DNA of 64,000 bases from a virus (lineage: Duplodnaviria > Caudoviricetes), in IMG/VR virus record IMGVR_UViG_2930666980_000001, positions 37,758 through 101,757 of that record; one strand, given 5' to 3'. Of the stretch, positions 1 through 64,000 are shown one piece after another. The notes beneath the pieces were generated by a model. The model did not search any database and was not told where the DNA came from. It worked only from the letters and a program-made list of their open reading frames with translations. Position numbers and translations under genes: made by a program. Each line of letters begins with the position of its first letter. Position 1 is the first letter of the stretch.

Positions 1-423
1 TCCACGCCGGCATCCCGGTACCGCATTGAGCACGACCGCCGCGTGATCGAGGGCGACCTGTACCGCATCCCTCCCTTCGCGACCGCCCGCCTCCGCGCCC
101 GCGGCCTCGTCGTCGAGGAGAAGGGCCGCGTGCGGCTGTCCCTCTCCGCGCAGCTCGGCCTGCTCGCCCACCGGCACCGCACGACGACCAGCCAGCCGTC
201 TGCCTGGTACCGCTCCGTCGAGCCTTACGGCAGCGCCGGTCTGAACCGTCCCGGCCGCCGTGCCGGCCTGCTGTACAGCCCCGCCAGCACCGCCCTGTGC
301 GCCTGCGGCGAGCTGTCCGCCTACGGGGGCGACCGGGGCGAGGCCCGGCGTCTGGCGACCGCCCACCGCCGCGCCGCTACTGCTGCCTTCGTGACCGCCG
401 AGCTCGGCGCGCGCACGCCCTGA
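1..423 (+). CDS. Hypothetical protein, 5' truncated
   Basis: Frame +1 is open from base 1 to TGA at 423; high GC3; CxCG motif near the C-terminus. Confidence 0.7.
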   Translation, partial: STPASRYRIEHDRRVIEGDLYRIPPFATARLRARGLVVEEKGRVRLSLSAQLGLLAHRHRTTTSQPSAWYRSVEPYGSAGLNRPGRRAGLLYSPASTALCACGELSAYGGDRGEARRLATAHRRAATAAFVTAELGARTP

Positions 424-446
424 CCTGCGAGGGTAGCGACACACCC

Positions 447-487
447 ACTTGGCCAAGTTGACTTGTCCAAGCATGGTTGGCTAGTGT
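447..487 (+). promoter_or_regulatory. HrdB-type promoter overlapped by repeated palindromic operators
   Basis: TTGACT (458-463), 18-nt spacer, TAGTGT (482-487); CTTGGCCAAG (448-457), CTTGTCCAAG (462-471) and degenerate TTGGCTAG (477-484) at 14-nt period. Confidence 0.7.
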
Positions 488-532
488 CTGTTGTGCAGGG
501 AGGGCGTAGGGCCCGACCGCAGAGAGGCAGCC

Positions 533-1069
533 ATGACCGCGACCATCCCCGCCACCGCCACCGCCGCCGCAGGCCGCGCCCGGGACCTCGCCGAGCTCAT
601 CACCGAGCGCGCCGCCCTCCACCCCGCCAGCGAGGCACTCCTCAAGATCGCGGACCTGCTGACCACCGCCGCCACGAGCCTCGAGACGACGGACGCCCCG
701 GTCATGGACGGCATCACCGTCACCAACACCACCCCGGCAGAAGCCGTCTTCGCCCTGATGGACGCGCAGGCAGTCGCCCTGGGCAACCCGAACTCCGGCA
801 TCTCCGACCACGTCATGTGGTACGTCACCGCGCCGATCACCCGCCGCGTCCCGGAGCTCGAGCAGCTCAACCCCGTCAGCACCCAGCTCGTCCGGCAGGA
901 GGCCAGCCTCCGCACCCGCATCGCCCTCGCCGCCGCCGAGCTCGAGACCACCGCCGACGCGGACACCCGCCGCGACGTGCTCGAGGCCCTCCTGAACCTG
1001 CACCGCATGTTCGACCGCCTCGCCGACTCCGTCGCCGTCGACAACAACCGGCCCTGCAACCGCCGCTGA
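533..1069 (+). CDS. Hypothetical alpha-helical protein
   Basis: GAGAGG SD before ATG 533; strong GC3 bias. Confidence 0.8.
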   Translation: MTATIPATATAAAGRARDLAELITERAALHPASEALLKIADLLTTAATSLETTDAPVMDGITVTNTTPAEAVFALMDAQAVALGNPNSGISDHVMWYVTAPITRRVPELEQLNPVSTQLVRQEASLRTRIALAAAELETTADADTRRDVLEALLNLHRMFDRLADSVAVDNNRPCNRR

Positions 1070-1080
1070 CGCCCCCCGGC

Positions 1081-1105
1081 GGGGCCGCCCACCCCGGGCG
1101 GCCCC
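1081..1105 (+). terminator. GC-rich stem-loop
   Basis: GGGGCCGCCC ... GGGCGGCCCC inverted repeat just after the stop codon. Confidence 0.5.
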
Positions 1106-1147
1106 GGCCCCTCCCAACATCCGCCACACGCGAACTGGAGCCCTGCC

Positions 1148-1897
1148 ATGCGCACCTACGCCACCGCCCAGCAGACCGGTACCGACCCCGTCCAGTGCGA
1201 CGCCACCGCCGTGCACACCGCGCCGTCCGGCGCCCGGGCGTACGTCCTGCTCGACGGCATCGGTCGCAGCCAGGGAATTCGCGAGTGGACCCGCACCGCT
1301 GCCCGCCAGGTCGCCCGGGCCGCCTCCCGTCGCGGCGACGCGGAGGCCGGTCTCCGCCACGTCTACAACCGCTACGCCGCCGAGCGCGCCGTACACGGCA
1401 GCGGCCCGAAGGCGGCGGCCGTCGTCGTCGTCACCGCCCCCGGCAAGCCCACGACGATCGCCTGGTGCGGCGACTCCCGCGCCTACTCGATCCGCCACGG
1501 AGTAGCCCACCAGCTCACCGCAGACCACAACCTGCGCCGCGTCTACCCGCCCTGCACCGTGTTCCCGGAGGGCGGCAACCGGAACCGGATCACCTCCTGC
1601 CTCGGCTCCACCGCCACCGACCAGGACGTCATGAACGTCTACGGACACCCGGCGATCGAGGCCACCACGTGCCACGCCGACACTCACCGCCTCGTCCTCG
1701 CCTCCGACGGCGCATACGAACCCCACGCCGATGCCGGCCGAGACCTCGCCAGCGAGCTCGTAGGCCTGCCCGGCGAGGCCGCCCGCGCCTTCACCGCCAG
1801 CGCCGTACACCGGGCCGCCGCCACGACGAGGGCCCTCGACCCGAACCGGGCTTACGCGGACAACGCCACCGTCCTGGTCGCCGACATCCGCCCCTGA
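1148..1897 (+). CDS. PP2C/PPM-family protein phosphatase-like protein
   Basis: Motifs LLDGIG, WCGDSRAY, QLTADH, LASDGA, DNATVLV; GGAG SD. Confidence 0.8.
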   Translation: MRTYATAQQTGTDPVQCDATAVHTAPSGARAYVLLDGIGRSQGIREWTRTAARQVARAASRRGDAEAGLRHVYNRYAAERAVHGSGPKAAAVVVVTAPGKPTTIAWCGDSRAYSIRHGVAHQLTADHNLRRVYPPCTVFPEGGNRNRITSCLGSTATDQDVMNVYGHPAIEATTCHADTHRLVLASDGAYEPHADAGRDLASELVGLPGEAARAFTASAVHRAAATTRALDPNRAYADNATVLVADIRP

Positions 1898-1911
1898 TCT
1901 TGACCGGCCGG

Positions 1912-1970
1912 GTGTCCGGGCGTGTCCGCCCCCTCTCCGCGGACACGTCCGGACACCCGGCCGACACCCG
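1912..1970. repeat. CGGACA/TGTCCG site cluster 1
   Basis: Intergenic TGTCCGGG, TGTCCGCC, CGGACACGTCCGGACAC. Confidence 0.75.
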
Positions 1971-1996
1971 ACCAGCACACGACGAAAGGCGCACCC

Positions 1997-2938
1997 ATGG
2001 CCACCATCGAAATCACGCACTCCGCCGCTGCCGGCACGCTCGTCGACGGCGACACCGAGAAGGGCGACGGCACCGGCGACATCCTCAAGCGCTACGGCTT
2101 CAAGTGGTTCCGCTCCCTCCAGCAGTACGGGCACCCCCACAGCCGAGACCGCGCCCCGCGCGTCGTCGCCATCGAGGCCGCCGCCGACGAGCTCCGCGAA
2201 GCCGGACACACCGTCACCACCCAGTACGACGACGAGGTCCGCGACAACACCACCGTGAAGGCGGCGGCCCACGAGCGGCTCGAGGACCGGCGCGACCGGC
2301 TCGAGGCGAAGGGCGAGAAGCTGACCCGCGACGCCGAGAGCCTCCGCAGGTCGTCCGACGCCATGGTCGAACACCTCCCGCTGGGACAGCCCGTCTTCCC
2401 CGGCGCCCGCGGTCGCGCGCACCGCAACCTGCTCGAGCGGTCCGTGACCACCTCGATCAAGTCCGCGCTGACCGCGCAGGAAGCCGAGCGCATGCCGGCA
2501 CGCGTCGCCGGGTCACGCCGCGCGGAGGCGTACAAGGAGCTCCCCGCCGTCGTCGCCCGCAGGGTGAAGCGGCTCGAGGCCGAGCTCCGCAGCCTCGACC
2601 GCCGCATGGCCGAGCTCGGCAAGTTCGAGAGCACGAAGTCCGGCCGTCTCCTGCGCCAGTACGAGGGAGAGCGCGCCGTCCTGGTCGAGCGCATCGAGGG
2701 CGACCGCAAGGTGCTCGAGCAGGCGAAGGCCGAAGGCCGCTTCGGCCGGTACTCGAAGGAGAACGTCCACAAGGGCGACCGGGTCCTGGTGCGCGGCCAG
2801 TGGCGGACCGTCGCCCGCGCCAACGCGAAGACCGTCAGCGTCACCACCGGCTACTCGTGGACCGACGGCTACGGCTGGGAGGAGGTCACCGACCTCCGCT
2901 GTGCCCACGTCGACGACGCAGCGGACGCCAAGGGCTGA
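1997..2938 (+). CDS. DUF3560-like protein
   Basis: GAAAGG SD; R.DRLEAK...PLGQP...R.HR motif; C-terminal SH3-like GDRVLVRGQWRTVARANAKTVSV. Confidence 0.75.
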   Translation: MATIEITHSAAAGTLVDGDTEKGDGTGDILKRYGFKWFRSLQQYGHPHSRDRAPRVVAIEAAADELREAGHTVTTQYDDEVRDNTTVKAAAHERLEDRRDRLEAKGEKLTRDAESLRRSSDAMVEHLPLGQPVFPGARGRAHRNLLERSVTTSIKSALTAQEAERMPARVAGSRRAEAYKELPAVVARRVKRLEAELRSLDRRMAELGKFESTKSGRLLRQYEGERAVLVERIEGDRKVLEQAKAEGRFGRYSKENVHKGDRVLVRGQWRTVARANAKTVSVTTGYSWTDGYGWEEVTDLRCAHVDDAADAKG

Positions 2939-2947
2939 CCCACCCTC

Positions 2948-3092
2948 GCGGACATGTCCGGGCCTCCTCGTCCGGACATGTCCGCACCGTGTCCCACCTG
3001 CATGGACACCACCCCGCCGGACACCGGCCCGGACGCCCCGGGCCGTGCACGGACACCCCTCCCCGGACACGTCCGGACACTCGAGAGGACAC
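2948..3092. repeat. CGGACA/TGTCCG site cluster 2
   Basis: Two CGGACATGTCCG palindromes, CGGACACGTCCGGACAC and several more GGACAC copies in the intergenic region. Confidence 0.8.
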
Positions 3093-3099
3093 CCCCCCC

Positions 3100-3663
3100 A
3101 TGCCCGACATCCTCACCCCCGTGCCGGCCGTCGACCGATGCCCGCAGAACGCCCCCGACGGCGGCCACATGATGAAGCCGACCGCCCTCTCCGCGGTACG
3201 GTCCTGCGCCTACTGCGGCACCCCGGAGCAGCCGACCGGCCTCCTCGTCGTCATCCCCTGCGCCGCCCGCAAGCTCGACCGCCCGGCCCCGGCCGGAGAG
3301 CTTTACCAGGGCAGCTATCACCGCGCCTGCCGGCAGACCGCCGACGCCCTGACCGCCGACGGCGGCACGACCGTCATCCTCTCCGGCCTCCACGGCATCC
3401 TGCCGCTGTACCGGACCGTCGAGCCGTACGAGATGCGCATGGGCGACCCCGGCAGCGTCACCGCCGACCAGCTCCGCGACCAGGCCCGCACGCTCGGCCT
3501 CGCCGACGCCCGCACGGTCGTCGTCCTCGCCGGAGCCCTCTACGTCGACGCCGCACGGCAGGTCTGGCCCCACGCCTTCGCCCCGCTCACCGGCCGCGGT
3601 ATCGGCCGTCAGCTCCGGCGCCTCGTCGAGCTCCGCGCCGAACCCCTCTTCCCCCTGGTCTGA
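3100..3663 (+). CDS. DUF6884-like protein with N-terminal Cys/His motif
   Basis: VIPCAARKL..PAPAGELYQG..ILSGLHG..EPYEMRM..GIGRQL; GAGAGGA SD. Confidence 0.75.
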   Translation: MPDILTPVPAVDRCPQNAPDGGHMMKPTALSAVRSCAYCGTPEQPTGLLVVIPCAARKLDRPAPAGELYQGSYHRACRQTADALTADGGTTVILSGLHGILPLYRTVEPYEMRMGDPGSVTADQLRDQARTLGLADARTVVVLAGALYVDAARQVWPHAFAPLTGRGIGRQLRRLVELRAEPLFPLV

Positions 3664-3711
3664 CCACCCCGGCCGGGCGACCGCCCGCCCCCGCACCCTC
3701 ATGGAGAACCC

Positions 3712-4398
3712 GTGTCCCTGTTACTCCTCCTCGCCCTCGTCGGCGCCGCCGCATACGCCTGGCGCCGCTACAACGACCGCCCCGGCCCCGGTGCCTCCGC
3801 CGCCGCCCGCGCCCGCCAGCTCCGCACCCCCCTGGTCCGCCTCGCCGACCTCCTCGGCATCGACACCCAGGCCGGGCGCCTCGCCCGCCGCTACGACGCA
3901 GGCGCGGAGGGAGAGCGGCGAGCAGCCGCCCGCCTCGAGGACCTGATCCGCGACGGCTGGACGATCCTCTACGACCGCGCCCTCCCGCGCGGCCGGGCGA
4001 ACGTCGACGCCCTCGCGATCAGCCCGACCGGCGCCGTGTTCCTCCTCGACCCCAAGAAGTGGACCGGCCGCTTCCCGCTCAGCGTCCGTGCCGGCCGACT
4101 CTGGCACGGCAAGGTCGACGTCACCGACCGGCTCGACGGCGTACTCCACGAACGCGACACCGTCGCCCGCCTCCTGGACGTCAAGGTCACCACGATCGTC
4201 TCCATGGAGGGTCCCCAGCTCGTCGGCCCTCACGGGCGCCCCGCCACACAGCTCGAGTTCCGGGGCGTCCGGATCGTCCCGGCCGAACGGCTGCCCCACG
4301 TCCTCCGCGCCTCCGGCCGGATCCCCGGACAGCGCCGCGCCGCCGCCCTGGTCGCGACGGCGGAGCGCGTCCTCCCGCACTACCCGCGACGACGGTGA
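3712..4398 (+). CDS. NERD (PD-(D/E)xK nuclease-related) protein with N-terminal membrane anchor
   Basis: GAEGER..GWTILYDR..ANVDALAISPTG.VFLLDPKKW; hydrophobic N-terminus; GGAG SD. Confidence 0.8.
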   Translation: MSLLLLLALVGAAAYAWRRYNDRPGPGASAAARARQLRTPLVRLADLLGIDTQAGRLARRYDAGAEGERRAAARLEDLIRDGWTILYDRALPRGRANVDALAISPTGAVFLLDPKKWTGRFPLSVRAGRLWHGKVDVTDRLDGVLHERDTVARLLDVKVTTIVSMEGPQLVGPHGRPATQLEFRGVRIVPAERLPHVLRASGRIPGQRRAAALVATAERVLPHYPRRR

Positions 4399-4465
4399 AA
4401 AGGGACCGAAGGGACTCGACTCGCCGATAGCCTGACCCGACCGCACCCCCACCGAGGAGCACACG

Positions 4466-4948
4466 ATGGGCGCCTGCCTCACCCCTACTACCGACATGCA
4501 GCCCTGGTACAACGTCGAGATCAGCACGAGCCACGCCGAGCTCACTGCGACGACCTACCTGCGCGGCTGGTACCGCATCCGTGAGGAAGGCGGCGCGAAG
4601 GACTGGCGCGAGATCGCCGACGGCGCCAGCTACACCGACGAGGAGCGCGCCGCCGCCTGGATCACGTACGGCCCTTCGACGTTCGCCACCCCGGCCGCCC
4701 CGGCCGCCGCTCTCCTGGCGACCCTCCAGCAGATCGCCGACCACCCGGCCTACGACCGATGGCGGAAGGAGGGCGGCGAGCCGACACCGACCGGCGTCCG
4801 CGCCCAGCTCGGCGACGACGGCCGACTCACACTCGTCGGCGCGTTCATCCGGCACCCGTCCGCCAAGGACGGTGACCACCTGCACAGCGTCGAGGTGTTG
4901 TTCAGCGACATCGCGCCTCTGCTCGAGGCCGTCGCACCTCTCGCCTGA
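4466..4948 (+). CDS. Hypothetical protein
   Basis: GAGGAG SD; GC3 bias; C-terminus similar to that of 5585-5950. Confidence 0.75.
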   Translation: MGACLTPTTDMQPWYNVEISTSHAELTATTYLRGWYRIREEGGAKDWREIADGASYTDEERAAAWITYGPSTFATPAAPAAALLATLQQIADHPAYDRWRKEGGEPTPTGVRAQLGDDGRLTLVGAFIRHPSAKDGDHLHSVEVLFSDIAPLLEAVAPLA

Positions 4949-5088
4949 CCGCACCCCTCCCCGAAGGGCCTGCCGGGGAGGGGAGTCAGTCGCCGAGCAG
5001 GGCACGGCGGACGAACAGTGTTCCGCCGTCGGTGTGCTGCCCGTCCTGTTACGGTGATCTAAATCGCCGGTTCGCTGGCGCACCTCCA

Positions 5089-5111
5089 CGCTGCTGGCTA
5101 TGGGCCGGGCG
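5089..5111 (+). promoter_or_regulatory. Conserved leader hairpin motif, copy 1
   Basis: CGCTGCTGGCTATGGGCCGGGCG in the 5' leader of the next gene. Confidence 0.7.
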
Positions 5112-5135
5112 AGAGGTGAACGCATAGGAGTCCCT

Positions 5136-5588
5136 ATGCCGCTCGACCTCCCCATGAACGACTCCCACCGCGCGTACGTCCACGCGGTCGCCGCAGCACT
5201 CAACGCGGCCGGAGTCCCCATCACTGATGTTGACTTCCTTGACGACGTGTTCGATGACGGCGACCCGCTCCGGGGTGCCCTCACCGTCATCGACGCCGCC
5301 AGGACGGCCGCCGCTTACCCCGACCGGATGGTCTGGGCGGAATGGGACGAGCGGGACGGCTGGGACCTCGCGGTCTACGACCCGAAAACGAAGCTGATCG
5401 TGTGCACGCACACCTTGTGCACCGAGGTCCTGCCGGCTCCCGCTGACGTGGCAGCGACCACCGTCGCCGTGCTCGCCGCGCACCCCTCCGCCTCGACCAA
5501 GTTGGAGCGCCCCATCCTCAGCACGTGGAACGAGGCCCTGGAAGAGGCCCTCGACTCCTACACCCGCACCTCGAAGGAGATGGGATGA
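5136..5588 (+). CDS. Hypothetical protein
   Basis: TAGGAG SD before ATG 5136; ATGA overlap with the next gene. Confidence 0.75.
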   Translation: MPLDLPMNDSHRAYVHAVAAALNAAGVPITDVDFLDDVFDDGDPLRGALTVIDAARTAAAYPDRMVWAEWDERDGWDLAVYDPKTKLIVCTHTLCTEVLPAPADVAATTVAVLAAHPSASTKLERPILSTWNEALEEALDSYTRTSKEMG

Positions 5589-5950
5589 GCCTGCCCGACT
5601 ACTTCAAGAATCAGCTGCCGGAGGGCATCCGGCAGATGGTTGACCACCCTGACTTCAACCCGTGGGGCGAGATGGTGGACGCCTACACGCACTGGGCGCA
5701 GTACACCTATCCGATGGACACAGGGGACGGCGATCCGTCGGACACGATGCTGGCCACTGTCATGGGAGTCGAGCCCATGTCGGTCGAGGTGGGCCAGTCG
5801 GTTTGCCTGTACGGAGTGTGGGTTCAGGTGGCGTCTGTGAAAACGGAGACAGAGAAGTCGGTCGACGACGGCCGTCTGATCACGTTCCACACGGTCGAGG
5901 TCCTGCTCAGCGACATCCCGCCCCTCGACGCCGTCGCACCCCCCGCCTGA
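5585..5950 (+). CDS. Hypothetical protein
   Basis: AAGGAG SD; ATGA coupling. Confidence 0.7.
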   Translation: MSLPDYFKNQLPEGIRQMVDHPDFNPWGEMVDAYTHWAQYTYPMDTGDGDPSDTMLATVMGVEPMSVEVGQSVCLYGVWVQVASVKTETEKSVDDGRLITFHTVEVLLSDIPPLDAVAPPA

Positions 5951-5962
5951 CCGCACCCCCTC

Positions 5963-6000
5963 CGAAGGGCCTGCCGGCATCTGCCCGGTGGGCCCTTTCG
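5963..6000 (+). terminator. Probable intrinsic terminator
   Basis: CGAAGGGCC..GGCCCTTTCG stem-loop after the stop codon. Confidence 0.6.
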
Positions 6001-6076
6001 CATGCCCCGGCCCGCCCGGCCGGCATGGGCTTATCCTTCTGCGCCGCAAACCGCCCGCAACCAGGGGATTTCGCTC

Positions 6077-6910
6077 ATGACCACAGCCACCTATGTCCGC
6101 ACGGAGCCGCTCCAGCTCGGCGACCTCTCCCCGTACCCGGGCAACGCGAAGAGGGGCGACGTCGGCGCGATCCTCGAATCCCTCTGCCGTAACGGCCAGT
6201 ACCGCAGCTTGATCGTCCGCGAGGCCCCGCCGGGGGAGTACACCGTCCTCGCGGGCAACCACACGCTCCAGGCCCTCGCCGCCCACGGCCCCGGCCCCTG
6301 CGGCCTCACCGTCAAGGTCGACGGCGAGGAACGCCCCTGCGCCGTCTGCCGCGGCGAGGAGTGGGAGCCGCAGGCCCGTTGCGAGATCGTCCACTGCGAC
6401 GTCGACACCGCCCGCCGCGTGAACCTCGTCGACAACCGCACCGCCGAGCTCGGCGACTGGGACGAGGAGGCACTCGCCGAGCTCCTCGGCCAGCTCGGCG
6501 ACGACATGGGCGGGACCGGCTACGACACCGGAGACCTCGAGGACCTGCTCACCGCCCTCGAGGACGCGACCGACGCCCCCGACGACGAGGACGAGGACCA
6601 GGAGCAGCCCGGCGGCCCCGGCGCCGGTGACGGCGACCGCCCCGCATCGCCCGGCCCGAACGCGGACGGCACTTCGACGCTCCCGCCCGGCCAAGTGCAG
6701 ATGGTGCTGACGTACACCGTCGCCGACCGCGACGAGGCCGCCCGGCTCATCTCCTCCGCCCGCGAGCAGGCATACGAGGCGGCCGGAGCACCGGAGGTCA
6801 TCCTCAACGCGCTCCGCGGCCTCGCCGCCATCCTCCGCCACCGCGAACACCCGGACCGCGCCGTCACCGTGGCGCAGCTCCTGCGCGCTGCCGGCATCAC
6901 CACCGAGTGA
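6077..6910 (+). CDS. ParB/Srx N-terminal domain protein (paralog 1)
   Basis: LSPYPGNAKRGDV..ESL..NGQYRSLIV..VLAGNHT.QA..DNRTAELGDWD. Confidence 0.85.
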   Translation: MTTATYVRTEPLQLGDLSPYPGNAKRGDVGAILESLCRNGQYRSLIVREAPPGEYTVLAGNHTLQALAAHGPGPCGLTVKVDGEERPCAVCRGEEWEPQARCEIVHCDVDTARRVNLVDNRTAELGDWDEEALAELLGQLGDDMGGTGYDTGDLEDLLTALEDATDAPDDEDEDQEQPGGPGAGDGDRPASPGPNADGTSTLPPGQVQMVLTYTVADRDEAARLISSAREQAYEAAGAPEVILNALRGLAAILRHREHPDRAVTVAQLLRAAGITTE

Positions 6911-6923
6911 AGGCGAGACGACC

Positions 6924-7700
6924 ATGACGACCGTCCTCCTGCCCCCGCCCACCACGACCCGCCCCGCCGTCCCACGGCCCCGTCGACCACGGCGGCCGAA
7001 CAGGCTCCTCGGCCAGAACAGCGAGATGCGCGCCGACGGCGTATGGAACTGGACGCTCCCGGCCCTCGCGACCCGCCTCCCAGACGGCCGGACCGTCAAC
7101 ACCTGCCCGGCCGCCGGAGTCTGCGCCCTCGCCTGTTACGCGAGGTCAGGGGCTTACCGCTTCCCCAACGTCGTCGCCCGCCACCAACAGAACCTGGAGT
7201 ACGTCCTCGACGACCTCCCCGGCTGGCAACGGCAGATGGCGGCCGAGCTCGCCCACCCCCGATACCGCGGCGGCTGGATCCGCGTACACGACTCAGGGGA
7301 CTTTTTCAGCGACCACTACCTCGCCGCCTGGCTCCGTCTGATGGCCTTCCGACCAGCCGTTTCCTACTACTGCTACACCAAGGAAGTCCGGCGGTTCCGC
7401 CGTCTCGTCGAGCCCGCTCCGCCCCGCAACTTCCGCTGGGTCTACAGCAAGGGCGGCAAGGAGGACCACCTCCTGCGGCCGGGCGACCGCGTCGCCGACG
7501 TCTTCACCGACGACGCCGCGATCAGGGCAGCGGGCTACCACTCCCAGGACGCCAGCGACCTCCTCGCCGTCCTCGGCCCCGCCCCCGTCGGCATCCCGGC
7601 GAACAACATCCCCCAGTACCGGAAGCGCATGGCCGGCAGGAGCTTCGGCGAATGGCAGGCAGAGCGCGACGCCAAGCGCGCCAGCAGGCACCCCGGCTGA
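6924..7700 (+). CDS. Gp88-family (radical-SAM-like Fe-S) protein
   Basis: WNWTLPA..TCPAAGVCALACYA..IRVHDSGDFFS..YCYTK. Confidence 0.8.
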   Translation: MTTVLLPPPTTTRPAVPRPRRPRRPNRLLGQNSEMRADGVWNWTLPALATRLPDGRTVNTCPAAGVCALACYARSGAYRFPNVVARHQQNLEYVLDDLPGWQRQMAAELAHPRYRGGWIRVHDSGDFFSDHYLAAWLRLMAFRPAVSYYCYTKEVRRFRRLVEPAPPRNFRWVYSKGGKEDHLLRPGDRVADVFTDDAAIRAAGYHSQDASDLLAVLGPAPVGIPANNIPQYRKRMAGRSFGEWQAERDAKRASRHPG

Positions 7701-7779
7701 CCCTCCGTCTGCTCGCCGGGAGGGCCCGACGGGCCATGCCCTTATCCTTCTGCGCCCCGCCCGCACCGAACCCGTGGAT

Positions 7780-8745
7780 ATGACCATGAGCCAGGCCACA
7801 TACGTACGAACCGCCGAAGTCCCCATCGACCGACTCCAGCTCTTCCCCGGCAACGCGAAGAAGGGCGACATCCCGGCCATCCTCGACAGCCTCCGCCGCA
7901 ACGCCCAGTACCGGTCGGTCGTCGCGCGGCAGCAGAAGAAGACCCTCACGATCCTCGCGGGCAACAACACGCTCCTTGCCCTCCGCGAGCACGGCCCCGG
8001 CGACTGCGGCGTCACCTTCACCAGCGGAGGCGAGACCCTCCCGTGCGGCCTCTGCCGCAACACCGCGGCGTACAAGCCGACCCTCCGCACGGAGGTCTAC
8101 GAGTGCGACGACGACACCGCCCGCCGCATCAACCTCGCCGACAACAAGACCAGCGACGCCGGCACGTATGACGATGCTGCGCTGGCCGAGCTGCTCTCTG
8201 GCCTCGACGGCCTCGAGGGCACGGCGTACGACACCGACGAGCTCGACGAGCTCCTGAAAGCGACCGGCGCCCTCGGCGACGCCAGCAGCGAGTTCCTCAA
8301 CTCCTTCATCGACCCGGACCCGCAGCCGACACCCACGCAGCCCGTGCCGGCAGGCGCCCCGGCCCTCAACCCGTTCTCAGCCGCTGACGTCCCGGCCGGG
8401 GCCCCGCAGACCGGCCCGGCCTCCTCGCTCCCGCAGACGGCCGCAGAAGGCGACCAGGAGCCCGCGACGGCGACCGCCCCGGCCCCGCACTCCCCGGGCG
8501 TCCACACCGGCCCGGAGGCCTACAGCGGCCCCGGCGCCCGCATGCACCCCGGTGACCCCATCGCCCTCCCCGAGACGCCGCAGATGGTCCCGCTGCAATG
8601 GGTGTTCACCCTCGATCAGCGCGACACCGTCCGCGCCGCGATCAAGGCCGAGCAGGCAGCCGGAGGCCACGACACCGCCGCCCTCGCCCTCACCGCCATC
8701 TGCCGCGCCTACGTCGACGCCGCGACCCCCAGCGAGGACCAGTGA
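7780..8745 (+). CDS. ParB/Srx N-terminal domain protein (paralog 2)
   Basis: LQLFPGNAKKGDI..NAQYRSVV..ILAGNNT..ADNKTSDAGTYD; Pro/Ala-rich linker; start could be 7786. Confidence 0.85.
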   Translation: MTMSQATYVRTAEVPIDRLQLFPGNAKKGDIPAILDSLRRNAQYRSVVARQQKKTLTILAGNNTLLALREHGPGDCGVTFTSGGETLPCGLCRNTAAYKPTLRTEVYECDDDTARRINLADNKTSDAGTYDDAALAELLSGLDGLEGTAYDTDELDELLKATGALGDASSEFLNSFIDPDPQPTPTQPVPAGAPALNPFSAADVPAGAPQTGPASSLPQTAAEGDQEPATATAPAPHSPGVHTGPEAYSGPGARMHPGDPIALPETPQMVPLQWVFTLDQRDTVRAAIKAEQAAGGHDTAALALTAICRAYVDAATPSEDQ

Positions 8746-9836
8746 CCGACCTCTCCCTGCTCCGCGGCCACCGCTGGCCCCCACACCCGACCCCCCAGGC
8801 CAACCACGCCGTCACGTCCGCCCTGTACTCCAGGGAGTGGACCGGCGGCCGGTACACCCGGGCCGCCGAGGACGCCCTCCGCGAACTGACCGGCGCCCCG
8901 CACGCCGTGGCGTTCCAGTCCTGCACCGCCGCGATCCACGCCGCGCTCCTCGCACACGGCGCCCGAGACGGCACCCCGCTCCACACCCCTGCCTTCGGCT
9001 TCGCCGGCACGCTCACCGGTGCCTCGCACATCGGGATGCGCCTGCTGTACCACGACGTCGACCCGGACACGGGCAACAGCATCGACCCGGCTGCAGCACC
9101 CGGCGCCCTCGTCCTCACCCCGGACCTGCACGGAGTGCCCCACACCCTGCCCCGCGCCGACGTCATCACCGACGCCTGCCAGGCCCTCGGCACGCTCGTC
9201 GACGGCCGGCACGTCGGAGCCGTCGGCACGCACTGCTGGTCGTTCTCGGCGACCAAGCTCGTCAGCGCCCCCGACGGCGGAGCCGTGACGACCGAAGACG
9301 AGGGCCTCGCCGACATCCTGCGGCAGCTCCGCGACTACGGAGCCGAGCCCGGGCCCGCCCGCGCCAACGCGAGGATCACCCGGCCCGGGCACAACTGGCG
9401 GCCCTCCGAACTGTCGATGGCGCTCGTCGCGGAGGAACTGACCTACCGCCTGCCCGACGCCGCCGCCCGCGCCCGCGAGGTCGGCGAGCAGGTACGCCAG
9501 ACCCTCGCCGACGTCGGCCTCTGGCACCAGCAGGTCCCTGCCGGCACCGAACCGGCCTTCCACAAGCTCCGCACCGGCCTCCCCGGCCAGAGCACGACCG
9601 CCCTCCGCGCGGCCCTCGCCGGTCTGAACGTCCCCACCCACGACTGGGGACGCCACCCGCTCCCCACGCACCCGCAGTTCTGGGAGCCCGGCCCGGAGCC
9701 GGACATCGCCGCGGCGGCCGAGCTCGCTGCCGGCACCTTCTGCCTGGGCACCGAAGCCTGCCCGCCCTGGACCTGGACGGCGGACGAGACAGACCTCGTC
9801 TGCATCACCATCGAAACGATCATGGAGTCCCTGTGA
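8742..9836 (+). CDS. DegT/DnrJ/EryC1/StrS-family PLP aminotransferase
   Basis: SCTAAIHAAL, DACQALG, SFSATK (PLP lysine), DGGAVTT, GHNWR; GTGA coupling. Confidence 0.88.
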   Translation: MTDLSLLRGHRWPPHPTPQANHAVTSALYSREWTGGRYTRAAEDALRELTGAPHAVAFQSCTAAIHAALLAHGARDGTPLHTPAFGFAGTLTGASHIGMRLLYHDVDPDTGNSIDPAAAPGALVLTPDLHGVPHTLPRADVITDACQALGTLVDGRHVGAVGTHCWSFSATKLVSAPDGGAVTTEDEGLADILRQLRDYGAEPGPARANARITRPGHNWRPSELSMALVAEELTYRLPDAAARAREVGEQVRQTLADVGLWHQQVPAGTEPAFHKLRTGLPGQSTTALRAALAGLNVPTHDWGRHPLPTHPQFWEPGPEPDIAAAAELAAGTFCLGTEACPPWTWTADETDLVCITIETIMESL

Positions 9837-10942
9837 ACCGCACCGCCCGCATCGGCATCATCGGCGTCGGCAACTGCGCCCGCGCCCTCCTCGAGGGCAT
9901 CGGCTACTACACCGCGCACCCGGAGGACGAGACCGGCCTCTCCCACCCGGTCATCGGCGGATACACCCCGGCCGACGTCGAGCCCGTCGCCGCCTGGGAC
10001 GTCGACGCCGACAAGGTCGGCCGCAACCTCTGGGACGCCCGCACCGCAGGACAGAACCTCGACGTCGGTATCCCGCAGGGCGACCTCAAGCCCGTCGGCC
10101 TGGACGTCACCGTGCAGCCTGCTCCCGCCCTCGACGGTGCCGGCATCAAGTACCGGGAGCGCATCACCACCGTCGAGGACACCGAGGAGCTCCCCGAGCA
10201 GGAAGCCGCCCGGATCCGCGCGGAGATCCTCGCGTCCGGCGTCCAGGTCCTCGTCAACTACCTGCCCGTCGGCTCGCAGAAGGCCACCGAGTGGTGGGCG
10301 CAGATCGCCCTCGACACCGGCGTCGCCTTCGTCAACAACATCCCCGTCTTCATCGCCCGCAACGAGGAGTGGCGCGCCCGCTTCCGTGACGCGAACCTTC
10401 CGCTGATCGGCGACGACATCAAGAGCCAACTCGGCGCGACGTACGTGCACCGCGTCCTCGCCCGCGCGTTCTCCGACCGGGGCATCACCCTCGACCGGAC
10501 GTACCAGCTGAACGTCGGCGGCAACATGGACTTCTACAACATGCTCGAGGCCGACCGCCTCGCCACGAAGCGCGTGTCCAAGTCGTCCGCCGTCACCGAC
10601 GCCTACGCCGGAGACCTCGAGCCCGGCAACGTCCACATCGGCCCCTCCGACTACGTCGCCTTCCTCGGCGACACGAAGAAGGCGTTCATCCGCTGCGAGG
10701 GCCGCGGCTTCGCCGGAGCCCGCATCGACATGGAGATGCAGCTCACCGTCCCCGACTCCCCGAACAGTGCCGGCATCGTCATCGACGCCGTGCGCATCGC
10801 GAAGACCGCCCTCGACCGCGGCGAAGCCGGGGCCGACCAGTGGGCCTCAGCCTGGCTCTTCAAGGCCCCGCCGCGCACCGTCGCCGAGGACAGCGACGGC
10901 GAAGCCCGCCGCCGCCTCGACGCCTGGCTGAACGAGGCCTGA
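9833..10942 (+). CDS. ino1: Myo-inositol-1-phosphate synthase
   Basis: GVGNCA Rossmann motif, LVNYLPVGSQ, GDDIKSQLGAT, QLNVGGNMDFYNM, HIGPSDYV, DSPNSAG. Confidence 0.95.
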   Translation: MNRTARIGIIGVGNCARALLEGIGYYTAHPEDETGLSHPVIGGYTPADVEPVAAWDVDADKVGRNLWDARTAGQNLDVGIPQGDLKPVGLDVTVQPAPALDGAGIKYRERITTVEDTEELPEQEAARIRAEILASGVQVLVNYLPVGSQKATEWWAQIALDTGVAFVNNIPVFIARNEEWRARFRDANLPLIGDDIKSQLGATYVHRVLARAFSDRGITLDRTYQLNVGGNMDFYNMLEADRLATKRVSKSSAVTDAYAGDLEPGNVHIGPSDYVAFLGDTKKAFIRCEGRGFAGARIDMEMQLTVPDSPNSAGIVIDAVRIAKTALDRGEAGADQWASAWLFKAPPRTVAEDSDGEARRRLDAWLNEA

Positions 10943-10943
10943 C

Positions 10944-11744
10944 ATGCGACGAGTCCTCAAAGCCAAGTCCGCGTACAGCAACGACGACGTCCAGCGCGTA
11001 TGGGAGTCGATCACCGACTACGTCACCGAGGAGGAGGCGGCCCAAGCCGTCGAGGAGGCGGCAGCGGAAACCCGCCTCGTCCTCGACGGCCGCACCGACG
11101 ACGCCGTGTACGGCTGGTCAGGCGGCAAGGACTCGATCGCCCTCGAGGTCGTGATGGAGCGTGCCGGGGTCCGGCGCGCCCTCCTCGGCACGCTCCCGCA
11201 CCTCGAGTTCACCGCCTACATGACGTGGGTCGACGAGCACCAGCCCGACGGCCTCACCCACCTCGGCAACAAGGCCATCACCCCGGCCTGGCTCGCCAAG
11301 CCGCAGAACGACCGCTACCTCTTCCCCACCTCCAGCACCGACGGCTACCGCTGGACGATGATCGGCACCCGCTGGTCCCAACACCTCTACCAGGAGCAGC
11401 ACAAGCCCCGACTCCAGGTCTACGGACGCCGGACCGCCGACGGCAACAGCATCCCCGCCACCCCGTACGGCATCCACAAGACGAGCCGCCTCACCTCGTA
11501 CTGCCCGATCCGCGCCTGGTCGCACGAGCTCGTCCTCGCCGTCATCCACTACAACCGGCGTCCCCTGCCGCCCGTGTACGGCTTCCCGAACGGCTGGAAG
11601 ACCGGCACAGGCTCCTGGCCCGGGCGCCGCGTCGGCGACCGCGATGCCTCCTTCGCCGAGACGTACGCGATCGAGCCCGCCCTCCTGCAGAACGCCGCCC
11701 CGGACCTGCCGGCAGCGGCCGACTGGCTTCGCCGCAACACCTGA
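10944..11744 (+). CDS. PAPS-reductase/PP-loop family protein (short form)
   Basis: WSGGKDS PP-loop, YGRRTADG, CPIRAWS..V. Confidence 0.8.
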   Translation: MRRVLKAKSAYSNDDVQRVWESITDYVTEEEAAQAVEEAAAETRLVLDGRTDDAVYGWSGGKDSIALEVVMERAGVRRALLGTLPHLEFTAYMTWVDEHQPDGLTHLGNKAITPAWLAKPQNDRYLFPTSSTDGYRWTMIGTRWSQHLYQEQHKPRLQVYGRRTADGNSIPATPYGIHKTSRLTSYCPIRAWSHELVLAVIHYNRRPLPPVYGFPNGWKTGTGSWPGRRVGDRDASFAETYAIEPALLQNAAPDLPAAADWLRRNT

Positions 11745-11775
11745 CACCACCACGTCCAGCGTGGGGAAGGACTAC

Positions 11776-13155
11776 ATGACCGATTGGCTCTCAGGCGGCT
11801 GGCTCCCGGAGGGGACGCCCATCGATGCCGAGCACGTCCGCGGCTACGTCGCCAAGTTCACCCTTCCCCGCCTCGCTGCCGGCAGCGACGTCTACACCCT
11901 CGCCTGCGAGCGCATGGCGTACGTCCTCGACCACCACGACCGGGCCTTCGTCGCGTTCTCCGGCGGGAAGGACTCGACGGCCGTCCTCAACGTCGCCCTC
12001 GAGGTCGCCAACCGGGAGCCCCGCCTACAGCGTCACCTCCCGCTGCGCGTCGTCTTCTTCGACGAGGAGGCGATCCCGCAGGAGACCGAGGACTACGTCC
12101 GGCGCGTCTTCGCCCGGCCCGACGTCGCCGGTGAATGGCTCTGCCTGCCCGTCCAGCACCGCAACGCCTGCTCCAGGACGTCCCCGTACTGGTGGCCCTG
12201 GGCGCCGGAGGACGAGCCGAAGTGGTGCCGCCCCCTCCCGCCGGAGGCGATCACGACCCTGCCCGGCTTCCCCGTCTGGCCCCCGGAGGAGCGCCTCACG
12301 ATCCCGAACCTGAACGGCCTCCTCGCGCCGCCCCCGCACACCACGGCCACGCTCATGGGGATCCGCGCGCAGGAGTCCCGGATCCGGGCCCTCGCCGTCC
12401 GCCGCCGCGCCGTCGACAACTACATCGTCAAGCACGCCCACGGCCGGGACCGGCAGGCCGCCGCCGTCGACAACGGCAACGTCTGGAAGGCCTACCCGAT
12501 CTACGACTGGCGGACCGAAGACGTCTGGGCCGCCGCACGCGTCCACGGCTGGGACTACAACAAGGCCTACGACCTGATGGAGATGGCGGGGGTCACACCC
12601 GCCATGCAGCGCTGCTCACCCGCGTTCGGCGAGGAGCCCCTGCAGAAGATCCACATGTACGCCCAGTGCTTCCCCGACGTCTGGGCACGGATGTCCGAGC
12701 GCGTCCCCGGCGTCGGCGCCGCAGCCCGCTACGCGTCCACCGAGCTCTACGGCTTCGGCGCCAAGAAGCCCGAGAAGCCCGCCGGCATGCCCTGGCCGGA
12801 GTTCATCACCCGCTACCTCGCCAAGCACGGGCCGAAGGAGCAGCGCACCATCGCGGCCCGGATCAGCGAGGCCCTCACCCGGCACTACCGGATGACCACC
12901 GACCCGATCCTCCCGCGGTCGCCTCACCCGGTCACCGGCCTCAACTGGAAGTACCTCCTCGTCCTCGCCATGCGCGGCGACTTCAAGCACCGCCGCCAGG
13001 AGGTCAAGCAGCTCATGGACGGTGACGCCGCCTCGTACTGGCGGAAGTACACCGCCGAGCTCGCCGAGCTCCTCGCCGCCGGGGTCACCGCCGACGAGCT
13101 CGGCCACCCCCGCCCGCTCCCCACCGACCCCCACGCGCTCACCCCGACCACCTGA
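11776..13155 (+). CDS. YbdN/IbrA-like PAPS-reductase-family protein (copy 1)
   Basis: FSGGKDS, FFDEEA, GIRAQES.R, YPIYDWRTEDVW, YNKAYDLM, W..M.ERVPG. Confidence 0.9.
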   Translation: MTDWLSGGWLPEGTPIDAEHVRGYVAKFTLPRLAAGSDVYTLACERMAYVLDHHDRAFVAFSGGKDSTAVLNVALEVANREPRLQRHLPLRVVFFDEEAIPQETEDYVRRVFARPDVAGEWLCLPVQHRNACSRTSPYWWPWAPEDEPKWCRPLPPEAITTLPGFPVWPPEERLTIPNLNGLLAPPPHTTATLMGIRAQESRIRALAVRRRAVDNYIVKHAHGRDRQAAAVDNGNVWKAYPIYDWRTEDVWAAARVHGWDYNKAYDLMEMAGVTPAMQRCSPAFGEEPLQKIHMYAQCFPDVWARMSERVPGVGAAARYASTELYGFGAKKPEKPAGMPWPEFITRYLAKHGPKEQRTIAARISEALTRHYRMTTDPILPRSPHPVTGLNWKYLLVLAMRGDFKHRRQEVKQLMDGDAASYWRKYTAELAELLAAGVTADELGHPRPLPTDPHALTPTT

Positions 13156-13179
13156 ACCAGCAGGAAGGACATCGGCGAC

Positions 13180-14568
13180 ATGACCACCGACCAGCCGGAC
13201 GGCTGGCTGCCCGAGGGACAGCGGCTCGACGTCTACGACACCGACTACGTCCCCAAGCAGAACCGGCCCCGCCTCGCCGCACGGGCCGACGTCTGGACCA
13301 TGGCGTGCGAGCGCATGGCCTACGTCCTCGACACCCATGACCGGGCCTTCGTCTCGTTCTCCGGCGGGAAGGACAGCACGGCCGTCCTGAACGTCGCCCT
13401 GCACGTCCTGAACCGTGAGCCGTCGCTGCGCCGGCATCTCCCGCTCAGGGTCGTCTTCTTCGACGAGGAGGCCATCCCGCAGGAGACCGAGGACTACGTT
13501 CGCCGCGTCGGGCAGCGCGACGACGTCAGCCTTGAGTGGTACTGCCTGCCCGTCCAGCACCGCAACGCCTGCTCGAGGCGGTCGCCGTACTGGTGGCCCT
13601 GGGCGCCGGAGGACGAAGCGAAGTGGTGCCGCCCCCTCCCACCGGAGGCCCTCACGTCCCTGCCCGGCTTCCCCCTCTGGCCCCCGGAGGCGCGCCTCAC
13701 GATCCCGAACCTCAACGGGCTCCTCGGCCCGGCGCCGCACACCACGGCCTGCCTCATGGGGATCCGCGCGCAGGAGTCCCTCATCCGCGCGCACGCCGTC
13801 CGGCTCCGCTCCGTCGACAACTACATCGTCAAGTACGACAACTCGAAGAACCGGCAGGCCGCTTCGGTCAACCACGGCAACATGTGGAAGGCCTACCCGA
13901 TCTACGACTGGCGCACCGAAGACGTCTGGGCGGCGACCCGCCTGCACGGCTGGGACTACAACAAGGCCTATGACCTGATGGAGATGGCCGGCATCGGCCC
14001 GTCCGGTCAGCGCTGCTCACCGGCCTTCGGCGAGGAGCCCCTCCAGAAGATCCACATGTACGCGCAGTGCTTCCCCGACGTCTGGGGGCGTATGGCCGAG
14101 CGCGTCCCCGGCATCGGCGCCGCCTACCGCTACGCCCGCACCGAGCTCTACGGCTACGGAGGGAAGCCCCCCAAGCCTCCGGGGCAGACCTGGCCGGAGT
14201 TCATCGCCCACTACGTCCGGAAGCACGGCCCCGACGTCCAGCCGAAGGTGGCCGGCAGGATCGCCGACGTCATGGCCCGGCACTACCGGAAGACGGCGCA
14301 CCCGATCCTCCCGAAGGCCCCGCACCCGGACACCGGCCTCAACTGGTCCTTCCTCCTGACCCTCGCGATGCGCGGCGACTTCAAGCAGCGCCGGCAGGAG
14401 TCCAACCAGCTCATGTCCAAGAGCACGGCCGAGCACTGGACGCGGTACACCACCGAGCTCGCCCAGGTCCTCGCCGACGGCACCGGCCCGGAGCTCGGCC
14501 ACCCCCGCCCCCTCCCGACGGACGCGTACGCGATCGTCCCCGACCAGTACAAGGAGCCCACCCAGTGA
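13180..14568 (+). CDS. YbdN/IbrA-like PAPS-reductase-family protein (copy 2)
   Basis: Same motifs; long blocks identical to copy 1. Confidence 0.9.
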   Translation: MTTDQPDGWLPEGQRLDVYDTDYVPKQNRPRLAARADVWTMACERMAYVLDTHDRAFVSFSGGKDSTAVLNVALHVLNREPSLRRHLPLRVVFFDEEAIPQETEDYVRRVGQRDDVSLEWYCLPVQHRNACSRRSPYWWPWAPEDEAKWCRPLPPEALTSLPGFPLWPPEARLTIPNLNGLLGPAPHTTACLMGIRAQESLIRAHAVRLRSVDNYIVKYDNSKNRQAASVNHGNMWKAYPIYDWRTEDVWAATRLHGWDYNKAYDLMEMAGIGPSGQRCSPAFGEEPLQKIHMYAQCFPDVWGRMAERVPGIGAAYRYARTELYGYGGKPPKPPGQTWPEFIAHYVRKHGPDVQPKVAGRIADVMARHYRKTAHPILPKAPHPDTGLNWSFLLTLAMRGDFKQRRQESNQLMSKSTAEHWTRYTTELAQVLADGTGPELGHPRPLPTDAYAIVPDQYKEPTQ

Positions 14569-15110
14569 CCACCCCGGCCGCCCCGTTCCGCGCCCCTGTC
14601 GGCGCCGACCAGCAGCCCGTCAGCGCCGTCCAGTGGATGCCGCGCGAGCAGCTCACCGCGAATCAGTGGAACCCCAACGTCCAGGCGCCCCCGGAGCACC
14701 GCCTCTTGAAGACGTCACTCCTCGAGAACGGATGGACGCAGCCGATCGTCGCCCGCGACCAGGCCGACGGCACGTACGAGGTCGTCGACGGCTTCCACCG
14801 CTGGACGATCGCCGCAGACCCGGACGTCGCCGCCCTCTCCGCCGGGCTCGTCCCCGTCGTCGTCCTCCCGCCCACGGACGCCGCGACGGCCCGGATGGCG
14901 ACCGTCCGGCACAACCGGGCCCGCGGTACCCACCACGTCCTCGGCATGGCGGAGATCGTCACTGACCTCCTCGAGCTCGGCGTCACCCCGGCCGACATCA
15001 GCGCCCGCCTCGAGATGGACCCGGAGGAGGTCGACCGCCTCGCCGACCGGGGCAACATGATCGCCCGTCACGCCCCGGAGACCTTCAACCAGGGCTGGAC
15101 CGTCGGCTAA
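14565..15110 (+). CDS. YbdM/IbrB-like ParB domain protein
   Basis: QPVSAVQW..ANQWNPN..ENGWTQPIV..VVDGFHRW..TVRHNRARGTH. Confidence 0.9.
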   Translation: MTTPAAPFRAPVGADQQPVSAVQWMPREQLTANQWNPNVQAPPEHRLLKTSLLENGWTQPIVARDQADGTYEVVDGFHRWTIAADPDVAALSAGLVPVVVLPPTDAATARMATVRHNRARGTHHVLGMAEIVTDLLELGVTPADISARLEMDPEEVDRLADRGNMIARHAPETFNQGWTVG

Positions 15111-15171
15111 CCGCCGGCACGCCCCTACGGCCCCACCCAGCCCCCGCCCCGCTACCTACAGGAGCAGACGC

Positions 15172-15897
15172 ATGCCCAACACGATGAAGGTCGCCCCGGA
15201 CGACGAGAACGAGGTCCACGACGTCCTCGCCTTCCGCGACCCCGGCAACTGTCACGTCACCCCGGTCCTCCAGCTCCCCCCGGACATCGCCCTCGCGATC
15301 ACCGACCGCCTCCGGCACCTGGTGCAGTCCGCGCACCGCTCCCCGGCCGCGACGAGCCCCGACGCCGACGGGATCACACGGGCGCAGACCTTCGAGGAGG
15401 GCGACGTCTACATGCTCGCCGCCCCGTACGAGCAGTACGAGGCAGACCGGTACCTCATGGACTTCTACGACGTCATCGACCGCGACATCTGCTCACGGAT
15501 GCACCTGCACACCGGTCTCCGCTTCGTACGGATGATGACTGGCCCCGACACCCGCATCCGCGTCAGCAGCCTCGCCCCGATCCGGGTAACCGACGTCGAC
15601 GGCGTCACCACCTTCCGCCCGGAGACCTTCGAGGACGACCACCCCGACGTCCCCGCCGGACACCAGCGGACCCGCTACAACCTCGTCGTCCCCCCGAACT
15701 CCTGGGCCGACATGCAGGTCCCGCGCGGCGTCTCCCACCAGTTCAACGCCCACGGCCCCCACGCCGTCATCGACTCCGTCCACCCGGAGGAGTCCATCGA
15801 GACGTTCCGCGAGCGCATGAGCGGCTTCAAGATGATGGCGCAGACGATCTTCCTCGCCGACGAGCAGCCCGCCGCCGACTCCTGCCGACTCACCTGA
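15172..15897 (+). CDS. Cupin-like protein
   Basis: SRMHLHTG..VPRGVSHQF metal-binding pattern; AGGAG SD. Confidence 0.6.
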   Translation: MPNTMKVAPDDENEVHDVLAFRDPGNCHVTPVLQLPPDIALAITDRLRHLVQSAHRSPAATSPDADGITRAQTFEEGDVYMLAAPYEQYEADRYLMDFYDVIDRDICSRMHLHTGLRFVRMMTGPDTRIRVSSLAPIRVTDVDGVTTFRPETFEDDHPDVPAGHQRTRYNLVVPPNSWADMQVPRGVSHQFNAHGPHAVIDSVHPEESIETFRERMSGFKMMAQTIFLADEQPAADSCRLT

Positions 15898-16264
15898 CCC
15901 GTCCCACGCGGCCCCTCGACGACCGCGCCCCTACGGCCCGCCCCGGAGACCCCCGCGGCGGGCCGTCCCCGTCCACGGCCCTCTGACCAGGCCCGGGGCT
16001 ATCCTCTCTCGCCGCCGACCACCCGCGACCAGGGGAGCCCCGCAATGACCCGCACCCCCCTACCGCACCCCTCGCCCACCCTCCACCGGGTACCCCCGCA
16101 CCCTCCACACCCCTACGCCGACCCACCGCACCGACCCCGCGCACGCCCCGACCCCCACCAAGATCAACACCGCCCGCCACATACACCCAGGTCAACAGCC
16201 CACGCCCGCTAGTTGAAACACAAACGTGGACACAAACCCGCCCCCACGAGACGAGGAGAGACCC

Positions 16265-16696
16265 ATGGGCGCCTCCCCCCGGCAACGACTGTCCGCCGTC
16301 GAGCGCCGCACCCAGGCCCTACAGCTGCACCTGGCGTGCGTCGACCTCCGCACCATCGCGAAACAGGTCGGCTACGCCGACGCCTCCGCCGCCAAGAAGG
16401 CCATCGACCGCGCCATCGCGGACAGCATCGCCCGCGGCGAAGAGAAGATCGACGACATCCGGCGCGAGCAGATCATGCGGTACCACCGTCTCCAGGCCGC
16501 CCACTGGGGCAAGGCCATCAAGGGCGACACCAAGGCGAGCGACATCGTCCTCAAGTGCATGCAGGGCACCGAGCGCCTCCAGGACCTCGCCTCGCCCAAG
16601 CGCATCAGCATCGACGCCCAGAAGCTCGGCGACGAGATCCTCGCCATCCTCGGCGACGATGCCGGCAGCGACGACGAGGCCGGAGCAGCGCCGTGA
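16265..16696 (+). CDS. Probable terminase small subunit (HTH)
   Basis: RRTQALQL..IAKQVGY HTH; directly upstream of TerL; GAGGAG SD. Confidence 0.7.
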   Translation: MGASPRQRLSAVERRTQALQLHLACVDLRTIAKQVGYADASAAKKAIDRAIADSIARGEEKIDDIRREQIMRYHRLQAAHWGKAIKGDTKASDIVLKCMQGTERLQDLASPKRISIDAQKLGDEILAILGDDAGSDDEAGAAP

Positions 16697-16738
16697 CCGA
16701 CCAGTCCGGCCGGTCCCGGCCGGGGGAGGGGCGACAGG

Positions 16739-18361
16739 ATGCCGACCACCGAGGAGATTGAGCGCCAGGTCCTCGCGCTCGTCCGGGCGGGCGACGTCGC
16801 GACGCTCCGCCTGGTCCGGGACCGTCTCGCCTCGCGGCGTAGCAGCGCGTCCGCCCAGCGGGCCGTCAAGTACATGTACGACCCTGTCGGCTGGGTACGG
16901 GACGTCATCGACTGGCAGCCCGGGGAAGGGCTCGCCGCCTACCAGGAGGACGTCCTCAGCCTGCTCGCCAGGGAGCGCCGTGTCGCGGCCCGCGGACCGC
17001 ACGGTCTGGGGAAGACCGGCATGGCCGCGCTCGGCGTCCTCTGGTTCGCGACGACCCGCGACGCTGCCGGCATCGACTGGAAGGTCCTGACGACCGCCTC
17101 CGCCTGGCGGCACCTCTCCGTCTACCTGTTCCCGGAGATCCACAAGTGGGCGAGGCGCATCAAGTGGGAGATGCTCGGCCGCCCGCCGTTCCGGGAGAAC
17201 GCCGAGCTCCTGGTCCACAACATCAAGCTCAGGTACGGGGCGGCGTCCGCGGTCGCCTCGACGAAGCCGGAGCTGATCGAGGGCGCGCACGCGGACAGCC
17301 TGCTCTACCTGATCGATGAGGCGAAGATCGTCCCCGATGGCACCTGGGACGCCATTGAAGGGGCCTTCTCCGGCGGTAAGACGTCCGGGCTCCCGGAGGC
17401 CTTCGTCTTCGCTATCTCGACGCCTGGGCCCCCGTCAGGGCGCTTCTACGACATCCACAGCAGGAAGCCGGGGTTCGAGGACTGGTTCGTACGGCACGTC
17501 ACCCTCGCTGAGGCGGTCGCTGCCGGCCGGATCTCCCCAGACTGGGCGGAGCAGCGCGCCCGCCAGTGGGGGCGAGACTCCGCGATCTACGCCAACCGTG
17601 TCCTCGGCGAGTTCCACGCGTCCGACGAGGACAGCGTCATCCCCCTGTCCTGGGTCGAGGCCGCCGTCGAGCGCTGGCACCTGTGGGACCAGGCCGGGCG
17701 GCCGGCACTCGAGGGGCGTCAGTTCCTCGGCGTCGACGTCGCACGCGCCGGGGGAGACTCCACCGTCCTCGCGTACCGGACCGGCCTCGCGTACACCGAG
17801 CTCGAGACGCACGACCGCGAGGACACCATGGAGACGACCGCCCGCGTCCAGGCCGCCGTGGGCCGCCGCCCGGGCACCGTGCCGGTCGTCGACTCGATGG
17901 GCGTCGGCGGTGGCGTCGTCGACCGCCTCAGGGAGCTCGACGAGCCGGTCCTCGCCTACACCGGAGCAGCGAAGTCCCGCATGCGGTCGAGAGACGGAGA
18001 GTGGGGCTTCAACAACACCAGGAGCGCCGCCTACTGGCGCACCCGGGAGCTCCTCGACCCCGCTTTCGACCCGACGCTGATGCTCCCGCCGGATGACCTC
18101 CTGCTCGCCGACCTGACCGCCCCGACATGGGCGGTCAAGACCGGCCGCCCCCCGACGATCCAGATCGAGCCGAAGGACGACCTGATCAAGCGGCTCGGCC
18201 GCTCCCCCGACCGTGGGGACGCCGTCGTGATGGGCCTGTACGCCGAGCTGCTCGCCTCGACGACCGTGCAGAACCCGGCCAGGGCCGGCACGGGCAGCAC
18301 GGCCGCAGCCAGCAAGTACGGGCGAACCATCGGCGGCACGTCGGCGGCACGAGGCCGGTGA
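16739..18361 (+). CDS. terL: Terminase large subunit
   Basis: Walker A GPHGLGKT, Walker B LIDEA, ISTP motif, RNase H GVDVA..GDST and RSPDRGDA. Confidence 0.93.
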   Translation: MPTTEEIERQVLALVRAGDVATLRLVRDRLASRRSSASAQRAVKYMYDPVGWVRDVIDWQPGEGLAAYQEDVLSLLARERRVAARGPHGLGKTGMAALGVLWFATTRDAAGIDWKVLTTASAWRHLSVYLFPEIHKWARRIKWEMLGRPPFRENAELLVHNIKLRYGAASAVASTKPELIEGAHADSLLYLIDEAKIVPDGTWDAIEGAFSGGKTSGLPEAFVFAISTPGPPSGRFYDIHSRKPGFEDWFVRHVTLAEAVAAGRISPDWAEQRARQWGRDSAIYANRVLGEFHASDEDSVIPLSWVEAAVERWHLWDQAGRPALEGRQFLGVDVARAGGDSTVLAYRTGLAYTELETHDREDTMETTARVQAAVGRRPGTVPVVDSMGVGGGVVDRLRELDEPVLAYTGAAKSRMRSRDGEWGFNNTRSAAYWRTRELLDPAFDPTLMLPPDDLLLADLTAPTWAVKTGRPPTIQIEPKDDLIKRLGRSPDRGDAVVMGLYAELLASTTVQNPARAGTGSTAAASKYGRTIGGTSAARGR

Positions 18362-18379
18362 GTAGGCGCACGGCCCTCG

Positions 18380-18547
18380 CTACTGCTCGCCGTCTGGCCG
18401 GCAGTGGCAGGGGCCGCCATTGTGCAGATGGGCCAGGTCCTCCGGGTCGAGCACGTAAGGCGCTTCGGCGCTGCCGTCACCGATCAACCGAACACCGTCC
18501 ACCTCGTGCACGATGTCGGCCAAGGCTTCGTCCAGGGGGTGTGACAT
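18380..18547 (-). CDS. Small hypothetical protein (55 aa)
   Basis: GAGGAG SD on the minus strand; ends H.H..CHC. Confidence 0.55.
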   Translation of the reverse strand: MSHPLDEALADIVHEVDGVRLIGDGSAEAPYVLDPEDLAHLHNGGPCHCRPDGEQ

Positions 18548-18632
18548 GTCGAGCTCCTCGCTGGGATGTCGTCCACGGGCCGACGCTAGCAATCGACGGT
18601 ACAAGCTGGTGGCCGTCCGGCAGACTGGCACC

Positions 18633-18893
18633 GTGAAGCTTCCCCGCGTGGAGTGCCCGAAGTGCGAGCGGCCGACGGCTGTTGCTCCGATGGCCGGATC
18701 GCTGACGAAGGGCCGCCTGTGGCGGCACGACGACGCCAACGCGCGCCGGGACGCTGACGGAGACCTCGTGTCCTGTAGCGAGTCGCTGAGCACCGTCGAC
18801 CTGCCGGAGATGGGCCGTCAGATGGAGCTCGACCTCGACGCGGAGAGCGCCGACCCCGCCACCGACGAGGAGCCCGCCCTCGCCCTGTTCTGA
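18633..18893 (+). CDS. Small Zn-ribbon-like protein
   Basis: CPKC..H..C; CAGACT lies 6 nt before GTG, suggesting a leaderless start. Confidence 0.6.
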   Translation: MKLPRVECPKCERPTAVAPMAGSLTKGRLWRHDDANARRDADGDLVSCSESLSTVDLPEMGRQMELDLDAESADPATDEEPALALF

Positions 18894-18900
18894 CGCGCAG

Positions 18901-19107
18901 CTACCGGGGCGAGCCCTCGCCTCTCGTACGGCAGTGGTCGAGCACGGGGCGAGGAACGAACATCGTTCCCTCGGCGACGATCTCGCCGCCGTCCGTGGTC
19001 CGGTAGACCTCCGTGTTGAGCCCGTCCCCCGTCTCGACCTGGACGGCGCGGGCCGGGTGAGGCCGCGTGTCGGGGCGGAGGGCTGCGAGCAGTACGTCAT
19101 GGTCCAC
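18901..19107 (-). CDS. Small hypothetical protein
   Basis: TACAGT -10 box 6 nt before GTG on the minus strand. Confidence 0.5.
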   Translation of the reverse strand: MDHDVLLAALRPDTRPHPARAVQVETGDGLNTEVYRTTDGGEIVAEGTMFVPRPVLDHCRTRGEGSPR

Positions 19108-19432
19108 GTGCCGACTGTAGGCCAACGAGTAGCGGGCCCCCAGGGGACGCGAATCCTGGGGGCCCGCGGGGCCCGGCCGCACTCCGGGCCGGAGGTGCCG
19201 GCAGCTGCAGGGTGTGTGCGCCTGCGCCGCCCGGGCACTGCATCGGCATAGCTGCCCGGCACCTCGCGGCGAGGAGAGTACACGCCCCGGCATCCTGGGA
19301 ATGATCAGAATTGCGGGGCCTCGACCCCCACCCTTGATCAGATTCACGGCAGTTGACCTTGGGATCGACGGAACGCGGTTGCCTTATAGTGCTCCGCCGA
19401 CCACCCACGAAGATCGTCACCAAGGGGCGAAC

Positions 19433-19771
19433 ATGATCACTGCCTGGGAGCTCGCCCTCCTCGCCTTCGCCGGATACCGCGGGACACAGCTCGCCGTCCA
19501 CGACACCATCCTCGACCCCGCCCGCGACCGCATCCACGAGTGGCACGAAGCCCGACCGGAGTCCCGCACGCGGGAGTTCGTCGTCTCGCTGATTTCCTGC
19601 GTCTACTGCATGGGCTGGTGGATCTCCGGCGCCCTCCTCGCCACGTACCTGGTCGCCACCGACCACTGGGCCGGCACGCCCCTCCTGGTCCACGGCATCG
19701 AGTGGCTCGCCGTCGCCGGGGCCGCCGTGATCCTCAACCGGGTGGACGACACCCTCGGACGCCTCGCGTGA
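19433..19771 (+). CDS. DUF1360-like membrane protein
   Basis: YR.T.L..D.I..P.R..LISCVYCMGWW; hydrophobic; usual position upstream of portal. Confidence 0.8.
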   Translation: MITAWELALLAFAGYRGTQLAVHDTILDPARDRIHEWHEARPESRTREFVVSLISCVYCMGWWISGALLATYLVATDHWAGTPLLVHGIEWLAVAGAAVILNRVDDTLGRLA

Positions 19772-21480
19772 CCCGCCGCCCGGAGATCGTCGCCGCGGCC
19801 TCGCGGTACACCCAGCGCAAGCTGCGCCCCCGCGCCGTCGACCAGAGTTGGCAGACGACCGCATGGGGCTTCTACAAGACGACCCCGGAAGTCCGCTTCG
19901 CCGCCCGCTGGACCGGCAACGCCATGTCAGGCGCCCTCCTGTACGCAGGCTTCCGCAACGAGCAGGGCATCATCGAGCGGGCCCCCGACGGCCACCGGGC
20001 GACGGAGATCGTCAACCAGATCGCCGGAGGCCCCGACGGCCAGGCGCAGCTCCTCGGCCGCTTCGGCCCACACCTCACCGTCGCAGGAGAGGGCTGGATC
20101 GTCGTCCGCCCCGTCCTCGACGGCACCAAGACCGCCATCGGCGAGGACTGGCGCGTCCTCTCCGTCCGGGAGGTCCAGCAGCAGAGCAGCAAGCTCGTCG
20201 CCCAGATCGACGGCTTCCCCGTCGAGATCCCCGGCGACCCGGAGAACGGCACCCCCGACCCGAACAGCCCGGTCGCGATCCGCGTATGGGACGAGCACCC
20301 GGAGAACCACCAGGAGGCCGACAGCCCCGTCAGGTCGTCGCTCGGCACCCTCGAGGAGATGCACCTCCTCAACGCCGCCGTGAAGGCCATCGCACGGTCG
20401 CGGCTCACCGGCCGGGGGATCATCCTCGTTCCCAAGGGCACGAGGTTCCCCGGCACCCCGGTCCAGGGCAACGCGGAGGACGACCTGATCGACGTGTTCA
20501 TGGAGGTCGCCGAGACGGCCTACAAGGAACCCGAGAGCGCCGCCGCCACCGTGCCGATCATCCTCGAGGTGCCGGCCGAGATGATCGGCGACATCAAGCG
20601 CCTCACCTTCGAGTCCGATTTCGACAGTCTCGCCAAGGAGCTCCGCGAGGAGTGCATCCGACGCTTCGCCACCGGCCTCGAGATGCCGGCCGAGATCCTC
20701 CTCGGCATGGGCAACGTCAACCACTGGGGCGTCTGGCAGTTGAGCCAGGAGGCCATCCGCCTCGCCATCGAGCCCCGGCTCGGCATCGTCGCCCACGCCT
20801 TCACCACCCAGTGGCTGCGCCCGATCCTCGAGGCCGAGCGCGTCCCGGACTGGCACCGCTGGATGTGCTGGTACGACACGGCGCCCCTCCGCGTCCGCAC
20901 CAACCGGTCCGAGACAGCGATCAAGGTCTTCGAGCTTGGCGCGATCAGCGGCAAGGCCCTGCGCCGAGAGACCGGCTTCGACGAGGACGACGCACCGACC
21001 GCCGCCGAACAGGCAGAGCGCGACCGCACCGACGACGACAACCCCGACGAGGAGGGCCTGCCCGTGGACGAGACGACCAGCGAACCCGACACCCTGCCCG
21101 CCTCCGCCCTCCCCCCGGTCAGCGACGGCCTCCTCGCCGCCACCGACGGCCTGATCTGGGCCGCCCTCTCCGCCGCAGGCCGCAAGCTCGAGCGCACCCC
21201 CGCCTGCCCCCGCAGCGAGCGCGCCCGGGCCCGCGAGGTCGACCCCGCCCAACTCCACACCCTGCTCAGCATCGAGGCGCCGCAGGTCGAGCAATGGCGG
21301 CTCCTCGACGGCGCATGGAACCGCGCCCCGGAGATCGCCAAGCGCTACGGCCTCGACCCGGACTGTCTCACCGAGACCCTCGACGCCTACGCCCGCGAGC
21401 TCATCGCGGCCGGGGTGCCGCACGTGTACGAGACCACTGCCGGCGTCCTCCGCTCCCCATGCCTCCTGGCCGCCGCATGA
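19768..21480 (+). CDS. Portal protein
   Basis: WQ..AW.FY..PEVRFA, EADSPVR, ARSRL.G.GI, AATVPII, NHW..W; cluster-B-like portal at the expected position. Confidence 0.85.
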   Translation: MTRRPEIVAAASRYTQRKLRPRAVDQSWQTTAWGFYKTTPEVRFAARWTGNAMSGALLYAGFRNEQGIIERAPDGHRATEIVNQIAGGPDGQAQLLGRFGPHLTVAGEGWIVVRPVLDGTKTAIGEDWRVLSVREVQQQSSKLVAQIDGFPVEIPGDPENGTPDPNSPVAIRVWDEHPENHQEADSPVRSSLGTLEEMHLLNAAVKAIARSRLTGRGIILVPKGTRFPGTPVQGNAEDDLIDVFMEVAETAYKEPESAAATVPIILEVPAEMIGDIKRLTFESDFDSLAKELREECIRRFATGLEMPAEILLGMGNVNHWGVWQLSQEAIRLAIEPRLGIVAHAFTTQWLRPILEAERVPDWHRWMCWYDTAPLRVRTNRSETAIKVFELGAISGKALRRETGFDEDDAPTAAEQAERDRTDDDNPDEEGLPVDETTSEPDTLPASALPPVSDGLLAATDGLIWAALSAAGRKLERTPACPRSERARAREVDPAQLHTLLSIEAPQVEQWRLLDGAWNRAPEIAKRYGLDPDCLTETLDAYARELIAAGVPHVYETTAGVLRSPCLLAAA

Positions 21481-21710
21481 GCCCCGACCCCGGTCGCGCC
21501 CCGGCCGTCGACGAGCAGCCCGCCCCCCTCGCCGCGGGCGACGTACACGCCGACTGGTGCCCGGTCTGCAAGGCCTGGACGGTCCTGGCCGGCATGACGC
21601 TCCTCCTCACCGCGGCCGGTGTCTCCCAGGTCGGGACCTTCTCCTGGTGCGAGGTCTGCGATGACCCCGCTTTCCAGGCCGACCAGGGAGGGCGCACCGA
21701 TGGCCGCTGA
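21477..21710 (+). CDS. Small Cys4 Zn-ribbon protein
   Basis: WCPVCK..WCEVCD; ATGA coupling. Confidence 0.6.
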   Translation: MSPDPGRAPAVDEQPAPLAAGDVHADWCPVCKAWTVLAGMTLLLTAAGVSQVGTFSWCEVCDDPAFQADQGGRTDGR

Positions 21711-21924
21711 CGCCGCCGAGGAGTGGCCGCCCGCCCCGCAGCTGACTGCGACGCATGACCTCCTGTGTGCCGCCTGCAAGGAGCTGACGCTCAGCGTCGT
21801 CACCGTCACCGTCCCCACCGGCCAGGGTGCCAGGCCAATCGGAGGGTGGGCCTGCTGCATGAACGTGGAGTGCCGGGCCACCCCTCACCCAACGATGAAG
21901 GAGCCCGACCATGGCGGTAGCTGA
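21700..21924 (+). CDS. Small Cys-rich protein
   Basis: GGAGG SD; LCAACK..CCMNVEC. Confidence 0.55.
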   Translation: MAADAAEEWPPAPQLTATHDLLCAACKELTLSVVTVTVPTGQGARPIGGWACCMNVECRATPHPTMKEPDHGGS

Positions 21925-24900
21925 CGAGCTCGAGGACCAGCTGCAGCGCGCAGAGGTCGATGTCGCCAAGGAGGTCGCGGCCGTCCTCGCGGAGGTCGCC
22001 CTCGAGTTCGCGGCCGAGCTCGAGGCCGCCGACGAGATCGTGGCCGCTCGGTTCTCCGTGTCCCGGATCGCCCGCATGTGGACGTCCCGCATGCCCCGGG
22101 TGGTGCGCCGCCTGCTGCGCGTCGCCGAGACGGCCGCGGAGAACACCGCCGACACCGTCGAGCTCCCCCTCCCCGACGGGTGGGACGACCTCCCCGGCCG
22201 GTACGACGACGACCGGGAACTCCCCCTGGGCATCGGCCAGTACGTCGAGACGACCGAACACCTCCTGCGCGCGGTGGGGGACCGGGTCTCTGACGCTGCG
22301 GTGCGGGAGCTCGCTGCCGGCATGGACGAGGGCGAGACCATCGACCAGCTCCGCGCCCGCCTCCGGGCCGCCTTCCGGCGGGAAGGGGCGCAGCTCGGTA
22401 CCGCCCGTGAGGACCGCATCGCGATCACGGAGGCCGGGCGCGCCTGGAACACGGCGACGCTCGCCGCCGCCCAGGCCCTCACCGGCCCGGACCGGCCGCT
22501 CGTCAAGCAGTGGCTCACCCGCCGTGACACCCGTGTCCGGGACGCCCATGCCGACGTGAACGGGCAGCTCCGCCTCCTCGACGAGCCGTTCACCGTTGCC
22601 GGGGTCGAGATGGCGGCCCCCCTCGACCCGACCGCGCCGCCCGCCCTGGTCGTCAACTGCCGCTGTGTGCTGGCCGTCGCGACCGCAGACCGCACCGCCG
22701 CCTACGAATCTCAGACGCCCGCCCGAGACGCGGCTAAGAATCGACGGAAGGATCCCGGTGTGCCCGACCTTGTGACGGCTGCGGCCGACGCCGACCACCA
22801 CACGGGCGCCATGATCGCGCTCGTCCCCACCCAGGAGGACGCCGAACGCCTTGCGATCGACGGCGGCGAGGCGGCCGACGAGCTCCACCTGACCCTGTAC
22901 TTCCTCGGCGAGGGCGCCGACTGGTCGACCGACCAGCGCAACGAGCTGATCGACCTCGTCCGGTCCCGCGCGGAGGACCTCGAGCCCATCACCGCCCGGG
23001 CGTTCGGGGCGAACCACTGGAACGCCGGCAGCGACTCGCCCAGCTGGGTGTGGGCCGTCGGCGACGACCGCGACCGCCCCCAGGACTCCCCGACGCTCGA
23101 GACCGCCCACTACGCGGCGACGTACGCCCTCGAGGACCGGCACGGCCCGGACATCCCCGTACAGCACTCCCCATGGTCGCCCCACGTCTGCGCGGTCTAC
23201 AGCGGCGAGACGTGGCCGCTCGAGCTCCTCCTCGAGCAGCTCGGCCCGATCACCTTCGACCGGATCCGCCTCGCCTTCGAGGGCGAGGTCACGGACATCC
23301 CCCTCGGCACCACGGAGGAATCCATGGACACCACCGACGACGAGAGGACGGCGGCCGGCATGCAGACACGAGCCTGGTCCACCCCTGATGAAACCGCCCT
23401 GGCCTTCGAGGACCAGGAGACCGGCGACGGCCGCGTGTTCGCCCCCGGTGCCCTGTTCTGGGAGGGCGGGCCCTGGCCGCTCCAGTACGCCGACGAGATG
23501 CTGATGGGCCACCAGGGCGCGGAGCTCGCCGGGGCCATCGAGACCATCGACCGGCAGGGCGGCCGGATCGCCGGGAGCGGCGTCATCTACGCCGACCGCG
23601 CCGCCGGAGCCGACGCCATCCAGTTCCTCGACGAGAAGGCCCCCCTGGGCGTCTCCGTCGACCTCGACGACGTCGATATCGAGTTCGTCGACAAGACCAT
23701 GTCGCCCGAGGACGCCGAGATGTACGGGCTGGTCGCCTCGCTGTCCTCGCTGAGCGTGCTGCGCCTCGAGGACGGGGCGCTCATGCTCACCGCGAGCAGC
23801 GCCCCGGTATGGACGGCCTCCGGGACGGCGATGGCCCGCAACCAGCACTCCGTGCAGTTCATCACCGGCCCCGGAGGCCGGATCAGCCGCGAGGCCCTGC
23901 GCACAGCGTTCGCCGGCACGACGTTCCTCACCGCCGCGGCCGGTGACCGCGACGACCCGGACAGCGGCGTCGTCGTCCACTCGGAGAGCGCGGGCGACCT
24001 CCTCGTCCGGATCACCCGGGCCCGGATGCGCGGCGCGACCCTCGTCGCCATGCCCGCCTACTCCAATGCCCGGATCGTCCTGGACCCGGTCGACGACGAG
24101 GGCCAGGAGGAGACGGCCGCCGCAGGGGTCCAGACGGCCGCAGGAGTCTCTGACACGCACCGCCGGGTCGTCGCGTACGTCCGGGCCTCCCCGATCGCCG
24201 TGGGGGCCCGTGAGGTCGGTAAGGCCCTCGGCCTGCGCACCGACACCGTCCGCGGCCACCTGTCCCGCGCCGTCGCTGCCGGCACCCTCGTCCGCCTGGC
24301 ACCCGGCCAGTTCGTGGGGGCGTCGACGATGCCGGAGGGCGCACCGCTCGAGACCCTCGCCGAAGACGACACCGGTGAGCTCACGGAGCTCGAGGCCTCC
24401 GCCTGGACCGCGATGCGCGACACCGACCCGATGCCGGCAGGCTGGTTCCAGGAGCCGACCGACGAGGAACTCCCCCCAGGGAGCGGCGGCGTGCACTACA
24501 GCGGCGGCCGGATCTTCGGCTGGGTCGCCCAGGCAGGGGAGCCGCACGCCGGTTACCCGGGCAGGCAGCTGACGATCGAGTCGCTCGGCGACATCGACAC
24601 CTCCCACTTCCTGCGCGCCCGCTTCCAGCTCGACGACGGCAGCATGGTCAAGGCCGGTGCCTTCACCATGAACGCCCCTCACCACAGGGACGGCGCGGAG
24701 TGTGAGAGCGCGGCGTGCCAGTTCGATGACACGAGGACCGTGGCCGGCATCGTCACCGTCGGCATGAACGCCCGGGGCATGTGGTTCTCCGGCGCGGCGT
24801 CCCCGTGGCTCTCGGAGTGGGACCGCCGGGTGTTCTCCGCCTGCCAGCCCAGCTACCACATGAAGCAGGGCGCCGGGTCCCGCTGGCAGCTCCGCGCCGT

Positions 24901-25267
24901 CCTGTCCGTACCCGTGCCCGGACACTCGTCCCCGCTCCTCGCGACGGCGGTCGCCGAGCGCTCCAACCTCGCACTGGCCGCGTCCGCGTCCGCCGTCCTG
25001 ACCAGCCCGGACACCATGCCCGGATACCAGGCGGACACGTCCGGGCAGCCGGTGCCCGGACAGTCCGCGGACACGTCCGGACTCCTCGCCGCGCTCACCG
25101 CCGACCCGGCCACCCTGGACGCCCTCCTGACGCTCCTGCAGCAGCGGGAGAGCGACCAGCAGGCCGCCCGTAAGGCGGAGGTCGAGCAGCTCAGCGCAGC
25201 CGTCGCAGCCGCCGCCACCGTCCCCCCGCCGCTCGTCGCGGCAGCCCCTCAGAACGGAGACCAGTGA
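21911..25267 (+). CDS. MuF minor head protein / 2H phosphoesterase / prohead protease-scaffold fusion with internal wHTH
   Basis: MuF KQWL.R.D.RVR.AH..VNCRC; 2H HLTL and PHVC; protease ETGDGRVF..GH.GA..GVSVDLDD..GATLVAMPAY. Confidence 0.85.
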   Translation: MAVADELEDQLQRAEVDVAKEVAAVLAEVALEFAAELEAADEIVAARFSVSRIARMWTSRMPRVVRRLLRVAETAAENTADTVELPLPDGWDDLPGRYDDDRELPLGIGQYVETTEHLLRAVGDRVSDAAVRELAAGMDEGETIDQLRARLRAAFRREGAQLGTAREDRIAITEAGRAWNTATLAAAQALTGPDRPLVKQWLTRRDTRVRDAHADVNGQLRLLDEPFTVAGVEMAAPLDPTAPPALVVNCRCVLAVATADRTAAYESQTPARDAAKNRRKDPGVPDLVTAAADADHHTGAMIALVPTQEDAERLAIDGGEAADELHLTLYFLGEGADWSTDQRNELIDLVRSRAEDLEPITARAFGANHWNAGSDSPSWVWAVGDDRDRPQDSPTLETAHYAATYALEDRHGPDIPVQHSPWSPHVCAVYSGETWPLELLLEQLGPITFDRIRLAFEGEVTDIPLGTTEESMDTTDDERTAAGMQTRAWSTPDETALAFEDQETGDGRVFAPGALFWEGGPWPLQYADEMLMGHQGAELAGAIETIDRQGGRIAGSGVIYADRAAGADAIQFLDEKAPLGVSVDLDDVDIEFVDKTMSPEDAEMYGLVASLSSLSVLRLEDGALMLTASSAPVWTASGTAMARNQHSVQFITGPGGRISREALRTAFAGTTFLTAAAGDRDDPDSGVVVHSESAGDLLVRITRARMRGATLVAMPAYSNARIVLDPVDDEGQEETAAAGVQTAAGVSDTHRRVVAYVRASPIAVGAREVGKALGLRTDTVRGHLSRAVAAGTLVRLAPGQFVGASTMPEGAPLETLAEDDTGELTELEASAWTAMRDTDPMPAGWFQEPTDEELPPGSGGVHYSGGRIFGWVAQAGEPHAGYPGRQLTIESLGDIDTSHFLRARFQLDDGSMVKAGAFTMNAPHHRDGAECESAACQFDDTRTVAGIVTVGMNARGMWFSGAASPWLSEWDRRVFSACQPSYHMKQGAGSRWQLRAVLSVPVPGHSSPLLATAVAERSNLALAASASAVLTSPDTMPGYQADTSGQPVPGQSADTSGLLAALTADPATLDALLTLLQQRESDQQAARKAEVEQLSAAVAAAATVPPPLVAAAPQNGDQ
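25005..25085. repeat. CGGACA/TGTCCG site cluster 3 (intragenic)
   Basis: Two GCGGACACGTCCGG copies plus CCCGGACA copies inside the 3' end of the fusion gene. Confidence 0.7.
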
Positions 25268-25440
25268 TGCCCTGCTCCTGCCAGTCCAAGCGCCAGCAGT
25301 ACGAGGTGGTGACCGCGGCCGGGAAGGTCGTGTTCACCTCCGCCAACAAGGCGACCGCCGACACCGTCGCCAAGCGCTACGAGAACAGCGAGGTCCGGGA
25401 GAAGGCCAAGACTGGAGCAGCGGCCAAGGCCGCCACCTGA
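25267..25440 (+). CDS. Small basic protein (MPCSCQ...)
   Basis: TGATG coupling; CxC N-terminus; typical small gene before cluster-B-like capsid genes. Confidence 0.7.
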   Translation: MPCSCQSKRQQYEVVTAAGKVVFTSANKATADTVAKRYENSEVREKAKTGAAAKAAT

Positions 25441-25481
25441 CCCCCCGGTAACGACACCGCACCGCCGCGGCGCCGACTAGC

Positions 25482-25547
25482 TATGCTGGTCGGCGTCGCT
25501 GCTGGTGTGCTAGGCCGGGCGACGTCGCCGCTGGTGCTAGGCCGGGC
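25482..25547 (+). promoter_or_regulatory. -10 box plus two tandem leader hairpin motifs (copies 2 and 3)
   Basis: TATGCT (25482-25487), then CGTCGCTGCTGGTGTGCTAGGCCGGGCGACG and CGCCGCTGGTGCTAGGCCGGGC. Confidence 0.8.
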
Positions 25548-25577
25548 TCCAAGTTCTTTTCCGCTGGAGCGCCCACC

Positions 25578-27236
25578 ATGGCCGACTTCGAACTCCCCGA
25601 GAACATCGCCGCCCTGAACGACGACGAGCTCACCGAGCTCCTCGACGGCGCGACCAAAGAGTTCAACAGCAAGAGCACCAGCAGCGTCGTCACCCCCAAG
25701 GACATCGAGCAGCTCCGCGCGCTCGCCAAGGGCGTCGAGGACATCCGCACCGAGCAGGCCGCCCGTGTCGAGGCCGCCACCCAGGCCGCTGCCGAGATCG
25801 ACGCCCTCGCCGCCCAGGTCCGTGGCAACACCGCCGACGACCCGGCGGCCGAGCCGACCGGCGAAGAGACCACCGCCGCGGCGGAGACCGCCCCGGCCGC
25901 CGAGCCTGCCGAGCCCGCTCCCGTTCAGGAGCCGGAGCAGCAGGCGACCGCCTCCGCGATGGTCGCGACCCGCCCGGCCCTGAACCTCTCCGGTATCCGG
26001 CGCCGTCAGCCGAACGTCCTCCCGGCGGCCCCGGCCCCGGGCACGACGATCACGGCGGCCGTCGACGTCCCCGGCTACGCCCCCGGCTCTCCGCTCGACT
26101 TCGGCGACATCACTGCCGGCATCATCAGCCGCGCCAACGCCCTCAAGACCGCGGGGGGCGGGGTCGGCCAGGTGATCAGCTACCGGCACCCGTACCCGGA
26201 AGACATGATCGTCACCGACTCCTCGTCGGCCCCGGAGGGGACCACGGTCGCGCTCCAGGCCTCGAGCCAGCGGCGTCTCCCGGAGAAGGACCTCGTGGCG
26301 TCCGGCGGCTGGTGTGCCCCGTCCGAGACGATCTACGAGCTCACCGACACGGCGTGCCCGGACATGCTCTGGGACGCCCCGGAGATCCAGCTCGCCCGCG
26401 GTGGCCTGCGCTACTACAAGCCGCTGTCCCTGGACGTCGCCGCCATGTCGTGGGTGCACACGGAGGCCGACGACATCAGCGGCGCCGAAAAGCCGTGCTT
26501 CAAGGTGCCCTGCCCGGCCCCGGTCGAGGTCCGCTGTGACGCCGTCGGTGTCTGCCTCGAGGCCGGCATCCTGACGCAGCGCCATTTCCCGGAGCTCGTC
26601 GCCTGGTACCTCCGCAACGCCATGGTCGCCCACGAGATGAGGATCAGGCAGGTCCTGTTCCAGCAGGCCCTGAACCTGGCCACCCCGGTCGTCCTGCCGG
26701 CGTCGATGGGTGCCCTGTCCGCCGTGTACGCGGCCGTTGCCCTCCAGGCCGCCGACATGATCGAGCGCCACTCGCTGTGTGAGACGACCGCCCTTGAGGT
26801 CGTGTTCCCCTGGTGGGCAAGGAACCTCTTCCTCACCGACCTCGCGCGCCGCAACGGCGTCACCGTCGACCAGGTCACCGACGCCAACATCCAGGCCCTG
26901 TTCAGCCCCCTCGGCGTCCGCATCCAGTGGGCGCGCGGCCTCAACCCGGCCGTCCCGACGGACATCGGCGCCGCCACCCCGGCCCTCGACTGGCCCGCCA
27001 CCATGAACTTCCTGATCTACCCGGCCGGTGGCCTCCAGATCGGCCGCGGCGAAGAGGTCAACCTGGGAGTTGTTCATGATTCTACGAAGTTCGTGACCAA
27101 CGACTACACGGCCCTCTTCGCCGAAGAATGCGTGGCACTCGTCGATAGGTCCATCGACACGCGCGTGGTGACCGTGCCTGTCTGCCCGACCGGCGAGACC
27201 GGCGGTCAGACCGTCCTCGCCTGCCCCATCGCCTGA
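25578..27236 (+). CDS. Major capsid (hexamer) protein with N-terminal scaffold-like region
   Basis: LVASGGWCAPSET.Y, RGGL.Y, KPC..VPC, FPELV, DST...NDY..LF.EE. Confidence 0.9.
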   Translation: MADFELPENIAALNDDELTELLDGATKEFNSKSTSSVVTPKDIEQLRALAKGVEDIRTEQAARVEAATQAAAEIDALAAQVRGNTADDPAAEPTGEETTAAAETAPAAEPAEPAPVQEPEQQATASAMVATRPALNLSGIRRRQPNVLPAAPAPGTTITAAVDVPGYAPGSPLDFGDITAGIISRANALKTAGGGVGQVISYRHPYPEDMIVTDSSSAPEGTTVALQASSQRRLPEKDLVASGGWCAPSETIYELTDTACPDMLWDAPEIQLARGGLRYYKPLSLDVAAMSWVHTEADDISGAEKPCFKVPCPAPVEVRCDAVGVCLEAGILTQRHFPELVAWYLRNAMVAHEMRIRQVLFQQALNLATPVVLPASMGALSAVYAAVALQAADMIERHSLCETTALEVVFPWWARNLFLTDLARRNGVTVDQVTDANIQALFSPLGVRIQWARGLNPAVPTDIGAATPALDWPATMNFLIYPAGGLQIGRGEEVNLGVVHDSTKFVTNDYTALFAEECVALVDRSIDTRVVTVPVCPTGETGGQTVLACPIA

Positions 27237-27256
27237 CCTCGCCCCCGCCCCGAGAT

Positions 27257-27295
27257 GCGGACGGGCCCGGTGACCTGAACACCGGGCCCGTCCGT
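27257..27295. terminator. Stem-loop between the convergent capsid and HNH genes
   Basis: CGGACGGGCCCGGTG / CACCGGGCCCGTCCG inverted repeat. Confidence 0.75.
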
Positions 27296-27328
27296 CCCCA
27301 CCGAGGAGGTGAGGCAGTGCTGAGCGCT

Positions 27329-28204
27329 CTACAGGACGTGCGCCCAGGTACGGCGGCGCACGACGTCGCGGATCGACTGAGGCTTCACCCCGAACTCAGC
27401 TGCGAGCGCGGCGATGTTGCCCTCGTGTTGGTTGTTCCCAGGGATGTACCGGGCTCGGATCTCTCGCACCCTCGCCGGGGTGAGGCGGGACCGCCCGTTA
27501 CTCACGCCGCGAGCGCCGCGCCCCTTGGTGTCCCGGTCCCGACTGTTGTCCTCGGCCGTCCCCTCCCACAGGTGCGAGGGCTCAACGCACGGCGGGTTGT
27601 CGCAGGTGTGGCACGCGTGCATCGCCGGGAGGATGGGGCGTCCCAAGGTGTGGGCGAGGACCAGACGAGTCACCCGCTGCGTCCGCTGGTCGCCCGCGAT
27701 GGTGGTGATGGCGTAGCCATCCCTGTTCGGTGCGAAGACTCCCCGACTGCTGCGGCAGCCGGTCACCGGGTCGGGCGCGATGGTGAGTACGAGGGCGATC
27801 AGGTCGTCCAGAGTGCGGCTGTACCGGTAGCGGCGGCCCGTCGGGTCGGCGTCCCCGTTACGGCGGCTCCAGGCGTAGCACGTCACGCACCAGCCGAGCC
27901 GGGTAGCGACGTCCTCGCACCACTCGACCGCGCACGTCTTTCCCTTGTTCGCCTGGTGGAACGGACGGCCCGCCGGGTCGTTGCCACGCTGCGCCCGCTG
28001 GTAGCAGCGGTCACACAGGTCTGTGCTGCCGGCACGGGCGCGGCGCCCGCACTTCGCCGTCGAGCACTCCGGGCGACTCGTGTCGTTGCGGCGGCGCCAC
28101 TGGTAGCAGTACCGGATGTGGGCACCGCTCTTGAGCCGGTTGTCAGGCTCCGCCGGTTTGGCGCAGACCTCGCAGTCGTCAGCGGGTGTCGTAATGTCGG
28201 CCAT
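27329..28204 (-). CDS. Free-standing HNH homing endonuclease with Zn-binding repeats and C-terminal HTH
   Basis: ACHTCDNPPCVEPSHLWEGTAEDNSRD; repeated C..C..LC..CY units; AAGGAG SD. Confidence 0.88.
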   Translation of the reverse strand: MADITTPADDCEVCAKPAEPDNRLKSGAHIRYCYQWRRRNDTSRPECSTAKCGRRARAGSTDLCDRCYQRAQRGNDPAGRPFHQANKGKTCAVEWCEDVATRLGWCVTCYAWSRRNGDADPTGRRYRYSRTLDDLIALVLTIAPDPVTGCRSSRGVFAPNRDGYAITTIAGDQRTQRVTRLVLAHTLGRPILPAMHACHTCDNPPCVEPSHLWEGTAEDNSRDRDTKGRGARGVSNGRSRLTPARVREIRARYIPGNNQHEGNIAALAAEFGVKPQSIRDVVRRRTWAHVL

Positions 28205-28330
28205 GGCCGTACTCCTTCTAGTCAAGGGGTCGGTCAGGGTCGGCGGCGTGTGCTGCGCCGTCGGCCCCCTCACCAGGTGGAACGTCCAGTAACTATCGGG
28301 CGGTTCCGCCTGGTTGGGGTGATTTAAGAG

Positions 28331-29185
28331 ATGCCTGCTGGTCTGCGTCGGTACGTGGAGGCTATCGGCGGTACGCCGTTGCCTCACGGGATTCTCGGCG
28401 CCTCGTGTACGACCATCACCGACGTCACTGAGGACCGGATCCACGAGCTCAACGGCGTGGAGTGGATGGCGCTTGGCTGCTGCCCGGTCCTCGACTGGCC
28501 CGATCCCTGTGAGGTCGACGAGTCGCCGGGGGAGGAGTCGCCGGGCGCCCCGGTGCAGAAGGAGTTCTGTCGTCCGACGACAGAGCACGCCTCGCCGATC
28601 ACCGTGTACGCAGGGGCGGAGTGCTCGACGCTCGGCTGGACGTACGAGGAGGCGAGGGCGCACGCGGAGGCGACTCTCGCCCTCGGTGAGCAGCACGCGC
28701 TCGAGGCCGCGTTCTGGCGGACCAAGCTCGCCGCGGAGGCTGTCGACCTCACGCCGGCAGCGGGGCCGCTCTCCGTCGCCCAGGGTGTGGCTGTCCTCGA
28801 GGGCTGCCTCGCGGAGTCGTACGGCGGCGTCGGCACTCTCCACGTCCCGGCCGGGGCTGCGGCGCTCCTCGGCTGCTGCAACCTCGTCCGCGAGGACCCG
28901 GCGACCGGATCGCTTCGCACCCTCGCGGGTAACTGTGCGGTGATCGGGGCCGGTTACTCCGCGATCAACACGGGGCCGGGCAACCTGCCGGCAGAGCCCG
29001 GCACGGCGTGGCTGTACATCACCGGCCCGCTCGTCATCCGCCGAGGACCGGCCGACACCGTCCCCGGGCAGGCCGGGCCGTCCGTCAACATCCGCACCAA
29101 CGACCGCCGGGTCCTGGTCGAGCGGACCTACGTGGTCGGCACGACGTGCACCGTGTGCGCCGTCCAGATCGAGGTGTGTCCGTGA
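28331..29185 (+). CDS. Probable capsid pentamer protein
   Basis: P.TVYAG.ECST.G..A.L..GEQ.ALE..FW..G.LH..G.GY..WLYITGP..R..N....VER.YVV; follows the hexamer gene. Confidence 0.75.
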   Translation: MPAGLRRYVEAIGGTPLPHGILGASCTTITDVTEDRIHELNGVEWMALGCCPVLDWPDPCEVDESPGEESPGAPVQKEFCRPTTEHASPITVYAGAECSTLGWTYEEARAHAEATLALGEQHALEAAFWRTKLAAEAVDLTPAAGPLSVAQGVAVLEGCLAESYGGVGTLHVPAGAAALLGCCNLVREDPATGSLRTLAGNCAVIGAGYSAINTGPGNLPAEPGTAWLYITGPLVIRRGPADTVPGQAGPSVNIRTNDRRVLVERTYVVGTTCTVCAVQIEVCP

Positions 29186-29754
29186 GCGACATCATCAGCA
29201 TCCAGCCGACCAGGGAGCGCCTCGTCCCCTTCGCTCGCTGGGCGGTCGCCCAGTCGCCGAAGGTTCGGACGGACAGCGTCAACAGCTTCGCCGTGCCGGC
29301 CCATCTCTTCGCCGGCATGCCGGAGGACATCCTCGTCGGCTCCCTCGTCGACGGGCACCGGTACGTCTCCCCGGTCGAGGACGCCCGCATGGGCACCCCG
29401 CCACCGGGCGAGCTGCTCGGTGTCAGCAGGCCGGTCGCAGGTGAGGCGCGGCTCCTCGCCTGCGGCCTGTGCTACGAGGAGGACGGCGAGGAGGTCCACC
29501 CCCATCCCGCCTGCCCGCTGAGCGCCCCTCAGACGGCTGCACTCGAGGCGGTAGCGGGCGACGTACTCCCGGAGGTCCCCGCGTCCGCGTACGGCCCGGA
29601 CAGCGTCCCTCTCCCGCCGTCGGAGCCGAGCGACTCAAGCGACCGAAGCGCGGAAGTCGTCGAAGGGGTCTTCCCCTGCGGCGGCTGCGACAGGGAGTTC
29701 ACCACCGAGCGCGGCAGGGACACCCACTACCGCGCAAAGCACCCGGAGGCGTGA
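29182..29754 (+). CDS. Hypothetical protein with C-terminal C2H2 finger
   Basis: GTGA coupling; FPCGGCDREFTT..G...H....H. Confidence 0.7.
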   Translation: MSDIISIQPTRERLVPFARWAVAQSPKVRTDSVNSFAVPAHLFAGMPEDILVGSLVDGHRYVSPVEDARMGTPPPGELLGVSRPVAGEARLLACGLCYEEDGEEVHPHPACPLSAPQTAALEAVAGDVLPEVPASAYGPDSVPLPPSEPSDSSDRSAEVVEGVFPCGGCDREFTTERGRDTHYRAKHPEA

Positions 29755-29755
29755 C

Positions 29756-32700
29756 GTGGCCGTTGAGCCCCTGCCCTGTGACTCCGGGGGCGGCACCGCC
29801 CCGGTAGAGGTAACGACCTGCTGCGCCCCGTCGATCGCCTCGACACCGCTGTGTCGGCCCGACGGGACGACCGTGCTCCTGGTCGTCCGGTCCGGCTGCG
29901 TCGAGTGCGGCGAGGCCGCCCCGGAGCCGGAGGCGGTCGGCTGGATCGACGCCGCTGACGGCCTGTTCACCGCGGGCCCGCCCCCGGCGGACGTCGGCCC
30001 CTGTGACGCCGGATGCGTCGACACCGTATGCCGGCAGCGCTGCGACGACACCGACGGCGACGGCGAAGCTGACGCCACGTACTCCGAGCTCTGGTGTGTC
30101 CGTATCGACGGGACGGCCGAGCTCGTCCTGACGTACCAGGACGACCCGGCGCAGGAGTACGTACCGGTCTCGCCGGTCGAGTGCGTCTACGGCTCGCAGG
30201 AGACGGAGACCGTCCCCCTCTGCGACACCGCCCCGGACGGGACGGTGACGGCGTTCCTGCGGCGGTACACGTTCCTGAACGGGACGGCGACGTACGAGGA
30301 CGTCGCTCTCGACGGGCAGACACCGCACGTCGTGGCCGGCACGGTCGGCCTGTGTGACACCGCCGACTCCTGCGCGGAGCCGACGACCCCGGCCGCGACG
30401 CTCGGACTCTGCCTCGCGGACGGCACACCGATCGCCGTGGTGGTCACCCGCGACTGCGACGGGACGGTTACCCAGGACGGATGGCTCAACCTCATCACCG
30501 GCACGTACGCGGCCGGGGGGCCGCCGGTCGGGACGATGGCGTGCGGCAACCCGCGCAGCATCACGACGGCCGGCACGTTCTGCGACGTCGACCCGGGCAC
30601 GGGCGACGTCCTCGGCCTGGTCCTGATTGAGTACACCTACGGGGCGGACGGGTCGGTCGACTCCGTGCGCCTGGTCGACGCCGTCACCGGGACGACCTAC
30701 ACCCCGGCCGGTGAGGTGACGACGTGCCCGGCCGGGGTCGAGCAGCCCGAGCGCGACGTGATCCAGCTCTGCGACACCGCCCCCAGTGGCGAGGTGACCG
30801 AGTTCGTCCGCGACTACGTCCGCGATGAGGCCGGGGCGATCACCGGGCACTCCGACTACGGCCTGGATGGCGCGCCCTACACCCCGGCCGGGGCGGTCGG
30901 CCGGTGCGTCCAGAACTGCCACGACTGCACGACCGCCGTCCTGTGCGACCTGCCCGACTCGGCGGCGACCGCCCCCGTCCTCGACCCGGCGTCCACGAAC
31001 AACGACGGCGCCCATTCGGGAGTTGCGGCGAACGGCGTCGGCTGGTCCGTGTCCGGCGGCCGTGGGGGCAGCGACCCGGCGAACTGGTGGTCCGTCGTCT
31101 TCTTCCCGGGCACGGGCGGGAACTTCGTCCTCACCCTGACCCGGCCCGTCGCCGTCACCTGGGGCGTGCGGCTCGGCCTCACGGCGACGAACGCCCTCGG
31201 CACCCTGACGATGCCTGTCGGGTCGGTCGCGACGTACGTACACCCGCTGCACACCTGGAACCCGGCCACCCGCACCCTGACGGCGAAGGTCGGTGCGAGC
31301 GTCTCCAACACGGCGCACACGTCGACGTTCGCGCACTCCGGGCCGCTCACCGCGCTCCAGTTCTCCGGCCCTTCCAGCGGCCTCCAGACCTCCGCGCGGA
31401 AGGTCGGCGACTTCCAGATCACGCCGGTCGAGCAGCCGTTCCTCCGGACGACGTGCCGGGACTGCGCCGGGGACGTCACCACGATCACCAACACCCGGTT
31501 GGACGGCGCCACCGCCTACACGCCGCTCGGCACGGTCGGGGTGTGCAGCGCCGCCCCTGACGAGCAGTGCGTGCCCGTGCCGTTGGGGGAGGTCTGCTAC
31601 TCGCCCGCCCTGACGTCGGCGACCCTGTCCCTGGGGACGGCCGTCGACGGCACGTGGCAGCAGGCGACGAGCCCCACCCCGGTCTCTGCTCCGGCGACGC
31701 TGACCTACGCTCCGGCGCCGGTCGGCGTCCCGGTTTCGACCGCCGGGGTCGGCCCGGTCACCGGGGAGGCCCGCGCGGGCCTGGGGACCGCCCTGGGCGA
31801 CACGGCGCTCGGATTCTCCTACCTGCGCCGACAGTTCACGACCACGAGCGCGATCACCGCGGTTGCCCTGGCCGCGACGGCCGACGACCGGCCTCATCGC
31901 ATCTGGCTGGACGGCGTCGTCGTCGCGGACTACTCCGTCACCCCGGGGAGCCCGAGCCTCAGCGACCCGAACGCGCACAACCAGAGCTGGAGCCCGGTCA
32001 CCAACGCGGCCGTGAACCTGCCCGCCGGGGCGCACACCCTGTTCTACGAGTGGGCGAGCCACGGAGGCCCCACCAGAGAGTGGGGGGCCCTCGACGTCCG
32101 GCTCACGCTCAACGAGCGGGCCCCGTCCGCCCGCGCGCAGAGCGTCCAGCACTGCGACGGCACGAAGACGCTAATCGATATCGAGACCGGGCTGACCGTG
32201 CCCGCGACGGCCACGCTCGTGGCCTGCCCCGACGACAGCGGCAGCGCCGCGTGCTGCCCGGAGGCGGAGGTCGTCCAACTCTGCGACACCGACGATGCCG
32301 GCACGGTCGTCGCGTTCCTCCGGCACGTCACCTACGAGGGCGGGGTGCCGGCGTCCTCGACGGACACGGCGCTGGACGGCATCACCCCGTACACGCCCGT
32401 GGGCACCGTCGGGAGATGCCCCGCCGAGGAGGCGTGCCCGGTCGTCCAGGTACTGACCGAGTGCCGGTGCGACGACGCGGACGGTGACGGCCTGGCCGAT
32501 ACCGACTACGTCGAGCTGCTGGCCCTGGGCTGCGACGGCGCTATCACCACCCTGGGCACGTACACCCCGGGCCTCGACGCCCCGTACACCCCGGTCGCCC
32601 CGATCGACTGCGCGGAGAGCGACGCGGGCGCAGAGGACGTCATCGGCGTCCAGGCGCGCCGCGTCGAGCTGGCCGCCGGGGCGACGTGGGACGCGGGCGC

Positions 32701-32908
32701 CTGGCCGACGCTCCAGTCCGTCACGGCCATTGCCCACGGAGGGACGGGCACCGTCACAACCGCTGACGGCCCGAGCACCCTCCACACCGGGGAGGCGGCC
32801 ACTTGGTCCGTCGCCCGGCCTGCCGACGCCCTGCTGACCGGCCCTCTCACCATCACGGCGGACACGGGCACCGTCACCCTCTCGTACACGATCGGAGTCA
32901 CGCTGTGA
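29756..32908 (+). CDS. Large Cys-rich modular repeat protein A (putative virion decoration/fibre)
   Basis: Repeated LCD..F.R..LDG..YTP.GTVG.C modules; located between capsid and tail genes. Confidence 0.8.
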   Translation: MAVEPLPCDSGGGTAPVEVTTCCAPSIASTPLCRPDGTTVLLVVRSGCVECGEAAPEPEAVGWIDAADGLFTAGPPPADVGPCDAGCVDTVCRQRCDDTDGDGEADATYSELWCVRIDGTAELVLTYQDDPAQEYVPVSPVECVYGSQETETVPLCDTAPDGTVTAFLRRYTFLNGTATYEDVALDGQTPHVVAGTVGLCDTADSCAEPTTPAATLGLCLADGTPIAVVVTRDCDGTVTQDGWLNLITGTYAAGGPPVGTMACGNPRSITTAGTFCDVDPGTGDVLGLVLIEYTYGADGSVDSVRLVDAVTGTTYTPAGEVTTCPAGVEQPERDVIQLCDTAPSGEVTEFVRDYVRDEAGAITGHSDYGLDGAPYTPAGAVGRCVQNCHDCTTAVLCDLPDSAATAPVLDPASTNNDGAHSGVAANGVGWSVSGGRGGSDPANWWSVVFFPGTGGNFVLTLTRPVAVTWGVRLGLTATNALGTLTMPVGSVATYVHPLHTWNPATRTLTAKVGASVSNTAHTSTFAHSGPLTALQFSGPSSGLQTSARKVGDFQITPVEQPFLRTTCRDCAGDVTTITNTRLDGATAYTPLGTVGVCSAAPDEQCVPVPLGEVCYSPALTSATLSLGTAVDGTWQQATSPTPVSAPATLTYAPAPVGVPVSTAGVGPVTGEARAGLGTALGDTALGFSYLRRQFTTTSAITAVALAATADDRPHRIWLDGVVVADYSVTPGSPSLSDPNAHNQSWSPVTNAAVNLPAGAHTLFYEWASHGGPTREWGALDVRLTLNERAPSARAQSVQHCDGTKTLIDIETGLTVPATATLVACPDDSGSAACCPEAEVVQLCDTDDAGTVVAFLRHVTYEGGVPASSTDTALDGITPYTPVGTVGRCPAEEACPVVQVLTECRCDDADGDGLADTDYVELLALGCDGAITTLGTYTPGLDAPYTPVAPIDCAESDAGAEDVIGVQARRVELAAGATWDAGAWPTLQSVTAIAHGGTGTVTTADGPSTLHTGEAATWSVARPADALLTGPLTITADTGTVTLSYTIGVTL

Positions 32909-35900
32909 GCGGATGCTGCGGGCAGGGGCCCGTCATCGTCTCCGGGGCCGCCGCCACGCCCCGGGTCGACGTGGAGACCGTCCTCCTCTGCGATGTCCTG
33001 CCGGACGGCACGGTCGCCGGGGTCGCCCTCACCGAGGGCATCTACGACACGATCAGCGGCGCCCGGGTCGGCACCAGGACCGTCGACCCGGCGACCGGCG
33101 ACCCGTACACGCCGACGGGGACACTCGGCCCGTGCTCGCCGGACGGCTGCAACGCCACCACGGCCGCCCTCGTGCTGTGCGACACGGCCACCGACGGCAC
33201 GGCCACGACGTTCGTCCGGACCACGACGTACGACTGCGAGGGCGCCATCCTCGGCACCCTCGACCGCGACCTCGACGGAGCCGCGTACACCCCGGCCGGG
33301 ACCGTCGGCGTCTGCCCGGCCGTCCCGGACTGTGAGTCGCCGACCACGCCCACCGCCACGATCGGCCTGTGCCTGCCCGACGGCACACCGATCGCGGTAA
33401 CGGTCGTACGGGACTGCGAGGGCGTCGTCACCTCCGAGGGCTGGATCAACCTGACCACGGGGGCGTTCAGCGCGGGCGCGCCGCCGGTCGGTACCGTCGC
33501 CTGCGGAGACTCCCGGTCCGTGCAGGTATCCGGGACGTTCTGCGACGTCGACGGTGCCGGCGAAGTCGTCGGCCTGGTCCTCATCGAGTACAGCTACGCC
33601 GCCGACGGCGCGATCGACTCCGTGCGCCTGGTCGACGCCGCCACCGGGGACACCTACGTGCCCGTCGGGGAGATCACGACCTGTCCGGCCGGGACGGCCC
33701 AGCCGGAGCAGGACATCGTCCAGCTCTGCGACGTCGCCGGGGACGGCACCTCGACGCCGTTCGTCCGGGACTACCGGCGCGACGAGCTCGGCGCGATCAG
33801 CGGCCACTCCGACTACCTCCTTGACGGCACCGCGTACGTGCCGGCCGGGACCGTCGGCATCTGCCAGGAACCGCCCTGCCGTTCCTCGACCACGCTGTCC
33901 CTGTGCGACACCTCTCCGGTCGACGTCGGGGACCAGGTGACGGCGACGGTGACGGACCCGACGCCGTACTTCCAGACCGGCGACGGCGTCACCAAGCTGG
34001 TCGTGCTGGCCGACCCGCAACCGTTCTTCGACGGCAGCCCGATCACCGTGGACGGGCCGCCCGGAGGGGAGACGACCGCCGACCCGACGCACCGGTACAC
34101 CGCGGCGGTCCTGGCCCTCCCGGAGGGCACGTGCCCGCCGTGCGGGGACTGGCCAGACACTATGACGCTGACCGTCGCCGCCACGGTGACGAACAACGGG
34201 CCCGCGGTCGGCCAGGGCGTCACCGGCCGGTTCACGCTCCTCAACGGGACCACGGTCCTCGACTCCAACCAGATCACGGCGACACCGGTCGGGGGCACCG
34301 GCGCGTTCAGCGTGACGGCCGACGTCTCCCGGGCGGACCTCCTCGCGGGCACCGTCGTGATCGAGATGGACCTGGAGACGAAGCACCAGGGGCTCAAGGC
34401 ATGGACCGCCCAGGACTTCGCGGTCACCCTGGAGTTCGAGCAGACCGGTTGCGGAACGGCATTCCTGCGGACGATCCGCCGGGACTGTGCAACCGGTGAG
34501 CTGGTCGACGTCCTCGACACCGACTATGACGGGCAGCCGTACACCCCGGTCGGAGAGGTCGCCTCCTGCGCCACCCGCACCCCGGGCTCCTGCGGACAGG
34601 CCGACTGCCCGACGACCAGCGTGCAGACCACCCGCCTGTGCGACCTGGACCCGACCGTCGAGGCGGACGAGGAGGGTCGGCGCTGCGCCGTCCCCTTCCT
34701 CCGCCACCTCGCCTACGACTGCGACGGGGCGCTCCTCGGCTTCCACGACACCGGCCTCGACGGCACCACCCCGTACACGCCGGTCCAGGTCGTGGACTGC
34801 CAGTGCACCAGCGGCGCGGGTCTCACCTCCACGATCGAGGTGCCGTGGCAGGTCGTCAGCGTCATCGAAGACCCTGCCGGCGTGGCCCGGCAGGACTTCA
34901 TTTACACCGTCTCGCCGGAGAACGATCCTTCCCGGGTCGGCACCATTCGCGTGCACGTCTCCCGCGCGGCCGGTGCGCCCTGCGGCGCGTACAACATCAA
35001 CGCCCTGACGTTCTCGAACACCTCGGCCTACACGCTCACCCTGGACGAGGTCGCCCAGGAGATGAGCTACCTCCGTGTCGACCTGGTCGACTTCGACACC
35101 TTCGAGCCGGTCGGTATCAACTCCGGGATGCCTGCCCCGAGCCGTCTCGGCGGTACCGCCGGATGGAACTCGGCCCATACCCGGATCGTCCCGGCCGAGA
35201 ACGACGGGACCGGCTACCTGTACTGGGACAACCCTCCGGCCCAGGTCGGTTGGACCGTCTTCAACACCGGCGGAGGCGTCTCCTGCTCCGCGCTCTCCTT
35301 CCAGGGGATGACGGTGGAGCCCGGAGGGTGCTGCGGCGGGAGCAGCGACGCCACCGGGTGCGGCGACTGCGACACGATCGCCCTGTGCGACGTCCCCGCC
35401 GACGGGGGCGGCACGGTCTCCTTCCTGCGGCACATCTGCCGCGACTGCGCGGGGGCCGTCACCGCCGTCACCGACACCGCCCTCGACGGGACCACCCCGT
35501 ACACCCCGACCGGCACCGTAAGGGACTGCGGCGCGGTCGGGGACTGCCCGACGTCGTACAGCACAGAGTGCTGGTCGGCGGCGTCGGCTCAGGCGTCCTA
35601 CGACAACACCCGGGGCAACTGCGGCGGGATCGACCCCGGGTCGATGGGGACATGCGCGGGGAACTGGCGGATCTCCTCGTGGATCATCGACGGGGCCGAG
35701 CAGATCACCGGGGCCCCGGCCCAGTTCGTGGCCAATGGGTGCGGCGGGGCGGCGGGTCAGTTCCACGCTGAGTGGGCTACCGCGCTCGGTGTGCTTGACC
35801 CGTCCTCGACGTGGGAGCCCGCTTACAACGGGTCGTGCCTGTTCTTCATCCGTACGTCGAGCATGGACCCGGACCGGGTGTACGGGTCCATGACCGTCTA

Positions 35901-36369
35901 CCGCACCGAGGCGCCCGCGCAGGTCTACACGCTCACCCCGGTCGCCTCCCGGACGGAGGTGTCGTTCACGAAGCGGTTCACGCAGGAGTGCGACGGCACG
36001 ACGAGCGTGACGTGGCTGGACGCGGACGGCGTCGAGATCGAGGAGCCGGAAGGCGACCTGACGTTCTGCGGGGCGACCGACCCGACGGGCCCGGATGCAG
36101 GGGTCGTCAGCACCGGCGTGCGGGCTGTGACCGGCACGGCGCCCCAGGACCTCGTCGCCGAGTTCGCGGGCCTCCAGAGCATCAGCCTGGCCGTCCTCGC
36201 CGGCACGGTCGAGACGACCATGACCGACGGCACCGCGGTGACCATCCCGGCCGGGGTCACCCTCACGTGGTCCGTGGCCAAGGACACCGATACCGCCCTC
36301 GCCGCGGCCTCCTTCGCCGGGGCCGACGCCTCCGCCTCCTACCTCCTGAACTGGACGTACCTGTCATGA
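32905..36369 (+). CDS. Large Cys-rich modular repeat protein B
   Basis: Same modules as protein A, including a long paralogous block; GTGA coupling. Confidence 0.8.
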   Translation: MSGCCGQGPVIVSGAAATPRVDVETVLLCDVLPDGTVAGVALTEGIYDTISGARVGTRTVDPATGDPYTPTGTLGPCSPDGCNATTAALVLCDTATDGTATTFVRTTTYDCEGAILGTLDRDLDGAAYTPAGTVGVCPAVPDCESPTTPTATIGLCLPDGTPIAVTVVRDCEGVVTSEGWINLTTGAFSAGAPPVGTVACGDSRSVQVSGTFCDVDGAGEVVGLVLIEYSYAADGAIDSVRLVDAATGDTYVPVGEITTCPAGTAQPEQDIVQLCDVAGDGTSTPFVRDYRRDELGAISGHSDYLLDGTAYVPAGTVGICQEPPCRSSTTLSLCDTSPVDVGDQVTATVTDPTPYFQTGDGVTKLVVLADPQPFFDGSPITVDGPPGGETTADPTHRYTAAVLALPEGTCPPCGDWPDTMTLTVAATVTNNGPAVGQGVTGRFTLLNGTTVLDSNQITATPVGGTGAFSVTADVSRADLLAGTVVIEMDLETKHQGLKAWTAQDFAVTLEFEQTGCGTAFLRTIRRDCATGELVDVLDTDYDGQPYTPVGEVASCATRTPGSCGQADCPTTSVQTTRLCDLDPTVEADEEGRRCAVPFLRHLAYDCDGALLGFHDTGLDGTTPYTPVQVVDCQCTSGAGLTSTIEVPWQVVSVIEDPAGVARQDFIYTVSPENDPSRVGTIRVHVSRAAGAPCGAYNINALTFSNTSAYTLTLDEVAQEMSYLRVDLVDFDTFEPVGINSGMPAPSRLGGTAGWNSAHTRIVPAENDGTGYLYWDNPPAQVGWTVFNTGGGVSCSALSFQGMTVEPGGCCGGSSDATGCGDCDTIALCDVPADGGGTVSFLRHICRDCAGAVTAVTDTALDGTTPYTPTGTVRDCGAVGDCPTSYSTECWSAASAQASYDNTRGNCGGIDPGSMGTCAGNWRISSWIIDGAEQITGAPAQFVANGCGGAAGQFHAEWATALGVLDPSSTWEPAYNGSCLFFIRTSSMDPDRVYGSMTVYRTEAPAQVYTLTPVASRTEVSFTKRFTQECDGTTSVTWLDADGVEIEEPEGDLTFCGATDPTGPDAGVVSTGVRAVTGTAPQDLVAEFAGLQSISLAVLAGTVETTMTDGTAVTIPAGVTLTWSVAKDTDTALAAASFAGADASASYLLNWTYLS

Positions 36370-37046
36370 GTGGAACGAACGCCGGAATCGGCACCGTGAC
36401 CGCCGCTGCGGCGGTCACGGTCGACCCCGCGCCCTGTAACGCCCTCACGGAGACCTCTGCCGGTCTCCTCGTCCCCTCTACGGCCCTTGCCGGTGTCGCC
36501 GGGGCCGGTGCGCCGGTCGGCTCCGGGCGGTCCGTGAGCGTTGACGTGCTCGCCCCGGCCGGTGCGGACTGTCCCGCCGAGTGGGAGATCGGGGCGCGGC
36601 TCGCACCGCCCTTCGGGGAGGTGATCCTCGACCAGTTCGTGAACCTCGTGAGCACCGCCAGCGGGGCGTGGATCAACAGCGGCATGGCGGTGGACCTCCC
36701 CGCGGCCGGTGTGTATGAGGTCAGCGCCACGCTGCACACCGTCATCGCTACCAACCCGTCGAGCGGTGCGTTCAACATCGCGATCGTCGGACGGCTCTGG
36801 AACGTGACGGGCAACGCGGCCATCCCGGACGGCCAGTACACCGTCCAGCAGACCGCCAGCAACAGCACCCCGACGACCCTGACCTCCGATGCGGACGTGT
36901 GCACGTTCCACAAGTTCGTCACGACGACCGGGCCGATGAGGATCCGACTGGAGGTCGCCCGGGTCAACACGTCCGGCACTCCCGTGGCGACTACCGGCCT
37001 CCAGACCCTGACCAGCCGCCTCGCCTTCAAGAAGATCAGCGACTAG
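36366..37046 (+). CDS. Putative virion protein with C-terminal beta-sandwich (BclA-C/C1q-like)
   Basis: ATGA coupling; LPAAGVYEVSA motif; Thr/Ala/Gly-rich. Confidence 0.7.
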   Translation: MSGTNAGIGTVTAAAAVTVDPAPCNALTETSAGLLVPSTALAGVAGAGAPVGSGRSVSVDVLAPAGADCPAEWEIGARLAPPFGEVILDQFVNLVSTASGAWINSGMAVDLPAAGVYEVSATLHTVIATNPSSGAFNIAIVGRLWNVTGNAAIPDGQYTVQQTASNSTPTTLTSDADVCTFHKFVTTTGPMRIRLEVARVNTSGTPVATTGLQTLTSRLAFKKISD

Positions 37047-37107
37047 GACGGGGCGCCCGTCGCCTGTGCGGCGGCCCCCGGCCGGTCCAGCCCCCAGGAG
37101 GTACCTC

Positions 37108-37575
37108 ATGTCCGGTACGAACGGCAGCGTCGCTATCGCGCGCCCCGACAACGAGTACGACGTCCTCTGTGACGACGTCGCCCAGTTCCTCCGCCGGTAC
37201 ACCACGGAGGACGGTGCACCGGTCACCACCGACACGGAGCTCGACGGCATCACGCCGTACGCGCCGACCGGCGTCGTCCACCGCTGCGAGGACGCCGCCA
37301 CGGCGAACCCGGCGCTGGGCTCGACGATCCAGCGGCAGACCGGCGCCGGGACCGTCACGGTCACCGCGGGGGCCCGGTCCGTGACGGTCAACGTCTACGC
37401 CGGAGCGCCGACCGTCGCGATCGGCGGCGGCACTGCGGTCGCGCTCCCGGCCGGCACGTCGCTGTCCTGGTCGGTCGACCGTGGCGGCGACACGGGGGAG
37501 AGCCTGGCAGGCGCCTTCGTGTTCACCGGGGCGGCTGGGCACGACTTCATCGTCACCAGCACCCGCGAGGCGTAG
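37108..37575 (+). CDS. Minimal member of the Cys-module family
   Basis: One LCD..FLR..LDGITPYAPTG.V..C module plus the shared C-terminal L.AG...WSV domain; AGGAGG SD. Confidence 0.8.
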   Translation: MSGTNGSVAIARPDNEYDVLCDDVAQFLRRYTTEDGAPVTTDTELDGITPYAPTGVVHRCEDAATANPALGSTIQRQTGAGTVTVTAGARSVTVNVYAGAPTVAIGGGTAVALPAGTSLSWSVDRGGDTGESLAGAFVFTGAAGHDFIVTSTREA

Positions 37576-37596
37576 CGGTCGGAGGACGGACGACCG

Positions 37597-37902
37597 ATGC
37601 CCACGAGAGGCCACTACACGCCGATCTCCGGCCGCGTCGAGCGCGCGACCGGGATCACCGACGCCGCGGGGAACGTGACGGTCAACTGGCCGGCAGGGAC
37701 GTTCTCCGTCCCTCCGGTCGTGACCGTCGCACTCCAGGGCGCGGCGGGCTTCCGGTCGTCCACGGTCACCGCGAACAGCGCCACGGCGACGACGGTCAAC
37801 GTCCTGGGCGCGCCGGTCGTCTCGCTGCTCGGCATCAACATCCTCGCTGCGTCCGTGGCGGCTGCCGGCATCACCGTGCACGTCCACGCCACGGCGCCCT
37901 GA
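37597..37902 (+). CDS. Small beta-rich virion-type protein
   Basis: GGAGG SD; TV.WP..F..PPVV.V resembling gp53/H-lectin-like tips. Confidence 0.65.
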   Translation: MPTRGHYTPISGRVERATGITDAAGNVTVNWPAGTFSVPPVVTVALQGAAGFRSSTVTANSATATTVNVLGAPVVSLLGINILAASVAAAGITVHVHATAP

Positions 37903-37917
37903 CGGGGCCAGCCATAC

Positions 37918-37953
37918 CTAGACTCAAAGACGCCGCTGGTTGTGGGCCGGGCG
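37918..37953 (+). promoter_or_regulatory. -10 box plus leader hairpin motif (copy 4)
   Basis: TAGACT then CGCCGCTGGTTGTGGGCCGGGCG (37931-37953). Confidence 0.8.
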
Positions 37954-37977
37954 ACTCCTCCACACAAGGAGCCTGCC

Positions 37978-40257
37978 ATGGCTGCATGCTGCAGCGTCCC
38001 GCGCTGCGCCTGCCGCGTCACCGCTGGGCCGGGCGTCACCGTCGACGGCAACGGGTCCGCGGCGGCCCCGTACGTCGTCTCTGCGAACGGCGCCACGACG
38101 GCCCTCGGAGTCACGGACACCTCGACCGTCGACCTGACCCTCACCGGGGACGGGAGTGCCGGCGCACCGTACGAGGTCACCGCCGCGGTGATCCTCGACC
38201 CGGCGCCTCCGGGGGGCGGCGACCAGCTCCTCCAGTCCGGGCCCGATGGCCTGTTCCTGGAGTGCGAGCAGGTCCGTGGCTGCCTGACCGCCGGGGACGG
38301 CATCGTGTACGACCCGGACAGCGGGGAGATCAGCGCGACGCCGGAGCCGACTGCGCTCGGCGTCACTGACTCGACGTCGGTAGACCTGACGCTGACCGGC
38401 ACGGGAAGCGCGGCCGACCCCTTCGACGTGACCGCCGCGGTGATCCTCGACCCCACCCCGCCCGGCGGCGGCGACCAGCTCATCCAGTCCGGGCCCGGCG
38501 GCCTGTTCCTCGAATGCGAGCAGGTCCGCGGCTGCATCTCGGCCGGAGACGGCGCAGCGTATGACCCGGCGACGGGGGTCATCGAGGCGCGGCCGTCGAC
38601 GGATGCGGACAACACCCTGACCTTCGGTACCGACGGCGGCCTCCTGGTCCCCCCGGGCAGTACCACGGCCCCGACGGTCGTCGAGGCGGCCGACTCTACG
38701 ACCGTCGACACGGAGGTCACAGGGGCCGGTACAGCGGCGTCCCCGTACGTCGTCACGAGCTCGGTGATCCTCGACCCGGCGCCGCCCGGCGGTGGCGACC
38801 AGCTGCTGCAGGCTGGTCCTGACGGTCTGTTCCTGGAGTGCGAGCAGGTCCGCGAGTGCTTCTCTGCCGGGGACGGTGCGGCGTACGACCCGGCAACGGG
38901 GGTTATCACTGCGCGCGTCTCGGCCGATGCCGGCAACTCGACGGTCTTCGGCAGCGACGGCGGGATCTTCACACCGGCTGGAGGTGGGGGCGAGCCGACC
39001 GCGCTGGGCGTGACCGACTCGACCACCCTCGACCTCTCCGTGTCCGGCACTGGCACGGCGGCCGACCCGTACGACATTACCGGCGCCGTCATCCTGGACC
39101 CGGCACCGCCGGGCGGTGGCGACCAGCTGCTGCAGGCGGGTCCTGACGGTCTGTTCCTGGAGTGCGAGCAGGTCCGCGAGTGCTTCTCTGCCGGGGACGG
39201 TGCGGCGTACGACCCGGCAACGGGGGTGATCGAGGCCCGGCCGTCGACGGACGCGGGCAACACCCTCACCTTCGGTACCGACGGCGGCCTCCTCGTCCCA
39301 CCCGGGAGCGGCACCGCAGACCCGACGGTCGTCGAGGGCGGCGACTCGACGACCGTCGACACAGAGGTGACCGGTGCCGGCACGGCCGCCTCTCCGTACA
39401 TCGTCACGAGCTCCGTGATCCTCGACCCGGCCCCTCCGGGCGGCGGCACTCAGCTACTGCAGGCGGGGCCTGACGGTCTGTTCCTCGAGTGCGAGCAGGT
39501 TCGGGGGTGCCTGGTCGCCGGGGACGGGGCGGCGTACGACCCGGCGGCGGGCGAGGTCGAGGCGCGCCTGTCGGCTGACGCGGCGAACACGGTCGTCTTC
39601 GGCACGGACGGCGGTCTGTTCGTGCCGGCACCGGCGGCCCCGCTGGTCGGGTGCGGCCTGACCGGCGACGGCTCCGCGGGCGCACCGCTGACCGCCAACC
39701 CGATCGCCGGGCAGGAGGCATGGGCCGACACCTGGACCTGCGTCGACGAGACGCATTCGACGCTGAAGTGCGACCCGGACACGGGCGCCCTGTGGACGCC
39801 ACCGGAGCACACGTCAGCGGCCGTCACGATCCAGCAGAACCACCCGATGGGCACGCCGAGCTTCACGGCGACCGGTGGGTACTCCATTGTCAGTACCTCG
39901 GTGTGGTCCGAGGGCACTGTTACCGCTGACTCCATCACCGCCTGCCGGGGCATGGCTTTCAGCGCGACGTTCACCGGGCACCTTGAAGCGAGCTGGACTG
40001 CCGGCAGCGTCTTCGACATCGGCTACGCAGTGCAGATCAACGGCGGCGCCCTCGGCGTGCGGGTCATGCACAGCAAGCTCCAGGCGGGCGGCATCGCCGG
40101 GCGGGAGCGGTGGACGTTCTCGACGGCTCAGGCCGCCATGCTCGCCGCGCACACCGGCTACGCGGTCCGCGTCTACCCGGCGATCCAGGTCACGGCTGGC
40201 ACCGTCACGCTCCAGCAGTGGATCACCGACACCCACCTGATCGTCACGACCCGCTGA
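37978..40257 (+). CDS. Fibre-like repeat protein
   Basis: Five copies of VILDP.PPGGG.QL.Q.GP.GLFLECEQVR.C..AGDG..YDP; AAGGAG SD. Confidence 0.8.
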   Translation: MAACCSVPRCACRVTAGPGVTVDGNGSAAAPYVVSANGATTALGVTDTSTVDLTLTGDGSAGAPYEVTAAVILDPAPPGGGDQLLQSGPDGLFLECEQVRGCLTAGDGIVYDPDSGEISATPEPTALGVTDSTSVDLTLTGTGSAADPFDVTAAVILDPTPPGGGDQLIQSGPGGLFLECEQVRGCISAGDGAAYDPATGVIEARPSTDADNTLTFGTDGGLLVPPGSTTAPTVVEAADSTTVDTEVTGAGTAASPYVVTSSVILDPAPPGGGDQLLQAGPDGLFLECEQVRECFSAGDGAAYDPATGVITARVSADAGNSTVFGSDGGIFTPAGGGGEPTALGVTDSTTLDLSVSGTGTAADPYDITGAVILDPAPPGGGDQLLQAGPDGLFLECEQVRECFSAGDGAAYDPATGVIEARPSTDAGNTLTFGTDGGLLVPPGSGTADPTVVEGGDSTTVDTEVTGAGTAASPYIVTSSVILDPAPPGGGTQLLQAGPDGLFLECEQVRGCLVAGDGAAYDPAAGEVEARLSADAANTVVFGTDGGLFVPAPAAPLVGCGLTGDGSAGAPLTANPIAGQEAWADTWTCVDETHSTLKCDPDTGALWTPPEHTSAAVTIQQNHPMGTPSFTATGGYSIVSTSVWSEGTVTADSITACRGMAFSATFTGHLEASWTAGSVFDIGYAVQINGGALGVRVMHSKLQAGGIAGRERWTFSTAQAAMLAAHTGYAVRVYPAIQVTAGTVTLQQWITDTHLIVTTR

Positions 40258-40268
40258 GGAGCCTGACC

Positions 40269-40451
40269 ATGCGCTACTACCTGCACGAAAACGGCGGCTG
40301 GCTGACCATCAGCGGCGACGACACGTTCACCACCGTGCCCCCCGGCTTCGTCGAGGTCACGGAAGAGGAGTTCAACGCCGCCTCCAGCCAGATCACCCTG
40401 CCTGCGCCACCCGCTGAGCCCGAGGACGACGGCGACCAGCGCAACGCCTGA
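40269..40451 (+). CDS. Small acidic protein (possible fibre chaperone)
   Basis: GAGGAG SD; PPG.VEVTEEEF motif. Confidence 0.65.
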   Translation: MRYYLHENGGWLTISGDDTFTTVPPGFVEVTEEEFNAASSQITLPAPPAEPEDDGDQRNA

Positions 40452-40596
40452 ACTGAGCGGTGCCGTCGGCCCCTCCTGGCGGCACCGCACGCTGCGCCCC
40501 CTGGCATCGCGCCTCTCGGCCTGCTGGTCCGGGGAGGGCCCGCCGGGGCTCGAGGCTCCTGCACGCTGACCACGGGGGCGTGTGGCGCCTCGCGGC

Positions 40597-40640
40597 TATG
40601 CTGGTCGCGTTGCCGCCGCTGGTTCTGGGCCGGGCCGACC
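40597..40640 (+). promoter_or_regulatory. -10 box plus leader hairpin motif (copy 5)
   Basis: TATGCT then CGCCGCTGGTTCTGGGCCGGGC (40614-40635), enclosed by GGTCG/CGACC. Confidence 0.8.
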
Positions 40641-40662
40641 AACACACATGTTGGAGGCCGCT

Positions 40663-41361
40663 GTGCCCCTGATCGCAAATGCGGATGTCATCCGCGTCAC
40701 CCGGGTGGACGGCTGTGGCCGTCCCATCTGTGGCGAGGACAACGGATACTCCTTCGACTGTTTCGCGACCCTGGCCATGAACGCGAATGTCGAGGACGGC
40801 GAGGACGTCGAGTACAAGGCGGCGAACGGCCGGGTCTGTGGCTTCAAGCGGGGCTGCCCGTCCTTCCGTGGCTTCGACGTCGAACTGAACTTCTTCGAGG
40901 TCTCCCCGGAGTTCATCGAGATCACGACCGGCAACCCGGTCGTCTATGGCTACGACGGCGAGCCGATCGGCTACGACGACTGCTCGATCCAGTGCAACAG
41001 CGGCTACGCGCTGGAGCTGTGGGCCGAGGTGCTCGGCGACGACGTCTGTGCCGCCGAGGGAGCAGGCGAGGGTGCGTGGATCTACTTCCTGCTGCCGTGG
41101 GTCACCAACGGCCAGCTCGGTGACCTCGAGGTCGGATCGGAGGCGGCGAGCCTGACCCTGACCGGGGCGACCCGCGCAGGCGGCGCATGGGGAACCGGCC
41201 CGTACGACGTCATGCCGATCGACGCGGCCGGCACGGCGGGCCCGCTCCTCACCCCGCTGGGCTCGAACTGCCATAGGCGGACCTTCACCACGACCATCGC
41301 CCCGCCCGCCGTCCTCGGCGAGTACACGCCGGTCACCGGCGGCCTCTGCCTGGCCTCGTAA
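40663..41361 (+). CDS. Major tail protein
   Basis: RVTRVDGCG.P, EDGED...K.A.G..C, ALELW, YFLLPWV..G.LGD, WG.GPYDV; GGAGG SD. Confidence 0.8.
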   Translation: MPLIANADVIRVTRVDGCGRPICGEDNGYSFDCFATLAMNANVEDGEDVEYKAANGRVCGFKRGCPSFRGFDVELNFFEVSPEFIEITTGNPVVYGYDGEPIGYDDCSIQCNSGYALELWAEVLGDDVCAAEGAGEGAWIYFLLPWVTNGQLGDLEVGSEAASLTLTGATRAGGAWGTGPYDVMPIDAAGTAGPLLTPLGSNCHRRTFTTTIAPPAVLGEYTPVTGGLCLAS

Positions 41362-41441
41362 AGCGGATGACGTCAGGAATGGCGTGCACATCGGTAGCTG
41401 CAGGACTGAGAAGTCTCGCAGCTACCGACCGTGCGCGCGTC

Positions 41442-42092
41442 TCAGATGTGCTTCCAGGTCATGCGCGTGACGATGCTGGTGATGGTCTGGTGGGACACCC
41501 TGTACTCCTGCGCCAAGGCCACCTTGTTTCCCGCGCGGTGAGGGCGGCCTCGGACGTAGTCTCGTCGGATGTCGAGGACCTGCTGTTCCGTGAGCTTGGC
41601 GGTTCCGTGGACCTCGCCCGGATTGTTGGCCAGCCCTCGGAGGGTGCGGCCCGCGTGGACCATGTCTCGTTTGTTCTCCGCCTCGGTACCCAGGTAGAGG
41701 TGCCGGATGTTGATGCAGCCGGAGAGGCCGCTGCCTCCGTTGCAGCAGTGGAGGACGTGGGCGTCGCCGGGGTCGCCGTAAGCCATGATCCAGACCACGC
41801 GAGATGCGTTTCCGCCTCTGGTTCCGTTGTCCAACCTTGTCGTCGTCGCGACGTTCGGCCGCATCGCGTACCCAGTCAGGATGATGCAGTCGTCAGTGGT
41901 TGCGTGAGCCGCCGCCTTCAGTTCGGCGTCCAGTTGGCCCTTACCCCGGCGGGGAACTCGTCCGTTAGGGGACGCGCTGCCGTTCCGTCGGGACCAGCAG
42001 TAACAAGGGTGACACCAGCCCTTGCCGTAGATGGGACGGGTGCACGGGGTCCCGTCCTTGAACACCACACTGCACGTTGTAACGTCGACCAT
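41442..42092 (-). CDS. Free-standing HNH homing endonuclease with C-terminal HTH
   Basis: VLHCCN..CINIRHLYLGTEAENKRDM; GE.H..AKLTE..V..IR; TAGGAG SD. Confidence 0.88.
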   Translation of the reverse strand: MVDVTTCSVVFKDGTPCTRPIYGKGWCHPCYCWSRRNGSASPNGRVPRRGKGQLDAELKAAAHATTDDCIILTGYAMRPNVATTTRLDNGTRGGNASRVVWIMAYGDPGDAHVLHCCNGGSGLSGCINIRHLYLGTEAENKRDMVHAGRTLRGLANNPGEVHGTAKLTEQQVLDIRRDYVRGRPHRAGNKVALAQEYRVSHQTITSIVTRMTWKHI

Positions 42093-42184
42093 GTCGACTC
42101 CTACTCAGTCGGCCATGCCCCCGGACGGGTTCCAGCCGTCGCGGGGGTTCTTGTGCCCCAATTGTACGAGGGGTGGGGATCTGC

Positions 42185-42892
42185 GTGAGTCTGCCGGATG
42201 TGGTTTATGTCGTCCGTCCCAGCGAGGTAAACGAGCAACTGCGCTACAGCTTGCGCAGCTTGAGTAACCTGCCGCATGGCCGAGTGTGGATCGCAGGGTA
42301 TTGCCCTTCCTGGATCACCGGAGTCGGACGCATCCCCGTTCAGCAGGACGGGAGTAAGTACCAGAACTCGACACGTAACCTCAGGGCGGCGTGCGAACAC
42401 TCCGAGGTGTCGGAGACGTTCACGGCGATGAATGACGACTTCTTCGTCATGCAGTCCCAGCCGGACGGGATGCCGGTCCTCCACCGGGGCCCGGTCCGGA
42501 ACGTCGAGGCGTACTACGCGACCAGGGCGCAGGGGAAGTACTTGCGGGGCATGCAGGCCACGCGGGACCTCCTCGTCGAGCGCGGCCACCCTGACCCGCT
42601 GTCGTACGAGCTCCATGTCCCCATGCCCGTGCACAAGCGGGGGATGCTGTACGCCCTCGACGTCGGTCGGCATCTCGATGTCGTCCACAAGCGCAGCCTT
42701 TACGGCAACCTCGCCCAGCTCGGCGGCGAGGAGATCGCGGACGTCAAGATCATGCACCGCGCACCGCGCGGGTACAGCGCCAGCTCTCCGTTCCTCTCGA
42801 CGATGCCCGACTCCTTCGTGGCCGGGCACGTCGGTCAGTACATCCGGCGAAGCTTCCCGCAGGCCTGCCGCTACGAGACCCGGAGACGCTGA
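42185..42892 (+). CDS. Stealth-like (sugar-phosphotransferase) protein
   Basis: DVVY..EQLRYSLRSL..VWIAG..P.W..F..MNDDFF..YELHVP.P. Confidence 0.6.
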   Translation: MSLPDVVYVVRPSEVNEQLRYSLRSLSNLPHGRVWIAGYCPSWITGVGRIPVQQDGSKYQNSTRNLRAACEHSEVSETFTAMNDDFFVMQSQPDGMPVLHRGPVRNVEAYYATRAQGKYLRGMQATRDLLVERGHPDPLSYELHVPMPVHKRGMLYALDVGRHLDVVHKRSLYGNLAQLGGEEIADVKIMHRAPRGYSASSPFLSTMPDSFVAGHVGQYIRRSFPQACRYETRRR

Positions 42893-43710
42893 TGCCCATC
42901 CAGACGGGGCCCTGTGACCCGTGGGAGGTAGACCTCTGCTGCCAGCTCCCGGAGGACCTCGACCCTGCGGTCGTCGACCGCTGGACGCGTGTGGCGTCAC
43001 AGTTCCTGTGGGCGCTCTCAGGGCGTCGCATTGGGCCGTGCCCGGTGACTGTACGGCCGTGCCGCCGCGCGTGCGCTGAGTCGTCCCCTGTGTCCTTTCA
43101 GGCCGGGGTGGGTGCCGGGCCGTGGGTGCCGTATATCGGCGTCGACGGCGTGTGGCGGAACGCGAGCCTCTGCGGGTGTAAGTCGTCGTGTTCCTGCGGG
43201 GAGCTCTGCGAGCTCGACCTCCCCGGGCCGGTGTACGACGTCGTCGAGGTCAACGAGGGCGGGCAGATCCTCACGCCGGGCATCGAGTACCGGGTCGACG
43301 CCCCGGGGAAGCTCGTGCGCCTGGGCGGCCCCTGCTGGCCCAAATGCCAAGATATGGCTGCGCCTCCTGGCGATCCGAACACGCTGACCGTGACGTACCG
43401 GTGGGGGCTGCCGCTCGACGAGTCGGCCATCGCCGCGGTGTCGGAGCTGACGTGTCAGCTGATCCTCGCGTGCCTGCCGGCAGGGACGCGAGGGTGCGGT
43501 GAGTGCCGTCTCCCGGGCAACGTCACGCGGGTCGTGCGCCGCGGCGTCGAGATCGAGATGGCCGACCCCACCGTCATCTTCTCGGAGGGGCGCACCGGCC
43601 TGCCCCTGGTCGACCTGTGGTTGAACACGGTCAACCCTGTCGGGCTGACCTCCCCGTCCCGTGTCTACAGCGTCGACTACCGGAGGCCGCGGGTGACGAC
43701 GTGGCCCTGA
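42892..43710 (+). CDS. Head-to-tail adaptor protein
   Basis: A...LWALSGR..G.C..TVRP, WP.CQD, CRLP..V....R.GV, TGLP.VD.W...NP. Confidence 0.75.
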   Translation: MPIQTGPCDPWEVDLCCQLPEDLDPAVVDRWTRVASQFLWALSGRRIGPCPVTVRPCRRACAESSPVSFQAGVGAGPWVPYIGVDGVWRNASLCGCKSSCSCGELCELDLPGPVYDVVEVNEGGQILTPGIEYRVDAPGKLVRLGGPCWPKCQDMAAPPGDPNTLTVTYRWGLPLDESAIAAVSELTCQLILACLPAGTRGCGECRLPGNVTRVVRRGVEIEMADPTVIFSEGRTGLPLVDLWLNTVNPVGLTSPSRVYSVDYRRPRVTTWP

Positions 43711-44288
43711 ACCCGCTCGCCATCCACGAGGTCGCCGAGAGCGTCCTCGGCTGCGTCTGTGCCGCCTTGGACGACGCCGCCGCTCTGGTCGACGGGCAGC
43801 CCGGTTGCCCGTGCCGGGCCTGCGTGGTCCCCGGGTCGCCGGCATGGGACGGCTGCACCGACCCATGCAGCACGGACGGGGCGGGCGGACAGCTCACCGT
43901 CCATGTCGCCCGGATCTTCGCGACGTCCTCGTTCCCCGCGGACGACCGCACGGTCCAGGGCGGCCGGAACTGCGTACCCGTGGCCTCGACCGGGGCGGAG
44001 CTCGTCGTCACCCTGCTGCGCTGCGCCCCGACGATGTCCGACCGGGGCTGTCCGCCGACGTGCGACGAGCTCGCCGCGGCGGCCCGGACGGTGCACGTCG
44101 ACGCCACCAGCATCTACAACGCGCTGCTCTGCTGCCTGCCGACGACCGGCCGCCGCCGCCGGGGCCCGCAGTTCTTCCTCGGCGCCCAGCGCGTCCTCGA
44201 GCAGGCAGGCGGCTGCATGGGCGTCGAGCAGCGGGTGACCGTGGAGCTCCCGAACTGTGGTTGCCCGAAGGGAGAGGAGAGCCCGTGA
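43701..44288 (+). CDS. Probable tail terminator / neck protein
   Basis: Cys-rich WD.C..GQL.V..LRCAP..GGC.G; position in the neck cluster. Confidence 0.6.
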   Translation: MALNPLAIHEVAESVLGCVCAALDDAAALVDGQPGCPCRACVVPGSPAWDGCTDPCSTDGAGGQLTVHVARIFATSSFPADDRTVQGGRNCVPVASTGAELVVTLLRCAPTMSDRGCPPTCDELAAAARTVHVDATSIYNALLCCLPTTGRRRRGPQFFLGAQRVLEQAGGCMGVEQRVTVELPNCGCPKGEESP

Positions 44289-44506
44289 GGGGGAGGACAT
44301 GGAGGCGGGTGGTCGGCTGGCTGCGCGTGCTCGCTCACCGCCGGGGTTGGATCGCGTCGCCGTCGGCGGCTTTCAGAGGGGTGCCGTTCGGTCCGCAGAA
44401 GCGGGACCTGGCGGGCGAGGTGATGGCCGCGATTGCCCGCAACCACGGGCCCCACAACTGTTGGGCCTGTGCCGAGGACGAGGCGGAGAGGGAGACGGCG
44501 GCGTGA
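44285..44506 (+). CDS. Small hypothetical protein
   Basis: GTGA coupling at both ends; HNCWAC. Confidence 0.5.
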   Translation: MRGRTWRRVVGWLRVLAHRRGWIASPSAAFRGVPFGPQKRDLAGEVMAAIARNHGPHNCWACAEDEAERETAA

Positions 44507-44880
44507 GCGTTCAGGTGACGATCGATCAGGGCCGGTTGGGTCGGCTCCTGCGAGCCCGGGGCGGTATCGCGGAACGGGCGCTGCGCCGCCGCACGGACCG
44601 GGTGGCCGGCATCGCCCGCGTCGAGGCACCAGGCAGCATGGGCGACTACATCAGCACCCGCATCGAGGACGGCCCGCGTGGACTGGTCGGCGTGGTGGAG
44701 TGCGATCACCCGGCCGTCCGGTTCGTCCTCGACGGCACCCGACCGCATGTGATCCGTCCTCGCCGGGCGAGCGCGCTGCGCTTCGAGCTCGGCGGGCGGA
44801 CGGTGTTCGCGAAGAAGGTAAACCACCCGGGGAACAGGGCGAACAACTTCCTGCTCCGCTCGCTGCGTCTTGGGCGCTGA
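44503..44880 (+). CDS. Tail completion protein (HK97 gp10-like)
   Basis: V.DGTRPH.IRPRR..ALRF..VF.K.VNHPG..N.FL. Confidence 0.75.
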   Translation: MSVQVTIDQGRLGRLLRARGGIAERALRRRTDRVAGIARVEAPGSMGDYISTRIEDGPRGLVGVVECDHPAVRFVLDGTRPHVIRPRRASALRFELGGRTVFAKKVNHPGNRANNFLLRSLRLGR

Positions 44881-44949
44881 CGAGGGGCGGGCGCCGGGCC
44901 CTCCTGGCAGAGGACCCGGCTTCGGTACCCAGGGGCACCGTAGCGGCAG

Positions 44950-45135
44950 CTAGTTGCCGGAGCAGCTCGACGAGCTCGAGCTCGTCGACGAGGACGAGCC
45001 GCCGGAGGGCGCCGCGCCCTGCTGCTCGGCGGGGAGGCCAGCGACCTGGGCAACCAAGGAGTCTCGGACGCCCTTCATGATCCTCCGCGTCAGCCAGCGG
45101 TTGACTGCGCGTGAGCTGGCCTCGTGCGAGTTCAC
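44950..45135 (-). CDS. Small Ser-tailed peptide 2
   Basis: GTGA coupling to the upstream minus-strand ORF; ends GGSSSSTSSSSSSCSGN. Confidence 0.45.
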   Translation of the reverse strand: MNSHEASSRAVNRWLTRRIMKGVRDSLVAQVAGLPAEQQGAAPSGGSSSSTSSSSSSCSGN

Positions 45136-45329
45136 TCGCCGCAGCTCGACGAGCTGGAGCCGCTCGAGGTGTCGCAGGTCGTGGACGAGGACGAGTCGTC
45201 AGGGGTGCCCCACACGGAGGGGCCCGGGTCGAGGAACGGGTCAGTGCTCGGCCGGGGCCCTGCCGGCATGGGCCGGGCCGTGCTGCTGGTCGAGGCGGGG
45301 CGGCGGTTGCGCCGGTCGTTGTGCGTCAT
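45132..45329 (-). CDS. Small Ser-tailed peptide 1
   Basis: GGGAG upstream; ends SSSSTTCDTSSGSSSSSCGE. Confidence 0.45.
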   Translation of the reverse strand: MTHNDRRNRRPASTSSTARPMPAGPRPSTDPFLDPGPSVWGTPDDSSSSTTCDTSSGSSSSSCGE

Positions 45330-45389
45330 GTCGTCAGTGTTGCTCCCGGCTCGTCCGTTCAACCCCGTTCGCCGGTTCCGTGGATGCCT

Positions 45390-45427
45390 TACCCTTCCCC
45401 ACCACGCCGCTGGTTGTGGGCCGGGCG
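45390..45427 (+). promoter_or_regulatory. -10 box plus leader hairpin motif (copy 6)
   Basis: TACCCT then CGCCGCTGGTTGTGGGCCGGGCG (45405-45427). Confidence 0.8.
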
Positions 45428-45453
45428 AGACTGCTGGATCAAGGGGCCACCGC

Positions 45454-46005
45454 ATGGCTAAGAAAACGTTCGCCCTCAACACGAAGCCGCACATCGCCGA
45501 CGTGGGCGGCACCGAGCTGGCGTTTCAGGCGGAGGTGATGGGCGACGACTTCATGGACGCCTATGTCGGCCTCCGCGACGCGCAGCGTGGGCTCGGCGTC
45601 GACGTCGACAACTTGGACGAGCTCGACCCGCAGATGCTGCGGAACGTCTCCGGTGCACTGCGTGACTTCCTCGCCCGGCTGATGCTCCCAGACTCCGCGG
45701 ACCTGCTGACTGAGCTCCAGGTCGTCAGTGCCGGCAGGACGATCGAGACGTTCAAGGACCGCGAGACGGCTGAGGAGTTCGCGGCGACGGTCGACGGCGA
45801 GACCCGGATCACGTACTCGCTGCGCCTCCCTGACCGCGTGCTGACCGAGCTGATGGAGTGGGTCGTCGAGCTGTACAGCGGAGGCAAGCGCCCTCCTACG
45901 TCGTCCTCCGGCTCTGCGAAAGCATCGCGGAGGGCTGGGATGCGTGGGACGGGAGTCTCGCCCTCCAAGGTGTCAACCCCCACGACTGGCCCCTCAGACG
46001 CATGA
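45454..46005 (+). CDS. Tail assembly chaperone
   Basis: Upstream of tape measure gene; WVVELY.G.RP followed by a Ser-rich tail. Confidence 0.75.
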   Translation: MAKKTFALNTKPHIADVGGTELAFQAEVMGDDFMDAYVGLRDAQRGLGVDVDNLDELDPQMLRNVSGALRDFLARLMLPDSADLLTELQVVSAGRTIETFKDRETAEEFAATVDGETRITYSLRLPDRVLTELMEWVVELYSGGKRPPTSSSGSAKASRRAGMRGTGVSPSKVSTPTTGPSDA

Positions 46006-46217
46006 TCAATGCGGCTGAGGCCGCCATCGAGCAGGGCGCGGAGGACGACGCCGAGCGCAAGCGGATCCGGACGCGGCTCTACGCACCGCCCAAGGGGAGC
46101 CGCCCGCAGCGGCGTGTCCGGCCGCCCGGTATGGGCTTCGACGCCGCGGGCGCTCAGGCCCTCGCCCAGCAGCTCGAGGCGGAGGACGAACGGCTGACCG
46201 GACGGCGCTCCGGATAG
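45858..46217 (+). CDS. Tail assembly chaperone C-terminal extension (-1 frame)
   Basis: Overlapping -1 frame Y..LRL..W..WDG.L...GV.P..WPLRR..N; 5' boundary uncertain. Confidence 0.6.
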   Translation: MGRRAVQRRQAPSYVVLRLCESIAEGWDAWDGSLALQGVNPHDWPLRRMINAAEAAIEQGAEDDAERKRIRTRLYAPPKGSRPQRRVRPPGMGFDAAGAQALAQQLEAEDERLTGRRSG

Positions 46218-46273
46218 TCTGAATGCACGGCCGGGCCCTGCTCGTCCGTATGCCGCTGGTTGTGGGCCGGGCA
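46215..46273 (+). promoter_or_regulatory. -10 box plus leader hairpin motif (copy 7)
   Basis: TAGTCT then TGCCGCTGGTTGTGGGCCGGGCA (46251-46273). Confidence 0.75.
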
Positions 46274-46297
46274 ACAACACGTTCGCGTGAGGTTGCC

Positions 46298-49200
46298 TTG
46301 GCCGAGGAAGAGGACTACGGCGTCGGCCGTATCCGCATCGAGCTCGATGATGCGGGTGCAGAGGCCGACGCCCGCGGCCTTGGGACGCGGATTCAGCGGG
46401 CGCTGGACCGCAGCACACGCAACGTCGGCGCCCAGATCCGGCGCAACATCCAGCGTGGGCTTAGTGCGGCCGGGGCCGTCACAGTCCAGGTTGAACCGGA
46501 CCTCTCGGCATTCGAATCGCGGCTCCGTACGGGCCTGGCTGGTCTGGGCGACGTCCTCGCGCCGGTCGTCCCGGACCTCTCGGTATTCGAGGAGCGGCTC
46601 CGCACCGGCCTCGCCGACCTGGGCGACGTCCTCGCCCCGGTAGTCCCGGACCTGTCTGAGTTCGAGACCCGATTCCGTGCCGGCCTGGCCGACCTGGGTG
46701 ACGTCCTGGCGCCGGTCGTCCCTGACCTCTCCGCCTTCGAGGAGCGTTTCCGCGCAGGCCTCGCGGGCCTGGGTGACGTCCTCGCCCCGGTAGTCCCGGA
46801 CCTCTCCGCCTTCGAGGATCGGCTCCGTGCCGGCCTCGCCGACCTGGGCGACATCTCCGCCCCGGTCGTCCCGGACCTGTCCGAGTTCGAGACGCGGTTC
46901 CGCGCCGGGCTGGCCGACCTGGACGACGTCTCGGCGCCGGTCGTCCCAGACCTGTCGGTTTTCGAGACGCGGCTGCGTGTCGGCCTCGCCGACCTGGGCG
47001 ACATCGACGTCACGGTCACCCCGGATCTCCGCCGGTTCGAGACGCAGCTCCTCACCGGACTGCGGGACTTGGACAGCATCGACATCCCGGTCACGCCCGA
47101 CCTCGATCGTTTCGACGCCGCGCTACTCAGAGGGCTCGGCTCCTTCGAGAGCATCAACCTCCCTGTCGTCCCCGACCTCACGGGCTTCGCGGAGCGGATC
47201 AGGGCGGCCCTCGAGGGCCAGGAGTTCGAGGTCACTGTCGTCCCGGACATGTCCGGCTTCGACGCCCGGCTCCGCGCGCACAACATGCCGGACCTGACCG
47301 TGCCGGTGGATCCGGACGTCAGCCGGTTCTCGCAGGCGATGTCCGGACTGGCGTCGGTCGCCCGGGGCGTAGGCGGGGCCCTGGCCGGGGCGCTGCGGTT
47401 CGCTGCGATCGGAGGGGCGGCGCTCAGTGCGGCGGCCGGTGTCGCCTCGTTCGCGGCGTCCCTGGCCCCGGCTATCGGGATCGTGGCCGCGGCGCCTGCT
47501 GCCATCGCCGGGCTGATCGCTGCGAACGTGGCGCTCAAGCTCGCCCTGTCCGGTGTCAGCGAGGCCTTCGGGGCGGCCCTCGGCGACGACGCCAAGAAGT
47601 TCGAGGAGTCCCTCAAGGCGCTGAGCCCTGCGGCTCAGGCCACAGCCCGTGAGCTCCGGGCGTTGAAGCCAGCATTCGACGACCTCAAGTCGACCGTGCA
47701 AGACAGCTTCTTCACGCCGCTCAAGGGCCAGATCACTGCCGTCGCGAAGTCGCTAGGCGGCCCCTTGAAGGCGGGGCTGGCCGGCATCGCGGGACAGTTC
47801 GGTGCAGCAGCCCGCGAGGCTCTCAAGTTCGCGTCGACGCAGCACGCGATCACCAACGTCACCGCCATCCTGCGCGGCACGCAAGATGCGGTGAGTGGGC
47901 TCAAGGGAGGGATCGAGCCGCTCATCCGGGGCTTCACGGACGTCGGGGCCGCGGTCGCCCTGGCCTTCGGTTCGGACGTTGGCTCTGGGCTCACGGGGCT
48001 GATGACCAGCTTCGGCGACTTCCTGTCCCGCATCGCTGCATCGGGGGAGGCGGTCACTTGGGTACGGGATGCCCTGGGGGTCTTCAAGGAGCTCGGTTCG
48101 CTGGTCGTCCAGGTCGGCGGCCTGATCGGCGACGTCTTCGGAGCCCTCGCCGCTGGAGGGGGCGGGCAACTCCAGGGGCTGGCTCAGATCGTCGGTGCGG
48201 TCCGCGAGGCGATTCAGCCGCTGCTCCCGCTGGTCACCCAGCTCGCGATCCTCTTCAACAGCGTCTTGGGCAACGCGCTGACGGTCCTCGCCGCGGCGGT
48301 CGGCCCGGTGATCACGGCGCTGGCGGACACGCTGATGCCGCTGCTGCCGCCCCTGACCGCAGCCTTCGACCAGTTCGCCCAGGGCCTCGCGCCGGTCGCG
48401 GCGCAGCTCGGCACGGCGCTCGGCGGCGCGATCTCCGCGCTGCTGCCGGCACTGCTGCAGCTGGTGCCGATCCTGACCGGCACGCTCCTGCCGGTATTCA
48501 GCCAGCTCGTGACGGCGGTCGCCCCGCTGATCACGATGCTCGCCGGGAGCCTCGCCCCGGTGATTACCCAGCTCGGAGGGCTGATCGCGACGATCTTCGC
48601 CGGGGCCCTGCAAGCGGTGATCCCGCTGCTCGCCCCGATCATCGGGCTCGTCGCCCAGCTCCTGACGGCGCTGACCCCGCTGATCCCTGTGGTGACGCAG
48701 GTCGCCGCGGTGTTCGGCCAGGTCCTCGGCGAGCTCGCGGCAGGCCTCGCCCCGCTGCTCGTCAGCATCGGCGATGCCGTGACCCGCGTCGTCGCCGCCT
48801 TGGTCCCGCTGGTCAACATCGCCCTTCAAGCCCTGCTGCCGGCACTGCCGCCGCTGGTCGACGCCTTCAACGCGATCTTCGAGGCGCTCGTCCCCCTCTT
48901 CGATCCGATTGCTGGGCTCGTCGAGGCCATCGCCCCACTGGCCGCCATGCTCCTCGGCCTGATCGCCCCAGTCGTCGGGTTCGTCGCAGCCATCGCCCGG
49001 TGGAACACCCTCAACATCACGGTCCCGATCATCAAGGCCGTCGTCGCCGTCCTCGCCGGGCTGGTCAACGCGGTGAGCGCGACGATCACGTTCATCGTCC
49101 AGCTGCCCGGCAAGGTCGGCGGGGCGTTCTCGGCGTTCGGGTCGATGGTCTCCAGCTTCTTCACCGGCCTGCCGGGCAGGATCGGGAGCGCCCTCTCCGG

Positions 49201-51151
49201 TGCCGGCGCATCCATCTCGCAGTTCTTCAGCAGCGCGTTCGCGCTGACGGCGCAGGTCGTGAGTACCGGCATCGACGCCGTGATCGGTTTCTTCACCGCG
49301 CTCCCCGGTCGGATCGTCGCGGGCCTCGCGGCGCTCCCTGGGCTCCTGCTCGGCGCCCTACAGGCGGCGCTCTACTACACGGTTTACGGGATCTCCCTTG
49401 CCGTCTTCGGCCTGATCCTGGTGTTCACGGAGCTCCCCGGGAAGATCGTCGCCGGGCTGTCGGCGCTGGGCTCGATGCTCCTCGGCGCGTTCACCTCCGC
49501 GTGGACCGCGGTGACGAGCTGGGCGGCGTCGGCGCTCAACAGCTTCGTCGGGTTCTGGCGCGCTCTGCCCGGCCGGGTCGTCTCCGCATTCAGCTCGTTC
49601 AAGTCGGCCGTGGTGAGCGTCGTGACGTCCGCCGCGACGGGCGCGCTGGCCCGGGCGACGTCCTTCGGCACGTCGGTGGTCAACTTCTTCCGGGGGCTGC
49701 CGGGCAGGGCCATGTCTGCCCTGTCGTCGCTCGGCTCGTCGATCGGGAGCCAGTTCACCAGCGCCAAGAACCGGGCCACTCAGATCATCTCTTCGACGAT
49801 CAGCAGCGTCACGAGCACGCTGCGCGGGCTGCCGGGCAAGGCGCGGTCGGCACTGTCCTCGGCCCCCGGGGCGCTGGTCGCCGCAGGCCGGCAGCTGATC
49901 GAGGGCATGGTCAAGGGCGTCACCGGGGCCGCGGGGCGGCTCATCTCGGCGGCGAAGAACACCGTGGGGTCCGCGATCAACGCGGCCAAGGAGACTCTCG
50001 GTATCGCGTCGCCGTCCAAGGTGTTCCTCGAGATCGGCAAGCAGACCGGCCAGGGCCTCATCAACGGCCTGACCGGCACAGCGTCGAAGATCGAGCAGAC
50101 GTCCAAGAGCCTCGCGAACTCCATCACGAAGGCGTTCAAGGGCCGGTCGACGAAGGTCGACGACCGCCTCGTCACGATGGTCGCGGCTGGCAACACCCGC
50201 CTGCAGAAGCTCGCCGCCCAGCGCGACAAGCTCGCCGCCCAGATCGCCGACGCGCAGAAGTTCGCCGCGGAGACGACGCAGTCGGCCTTGCAGGCGTTCT
50301 CTTTGCAGAGCCTCACCCAGAATGCGCAGAGCGTCACCGGTGCCGGCATCCTCAATGGGCTCCGCAAGGCCGTCGCTCAGGTGAAGACGTTCACGGCGCA
50401 GATCGAGGCGCTGCGTAAGAGGGGGCTCCGCAAGGACCTCTTGGAGCAGGTCATCGGGCTTGGGCCGGAGGCTGGTGCGGAGCTCGCGACGACGCTGACG
50501 CAGCAGTCGAGCACGGCGCTCAAGGAGATCAACAGCCTGCAAGGGCAGCTCGCTTCCTCGGCAACGACGCTCGGCAAGATCAGCTCGGACGCTCTCTTTG
50601 ACGCCGGGAAGCAGGCGGGCAAGGGACTCCTTGCCGGGCTCAAGGGTCAGCAGAAGGCCATCGAGAAGCTCATGGTCGACATCGCCAAGGGGATGCAGAA
50701 GTCGATCCGGCGCGCCTTGAAGATCAAGTCTCCGTCCAGGGTGATGGCGGTGATCGGCGGGTTTGCCGGTGCCGGCATCGAGGTCGGGCTCCTCAGGACC
50801 ATGGCGTCGCTGGAGCGGGCGGCGAGGGGCGCCGCGCGGGCCGTGGTGGACGGGGTGAGCTCGCAGTTCTCCGTGCTGCCGGACCGGCTGAGCTCGTCCC
50901 TGGGTGCGCTGGGCGACGTCTCGCCGGTCGTCGTCCCTCTCGCCCGTCGCGGCCGGGTCGGGCGGGGCGGCGTCGAGGAGCAGCTCCTCCAGCTCCTCGC
51001 GGGCGGTCCTGCCGGCAGGGCTCCGGGCCAGGTGGCTGCCGGTGGCGGCCGGGCGGTCACGCACAACTGGAACATCACGACGCAGGCCCAGGACTCGAGG
51101 GTCCTGGCTCAGCATCTCTACGGCCAGATGGCTCGAGCGGCGGGGGTATGA
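46298..51151 (+). CDS. Tape measure protein
   Basis: Long Ala/Gly/Leu-rich ORF with 11-residue LP repeats, LGIASPSKV and LKIKSPSRV motifs; GAGG SD before TTG. Confidence 0.92.
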   Translation: MAEEEDYGVGRIRIELDDAGAEADARGLGTRIQRALDRSTRNVGAQIRRNIQRGLSAAGAVTVQVEPDLSAFESRLRTGLAGLGDVLAPVVPDLSVFEERLRTGLADLGDVLAPVVPDLSEFETRFRAGLADLGDVLAPVVPDLSAFEERFRAGLAGLGDVLAPVVPDLSAFEDRLRAGLADLGDISAPVVPDLSEFETRFRAGLADLDDVSAPVVPDLSVFETRLRVGLADLGDIDVTVTPDLRRFETQLLTGLRDLDSIDIPVTPDLDRFDAALLRGLGSFESINLPVVPDLTGFAERIRAALEGQEFEVTVVPDMSGFDARLRAHNMPDLTVPVDPDVSRFSQAMSGLASVARGVGGALAGALRFAAIGGAALSAAAGVASFAASLAPAIGIVAAAPAAIAGLIAANVALKLALSGVSEAFGAALGDDAKKFEESLKALSPAAQATARELRALKPAFDDLKSTVQDSFFTPLKGQITAVAKSLGGPLKAGLAGIAGQFGAAAREALKFASTQHAITNVTAILRGTQDAVSGLKGGIEPLIRGFTDVGAAVALAFGSDVGSGLTGLMTSFGDFLSRIAASGEAVTWVRDALGVFKELGSLVVQVGGLIGDVFGALAAGGGGQLQGLAQIVGAVREAIQPLLPLVTQLAILFNSVLGNALTVLAAAVGPVITALADTLMPLLPPLTAAFDQFAQGLAPVAAQLGTALGGAISALLPALLQLVPILTGTLLPVFSQLVTAVAPLITMLAGSLAPVITQLGGLIATIFAGALQAVIPLLAPIIGLVAQLLTALTPLIPVVTQVAAVFGQVLGELAAGLAPLLVSIGDAVTRVVAALVPLVNIALQALLPALPPLVDAFNAIFEALVPLFDPIAGLVEAIAPLAAMLLGLIAPVVGFVAAIARWNTLNITVPIIKAVVAVLAGLVNAVSATITFIVQLPGKVGGAFSAFGSMVSSFFTGLPGRIGSALSGAGASISQFFSSAFALTAQVVSTGIDAVIGFFTALPGRIVAGLAALPGLLLGALQAALYYTVYGISLAVFGLILVFTELPGKIVAGLSALGSMLLGAFTSAWTAVTSWAASALNSFVGFWRALPGRVVSAFSSFKSAVVSVVTSAATGALARATSFGTSVVNFFRGLPGRAMSALSSLGSSIGSQFTSAKNRATQIISSTISSVTSTLRGLPGKARSALSSAPGALVAAGRQLIEGMVKGVTGAAGRLISAAKNTVGSAINAAKETLGIASPSKVFLEIGKQTGQGLINGLTGTASKIEQTSKSLANSITKAFKGRSTKVDDRLVTMVAAGNTRLQKLAAQRDKLAAQIADAQKFAAETTQSALQAFSLQSLTQNAQSVTGAGILNGLRKAVAQVKTFTAQIEALRKRGLRKDLLEQVIGLGPEAGAELATTLTQQSSTALKEINSLQGQLASSATTLGKISSDALFDAGKQAGKGLLAGLKGQQKAIEKLMVDIAKGMQKSIRRALKIKSPSRVMAVIGGFAGAGIEVGLLRTMASLERAARGAARAVVDGVSSQFSVLPDRLSSSLGALGDVSPVVVPLARRGRVGRGGVEEQLLQLLAGGPAGRAPGQVAAGGGRAVTHNWNITTQAQDSRVLAQHLYGQMARAAGV
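46496..47330 (+). repeat. 75-nt (25-aa) tandem repeats in the TMP N-terminus
   Basis: PDLS.FE.R.R.GLA.LGDV.APVV repeated about ten times, degenerating toward the 3' side. Confidence 0.9.
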
Positions 51152-51155
51152 CGGC

Positions 51156-52397
51156 GTGATTCCCGACTATGCCGATCTTGGATGTACCGAGATCATCAAC
51201 TCCGCGCGGGCGTCGGTCTATGCGGAGCTGTATTGCCTGCTGACGGCCTGTGAGCCGTGCCCCGGGCTCCCGGAGGCTATCGCCGACGAGCCGTACGTGG
51301 ACCCGGTGTCAGACCCTGCGCCGTGGTACGACCCGGCGGTTCCGGAGTCGGAGTATTTCCTCGGCGTGATGGGCCTCGATGTCGTGGGGTTCTCGCAGTC
51401 GACGCGGGGCCGGACTCCGGTGCAGCTGGTTGGCGACGGGGCGGCGTTGGGGATCGCGCGCCGGTCGCATCGAGAGATCACGTACACGGTGCTGCTCCTG
51501 GTCCGCGAGGAGTGCGCGCTGCCGTACGCGCTGGAGTGGCTGTCGGCCGCGCTCCAGGGCGCCCCGTGCGAGGGGTCGTGTGTCGGCGACGAGCTCGGCG
51601 TGTTCTCCTGCTGCCCGACCGGGGACGGGACGCGGGAGCTGCGGCACCTCTTCGGCGTCGGGCTGCTCGAGGGCCCGACGGTGACGGCGACCCGGTACAT
51701 GGATGAGGGGATCATCGCGGAAGCGACGTTCACCCTGGCCGCGGCCGTGCCGTGGATCTACCGGGAGCCGCTCGAGACGCTCACGGACTGGATCACGCTC
51801 CGGGCCGGCACGCTGCTGACCTTCGACCCTGACGAGGTGTACGGGGCGTGCCTCGAGGCGACGCCGTGCCTCGACGACCCGCTCTGTCCGCCGCCGCCCC
51901 TGCCCGTGCGGGCGCCGGTGCCCGTGGACGCCTGCTATCCGACGGGGTCCGCGCAGTTCTACCGGTCGGTGGTGTCGCTGCCTCCGGTCGCCCAGCCGGA
52001 ATGGCTCGAGGCCGTGCCGGTCTTCGAGCTCGAGACCGGAGGGACGGCGCTGCGCAGGTTGATCGTCCGGTTCTGGGCGAACCCCTTGGGCGGGGACTGC
52101 ATGGACGTCGCGGACCCGTGTGCGGCCTGTACGGACATTCAGATCCCGTACCTGCCGGCAGGATCCAAGCTCACGGTTGACGGGCGCACGCAGCGCGCTG
52201 AGGTCGACTGCCCGGCCGGGCCGCTGGGCTCGGCGACCAGCTCGCCGACCCTCTACGGCCCGCTGGGCCGGAGCTTCGAGTGGCCGGTGTTCAGCTGCCC
52301 GACGGGCCTGTGTATCGAGATCCTCTCGACGTCCGCGACGACCGCGGCCGATGCCCGGGCCAGGGTGTTCCTGGTGCCCCGATCGGATGTGGGCTGA
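51156..52397 (+). CDS. Minor tail (distal tail-like) protein
   Basis: Follows TMP; EIINSAR..Y, DPAPWYDP..PES..F.G. Confidence 0.8.
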   Translation: MIPDYADLGCTEIINSARASVYAELYCLLTACEPCPGLPEAIADEPYVDPVSDPAPWYDPAVPESEYFLGVMGLDVVGFSQSTRGRTPVQLVGDGAALGIARRSHREITYTVLLLVREECALPYALEWLSAALQGAPCEGSCVGDELGVFSCCPTGDGTRELRHLFGVGLLEGPTVTATRYMDEGIIAEATFTLAAAVPWIYREPLETLTDWITLRAGTLLTFDPDEVYGACLEATPCLDDPLCPPPPLPVRAPVPVDACYPTGSAQFYRSVVSLPPVAQPEWLEAVPVFELETGGTALRRLIVRFWANPLGGDCMDVADPCAACTDIQIPYLPAGSKLTVDGRTQRAEVDCPAGPLGSATSSPTLYGPLGRSFEWPVFSCPTGLCIEILSTSATTAADARARVFLVPRSDVG

Positions 52398-52398
52398 C

Positions 52399-53553
52399 GT
52401 GGCCGAGCTGGGGTGTCCGCAGGAGTACAGGGCCGTCATCCACTGGCGGGGCGGGAGCAGGCCGTTCACCTCGCCCGGGGTGTCGGCGCTGACCGGGGTG
52501 CAGTGGAACCGGACGGTCAACGACACCTCCGAGGGCGTCATCACGATCGCCAAGGGCGAGGCTGGGGCGGCCTGCTGCGGGCAGCTCGGACAGATCGAGC
52601 CGTACGCCCATGAGCTGTCGATCTACCGGGACAGCGAGCTCGTGTGGCAGGGGCCGGTCGTCCGCACGGTGGAGAACCGGACGACGTTCACCGTCGAGGC
52701 GAAGGACGTCACCGAGTGGCTGGCCCGGACGGTCAACACGACGTTGTTGCGCTACGTGTCGACGAATGCGGCCGACCCGATGCACCGCGGTCCGGTCCAG
52801 GAGATCGCGCAGACGATCGTCCGCCTGAACCTGAACGGCGCCCTGTTCGCGTCCGGCCCGGACTGGCCGCGGATCCTGCCCTTCATCGTCCGCGACGACG
52901 ACCCGGTAGTCACGTCGTTCGAGAAGGACGGGAGCGACGACGCGAGCGCATGGATCGTGCCGATCCTCCAGATCTTCGATGACGAGCTGGTGCCCCGTGG
53001 GCTCGAGTACACGACCGTGGGCCGGGCCCTCGTCCTGGGACGGCCGCAGACGACGAGCGACCCGGCACAGGCCCGTCTGACGCTCGACCACATCGCGGGC
53101 GATGTGCAGATCGTCCGGGACGGGGCGGCCGGGTCCACGCTCGTCTGGGTCACCAACCAGACCCAGCAGGAAATCGCGGGCACACAGTTCGGGGTGTCGG
53201 GTGTGGTCGGCCCGGTGTACGGGCGCCTGGACACGCTCGTGACGACGCAGGCGGAGGGCCTGACGGCGTACGACCTTTGGCAGCTCGCGAGGGCTAGCTA
53301 CAACGGCCGCAACCCTGTGCCGACCAGCCTCAGCATCCCTCAGGGGTCGAGCCTCGCGGCGTCGGCCCCGGTGTCCATGCGGCAGCTCGTGCCGGGGGTG
53401 CGTCTCGACGTGTCCGCGACCGGCATGTGCAGCTCCGTGACGCAGCCCTATCGCCTCTCTGACGTCGACGTCGAATGGACAGACGCCAGCGGCGAGGAGG
53501 TCGGCGTGAGCCTCATCCCAATCGGCGAACCGTACACAGGAGCACCACCGTGA
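52399..53553 (+). CDS. Minor tail (baseplate hub-like) protein
   Basis: V.W.R...DTS, HELSIYRD..VWQGPV, LVPGV. Confidence 0.8.
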   Translation: MAELGCPQEYRAVIHWRGGSRPFTSPGVSALTGVQWNRTVNDTSEGVITIAKGEAGAACCGQLGQIEPYAHELSIYRDSELVWQGPVVRTVENRTTFTVEAKDVTEWLARTVNTTLLRYVSTNAADPMHRGPVQEIAQTIVRLNLNGALFASGPDWPRILPFIVRDDDPVVTSFEKDGSDDASAWIVPILQIFDDELVPRGLEYTTVGRALVLGRPQTTSDPAQARLTLDHIAGDVQIVRDGAAGSTLVWVTNQTQQEIAGTQFGVSGVVGPVYGRLDTLVTTQAEGLTAYDLWQLARASYNGRNPVPTSLSIPQGSSLAASAPVSMRQLVPGVRLDVSATGMCSSVTQPYRLSDVDVEWTDASGEEVGVSLIPIGEPYTGAPP

Positions 53554-53813
53554 CAGCTCTCCCCGGGCAGCGCTCTGCCCAGCGTCCTTGGCGTGCGATG
53601 ACGTCCTCTCAGCGGGCGCTCGGCCGTGCCGCGCAGGCCTCTGCCGGCGGGCTCGGTAGCAGCGGTATCGCGTTCATCGACGGCCAGACGTACGAGGTCG
53701 ACCTGACGGCGCCGCCTGAGGAGCAGGCGCGCCCGGTAAGGCCGCCGTGCCAGTGCGCCGAGGACTCGTGTCCCTGCGCGGACGACGACGGCACCAGCGA
53801 GAAGGAGAGTTAG
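53550..53813 (+). CDS. Small hypothetical tail-region protein
   Basis: AGGAG SD; GTGA coupling; Cys-rich C-terminus. Confidence 0.55.
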   Translation: MTALPGQRSAQRPWRAMTSSQRALGRAAQASAGGLGSSGIAFIDGQTYEVDLTAPPEEQARPVRPPCQCAEDSCPCADDDGTSEKES

Positions 53814-53815
53814 AC

Positions 53816-54676
53816 ATGGCGCGGTGTGGATGTCAGGGAGGCTGCTCCTGCTCGGTGCAGGGCAGCGGCCTGGTGCAGGTCTCGGGTAACGGGAGCTCAC
53901 AGGCGCCGTTCACGGTGGGCCTGGTCTACGACGGGCAGACCGGTTGTGACGCGATCATCGGGTGCGTCTGTGACCACTCCGGGGCCGGACTGACGTGCGC
54001 GAACGGCATGGTCCAGGTCATGCCCTCCGGGGACGCCGGGAACGTGCTGACGATCGGGAGCGACGGCGGCGTGATGGTGCCGACAGCCGGAGCGTCTGCC
54101 GGCATCCTCGCCGGGCAGGCGGTCACGATCACCGGGAGCCAGGCGGCCGGGTACACGATCGGTGCGAAGATCAGCGCTGACGCGGAGAACTCGATCGGCC
54201 TGGGTTCGGATGGCGGTCTGTATGTGGCGGGGCCGCGGTTCGCGTACGGCAACCTGGCGTCGAGGGCGGTCACGCTGACGATCACGGATAACTGGATGGT
54301 CCCCACCATCACGGGGCAGTCCGGTGGGTTCTCGGTACTGCCTGTGTCCGGTGGCATTGTCCGGGTGCGGTTGCCCGACGCCGGGACCTGGTTCCTTCAG
54401 ATGCAGACCAGATGGGACACGTCCGCGGGGTACACCATCGCGAGCGGGGCGCTCATCTACTGCGGCATCTCGTCGGCTGCGCGCGGCATCGTCCACGCTG
54501 AATCGGTCACCCGGCCCTCGTCGGTTACGGGCATGCACGCCTCCACGATGGAGGACTTCAACGACGTCGCGACGCCGACGATCTCGTTTCGAGTCCAGGC
54601 GAGCAGCACCCACGCCGCGCAACCGACCGTGACCGGCTGGTGGTCGGCGCACCGTGTCGGGCCGAGCGTGCAGTGA
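53816..54676 (+). CDS. Minor tail / fibre protein
   Basis: MARCGCQGGCSC N-terminus and S.DAGN....GSDGG repeats shared with 37978-40257. Confidence 0.75.
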   Translation: MARCGCQGGCSCSVQGSGLVQVSGNGSSQAPFTVGLVYDGQTGCDAIIGCVCDHSGAGLTCANGMVQVMPSGDAGNVLTIGSDGGVMVPTAGASAGILAGQAVTITGSQAAGYTIGAKISADAENSIGLGSDGGLYVAGPRFAYGNLASRAVTLTITDNWMVPTITGQSGGFSVLPVSGGIVRVRLPDAGTWFLQMQTRWDTSAGYTIASGALIYCGISSAARGIVHAESVTRPSSVTGMHASTMEDFNDVATPTISFRVQASSTHAAQPTVTGWWSAHRVGPSVQ

Positions 54677-54725
54677 CGGCTGCCCTCCTTGCCGCCGCCC
54701 CCGGGGGCGAGGAGGGCGAGCGCTG

Positions 54726-54760
54726 TACAGTGTCGCGCCGCTGCTGGTTCTGGGCCGGGC
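54726..54760 (+). promoter_or_regulatory. -10 box plus leader hairpin motif (copy 8), upstream of the lysis genes
   Basis: TACAGT then CGCTGCTGGTTCTGGGCCGGGC (54739-54760). Confidence 0.8.
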
Positions 54761-54789
54761 CGTCGACCTCTCCATTGGAGTTGATCGTC

Positions 54790-55068
54790 TTGCCCACAGA
54801 CGTCTCCCCACGGCCATCCGTTGGCCGCGTTGTCCACTACGTCAGCCACGGCACCCCGGTCCAGCCCTGCGGTGCGCAGGCGTTCCCGCCGGCATGCCGC
54901 GCCGCGACCGTCACGGAGGTCGACCCGGACAACCCGGCCCGCGTCGGCCTCGCCGTCACCAACCCGACCGGCTCGTTCTTCCACCCGCTGAGCGGCGGGG
55001 GCTCGCTGCATCAGGACGTGAGCGGCGGCCTGGTCGGCGGCTCGTGGCACTGGCCGGAGCGTGTGTGA
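54790..55068 (+). CDS. Conserved small phage protein
   Basis: PSVGRVVHYV..CRAA.VTEV..V.NPTG.FF..WHWPERV; start uncertain (TTG). Confidence 0.75.
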   Translation: MPTDVSPRPSVGRVVHYVSHGTPVQPCGAQAFPPACRAATVTEVDPDNPARVGLAVTNPTGSFFHPLSGGGSLHQDVSGGLVGGSWHWPERV

Positions 55069-55988
55069 TGGCGAACCCCATGAGCGCCGCCTCGTTCCTG
55101 ACCGCGTTGAAGGACGAGGGCCTGACCGTCGTCCAGGTCGGCGACTGGCGCACGAACAACCGCAACCACATGGGCCCCTGGGGCGGCGTCCACGGGGTGA
55201 TGGTCCATCACACCGTCACGGCCGGCACGGCCCGAACTGTCGGCATCGTCCGCGACGGCTACACGGGTCTGCCGGGGCCGCTGTGCCACGGGATGATCGC
55301 GAAGGACGGCCGGGTGCACCTGGTCGGGTACGGGCGCACCAACCATGCGGGCTTGGGTGACCCTGACGTCCTGCGCGCCGTGATCGCGGAGCGGGCCCTC
55401 CCGGTGGACGACGAGGCCAGCACGGATGGGAACCGGCACTTTTACGGGTTCGAGTGCGAGAACCTCGGCGATGGCCGCGACCCCTGGCCGGACGTCCAGC
55501 TCGAGGCGATCGAGAAGGCCGCGACGGCGGTCTGCCGGTTCCACGACTGGGGCGCTCTGTCGGTCATCGGCCACCGGGAGTGGCAGCCCGGCAAGGTCGA
55601 CCCCGCTGGCTTCGGCATGGGTGGCCTCCGTGGCGGCGTCGCGGTCCGCCTGGGCTTGGGGAAGCCGGGGCCGCTGCCTGTTCCGGTCCGGCCGAAGGTG
55701 TCCCTGCGGCTGCTCCGCCTGGCCGCGGAGCGTGACCCGCAGGCTGCCGGCACGCCCGTGACCTATGCCGGCACGGGGATCGTCGAGACCGCGCTGGTCG
55801 ACGAGGGCCTCCTCGCCAGGCGCTACAACGACGGCCACTACGGGACGACGACGCTCACCGGCATGAGCGAGTGGCAGGAGATTTGCGGCTACCACGGGCG
55901 AGCGCCGGGGCAGCCCGCGGACGGCATCCCGGGCCGTAAGACGCTGACGCTCCTGGGCAACAAGCACGGCTTTACCGTCATCGACTGA
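55068..55988 (+). CDS. Endolysin, N-acetylmuramoyl-L-alanine amidase (Amidase_2) with C-terminal peptidoglycan-binding region
   Basis: VHHT, NHAG, GFECEN, IGHREW..KVDP; DG.YG..T and ADGIPG..TL. Confidence 0.92.
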   Translation: MANPMSAASFLTALKDEGLTVVQVGDWRTNNRNHMGPWGGVHGVMVHHTVTAGTARTVGIVRDGYTGLPGPLCHGMIAKDGRVHLVGYGRTNHAGLGDPDVLRAVIAERALPVDDEASTDGNRHFYGFECENLGDGRDPWPDVQLEAIEKAATAVCRFHDWGALSVIGHREWQPGKVDPAGFGMGGLRGGVAVRLGLGKPGPLPVPVRPKVSLRLLRLAAERDPQAAGTPVTYAGTGIVETALVDEGLLARRYNDGHYGTTTLTGMSEWQEICGYHGRAPGQPADGIPGRKTLTLLGNKHGFTVID

Positions 55989-56000
55989 GGGAGACCCCCC

Positions 56001-56234
56001 ATGTTCACTGTTCTGTTCTGGCGTGCGACCGCTGAGCGCGCCCTCCGTACGGCTGCGCAGGTCCTCGCGGCGACGCTCGGCCTCGACACGCTCGGCCTGG
56101 TCCATGCCGATTGGGGCGACGGGTTCTCTCTGGCCGGTGGCGCGGCCGTGCTCGCCGTTCTGACGGCCGTTGCGGCGTCCGGCGGCCGGGGCGAGGGGCC
56201 GGGCCTTACCGAGACCGTGAAGGGGCGCACGTGA
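56001..56234 (+). CDS. Holin (r1t-like)
   Basis: FW....ERA.RT.AQ, two hydrophobic helices, GPGL.E; GAGGAG SD. Confidence 0.85.
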   Translation: MFTVLFWRATAERALRTAAQVLAATLGLDTLGLVHADWGDGFSLAGGAAVLAVLTAVAASGGRGEGPGLTETVKGRT

Positions 56235-56587
56235 GGCTGGGCGAGGACGCTACCGGCGTCATGGCGGTCGACACGCTCGTCGTCTGGTGCCTGGCTGTCG
56301 TCGCGGTCGCCGCGGCGCTCGGCTTGCTGTGGCGGATGGCCCGGGGCGTCCGGCGGATCGTCGCCCGCGTCGACGAGGTCGTGGACGACTGGCAGGGCAT
56401 CCCTGGTCGGCCAGGAGTGCCGGCACGGCCGGGCGTGATGGAGCGGCTCGACGGGATCGAGGGGCGGCTCGAGAGCGTGGAGCATGAGCTCCACCCGAAC
56501 TCTGGCCAGTCCCTCCGGGACGCCGTCGACCGGGTCGACGTGCGCACGCGGAGGCTCACCGACGACCGCGACGAGGGCGGGCGCTGA
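56231..56587 (+). CDS. Membrane protein of the lysis cassette
   Basis: One TM helix then DDW.G...RPG..PGVMERL..ELHPNSG.SLRDAV. Confidence 0.75.
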   Translation: MRLGEDATGVMAVDTLVVWCLAVVAVAAALGLLWRMARGVRRIVARVDEVVDDWQGIPGRPGVPARPGVMERLDGIEGRLESVEHELHPNSGQSLRDAVDRVDVRTRRLTDDRDEGGR

Positions 56588-56604
56588 CGCCCGCTGCCGG
56601 TGAC

Positions 56605-56641
56605 CGGCCGCCCGCCCTCACGACTCCGGGGGCGGGCGGCC
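56605..56641 (+). terminator. Stem-loop at the end of the late operon
   Basis: CGGCCGCCCGCCC / GGGCGGGCGGCCG. Confidence 0.65.
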
Positions 56642-56649
56642 GACGTCTG

Positions 56650-56855
56650 CCCGGACATGATCGCGGACCGTGCCCGGACATGATCCTCGGACGTGTCCGG
56701 GCATGGTCGGGCATGTGTCCGGGCCTCGTCGCGGACAACGCTGTGACCAGCGGGGACATCGGCCCGGACACGTCCGCGGACACGAGGGCCGCCGTGTCCG
56801 GATACGGGGCGCGGCCGGGGTCGTCAGAGGAGGCCGAGCTCCGTGTCCGGACGAC
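56650..56855. repeat. CGGACA/TGTCCG site cluster 4
   Basis: TGCCCGGACATGATC twice, CGGACGTGTCCG, CGGACACGTCCGCGGACAC and several TGTCCGG. Confidence 0.8.
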
Positions 56856-57156
56856 AGTGAGTGCACGCCTCGACGCCCTCGCCGAGGGCCGATACGGCCT
56901 GGTCCCGGGTGAGCGGTTTGCGGCGGCGACCGATGGCGTGGCAGTGGCCGACATGGACCTCGACAGGGCGGGAGCCGACACCGATACCGAGCTCGAGGAC
57001 CCAGTCCGGCTGTGGCGGGCGGGCCCTCTCGCCCTGGGCGCGCTCGGCCTCGCGGCGCTCCTCGTCCGCGATCCAGCGGCGGGTCACGTCGAGCTGCTGC
57101 TCCTGGACGCGGAGCAGGAACCGGAGCTTCTCCAGCCTCGACGAGTGTTCGGGCAT
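56824..57156 (-). CDS. DUF6233-like protein
   Basis: DWVLELGIG..VHVGHC..A..AL..GVEACTHCRPDTELG. Confidence 0.8.
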   Translation of the reverse strand: MPEHSSRLEKLRFLLRVQEQQLDVTRRWIADEERREAERAQGERARPPQPDWVLELGIGVGSRPVEVHVGHCHAIGRRRKPLTRDQAVSALGEGVEACTHCRPDTELGLL

Positions 57157-57169
57157 GTGTTCGATTCTA
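57149..57169 (-). promoter_or_regulatory. LexA (SOS) box overlapping a leaderless start
   Basis: TAGAAT -10 followed by TCGAAC-ACAT-GCCCGA, matching actinobacterial TCGAAC-N4-GNNCGA. Confidence 0.75.
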
Positions 57170-57208
57170 CGCGGTAGGAAAAACCCGGGCGGGTGCCGGT
57201 ATCCGAGG

Positions 57209-57628
57209 TCAGGTACTCGGCTGCTCCACCCGAACGACCGTCGAGCGGTGGTTCTGCTGATAGGGCGCGAGGGGTACGGGAAAGCCTGCACTGATGATGA
57301 AACAGGAGCCGTTGTTGTCCTGCTTCACCAGCAGGTATCGGGCAGCCTCGTCGGAGAGCGGCGCAGCCCAGGGGAGGGCGCCGACATACGGTGTGATTCG
57401 GAAGTCGCCGTCCCAGTCCACTTCCGCAGCGGCGAGCTCCAGCGCGCTCAGAGCGCCCTTCACCCAGTTCAGGCGATCTACGCTCTCCTCGATGTAGTGC
57501 CAGGCCGACTGAGGGCTCTCGAAAGCGTGCGAGGTTGCTTGGGGGGACAGATAGAGATTCAAGGGGATCATTCCCTCGAAGCTGTCGACGGGCGGGACGC
57601 GCACCACATGCCACTCTCGAGTACCCAT
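57209..57628 (-). CDS. Hypothetical protein, lower-GC moron-like gene
   Basis: TAGGAT 7 nt before ATG; more A/T-ending codons than its neighbours. Confidence 0.65.
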   Translation of the reverse strand: MGTREWHVVRVPPVDSFEGMIPLNLYLSPQATSHAFESPQSAWHYIEESVDRLNWVKGALSALELAAAEVDWDGDFRITPYVGALPWAAPLSDEAARYLLVKQDNNGSCFIISAGFPVPLAPYQQNHRSTVVRVEQPST

Positions 57629-57670
57629 GGTGACGATCCTAGAGTCGGATCGAGGGACCCTTGTGGGGTT

Positions 57671-57976
57671 TTACGCGAGTGCGCACCCGGAGCGGCAGCG
57701 AGACGCCCGGGCCTGACCGCGGGCGCTGTCGGGGGGCGTCGGTACGGTGACGCCGTCCTTGCTGCTACTCGGACGGACGAGGCCCCGCGGGCGTGGAACC
57801 CAGGCGGGGCCGCGTCGCGTCGCGGCCCGGGTGGCCTGGTCCCACTCGACGAGCAGGCGCCCGTACTCCTCGGCGCGCTGCTCGCTGTCCGGCGAGTCCA
57901 TCAGTCGTCGGATGCGGTCGTTGATGCGGGCCGCGCTGGAGTGCAGCGAACCGTGTGACCTGGAGCGCAAGGGCAT
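57671..57976 (-). CDS. Hypothetical protein
   Basis: TACCGT 6 nt before ATG; SAA.IN..IR.L..EY..LL.EW motif. Confidence 0.6.
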   Translation of the reverse strand: MPLRSRSHGSLHSSAARINDRIRRLMDSPDSEQRAEEYGRLLVEWDQATRAATRRGPAWVPRPRGLVRPSSSKDGVTVPTPPDSARGQARASRCRSGCALA

Positions 57977-58055
57977 GCACACACGGTAAGGCCCGGGTCT
58001 GACACTGGGGGCGGGAAGTCTCTGCCGGCACCCGATCGGTGCCGACGCGGGTCGG

Positions 58056-58289
58056 TCAGTCCTCGTCGGGCTCCGGATGGCGGACGGCCTTCTTCACGGC
58101 CATCTCGACGTCGACGCGGCTCGTGTTGGTTGCTGCCGCGTGGTCGGTGATCGCGACCTGTACCGCCATCGCGGCTTCACGCCAGGCGGTCCACGCGCCT
58201 TCGGGCGGGGAGGGGGCCGTCGCCGCCGCCTGGGCGTCGAGGGCTGCCTGCTCGAGCTGGAGGAGTTCGCTTGGAAGTTCGATTGTCAC
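58056..58289 (-). CDS. Small hypothetical protein
   Basis: TAGGAT 6 nt before GTG; WREAA..Q.AIT.HA..R..VEMAVKKAVRHP. Confidence 0.7.
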   Translation of the reverse strand: MTIELPSELLQLEQAALDAQAAATAPSPPEGAWTAWREAAMAVQVAITDHAAATNTSRVDVEMAVKKAVRHPEPDED

Positions 58290-58450
58290 GGGCGGATCCT
58301 AAGCCTGTCGGCGGCGTGCTCCTGAATTTCGCGACCTTCCGAGCAATCCGTTCACACGGTCGGCGGCAGTCGAAATTTCTAGCAATTACGGCGCGTCCCG
58401 GAGACAGGGCGAGCACACTGACGGTCCAACAACAGCGGAGGGCGGGCGTC

Positions 58451-58669
58451 ATGTCGCTTGAGTTCTTGGGGAGTAGCAACACGTCACAGGGGGGCGGCTG
58501 TCCCTCGTTCTACCGGGACACGGAGACCGGCGACATCGTCGTCCAGGGCGACGAGCTCACCGACCCGGACAAGATCGCGCAGCTGCTGCAGGTGAAGCCG
58601 GGGGAGGGGTTCGTCGTCGTGCCGGCCGTCCTGTTTGAGTACCACGCTGCGAAGGTGTCCCGTGCCTGA
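58451..58669 (+). CDS. Small conserved protein of the DUF6879/XRE cassette
   Basis: GGAGG SD; L.FLG..GGCP..Y..TGD.VVQG..GE..V.VP. Confidence 0.75.
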   Translation: MSLEFLGSSNTSQGGGCPSFYRDTETGDIVVQGDELTDPDKIAQLLQVKPGEGFVVVPAVLFEYHAAKVSRA

Positions 58670-59201
58670 GCTCGTCAGCGGGCCGGACTTCCTGCGGCTC
58701 TTCGAGGACTTCGCGCACACGGCGTTCCGCCTCGAGGTGCGGACCTCGTACGGGATCCCGGAGGAGGATGAGCCGTACCGGCAGTTCCTTGCCGGTGAGG
58801 ATCCTGGGCTGGAGTGGTTCGCTCCGTGGCTCGACCTGATGCGGGCGGAGACCGGGCGGGGGAAGCGGGTCGAGCGGGTCCGGGTCATCGACGCCCCTCC
58901 GTCGGACTACCTACGGTTCGAGCTGTGGGGAACGCCGTACAACCTGGACGCGGGCGAGGACATCCGTTACCTGGGGCGCGACCAGGCGGCGGCGCAGGGC
59001 CTACCGGGCTATGACTTCTGGGTGTTCGATGCCGTCACCGTGGCGCGGCTCCAGTTCGGAGAGCATGACCGCTTCCTCGGCGTGCACCTCTCCGACGATC
59101 CGGCGGACGTCCTGCGCCATGTGCAGTGGCGCGAGGCCGCGTGGCACCATGCAGTCACCTTCGAGGAGTACCAGCAGAAGGGGACCGCGGTCTCACGGTG
59201 A
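58662..59201 (+). CDS. DUF6879-like protein
   Basis: F.HTAFRLE.R..Y, RVRVI..P.SDY.RFE, AGEDIRYL, DFWVFD. Confidence 0.85.
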   Translation: MPELVSGPDFLRLFEDFAHTAFRLEVRTSYGIPEEDEPYRQFLAGEDPGLEWFAPWLDLMRAETGRGKRVERVRVIDAPPSDYLRFELWGTPYNLDAGEDIRYLGRDQAAAQGLPGYDFWVFDAVTVARLQFGEHDRFLGVHLSDDPADVLRHVQWREAAWHHAVTFEEYQQKGTAVSR

Positions 59202-60037
59202 GCGACTTTCAGACGGCTCGGACTGCCCTCGGCGCGAGGCTTCGTGAGCTGCGCGCCGAGGCCGGGCTGCATGGAAAGGAGCTCGCCGGGCGCATGGGCT
59301 GGGCAGCGTCGAAGATCAGCAAGATCGAGACCGGTAAGCAGGCGCCGACAGCCGAGGACCTGGAGCTCTGGGCTCAGGCGCTCGGCGCCGTCGACGTGCT
59401 GCCCGAACTGGTCGGCCGCCTCAAGTCGCTGGAGACGCATTACGCGGTGTGGCGGCGGCAGCTCGCTGCCGGCGTGCGTGCTCGGCAGGAGGCATGGGGG
59501 CTGACCGAGAGCGCCACGGCGTCCGTCTGCAACTTCGAGTCGGCGGTGATCCCCGGGCTGCTCCAGACCGCCGAGTACGCGCGGCACATGTTCATCCGGA
59601 CGACGACCCTGCACCGCAGCGTCCAGGACATCGAGGAGGGCGTGAATGCGCGCATGCAGCGGCAACAGGCTCTCTACGCCCCGGGGCGGTCGTTCCACTT
59701 CCTGATATGGGAGGCCGCTCTCCATATGCGGGTCTGCCCGCGCGAGGCGATGGCTGGTCAGCTCGACCGGCTGGCCGGGGTGTTCGGGATGTCCTCCGTG
59801 CAACTCGGCGTCGTCCCGCTGAACGCGGACCTGACCGTGGTGCCCACACACGGCTTCTGGATTTATGACCAGGACCTCGTCATGGTGGAGACCATCGGTG
59901 CGGAGCTCCGTCTCACGGACCGCGCGGAGGTCGACCTGCACCGGACGGTGTGGGAGGAGCTGATGGCGGTGGCCGCGTACGGGCACCAGGCGCACCGGCT
60001 TATCACCCGGGCGAGGGCCTCGCTCGACCTGATGTGA
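59198..60037 (+). CDS. XRE-family HTH regulator with DUF5753-like domain
   Basis: LGARLRELR..SKISKIETG; IPGLLQTAEYAR; EAAL..QLDRL. Confidence 0.9.
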   Translation: MSDFQTARTALGARLRELRAEAGLHGKELAGRMGWAASKISKIETGKQAPTAEDLELWAQALGAVDVLPELVGRLKSLETHYAVWRRQLAAGVRARQEAWGLTESATASVCNFESAVIPGLLQTAEYARHMFIRTTTLHRSVQDIEEGVNARMQRQQALYAPGRSFHFLIWEAALHMRVCPREAMAGQLDRLAGVFGMSSVQLGVVPLNADLTVVPTHGFWIYDQDLVMVETIGAELRLTDRAEVDLHRTVWEELMAVAAYGHQAHRLITRARASLDLM

Positions 60038-60124
60038 GCAACATCGAGAACGCGGCCAGGCCGTAGGAGAAATCCCGCGAAATCGCTAAGCGGCCGGGCC
60101 GACTGTGCTTCTACGGTGCCGGGC

Positions 60125-60577
60125 ATGGCCTCACGGACACGCAATTCGGGCACGGTGTGGCTGGCCTCCTGTGCCCCGGATCCCGTATGCGCTAATCGTT
60201 CCTGGGCGAGCGACGAGCTTGCCTCTATCCCCGTGGGCCGCTCGTGGCTGGTCGCCGAGGCCGACCTGATGCGGTCCGTCGACGCGATGCAGCGTGTCGG
60301 CCCGGAGCTCCTCGGCCCCGTCCTGGTCTGCCCGGAGAGCAACCGGGCGTGGTGGCTGGTGCCGCTCGGCGCCGACGAGGAGCTGGCGGACGTCCGCGCC
60401 CTCACCATCCATACGGCGCCCTGGCCGCTGAGGTGCCCCCCTCCCCATAAATACCTGTGGGGGCGGGGCTGGCTGGAGAAGCCGGACGGCTCCGGTCGGC
60501 TGACCGACCCTGTCGCGCTCGGCGCCGCGTTCGGCCCGGGCGGATCCCTGAGGCTGCCGGTGGGGGCGTTCGTATGA
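60125..60577 (+). CDS. Hypothetical protein (inactive prim-pol-like family)
   Basis: WLASCA..W..IP.G..W..GPV..WWLVP..PDGSGRLTDP..L; TACGGT 7 nt before ATG. Confidence 0.75.
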   Translation: MASRTRNSGTVWLASCAPDPVCANRSWASDELASIPVGRSWLVAEADLMRSVDAMQRVGPELLGPVLVCPESNRAWWLVPLGADEELADVRALTIHTAPWPLRCPPPHKYLWGRGWLEKPDGSGRLTDPVALGAAFGPGGSLRLPVGAFV

Positions 60578-60783
60578 CACCGATCGAGGACCAGCGAGAG
60601 CTGCCGCCCGTGTCGACCCTGTCCGCCTACCAGCAGCGCGGCGTGCACTGCGTGTTCTGCGGCAAGGCCCTCCAGGTTGGGCAGCTCGTCGACCTTGGCC
60701 CGCGGCTCGTCGACGCACATGGCTCCACGGTGCAGTGGTTCCCCCGCTGCTGCCGCCGCCCCTGTCTGGAAGGAAAGCTGTGA
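60574..60783 (+). CDS. Small Zn-finger protein
   Basis: Q.RG..CVFCG..VDLG..WFPRCC. Confidence 0.7.
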   Translation: MTPIEDQRELPPVSTLSAYQQRGVHCVFCGKALQVGQLVDLGPRLVDAHGSTVQWFPRCCRRPCLEGKL

Positions 60784-61118
60784 CCGCGATAGAGATTGAG
60801 GACTCGACCTCGAGCACGGCGTACAAGGCGCTGATCGAGCACACCGTCACGTGTCCGGCGTGCCTGAAGAGTCGCGAGTGCGCCGAGGAGGCGGAGCTCC
60901 GCGCTGCGAGCAGGGCGGAGCGCCAGGCGTCCAGGAACCAGTGCGCGGACTGTGGAGTCAGCGGCGAGGTCGCTGAGCTGGTCGCCAAGTTCTTCCCCGG
61001 TATGAGCGGTCCGGGCGGGCCCGCGATCCCGCTGTGCGGCACGTGTACCAGGCTGCGCGCCGTCGAGGCGCAGCGGCAGATCGAGGAGTGGGCGGAGCGG
61101 CGGGTGGAGGAATCATGA
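60780..61118 (+). CDS. Cys-rich hypothetical protein
   Basis: H...CPAC..C, CADC, CGTC; GTGA coupling. Confidence 0.65.
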   Translation: MTAIEIEDSTSSTAYKALIEHTVTCPACLKSRECAEEAELRAASRAERQASRNQCADCGVSGEVAELVAKFFPGMSGPGGPAIPLCGTCTRLRAVEAQRQIEEWAERRVEES

Positions 61119-61306
61119 GTGATTCGCACGCGACGGCGGCGAGCAGCAGCACGGAGGCCGCCATGCCGGCCTCCCGTCCAAGGCCGAGCAGGACGGCGGC
61201 CCAGCGGTGGGGGATGGCCGCGGAGGCGGAGCGAAACGAGGTGCTCGATGACCTCGTGTGGTTGCAGCGGACCCGCGAGGACCGGCTACGCGATCAGTTC
61301 CTCTGA
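61115..61306 (+). CDS. Small hypothetical protein
   Basis: GGAGG SD; ATGA coupling. Confidence 0.5.
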   Translation: MSDSHATAASSSTEAAMPASRPRPSRTAAQRWGMAAEAERNEVLDDLVWLQRTREDRLRDQFL

Positions 61307-61347
61307 ACTCCCGTCCTCCTCTCGCGCGGAGTGCGGGCCCGGACAAA

Positions 61348-61388
61348 CCACTGCCCCGGCACCCATGCGCAAGGTGTCGGGGCAGTGG
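61348..61388. terminator. Bidirectional stem-loop between convergent genes
   Basis: CCACTGCCCCGGCACC / GGTGTCGGGGCAGTGG. Confidence 0.7.
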
Positions 61389-61411
61389 CGTACCTGTCGC
61401 CTAGGGGGGGG

Positions 61412-61657
61412 TTAGGCGGCAGGGGCCGCCGCGTCCTCAGGTGGGGAGACCTGGAGGACGCGGAGCATGTCGGCCGTCACGACGCGGAAGAGACGACCGG
61501 CGCGGACGACGCGGCAAGGAAACTGGTCCTTGTTGGCGAGGAGGTAGGCCGTGGACCGTGCGATGCCGAACGCCTTGCCGGCAGTCTCGAGGTCGGTTGT
61601 CGGGGGGAGCTCGAGGAGGTCCCTGATCGTCATCTCGGCCGGAGCGGCTTGGGTCAT
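61412..61657 (-). CDS. Excisionase/Cro-like HTH protein
   Basis: LP.T.DL.TA..AFGIARSTAY.LA..FPCRV.R.G..RV.TA; divergent from the repressor. Confidence 0.8.
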   Translation of the reverse strand: MTQAAPAEMTIRDLLELPPTTDLETAGKAFGIARSTAYLLANKDQFPCRVVRAGRLFRVVTADMLRVLQVSPPEDAAAPAA

Positions 61658-61707
61658 TTCGGCTCAGCTTTCAGTGTCGAGGCCTGGATTCTGCGCCCTC
61701 GCAGCGC

Positions 61708-61751
61708 ACTGTACGACATGGGTTGAGACTGCACAACACTGGCTGTACTTT
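61708..61751. promoter_or_regulatory. Overlapping divergent promoters of the lysogeny switch
   Basis: Plus: TTGAGA-17-TACTTT, 8 nt before ATG 61760. Minus: TTGTGC-17-TACAGT. Direct repeats ACTGTACGACA / ACTGCACAACA. Confidence 0.6.
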
Positions 61752-61759
61752 GATTCGTC

Positions 61760-62341
61760 ATGGAGCAACCGGGCTGGGCGGCGACCGTCGGTGCGACGAT
61801 CGCGGCGGAGGTGCGCCGCCATAGGCAGGCACAGGGCATCAGTGCGCAGCAGCTCGCCGACGCGTGCACGGAGCTCGGTGGCAGCATGCCGCGCGTCGTG
61901 ATCTCCAACATCGAGAACGGGCGCCGCGGCAACATCAGCGTCGCGGAGGTCACCCTCCTCGCGGCTGCTCTGAAGGTGCCGCCGATAGCGCTCCTCTACC
62001 CGATTGGGTACGTCGATGAGGTCGAGCTCCTGCCCGGCCGGATGGTGTCGCCGATAGAAGCCGCGGACTGGTGGGACGGCGCGAATGCCGGCGAGGACAC
62101 GGCGCTCCAGCTCATGCGCCGGCACCGGTGGCTCGTGACGCGCATCCGACGCCTCTACAAAACGAACTGGGAGCAGGCGATCTCTGACTACCGGTGGGGT
62201 GGTGCCCCCGGCGGGCCGGAGGCGGACGCGGCCCGGGAGGTCGCGGACGGGCTGACCACGGAGCTGCACGAGCTCCGTGACGAAATCACGCGGCGGGGCC
62301 TGACCCTCCCGCCGCTGGAGGGCCTGGACCGGCCGGTCTAG
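61760..62341 (+). CDS. XRE-family repressor
   Basis: VRRHR..GISAQQLA..R.VISNIENGRR..V.E...LAAAL.VPP; adjacent to the integrase. Confidence 0.88.
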   Translation: MEQPGWAATVGATIAAEVRRHRQAQGISAQQLADACTELGGSMPRVVISNIENGRRGNISVAEVTLLAAALKVPPIALLYPIGYVDEVELLPGRMVSPIEAADWWDGANAGEDTALQLMRRHRWLVTRIRRLYKTNWEQAISDYRWGGAPGGPEADAAREVADGLTTELHELRDEITRRGLTLPPLEGLDRPV

Positions 62342-62416
62342 GTCATCGCTGGGCGGGGGCGTCACCTCGCCAACTCTGGGCGCCTGGCGCCCCGTTGCCA
62401 GACAGAGGGGATAGCC

Positions 62417-64000
62417 ATGCCTGGAGCACGGCGCGCCGGAAGCATCACCAAGCGGTGTGAGTGCCGCGGCGAGGACGGCAAGCGGCTGGGGTCGAAGTGC
62501 CCGCAGCTGTCGAAGAAGAACCACGGCAACCACCAGCTGCGCCAGGAGCTCGCGCCCGACGACAAGGGGACCCGCCGGACCTTCCGGCGTACCGGGTACG
62601 AGGGCGTGAAGGCCGCAGAGAAGGACCTGACCCGCATTCAGGCCGTCCTCGACCTGGTCGACGAGGACGACGACGCAGCGCGCCTTGTGAGCGATCTCCT
62701 GATGACGGTGATGCGGGACCGGGAGCCCATCCCGGACACGGCCGAGGTGAAGCGGCGGATCCAGGGCGGCGTGCGCATGGACACCTCGCTGACCGTCGGG
62801 GAGTGGCTCCAGACGTGGGTCGACTCCAAGAAGACGAAGCGCACGACGACCGCCTCCTACCGGTCACACATCCGCGTGCACCTGGTGCCGGGGCTGGGGC
62901 ACTACCGGCTGGACCGGCTGAACGTGTCGCATGTGCAGGCGTTCTTTGACCGGATCGACGAGCAGAACGAGGTGATCGCGGCCGAGAACGCGGCGCGCCG
63001 GGAGCAGGAGCGGCGGGCGAAGTGGGGGAAGTCGTGCCGGCCACCGGCCGCTGAGACGGCGCGGCTGTCGGTCGAGCGGGAGAAGCTCGCTGCCATGCCG
63101 GGGTACCGGCTCATCACGGGACCGGCGACGAAGCAGAGGATCCGGGCGACGCTCCGCACCGCGCTGAACGCCGCGATCAGGCGGCAGTACATCACCTTCA
63201 ACCCGGCGCAGTGGGTTGAGCTCGCGTCGGGCAAGAGGCCGAAGGCCGTGTTGTGGACAGACCGGCACGTCGAGCACTGGCGTCAGACCGGGGAGCGGCC
63301 GAGCGCGGTCATGGTGTGGACGCCGCCGCAGATCGGCGAGTTCCTCGACGCCGCGGAGGACTCGAGGCTCTACGCGTTCTTCCACCTGATCGCGTTCCGC
63401 GGACTCCGGCGCGGCGAGGGCGTCGGGCAGGACTGGCGTCACGTCGACCTCGACGGGGGCACGATCACGGTGTCCAAGGAGATCGTCGTCGACAACTGGC
63501 AGGTGTTCGAGGACGACCCGAAGACGGAGGACAGCGCCGGGACGATCGCGCTGGACTCCGTGAACGTCGCGATCCTCCGGGCGCACCGTGAGCGGCAGCT
63601 CCTCGAGCGCGAGGCATGGAACGTGCACGCCGCGCAGGAGCGGGCGGAGGGTGAGGACGTCGCCGACTGGACGGATGCCGGGAAGGTGTTCGTCGAGCCT
63701 GACGGCCGGTGGCTGCACCCGGAGAAGGTGAGCGAGGAGTTCCGGCGGCTCTGCCGGCAGGCCGGTCTTCCGCCGATCAACCTGCGGGACCTCCGGCACT
63801 GCGCGGCCACGCTGATCCATGCTGGCGGGGGCGACCTCCATGCCATCAAGGAGACGCTCCGTCATACGACGATCCAGCTTGCCGGGGACACGTACACGTC
63901 GCTGCTGCAGGAGGTCGATGTCGAGATCGCGGAGCGGGCGGCGGCCCTGGTGCCGAGGGCTCGGAGAGGGGATACTCAGCCTGCGGGCGAGCGTGTGTGA
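62417..64000 (+). CDS. int: Tyrosine integrase
   Basis: GLRRGE, PKT, RDLRH, LRH, DTY catalytic motifs; TGA at 63998-64000. Confidence 0.95.
   Translation: MPGARRAGSITKRCECRGEDGKRLGSKCPQLSKKNHGNHQLRQELAPDDKGTRRTFRRTGYEGVKAAEKDLTRIQAVLDLVDEDDDAARLVSDLLMTVMRDREPIPDTAEVKRRIQGGVRMDTSLTVGEWLQTWVDSKKTKRTTTASYRSHIRVHLVPGLGHYRLDRLNVSHVQAFFDRIDEQNEVIAAENAARREQERRAKWGKSCRPPAAETARLSVEREKLAAMPGYRLITGPATKQRIRATLRTALNAAIRRQYITFNPAQWVELASGKRPKAVLWTDRHVEHWRQTGERPSAVMVWTPPQIGEFLDAAEDSRLYAFFHLIAFRGLRRGEGVGQDWRHVDLDGGTITVSKEIVVDNWQVFEDDPKTEDSAGTIALDSVNVAILRAHRERQLLEREAWNVHAAQERAEGEDVADWTDAGKVFVEPDGRWLHPEKVSEEFRRLCRQAGLPPINLRDLRHCAATLIHAGGGDLHAIKETLRHTTIQLAGDTYTSLLQEVDVEIAERAAALVPRARRGDTQPAGERV

Follow-up and report, generated by a model that had tools for sequence, protein, structure and literature searches.

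Eight copies of a short hairpin stand in front of late genes in a 64,000-nucleotide stretch of a Streptomyces-type prophage (the window; positions 37,758 to 101,757 of IMG/VR record IMGVR_UViG_2930666980_000001), and the question raised by this locus is whether such a repeated element acts as DNA or as RNA, and on which step of late gene expression. The eight copies reported in the initial annotation were all recovered at their places, all on the + strand and all intergenic. Their consensus is GCYGCTGGTTNTGGGCCGGGC. The pattern GCTGGY-N3-9-GGCCGGGC matches eight times in the window (8/8 on the + strand) against a mean of 0.10 matches in shuffled sequence, with none of 100 shuffles reaching eight. 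The remaining 37.7 kb of the same provirus contain no match to the pattern, and a covariance model run with filters off returned exactly the eight copies (25–42 bits, E <= 3e-4), the next-best match being at 15.6 bits (E 0.11). Rfam gave no match at gathering score in the whole window and none at E <= 1 when four 3-kb loci that together cover five of the copies were searched, and the literature search found no paper on the motif; the hairpin is apparently an undescribed control tag.

The eight copies serve seven gene units with virion, lysis and accessory functions, and the products and positions found match the gene list first proposed (capsid with two copies, fibre, major tail, chaperone, tape measure, lysis and one accessory gene). 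A Shine–Dalgarno sequence (SD), as had also been claimed, and a start codon follow the motif in each of the seven units, the start codon lying 25–30 nt past the motif end. Copy 1 (5090–5110, with the loop variant CTATG) precedes a DUF6292 gene starting at 5136. Copies 2 and 3 form a tandem pair before the major capsid gene (start codon at 25578): copy 2 (25494–25524, with a 23-nt core at 25498–25520 and a 7-nt loop region) has, as previously noted, a longer outer stem, extended by CGUC/GACG, and copy 3 occupies 25527–25547. Copy 4 (37932–37952) precedes a gene for a 759-aa Cys-rich fibre-like protein (start 37978), copy 5 (40615–40635) the major tail protein gene (start 40663), copy 6 (45406–45426) the gene in tail-assembly-chaperone position (start 45454; phrog_12617), copy 7 (46252–46272) the tape measure gene (start 46298) and copy 8 (54740–54760) a 92-aa ORF (start 54790; phrog_2293) that leads an Amidase_2 endolysin frame.

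The proposal that a TANNNT box lies upstream of every copy applies to five of the eight, those at 25494, 37931, 40614, 45405 and 54739, where a hexamer on the + strand stands 7–12 nt before the hairpin: TATGCT (25482–25487, 10 nt before the first capsid hairpin), TAGACT (37919–37924, 7 nt), TATGCT (40597–40602, 12 nt), TACCCT (45390–45395, 10 nt) and TACAGT (54726–54731, 8 nt, directly 3' of a terminator-like hairpin). It does not extend to the other three: the copy at 25526 is second in its tandem pair, that at 46251 has its box (TAGTCT, 46215–46220, + strand) 31 nt away with an unrelated small hairpin in between (about 46228–46248), and that at 5089 has no -10 box at the usual distance, the hexamer TACGGT (5050–5055, + strand) lying 34 nt upstream. 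The description of the copies as elements of late-gene 5' leaders that follow -10 boxes and lack obvious -35 boxes holds, since no -35 signal was found among boxed copies. In 186 non-redundant contexts from the family, a TANNNT hexamer starts 15–19 nt before GCTGG in 116 and 20–23 nt before it in 18 more, never closer than 15; hexamers number 168 in the upstream 80 nt and 6 in the downstream 80 nt, and their fifth base is C in 125 of the 134 boxed copies. TANNNT is the -10 motif of Streptomyces, present at 80.4% of mapped starts according to PMC4895711, and the box, 6–10 nt before the hairpin in 116/186 contexts and in none closer, qualifies as a -10 element of the sigma-70 type. The typical family unit thus consists of a TAnnCT -10 box, 6–10 nt, the hairpin, 27±3 nt and a start codon. 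If transcription begins 7 nt past the -10 box, a start site that we infer from this box alone, the hairpin begins 0–4 nt after the start in 116/134 boxed copies, and the hard 6-nt minimum between box and hairpin fits a requirement that the entire hairpin be transcribed. The other 52 of the 186 contexts have no box at the usual distance; some are chance matches in coding DNA, and some are genuine copies located behind terminator-like hairpins or second in a tandem pair, which indicates that a 5'-terminal position of the hairpin is not obligatory.

The base pairing needs to be redrawn. The fold first put forward, with a 2-nt YG bulge and a C4–G18 pair, produces seven C.A mismatches in 148 family rows, whereas a register in which Y2 pairs with R18 and G3 and U5 are single-base bulges produces none; compensatory and wobble changes therefore shift the fold by one register. 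In the 148-row alignment A1, which consists of related sequences and is enriched for variants, the covariation concerns two base pairs: pair 1–19 is CG in 135 rows, UA in 8 and UG in 5, and pair 2–18 is CG in 107, UG in 34 and UA in 7, neither being unpaired in any row. The paired cells of this alignment amount to 92.9%, against 21–55% when the 3' partners are slid. The U–A pair reported at 46251 lies just outside the core and is formed in only 57/148 rows (77/186 in another set), so it is not a conserved pair. When the outer three bases on each side were left free in the search, all 139 matches could form three pairs (GCC/GGC 99, GCT/GGC 26, GCT/AGC 5, GTC/GAC 4 and five other paired types), with no C.A mismatch in the outer triplets of any of them. 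The U–A variants occur before several different gene families, and the only two changes observed in the inner arms, both C to T, yield G.U, which would be A.C on the other strand. These changes, compensatory and wobble, speak for sense-strand pairing, and hence for an element that acts as RNA, in line with the cis-acting RNA element originally proposed.

The inner 15 nt are exact in 257/266 copies, yet the fold itself is weak. The six single copies of the window have free energies of -7.3 to -10.5 kcal/mol, and shuffle z scores of -0.6 to +1.6 across the seven folds make the hairpin thermodynamically unremarkable; it is the best fold in 10 of 217 whole leaders folded at equilibrium, on average 6 kcal/mol above the best, and its predicted pair probability drops to 0.02–0.04 when 60 nt of downstream sequence are included. 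Near-invariance combined with a weak fold suggests, from the sequences, that the hairpin is read by a sequence-specific partner. Natural leaders pair with the 5' arm of the hairpin less than composition-matched shuffles do (0.18 versus 0.51, p 8e-23) and give it a higher probability (0.149 versus 0.07), so that in these folding models natural leaders appear to protect the hairpin.

A second regularity is how far the start codon lies from the motif. An SD and a start were found for 237/266 copies, and 230 of these 237 starts lie 17–35 nt past the motif, with a mode of 27. In 127/224 leaders the SD is predicted to lie in the 3' arm of a local helix, which is absent in about 40%; six of the seven window leaders show such a predicted helix, as in the leader of copy 4, where the SD AGGAG pairs with CUCCU. 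In ten full genomes this arrangement occurs for 22/31 motif genes compared with 240/637 other genes with a good SD (p 5e-4). SD accessibility is 0.29, versus 0.37 with a shuffled linker, and it becomes 0.37 when the hairpin is forced, a small gain (0.07); the leader segments are no more stably folded than their mononucleotide shuffles (mean z -0.3). The models thus predict a weak second helix over the ribosome site that is moderately enriched. A fixed distance of 27±3 nt to the start, together with an often occluded SD, leads us to favour an action on translation or mRNA fate over antitermination.

The identical 21-mer is present in more than 230 fetched stretches of related actinomycete phages and prophages. 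Of the copies in 21 related records, 142 share the strand of the gene and 4 lie on the opposite strand, compared with 2 matches for a backward control pattern. Three whole host genomes contain 5, 7 and 8 exact copies, each set within one stretch of 14–25 kb and on one strand, matches with one mismatch elsewhere being at control level. Tandem pairs are found mainly before capsid genes, in this prophage as in several relatives. Nine carriers were fetched in full; by tblastn, which small arginine-rich proteins could escape, four of them have no early-region gene in common with this genome and a fifth has only a WhiB-like gene in common with it, yet the hairpin is identical in all. The motif travels with the structural gene module and not with any early regulator, an association that points to host machinery or a module-encoded protein as the reader. 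No RNA-binding domain and no Com-like CCCC zinc finger were found in the proteins scanned (module proteins for the former). A 55-aa CxC protein is encoded immediately before the capsid promoter; it is present in 22/23 carriers and, among isolated phages, only in TurkishDelight, the one isolated phage found with the motif. Only two of its Cys are invariant, and its structure model gave no informative structural match.

Taken together, these observations lead us to propose, with a probability of about 0.55, that the motif forms the conserved portion of a portable unit of late-gene expression acting as RNA, best read as a positive-acting 5' leader tag for late mRNAs. We infer the following mechanism. 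Host RNA polymerase would start at a -10-only promoter, TAnnCT with no -35, and the transcript would begin 0–4 nt before the almost invariant 21-nt hairpin, made of a 3-bp outer helix, a bulged G, a C–G pair, a bulged U and, closed by a small loop, the inner helix GGUU/GGCC; after 27±3 nt would come the start codon, often with the SD within the weak second helix. A partner common to all carriers, either host machinery or a protein of the head–tail module, would read the hairpin sequence-specifically, and the hairpin would increase expression of the downstream gene by leaving the ribosome site open to use, by shielding the 5' end of the mRNA, or in both ways. The positive sign is suggested by the tandem copies before the capsid gene and by the presence of the element before abundant virion proteins. 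A narrower version, which we regard as rather doubtful, is an address tag of a self-contained late regulon that moves with the head–tail module, its nascent hairpin being bound by a module-encoded reader or acting directly on RNA polymerase; in the former case the reader, for which the 55-aa CxC protein would be the candidate, would switch on translation of virion genes at every unit.

Could the hairpin merely block 5'-end-dependent decay by RNase J, RNase E or a pyrophosphohydrolase, with no specific reader? Its position 0–4 nt from the putative start in 116/134 boxed copies would suit this role, and the other promoter class of the phage also has an early hairpin, of different sequence. Known 5'-terminal stem-loop stabilisers of the ompA type work through shape, whereas here the sequence itself is conserved across distant hosts, the hairpin is weak, it is retained in the tape-measure class although another hairpin caps the 5' end, and 5' protection does not require a fixed distance to the start codon. 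We therefore consider this explanation unlikely, even though decay enzymes do need unpaired 5' nucleotides (at least two for BsRppH) and stem-loop stabilisers are on record, as described in PMC3997798. An even less likely function is processive antitermination, in which the nascent hairpin, with or without a protein, makes polymerase resist late-region terminators. The element does lie where transcription units begin; the capsid gene is followed by a strong terminator-like hairpin (27257–27295), as is the gene ending at 36369, and the genes behind these two hairpins have no motif of their own; a weak hairpin that needs to form only co-transcriptionally would fit the poor equilibrium stability, and binding to a conserved polymerase would explain invariance across host orders. 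A lambda-type nut site consists of boxA and boxB and works with N, and the put RNA of HK022, which brings about terminator read-through in cis with no need for a phage protein, consists of two adjacent stem-loops of about 65–70 nt in all. These are likewise small promoter-proximal RNA hairpins acting in cis, but they occur in two copies, whereas the present element occurs in many, tied to start codons, each unit having a single 21-nt hairpin far smaller than a two-stem put RNA. Position profiles of the 186 contexts show no boxA-like sequence or other conserved flank besides the -10 box and the SD, and no N-like or other early regulator common to the nine fully fetched carriers was found by tblastn, so the nut/boxB- or put-like suggestion is not borne out. 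Moreover, nothing in antitermination requires 27±3 nt to a start codon, no U-tract terminators were found above chance, and several units appear to stop at their own terminator-like hairpin before a new box and motif.

A DNA-level site, be it a late-promoter element, a site (operator or stoperator) bound by a phage regulator, or a hairpin promoter used by a phage polymerase, is in our view improbable. The sequence is highly conserved, intergenic, in one orientation and adjacent to the -10 box, and in duplex DNA its three outermost bases at either side are symmetric; yet A18 is found with T2 alone and A19 with T1 alone, with never a C opposite A, a coupling not expected of half-sites read independently, and G.U is tolerated on the sense strand only. 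The loop (4 to 7 nt) and the -10 box spacing (6 to 10 nt) also vary, and the genome has no match to Sigma70_r2. In Cluster A mycobacteriophages, stoperators are sites at which the repressor of the phage itself binds DNA; they resemble the motif as short asymmetric intergenic sites oriented with transcription and numerous in each genome, whereas here the immunity and early modules of the carriers are unrelated, leaving no common DNA-binding regulator there, and the variation obeys RNA pairing rules. Stoperators are named in PMC3203893, which also describes the SAS of Cluster K mycobacteriophages, an asymmetric motif that recurs in a single orientation, at a constant distance ahead of the start codons of many genes of different families, is absent from the host genome and has been proposed to function in translation initiation. 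The likeness lies in this arrangement, but SAS is described there as the 13-mer GGGATAGGAGCCC, which contains the SD, lies 3–7 bp before the start and precedes non-structural genes only, and ESAS as a 17-bp inverted repeat (PMC3203893). Unrelated to them in sequence, the present motif is found 27 nt before the start, its SD being a separate one, mainly in front of virion and lysis genes, and covariation supports its fold; its sequence, distance and mainly structural genes rule out a SAS/ESAS identity.

The positive-acting leader tag that we prefer finds a parallel in the mom mRNA of phage Mu, in which, as described in PMC6483171, a short hairpin, recognized by its sequence, immediately precedes a helix that hides the translation start signals, and the small phage protein Com, by binding to this hairpin, turns translation on. 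A similar order is predicted here, with a conserved hairpin and, 3' of it in 127/224 leaders, a helix whose 3' arm holds the SD. There are differences: Com has one target in Mu and most records searched here have 4–9 units or more, the proteins scanned include none with a Com-like CCCC zinc finger, the second helix is weak and missing in about 40% of leaders, and the present hairpin, whose binding and activating role are putative, is located at a predicted 5' end with a promoter of its own.

If this reading holds, the motif would represent a compact, widely shared late-gene control element of phages of Streptomyces and related actinomycetes, composed of a bare -10 box and a 21-nt RNA tag whose distance to the start codon is fixed. 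The hairpin would be a defined RNA bait for finding a reader, host or phage, and since TurkishDelight, an isolated phage, carries the motif, the system can be studied at the bench; the element is also small enough for trial as an expression part in high-GC actinomycetes. Were the address-tag version true, the module would carry its own expression control across unrelated early regions and several actinomycete host genera. In either case, if true, the element would be an example of how a mosaic structural module retains its expression logic through exchanges of the early region.

The analysed window covers the final 64 kb of a provirus record of 101,757 bp with 71% G+C. It carries eight copies of a 21-nt predicted RNA hairpin, listed in the initial annotation at 5089, 25494, 25526, 37931, 40614, 45405, 46251 and 54739. 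The pattern GCTGGY-N3-9-GGCCGGGC matches there eight times, always on the + strand, compared with a mean of 0.10 matches in shuffled sequence (none of 100 shuffles attains eight), and a pattern search of the record's first 37.7 kb found no copy. With filters off, a covariance model trained on copies from the family returned the same eight copies and nothing else (25-42 bits, E <= 3e-4), the best match beyond them reaching 15.6 bits. All eight copies are intergenic and are followed by a ribosome site (SD), and in the seven gene units that they head the motif end and the start codon are 25-30 nt apart, which bears out the layout described in the initial annotation. Two tandem copies precede the major capsid protein gene (phrog_777); single copies precede the genes for a 759-aa Cys-rich protein without family match, the major tail protein (phrog_792), a protein in chaperone position (phrog_12617), the tape measure protein and a DUF6292 protein, and a 92-aa ORF (phrog_2293) that is the leader of an Amidase_2 endolysin frame. 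This frame belongs to a long ORF (54654-55988, Amidase_2 at residues 179-318) that overlaps the motif at 54740; its true start probably lies after the 92-aa ORF (54790-55068), so that the motif would head a two-gene lysis unit. Many motif-led fibre-like proteins have a Cys-rich N-terminus (MAACC..., MARCGC..., MANCCG...; window 37978-38025 and loci L174, L129 and L197 of relatives), resembling the CxC start of a small (55-aa) head-module protein. Strong terminator-like hairpins lie directly after the capsid gene (27257-27295), after the 1188-aa gene ending at 36369 (36393-36421) and before the -10-like box at 54726 of the lysis unit (54683-54718), so that several units look like discrete transcription units. 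These hairpins are long, perfect and G+C-rich, and are terminator-like in look, without a U-tract; a canonical search found no U-tract terminators above chance.

The surroundings of the motif were compared in 202 distinct contexts (IMG/VR, TurkishDelight loci and the window), of which 186 have flanks less than 70% alike. In these 186, conservation outside the core GCYGCTGGTTNTGGGCCGGGC is limited to two patches, one upstream that is rich in A/T and one 16-20 nt downstream that is rich in G. The former corresponds to a TANNNT hexamer, whose first base lies 15-19 nt ahead of GCTGG in 116 contexts and 20-23 nt ahead in 18 more, never closer; such hexamers number 168 in the upstream 80 nt versus 6 in the downstream 80 nt. 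The fifth base is C in 125 of the 134 boxed contexts, and no -35-like signal was seen upstream of these boxes. TANNNT is reported as the -10 motif at 80.4% of mapped Streptomyces coelicolor starts, where the -35 is less conserved (PMC4895711). Between the hexamer and the hairpin lie six to ten bases. Assuming a transcription start at the seventh base past the box, we infer that the RNA of 116 of the 134 boxed copies would begin 0-4 nt ahead of the hairpin, and the hard minimum distance fits a need for the whole hairpin in the transcript. The alternative that the hexamer is an RNase E site and not a -10 box was rejected, as its invariant T, A and T agree with the -10 signature and the base that follows is U in just 22 of 134 contexts, against the base preference of RNase E. 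Downstream, an SD and start were found for 237 of 266 copies, 230 of them at 17-35 nt past the motif (mode 27).

The earlier description of all copies as lying downstream of a TANNNT box without a -35 holds in the window for five copies, with the box 7-12 nt upstream. The other three deviate: copy 25526 is the second of the tandem pair, copy 5089 has its sole box 34 nt upstream, and copy 46251 has its box 31 nt upstream with another hairpin between, an arrangement also found before tape-measure genes of relatives. The intervening hairpin varies in sequence (window 46221-46251; relatives' loci L010, L023, L083, L090, L099 and L101). Full sigma-70 promoters were not found above chance in a canonical promoter search. 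A second promoter class was observed in six promoters (window 458-520; G000 coordinates 12378, 27911, 30880, 31380 and 35017), with TTGACT in five and TTGCGT in one, an 18-nt spacer, and a -10 of TAnnGT in five and TAATCT in one. Each of these -10 elements is followed, about 12-15 nt on, by a small hairpin of another type, CGGGCG-N4-GCCCG, so that early hairpins accompany two promoter classes of the phage.

For the pairing tests, copies were defined by features not under test, namely the -10 box and the remainder of the motif. When the three outer bases on each side were left free, all 139 hits could form three pairs, and in the 12 with A-bearing outer variants the A is matched by U every time. 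When the inner 5' side was left free, GCTGGT was recovered in 130 of 135 hits, with an inserted A at the bulge in three; in a larger set the inner part is exact in 257 of 266 copies, seven others carrying an inserted A and two a C to T change that gives G.U. Alignment A1 holds 148 of the 220 different rows of 21 nt, made up of every one of the 19 outer-helix variants and 129 rows drawn at random from the remaining 201 (the eight rows of another length are excluded). In our register 92.9% of its cells are paired, a share that drops to 21-55% on shifting the 3' partners by 1-3 columns. Positions 1 and 19 read CG in 135 rows, UA in 8 and UG in 5, and positions 2 and 18 read CG in 107, UG in 34 and UA in 7, with no row unpaired at either; covariation support thus concerns two pairs, in related sequences. 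The U-A variants precede several different gene families. The register first drawn, with C4 paired to G18, gives 7 mismatches on A1, and the U-A pair that it placed just outside the core of copy 46251 falls at a position that pairs in 57 of 148 rows. The proposal that the element acts as RNA fared better: a G.U pair would be A.C on the complementary strand, so the many G.U pairs, with the pairing variation, place the fold on the sense strand.

The fold itself is weak. The six single-copy hairpins alone reach -7.3 to -10.5 kcal/mol, and all seven folds are no more stable than shuffles (z -0.6 to +1.6). With 30-60 nt of extra sequence the hairpin is largely displaced in equilibrium folds; it is the best fold in 10 of 217 leaders, and imposing it carries a mean penalty of 6 kcal/mol. 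Natural leaders nevertheless pair less with the hairpin 5' arm than composition-matched shuffles (0.18 versus 0.51, p 8e-23) and form the hairpin with higher probability (0.149 versus 0.07, p 1e-7). A built-in competitor helix, as in a designed switch, is not supported, since the 3' arm pairs with downstream sequence at 0.46 versus 0.52 in shuffled leaders. An RNase III site was rejected because the helix is too short for this enzyme. In 127 of 224 distinct leaders a local helix holds the SD in its 3' arm, the energy of these segments being no better than in shuffles (mean z -0.3), and a helix over the SD is predicted in six of the seven window leaders. In ten full genomes an SD-occluding helix occurs in 22 of 31 motif genes, a small set owing to strict filters, versus 240 of 637 other good-SD genes, many of which have coding sequence upstream (Fisher p 5e-4). 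SD accessibility is 0.29 versus 0.37 with a shuffled linker (p 3e-5), and forcing the hairpin lifts it to 0.37 (p 3e-9; good-SD leaders, 181 of 217). The predicted SD occlusion is a real but modest effect, and our initial reading of an unstructured C-rich linker was dropped after these results.

The nearest named phage, Streptomyces phage TurkishDelight (78% DNA identity over the capsid region), has four exact motif copies, all on the forward strand, and is the only carrier found among 50,697 isolated phage records. Scans with the 21-mer returned at least 116 stretches in IMG/VR and at least 120 in one genome per prokaryote species. Among the prokaryote-genome matches listed, most are labelled Streptomyces, others Kitasatospora, Embleya, Nonomuraea, Planomonospora, Planotetraspora, Sphaerisporangium and Micromonospora; for the order-level host spread we assume the genus-to-order placement of general taxonomy, applied to these record labels. 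One exact copy lies far from actinomycete hosts, on a 2183-bp contig labelled as a Hyphomicrobiales metagenome bin (L196), a label that could be a binning error. Actinoplanes phage phiAsp2, a distant relative, has a related tail gene, but its genes are translationally coupled, without such spacers. In 21 related virus records a relaxed pattern gave 142 copies on the gene strand versus 4 opposite (2 for a backward control pattern); the opposite-strand copies belong to three relatives (G005:C1:81926, G012:C1:49753, G017:C1:85790 and 85833). An antisense-RNA partner was rejected, this genome having no reverse-strand copy. Three whole host genomes contain 5, 7 and 8 exact copies, each set within one 14-25 kb stretch and on one strand, with 2-4 one-mismatch matches elsewhere, which is the control level. 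The absence of host copies beyond the single stretch in these three genomes indicates that the motif is not used by the host itself, and host mimicry was rejected on the same ground.

When the 125 ORFs of this genome were compared by tblastn with nine full carriers of the motif, just the portal-to-tail genes were common to all. None of this genome's early-region genes occurs in four of the carriers, and a WhiB-like gene is the single one found in a fifth. The motif therefore travels with the structural module, which makes an operator for the phage's own repressor unlikely. The nut-type antitermination considered in the initial annotation is unlikely for the same reason when its partner is placed in the early region, as no early gene is common to the nine carriers; put- or nut-like antitermination is otherwise a further rival. 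So is a DNA site, against which the G.U-tolerant fold argues. Sigma70_r2 has no match in this genome, which gives no support for a phage sigma factor; a T7-type RNA polymerase search had no match either, but its control matched nowhere and the result says little. Pfam and PHROGs scans of the conserved early and module proteins detected WhiB, a small HTH_58 protein, DUF1360 and unnamed PHROGs, and no RNA-binding family. The ORF at 25264-25440, directly upstream of the capsid promoter, encodes a 55-aa protein whose N-terminal M-x-C-x-C is invariant. This protein occurs in 22 of 23 carriers, sometimes twice (the exception carries a single motif copy), and among isolated phages in TurkishDelight only. 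Its model (pLDDT 71) has a beta-beta-alpha-beta fold without PDB match at E <= 0.001, and the sequence has no Pfam or PHROG match. This protein is a candidate reader only, because every module gene co-occurs with the motif.

The position of the hairpin near the presumed RNA terminus also fits 5'-end protection of the kind described in PMC3997798, and a plain stabiliser is a rival reading. By analogy, translational activation through a bound protein, as in Mu Com/mom (PMC6483171), fits best, because the inner bases are invariant with two bulges, the fold is weak, the distance to the start is fixed and the SD is often hidden. In the Com/mom manner, the predicted reader protein would bind the hairpin and translation of the late gene would thereby be activated. 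Rfam, with which the initial annotation had proposed a comparison, has no match to the motif, and searches of main texts found no paper with the motif strings or with the phage name TurkishDelight; papers listed on late promoters of Streptomyces phages seem unrelated. From what is described in PMC3203893, the closest actinobacteriophage repeats are the Cluster K start-associated sequences, whose function is likewise not established, and from which the present motif differs in sequence, start distance and gene class. In kind, the motif is a cis-acting leader hairpin regulon that belongs to no named family, and our preferred reading is that it serves late mRNAs as a positive-acting 5' leader tag, which would be read as RNA by a conserved partner.

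Follow-up and report, generated by a model that had tools for sequence, protein, structure and literature searches.

Gene content and organization of the locus

The window analysed (64,000 nt; positions 37,758 to 101,757 of IMG/VR record IMGVR_UViG_2930666980_000001) belonged to a Streptomyces-type prophage of 101,757 bp (~101.8 kb). GC3-based gene calling on this 71% GC sequence gave exactly ten plus-strand genes between positions 6077 and 15897, in the order ParB, GP88, ParB, DegT, Ino1, PPs, IbrA, IbrA, IbrB and cupin, followed by terS and terL (Table 1). Start and stop codons overlapped as GTGA at ParB2/DegT, DegT/Ino1 and IbrA2/IbrB, and a single base separated the Ino1 stop from the ATG of PPs, bearing out the sequence-only reading, which had described ten co-oriented, mostly abutting or coupled genes ahead of terS/terL. 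The terminator-like hairpin just upstream was the sole plus-strand site of its kind between positions 5000 and 17000, with none inside the block, and possibly marks the 5' boundary of the transcription unit. The ten genes are best explained as a single operon, expressed late, of a temperate Streptomyces-type phage of about 100 kb.

The terL gene shared 75.5% DNA identity with the gene annotated as terminase in Streptomyces phage TurkishDelight, and its product had a weak Terminase_6N match (E 0.03). The putative terS gave no significant match in the family search; it preceded terL likewise in L004, L005, L039, L040 and L041.

Table 1. Predicted features of the ten-gene block and its flanks (window coordinates).
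Feature	Position	Strand	Evidence
Terminator-like hairpin	6014..6030	+	Consensus match only; just 5' of the block
ParB-fold protein 1 (277 aa)	6077..6910	+	phrog_723, E 2e-47
GP88 family protein (258 aa)	6924..7700	+	PF17338, E 4e-55
ParB-fold protein 2 (323 aa)	7774..8745	+	phrog_723, E 2e-39
DegT/DnrJ/EryC1-family PLP aminotransferase, DegT (364 aa)	8742..9836	+	PF01041, E 4e-43
Myo-inositol-3-phosphate synthase family protein, Ino1 (369 aa)	9833..10942	+	PF01658, E 2e-31
Small PAPS-reductase-like PP-loop ATP pyrophosphatase, PPs (266 aa)	10944..11744	+	SGGKDS at residue 59; phrog_424 'PAPS reductase', E 5e-9
IbrA copy 1, PAPS_reduct + DUF3440	11761..13155	+	PF01507, PF11922; phrog_2302, E 3e-79
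IbrA copy 2, PAPS_reduct + DUF3440 (IbrA/YbdN architecture)	13180..14568	+	PF01507, PF11922
IbrB-type ParB/Srx-fold protein (181 aa)	14565..15110	+	PF02195 (ParB_N), E 4e-7; phrog_2159, E 2e-57
Highly conserved cupin-fold protein (241 aa)	15172..15897	+	phrog_28683, E 4e-121; AlphaFold model
Putative small terminase subunit (terS)	16265..16696	+	Position, size, conservation in relatives
Large terminase subunit (terL)	16739..18361	+	DNA identity to TurkishDelight terminase

Predicted functions of the encoded proteins

Ino1 matched the Mycobacterium tuberculosis enzyme (1gr0) at E 2e-98 and scored 369.6 bits against TIGR03450, under the 638-bit equivalog cut-off (NCBIfam). The family includes a synthase for another cyclitol, the five-membered-cyclitol-phosphate synthase 6k96 (E 2e-48), which counts against an inositol-based reading. 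DegT adjoined Ino1 in 5/5 loci and carried the lysine motif SFSATK, with K172 invariant in all five orthologues. Its best solved relatives were ArnB (E 7e-22) and the glutamine:scyllo-inositol transaminase 7b0d (E 1e-12), and it matched the PseC model at E 2e-30, compared with E 1e-12 to 1e-6 for the solved inosose aminotransferases (7b0d, 5w70, 2c7t). Assignment of DegT as an inosose aminotransferase had been proposed; such enzymes do occur among its matches, but judging from these scores the protein is closer to NDP-sugar aminotransferases of the ArnB/PseC type. StrO, which had been named as a precedent, is a phosphatase and not an aminotransferase. Overall, the enzymes look intact, given the Ino1 match to 1gr0, the DegT lysine motif and the SGGKDS motif kept by all three PP-loop proteins.

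No inositol monophosphatase (PF00459) or Gfo/Idh/MocA dehydrogenase (PF01408) was found in the 101,757-bp provirus, control genomes being positive, so that the earlier observation that neither enzyme was visible holds over the whole element; this absence counts against the proposed route. GP88, the cupin or host enzymes had been suggested as stand-ins for these steps. Neither GP88 nor the cupin is specific to the inositol branch. GP88 (1475 homologues; C67 and C71 invariant, C61 nearly so) occurred in three of the five Ino1-type loci, and in phage Gilgamesh it lies in a structural module. Its AF2 model (pLDDT 75) had no Foldseek match at E <= 1e-3 and reached Z <= 5.8 in VIA, where the top rows include many radical-SAM enzymes; the protein is possibly an Fe-S or radical-SAM-like enzyme, and its role in the cassette is uncertain. 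The cupin had no Pfam match, and its AlphaFold model (pLDDT 86) matched cupins only (16 Foldseek matches with E <= 1e-3; every one of the 50 VIA rows listed, Z 7.2-9.4). The best 120 of its 472 homologues were all >= 67% identical and came from several phyla, with H111, H113, H189 and N192 invariant; some homologues carry an acyl carrier protein fusion (P0092, P0099). Of 13 loci with the cupin, 12 had PPs, IbrA or IbrB no more than 8 kb away, and the cupin accompanies the cassette in phages lacking Ino1 and DegT.

ParB-fold protein 1, which had no Pfam match, was 52% identical to TurkishDelight gp121, annotated as a 'ParB-like nuclease domain protein'. ParB-fold protein 2 is its paralogue (N-terminal 160-161 residues 52% identical), with a low-complexity C-terminal half.

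PPs also had no Pfam match, and its SGGKDS motif was invariant across the family (444 representative clusters; mostly ~250-290 aa among 150 listed). A profile of 38 members retrieved TtuA, PAPS reductases and CysD at E 1e-5 to 1e-4 and GMP synthase at E 0.006; by sequence, PPs is not a member of the asparagine synthetase B, GMP synthase, NAD synthetase or TilS families. Its nearest solved relatives are sulfur enzymes, at a weak E of 1e-5, which counts against reading it as an amine ligase. The two IbrA copies were 74% identical and both kept SGGKDS (residue 67 in copy 1); copy 2 had no solved relative at E <= 0.1. IbrA homologues are annotated as such in Streptococcus and Escherichia phages, and no biochemical function for IbrA/IbrB was found in the literature searched.

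Distribution of the cassette and its variable supplier slot

The linkage of ino1 and degT to PP-loop and ParB genes in related phages had been named beforehand as a point on which the hypermodification proposal could fail. It was kept in all four IMG/VR contigs retrieved with the Ino1 protein (65-81% identity), each with DegT-Ino1 linked to PPs-IbrA-IbrB. Among 37 PPs-bearing loci, IbrA was present in 35 and IbrB in 33 (tblastn); ParB-fold proteins were invariably part of the cassette, which was placed at the terminase genes. The PPs-IbrA-IbrB core, with ParB-fold proteins and often a cupin before the terminase, is thus a widespread phage cassette.

The gene adjoining PPs varies, and its types are almost mutually exclusive. 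Scoring genes <= 2.6 kb from PPs in the 37 loci gave a solute importer in 17 (15 SSF, two ABC), a class-II glutamine amidotransferase (GATase) in 10, DegT+Ino1 in five and none in five. The GATase, which starts M-C-G or V-C-G and matches GATase_6, lay directly beside PPs in all 10 loci and never co-occurred with an importer or with DegT+Ino1 (0/37); L007 was the only locus with both SSF and DegT+Ino1. In the PPs tree, the five DegT+Ino1 loci formed one clade (SH-aLRT 100; stem length 1.15 substitutions per site) embedded in PPs linked to GATases or importers. The sister phages L040 and L041, whose terL is 71% identical, have the cassette but not DegT+Ino1; the pair is therefore an exchangeable accessory, which counts against the proposed function. 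The three PP-loop proteins are not equivalent: IbrA is the universal core, whereas PPs varies together with the gene that supplies nitrogen or substrate. Fusions of PPs to GATase or to DegT were looked for and not found, which also counts against the proposed function.

TurkishDelight is collinear with the provirus in four upstream proteins and both ParB genes. Its slot held ParB, ParB, a C5-cytosine-methylase homologue (SPPC; CmoX-like), a GATase+Asn_synthase ligase and a SAM-methyltransferase-like (CmoA-like) gene, an architecture of CmoX, GATase-bearing ligase cluster and CmoA that has been described (PMC12783734). L061 and L062 possessed a CmoX/CmoA-type set in which a 279-aa PP-loop domain (SGGVDS) lacking a GATase serves as the ligase, with DegT and Ino1 directly after it. 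The exchange of GATase for DegT+Ino1 thus appears to recur independently within a CmoX/CmoA-type cytosine hypermodification set.

Ino1 was also found beside other DNA-modification genes. The L060 cluster encoded a 5-hmdU DNA kinase, GIY-YIG, Ino1, ADDT and a DSP phosphatase; in Caulobacter phage Cr30, ADDT (E 1e-52) lay two genes before Ino1; and the deazaguanine cluster of Stenotrophomonas phage Marzo combined GTP cyclohydrolase I, Ino1 and QueC, along with genes named queuine tRNA-ribosyltransferase and QueC-like by the depositors. The proximity of Ino1 to 5-hmdU kinase and ADDT points to several routes by which DNA may receive inositol-derived groups. Ralstonia phage RP13 encoded Ino1 with no recognisable modification gene nearby, which counts against a role of Ino1 in DNA modification.

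Proposed function and alternative explanations

DegT and Ino1 are proposed to be the supplier pair for PPs in this provirus, a place taken elsewhere by a GATase (ammonia) or a membrane importer, and PPs is proposed to act as an amine ligase. The slot exchanges and the TurkishDelight set support the handing of an inositol-derived amine to a PP-loop ligase in the setting of DNA modification, and thereby support in part the earlier proposal of aminocyclitol DNA hypermodification. That the pair supplies an inositol-derived amine which PPs ligates, most likely onto phage DNA, is given about an even chance on this comparative evidence. If true, an inositol-derived amine would represent a type of DNA decoration that is new; no description of an inositol-amine cassette was found in the literature searched.

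We infer every step of the route as follows, the part checked being the intactness of the sequence motifs. Ino1 would cyclise glucose-6-phosphate to inositol-3-phosphate, and the keto form (inosose) would arise through a host phosphatase and dehydrogenase or through release of Ino1's own inosose-phosphate intermediate. DegT would transaminate inosose to inosamine, possibly with the phosphate retained. PPs would then use ATP to adenylate an acceptor group, from which the amine would displace AMP, as in asparagine synthetase, TilS and CmoY-type ligases. The acceptor most likely lies on phage DNA, where IbrA/IbrB and the ParB proteins would create or display it at a late stage of infection; the gene position would place the attachment during packaging. 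Packaged DNA bearing a bulky aminocyclitol would block host nucleases. The provirus had no known DNA handle of the ThyA-like, TGT or C5-methylase kind; therefore the cassette itself would have to act on DNA.

A Dnd/Ssp-like sulfur transfer placing a phosphorothioate or thio-base on DNA, or an anti-Dnd measure, in which IbrA takes the role of DndC, IbrB that of DndB and the PLP enzyme that of DndA, with inositol incidental, is considered very unlikely. DndC was the only named match of IbrA (27-28 bits), TtuA and PAPS reductase are the nearest relatives of PPs, DndB belongs to the ParB superfamily (PMC12839542), and a phage PAPS reductase is stated to promote Dnd evasion (PMC13551039, citing Piel et al. 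2022). However, the IbrA score lies far under the DndC cut-off (26.7 vs 290 bits), models of DndA, DndD and DndE matched none of the ten proteins, the PLP enzyme clearly belongs to the DegT family and is no desulfurase, being present in only 5/37 loci, and the GATase and importer neighbours of PPs indicate nitrogen or imported substrates and no sulfur relay. Ino1 and DegT could also be ordinary auxiliary metabolic genes providing inositol for mycothiol or phosphatidylinositol, or an amino sugar, with the IbrA/IbrB cassette independent of them. The resemblance of Ino1 to the actinobacterial mycothiol-pathway enzyme (TIGR03450, 1gr0), the absence of the pair from L040 and L041 and the uninformative context in RP13 fit such a role, which is nonetheless quite unlikely: the pair is translationally coupled to ParB2 and PPs, it sits exactly where the GATase or importer adjoins PPs and excludes the GATase, the PPs proteins of its loci form a separate long-branched clade, Ino1 is better conserved than terL (81% vs 71% identity with L004), and four further types of DNA-modification neighbourhood also contain Ino1.

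Alternatively, the enzymes may cooperate while the amine goes to a virion or host protein, tRNA, a nucleotide-pool metabolite, the envelope or a diffusible aminocyclitol. Ino1 followed by a DegT-family enzyme opens aminocyclitol antibiotic synthesis, tRNA or small molecules are the substrates of the solved enzymes most similar to PPs, importers in 17/37 loci point to small-molecule traffic whose destination they do not indicate, and the acyl carrier protein fusions of cupin homologues fit the same picture. A non-DNA acceptor is still judged unlikely, given the constant ParB-fold proteins and terminase position, the DNA cytosine-modification set filling the same slot in syntenic TurkishDelight, DegT+Ino1 following the ligase of a CmoX-type DNA system, Ino1 near ADDT and 5-hmdU kinase, and a block with no further antibiotic-type tailoring or export genes (Pfam, ten genes).

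Comparison with known systems

Aminocyclitol antibiotic pathways include those of streptomycin (StsC), butirosin (BtrS/BtrN) and hygromycin A. Like the provirus pair, they join inositol-phosphate synthase chemistry to a DegT-family transaminase, but the block encodes neither a kinase nor an amidinotransferase or glycosyltransferase, phosphatase and dehydrogenase are absent from the provirus, and the pair belongs to a packaging operon that also encodes ParB proteins. Asparagine synthetase B, GMP synthase and NAD synthetase each combine a glutamine amidotransferase with a PP-loop synthetase, and TilS is an amine-ligating PP-loop enzyme. PPs shares the PP-loop motif with these two-part amidotransferases, adjoins a class-II GATase in 10 loci and weakly matches GMP synthase (E 0.006); it differs in its best matches (TtuA/PAPS reductase, E 1e-5) and in the replacement of the GATase by DegT+Ino1 here.

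Dnd phosphorothioation likewise combines, in a setting directed at DNA, a ParB-fold protein and a PP-loop enzyme of the PAPS-reductase family, but the cassette is a phage late operon and not a host defence island, with no DndA, DndD or DndE among its ten proteins. The thymidine hypermodification enzymes 5-hmdU DNA kinase (HMUDK_hel) and amino acid:DNA transferase (ADDT), which Ino1 adjoins in L060 and Cr30, were not found by Pfam (HMUDK, ADDT) in the ten cluster genes and ten flanking genes, and the provirus has no ThyA-like hydroxymethylase. In the CmoA-CmoX-CmoY pathway for 5-carboxymethylcytosine of Synechococcus phage S-B43 (Yang et al. 2025, PMC12783734), an ATP-dependent ligase joins an amine to finish DNA hypermodification, as proposed for the cassette, and ParB-domain neighbours are frequent; the main text of the paper makes no mention of inositol or an aminotransferase. 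In contrast to that pathway, the provirus has no C5-methylase homologue, the block has no CmoA-like gene, and PPs is a PAPS-reductase-like PP-loop protein, not an AMP-forming ligase or Asn-synthase type.

IbrA/IbrB of E. coli (K-12 paralogues YbdN/YbdM) share with the cassette a PAPS_reduct + DUF3440 gene followed by an overlapping ParB_N gene, and phage pairs annotated 'PAPS reductase' and 'ParB-like' (phrog_2302 + phrog_2159) occupy the same pre-terminase position, as in vB_RanS_PJN03. To such IbrA/IbrB pairs the provirus adds a second IbrA, PPs, two ParB proteins, the cupin, GP88 and DegT+Ino1.

Gene content and organization of the provirus block

The IMG/VR record (101,757 bp, the window covering its bases 37758-101757) is classed as a provirus and estimated to be complete. 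The terL gene of the window shared 75.5% DNA identity with the terminase gene of Streptomyces phage TurkishDelight, four proteins upstream of the block and both ParB genes were collinear between the two genomes, and Streptomyces assemblies encoded close homologues of provirus genes. On this basis, the provirus was taken to be a temperate phage of the Streptomyces type, about 100 kb long.

As a raw ORF list was useless at the 71% G+C of the window (90 mostly spurious ORFs in 16 kb), genes were called by sliding third-position G+C (GC3). This recovered the same ten plus-strand genes as the sequence-only reading, namely ParB, GP88, ParB, DegT, Ino1, a small PP-loop protein (PPs), IbrA1, IbrA2, IbrB and a cupin, followed by a putative terS and by terL, and family searches and predicted folds bore out every label given there. 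Neighbouring genes in the block were coupled, with three GTGA overlaps (IbrA2/IbrB among them) and one junction with a single intervening base. The terminator scan found no plus-strand terminator-like hairpin within the block, and the promoter scan no sigma-70-like promoter in window 5000-17000. When the block was compared with GenBank phages by megablast, the TurkishDelight terminase was the sole match.

Coordinates of the features in the provirus window and in the loci compared with it
Sequence	Coordinates	Feature	Observation
Window	1070-1897	PP2C-like phosphatase	collinear counterpart in TurkishDelight (47.8% identity)
Window	1904-2938	DUF3560 protein	
Window	3100-3663	gene	collinear counterpart in TurkishDelight
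Window	5100-5588	DUF6292 protein	
Window	6077-15897	ten-gene block	plus strand
Window	6924-7700	GP88	PF17338
Window	15172-15897	cupin	
TurkishDelight, NC_073473 (L002)	88490-93518	ParB, ParB and three modification-type genes	at genome end, beside terminase
L006 (contig with Ino1)	11111-12525	extra genes between Ino1 and PPs	two paralogous GT25-like glycosyltransferase relatives
L007 (contig with Ino1)	8748-10806	extra genes between Ino1 and PPs	GT25-like glycosyltransferase relatives; ORF with weak MobA-like nucleotidyltransferase match (E 0.016)
L030 (PPs locus)	8015-9724	ABC permease and NMT1/THI5-like binding protein	in place of the SSF importer
L035 (PPs locus)	5742-7458	ABC permease and NMT1/THI5-like binding protein	in place of the SSF importer
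L060 (contig with Ino1)	171-4312	5-hmdU DNA kinase (E 2e-38), GIY-YIG, Ino1, amino acid:DNA transferase (ADDT), dual-specificity-phosphatase-like gene	genes in a row
Caulobacter phage Cr30, KF301602 (L037)	4729-8176	ADDT homologue (E 1e-52), Ino1	ADDT homologue unannotated, directly upstream of Ino1
Stenotrophomonas phage Marzo, MZ326868 (L036)	6086-11609	GTP cyclohydrolase I, Ino1, QueC	by Pfam; 7-deazaguanine-type cluster

PP-loop proteins and the IbrA/IbrB pair

The pyrophosphate-binding loop of the PP-loop ATP pyrophosphatase superfamily (SGGxDS) was present as SGGKDS, at residue 59 in PPs, 67 in IbrA1 and 61 in IbrA2. Both IbrA copies belonged to the PAPS reductase family (PF01507; 42 bits for IbrA1 and 48 for IbrA2 against a cut-off of 22.5) and also contained PF11922 (DUF3440), and the next gene contained PF02195 (ParB_N), which together form the IbrA/IbrB (YbdN/YbdM) architecture. 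IbrA was common in phages, with matches in 223 GenBank phage records; IbrA2 alone found no solved relative at E <= 0.1.

PPs had no Pfam match but matched phrog_424 (E 5e-9) and, at the profile level, PAPS reductases (E 2e-5). S59, G61, K62 and D63 never varied across 38 diverse PPs sequences, and G60 and S64 were kept in at least 90% of them. Judging from this invariant SGGKDS loop and the profile matches to TtuA and PAPS reductases, PPs is a PP-loop protein. The solved proteins closest to it perform sulfur chemistry, with marginal E-values in the search with the 38-sequence profile; when the profile was built from five sequences, no solved protein matched at E <= 1. Proteins listed in an exhaustive profile search were mostly stand-alone, of about 250-290 aa, and no longer, fused forms were found (weak evidence). 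Because its search patterns were narrow, the search of genome contigs with PPs returned only five loci: Streptomyces sp. NRRL B-1347, with a PPs gene of 78% identity, Actinomadura sp. K4S16, and three MAGs of gut or environmental origin.

In the comparison with Dnd DNA phosphorothioation, the DndC equivalog TIGR03183 scored 26.7-27.1 bits against a cut-off of 290.4 and the PADLOC DndC model 28 bits, and no PADLOC model of the DndA desulfurase, the DndD ATPase or DndE matched any of the ten block proteins at E <= 1e-3. DegT was considered as a stand-in for DndA and dropped, being a clear DegT-family member and occurring in just 5 of the 37 loci. PMC13551039 cites evidence that a phage PAPS reductase acts against Dnd. 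No published IbrA/IbrB chemistry was found in the literature searched, and PMC10853773 makes no mention of IbrA, IbrB, YbdN, DUF3440, terminase or prophage.

Ino1, DegT, GP88 and the cupin

Ino1 belonged to the myo-inositol-3-phosphate synthase family (PF01658, 108.7 bits against a cut-off of 27) and matched the Mycobacterium tuberculosis Ino1 1gr0 over residues 5-354 (E 2e-98). It scored 369.6 bits against TIGR03450, the equivalog of mycothiol-pathway Ino1, short of the 638 cut-off, and also matched 6k96, a five-membered-cyclitol synthase of the same family (E 2e-48), so that its product could differ from that of the mycothiol-pathway enzyme. DegT was likewise a member of its family (PF01041, 148.5 bits), with K172 of the SFSATK motif, which we take to be the PLP-binding lysine, invariant in all five orthologues. 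Among solved aminotransferases, it matched ArnB best (E 7e-22, 81 bits), and the inosose aminotransferases 7b0d (E 1e-12, 51 bits), 5w70 (3e-10) and 2c7t (9e-7) less well. By search scores, DegT was nearer to ArnB/PseC-type NDP-sugar aminotransferases than to the solved inosose aminotransferases, and its substrate may be a phosphorylated, nucleotide-linked or even DNA-linked keto-cyclitol.

Neither an inositol monophosphatase nor an inositol dehydrogenase had been visible in the window, and the search for PF00459 and PF01408 extended this to the whole provirus. Aminocyclitol antibiotic biosynthesis places an inositol-phosphate phosphatase and an inositol dehydrogenase between the synthase and the transaminase, whereas the provirus lacks both. 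Since no inositol-phosphate phosphatase or Gfo/Idh/MocA dehydrogenase is encoded, host enzymes would supply the two steps or, as a pure hypothesis, DegT would take the inosose-phosphate intermediate of Ino1 itself. The suggestion that the cupin or GP88 could replace the missing dehydrogenase or phosphatase was unsupported, both being widespread without Ino1.

The product of the last block gene had no match to Pfam cupin models. Its AlphaFold model was confident (pLDDT 86), cupins made up all Foldseek matches with E <= 1e-3 as well as the 50 VIA rows listed (Z 7.2-9.4), and H111, H113, H189 and N192, which include the histidines of a metal motif, were invariant; the modelled fold, a double-stranded beta-helix, thus identifies it as a cupin, and no assignment as oxygenase, isomerase or lyase was possible from the fold. 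It accompanied the cassette in 12 of 13 loci and was conserved to a degree uncommon among phage genes: of its 472 homologues, the top 120 were at least 67% identical and came from several phyla, with Streptomyces, Deinococcus, Rhodococcus, Nocardia and others represented. Public assemblies of Streptomyces encoded it with 90-95% identity. In the enterobacterial phage vB_RanS_PJN03 (35% G+C), a cupin 60% identical directly followed the portal gene. Two cupin homologues were fused to an acyl carrier protein domain.

GP88 contained a C-x5-C-x3-C arrangement, in which C67 and C71 never varied and C61 was kept in at least 90% of sequences, and also an HDSGDFF motif. Its VIA matches were weak, all with Z below 6, tended towards radical-SAM enzymes and included spore photoproduct lyase (5.8), EpeE (5.7), viperin (5.4) and BtrN (5.3), with STAS domains at the same Z; as Foldseek gave no match at E <= 1e-3, no fold is claimed. 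Because GP88 of another Streptomyces phage lies within the structural module, its membership in the cassette system is uncertain.

Linkage of DegT-Ino1 to the cassette and the variable supplier slot

The IMG/VR search with Ino1 returned four contigs (81, 79, 70 and 65% identity), and that with a DegT alignment nothing beyond the same four. Loss of the linkage between ino1/degT and the PP-loop and ParB genes in relatives would have spoken against the sequence-only reading; all four contigs kept DegT-Ino1 followed by PPs-IbrA-IbrB. The ten-gene order was identical in two of them, one of which had a single IbrA. In L006, ParB, a Cupin_2 protein, DegT, Ino1 and two paralogous proteins preceded PPs, and in L007 (62% G+C) PPs came after an SSF transporter, DegT, Ino1, an ORF with weak similarity to nucleotidyltransferases and ORFs similar to GT25. 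Extra genes thus lay between Ino1 and PPs in two of the five Ino1-type cassettes, and their similarities hint that the cyclitol may be activated with a nucleotide or glycosylated further.

Searches of IMG/VR with PPs and cupin alignments gave, once repeated fetches of one contig were removed, 37 PPs loci with G+C of 36-73%, of which 35 carried IbrA. Each locus was classed by its supplier, defined as the gene within 2.6 kb of PPs.

Supplier classes of the 37 PPs loci; counts overstate independence because of near-copy loci (L011-L014 and the pairs L016/17, L018/19, L028/29 and L040/41)
Supplier	Loci	Detection
SSF (sodium:solute symporter family)	15	PF00474, E 1e-24 to 1e-26 for long forms
Stand-alone class-II glutamine amidotransferase (GATase)	10	starts M-C-G or V-C-G; GATase_6 E 3e-4, below cut-off
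DegT+Ino1	5	tblastn with window proteins
ABC permease + NMT1-like binding protein	2	Pfam
No supplier detected	5	

The GATase never occurred together with an importer or with DegT+Ino1 (0 of 37 loci), and an SSF transporter accompanied DegT+Ino1 in L007 only. The NMT1/THI5-like family binds sulfonates, nitrate or pyrimidine precursors. When all 37 PPs were placed in a quick maximum-likelihood tree, a single clade (SH-aLRT 100, stem of 1.15 changes per site) united those linked to DegT+Ino1, five in number, and was nested among GATase- and importer-linked PPs. Two sister phages (L040 and L041) showed the order ParB-PPs-GATase-IbrA-IbrB-cupin-terS-terL without DegT or Ino1, and their terL was 71% identical to that of the window, as was that of the Ino1 contig L004. 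Taken together, the swapping at the slot, the PPs clade and these sister phages indicate that DegT+Ino1 forms a supplier module that can be exchanged and that goes with PPs rather than with IbrA.

Modification genes around Ino1 in other phages

Ino1 was found in 19 GenBank phage records, three of which were inspected (Marzo, Cr30 and RP13). In Cr30, a weak TET-associated-glycosyltransferase-like gene also lay just before Ino1. For Marzo, the depositor annotation adds a queuine tRNA-ribosyltransferase (TGT) gene and another gene resembling QueC, neither of which had a Pfam match at E <= 1e-3; 16 Stenotrophomonas phage records carried an Ino1 of the Marzo type. Ralstonia phage RP13 had no recognisable modification gene near Ino1. 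The L060 contig, whose ADDT match was just above the cut-off (28 bits), places Ino1 within a thymidine-hypermodification set that includes a candidate phosphatase. No description of inositol-bearing DNA was found in the literature searched, and in the two papers with inositol beside hypermodification terms the word occurs only in names of structural matches.

Two CmoX-type loci (L061 and L062) encoded an Ino1 46% identical to that of the window. Their gene order began with ParB, an SPPC methylase homologue and a 279-aa Asn_synthase/QueC-like PP-loop protein without GATase, and continued with DegT, Ino1, a methyltransferase-like gene and probable terminase genes. In TurkishDelight, the slot from the ParB pair to the terminase contained a homologue of C5-cytosine methylases with the SPPC motif, a protein combining GATase and Asn_synthase (SGGVDS) and a gene similar to SAM methyltransferases. 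A C5-cytosine-methylase (CmoX) homologue was not found in the provirus, PF00145 being absent from its 101,757 bp while nine control genomes gave matches.

Discussion

Asparagine synthetase B, GMP synthase, NAD synthetase and other ATP-dependent amidotransferases classically pair a GATase with a PP-loop enzyme; the PP-loop domain transfers AMP to an oxygen, and ammonia then takes the place of the AMP. Where an aminotransferase and a cyclitol synthase stand in for the GATase, the simplest reading is that an amino-cyclitol has taken over from ammonia as the donor. An independent case of this exchange is found in a DNA-directed system, the CmoX-type set. That DegT and Ino1 provide the donor to PPs is probable.

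The cassette always occurs with ParB-fold proteins and is located at the packaging genes. Together with the cytosine-directed set of TurkishDelight, the hypermodification neighbourhoods of Ino1 and the precedents of DndB and DpdB, ParB-family partners of modification enzymes (PMC12839542), this argues for phage DNA as the target, with a likelihood a little above even. As no ThyA-like gene, TGT or C5 methylase was present in the provirus, any handle on the DNA would have to be provided by IbrA/IbrB or arise when a base is activated directly. Taken as a whole, the reading of an aminocyclitol joined to phage DNA stands at about even chances on these genomic data. The interpretation first drawn from the sequence is supported in part: the linkage, the supplier swap and the DNA-modification neighbourhoods speak for it, and the affinity of DegT to NDP-sugar aminotransferases and the lack of an inositol-phosphate phosphatase and an inositol dehydrogenase in the provirus speak against it.

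More tentatively, and with odds somewhat on the unfavourable side, phage Ino1 may mark a class of inositol- or aminocyclitol-bearing DNA bases built several times on different handles. On this view, PPs of the IbrA/IbrB cassette would act as a general ATP-dependent amine installer, the adjoining gene setting the donor: ammonia from the GATase, an imported compound, or an inosamine. The handles would be the IbrA/IbrB/PPs cassette in the provirus and the four contigs, 5-carboxymethylcytosine with a GATase-less PP-loop ligase in L061 and L062, the 5-hmdU kinase with ADDT in L060 and Cr30, and 7-deazaguanine with QueC-like enzymes in Stenotrophomonas Menderavirus phages.

The exchangeable supplier (GATase, importer or DegT+Ino1) makes the question testable, as sister phages differing only in the supplier module are predicted to show a defined mass difference on the same base. 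If confirmed, the reading would give a first biochemical handle on the IbrA/IbrB "PAPS reductase + ParB" cassette, which annotations routinely mistake for a sulfur-metabolism gene. Bulky, sugar-like additions to DNA bear on restriction and CRISPR evasion and on phage-therapy host range in actinobacteria, and the enzymes could be a source for site-selective DNA labelling.

Among the closest described systems is that of Yang et al. 2025 (PMC12783734), in which CmoA produces carboxy-SAM and CmoX adds a carboxymethyl group to cytosine in DNA; the ligase CmoY then joins glycine to the product as an amide. According to that paper, a glutaminase domain like that of asparagine synthetase is found in a second large cluster of ligases, further clusters may draw on amines not yet identified, and genes with ParB domains often lie nearby; the main text makes no mention of inositol or aminotransferases. 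The TurkishDelight set matches this CmoX / glutaminase-ligase / CmoA architecture, and the DNA of this isolated phage may carry amidated 5-carboxymethylcytosine. An aminocyclitol on DNA would likewise be a phage DNA hypermodification completed by an ATP-dependent ligase, within a class of inositol or aminocyclitol bases itself undescribed, and would, if confirmed, extend the hypermodifications known from phage DNA by a base that bears a cyclitol.
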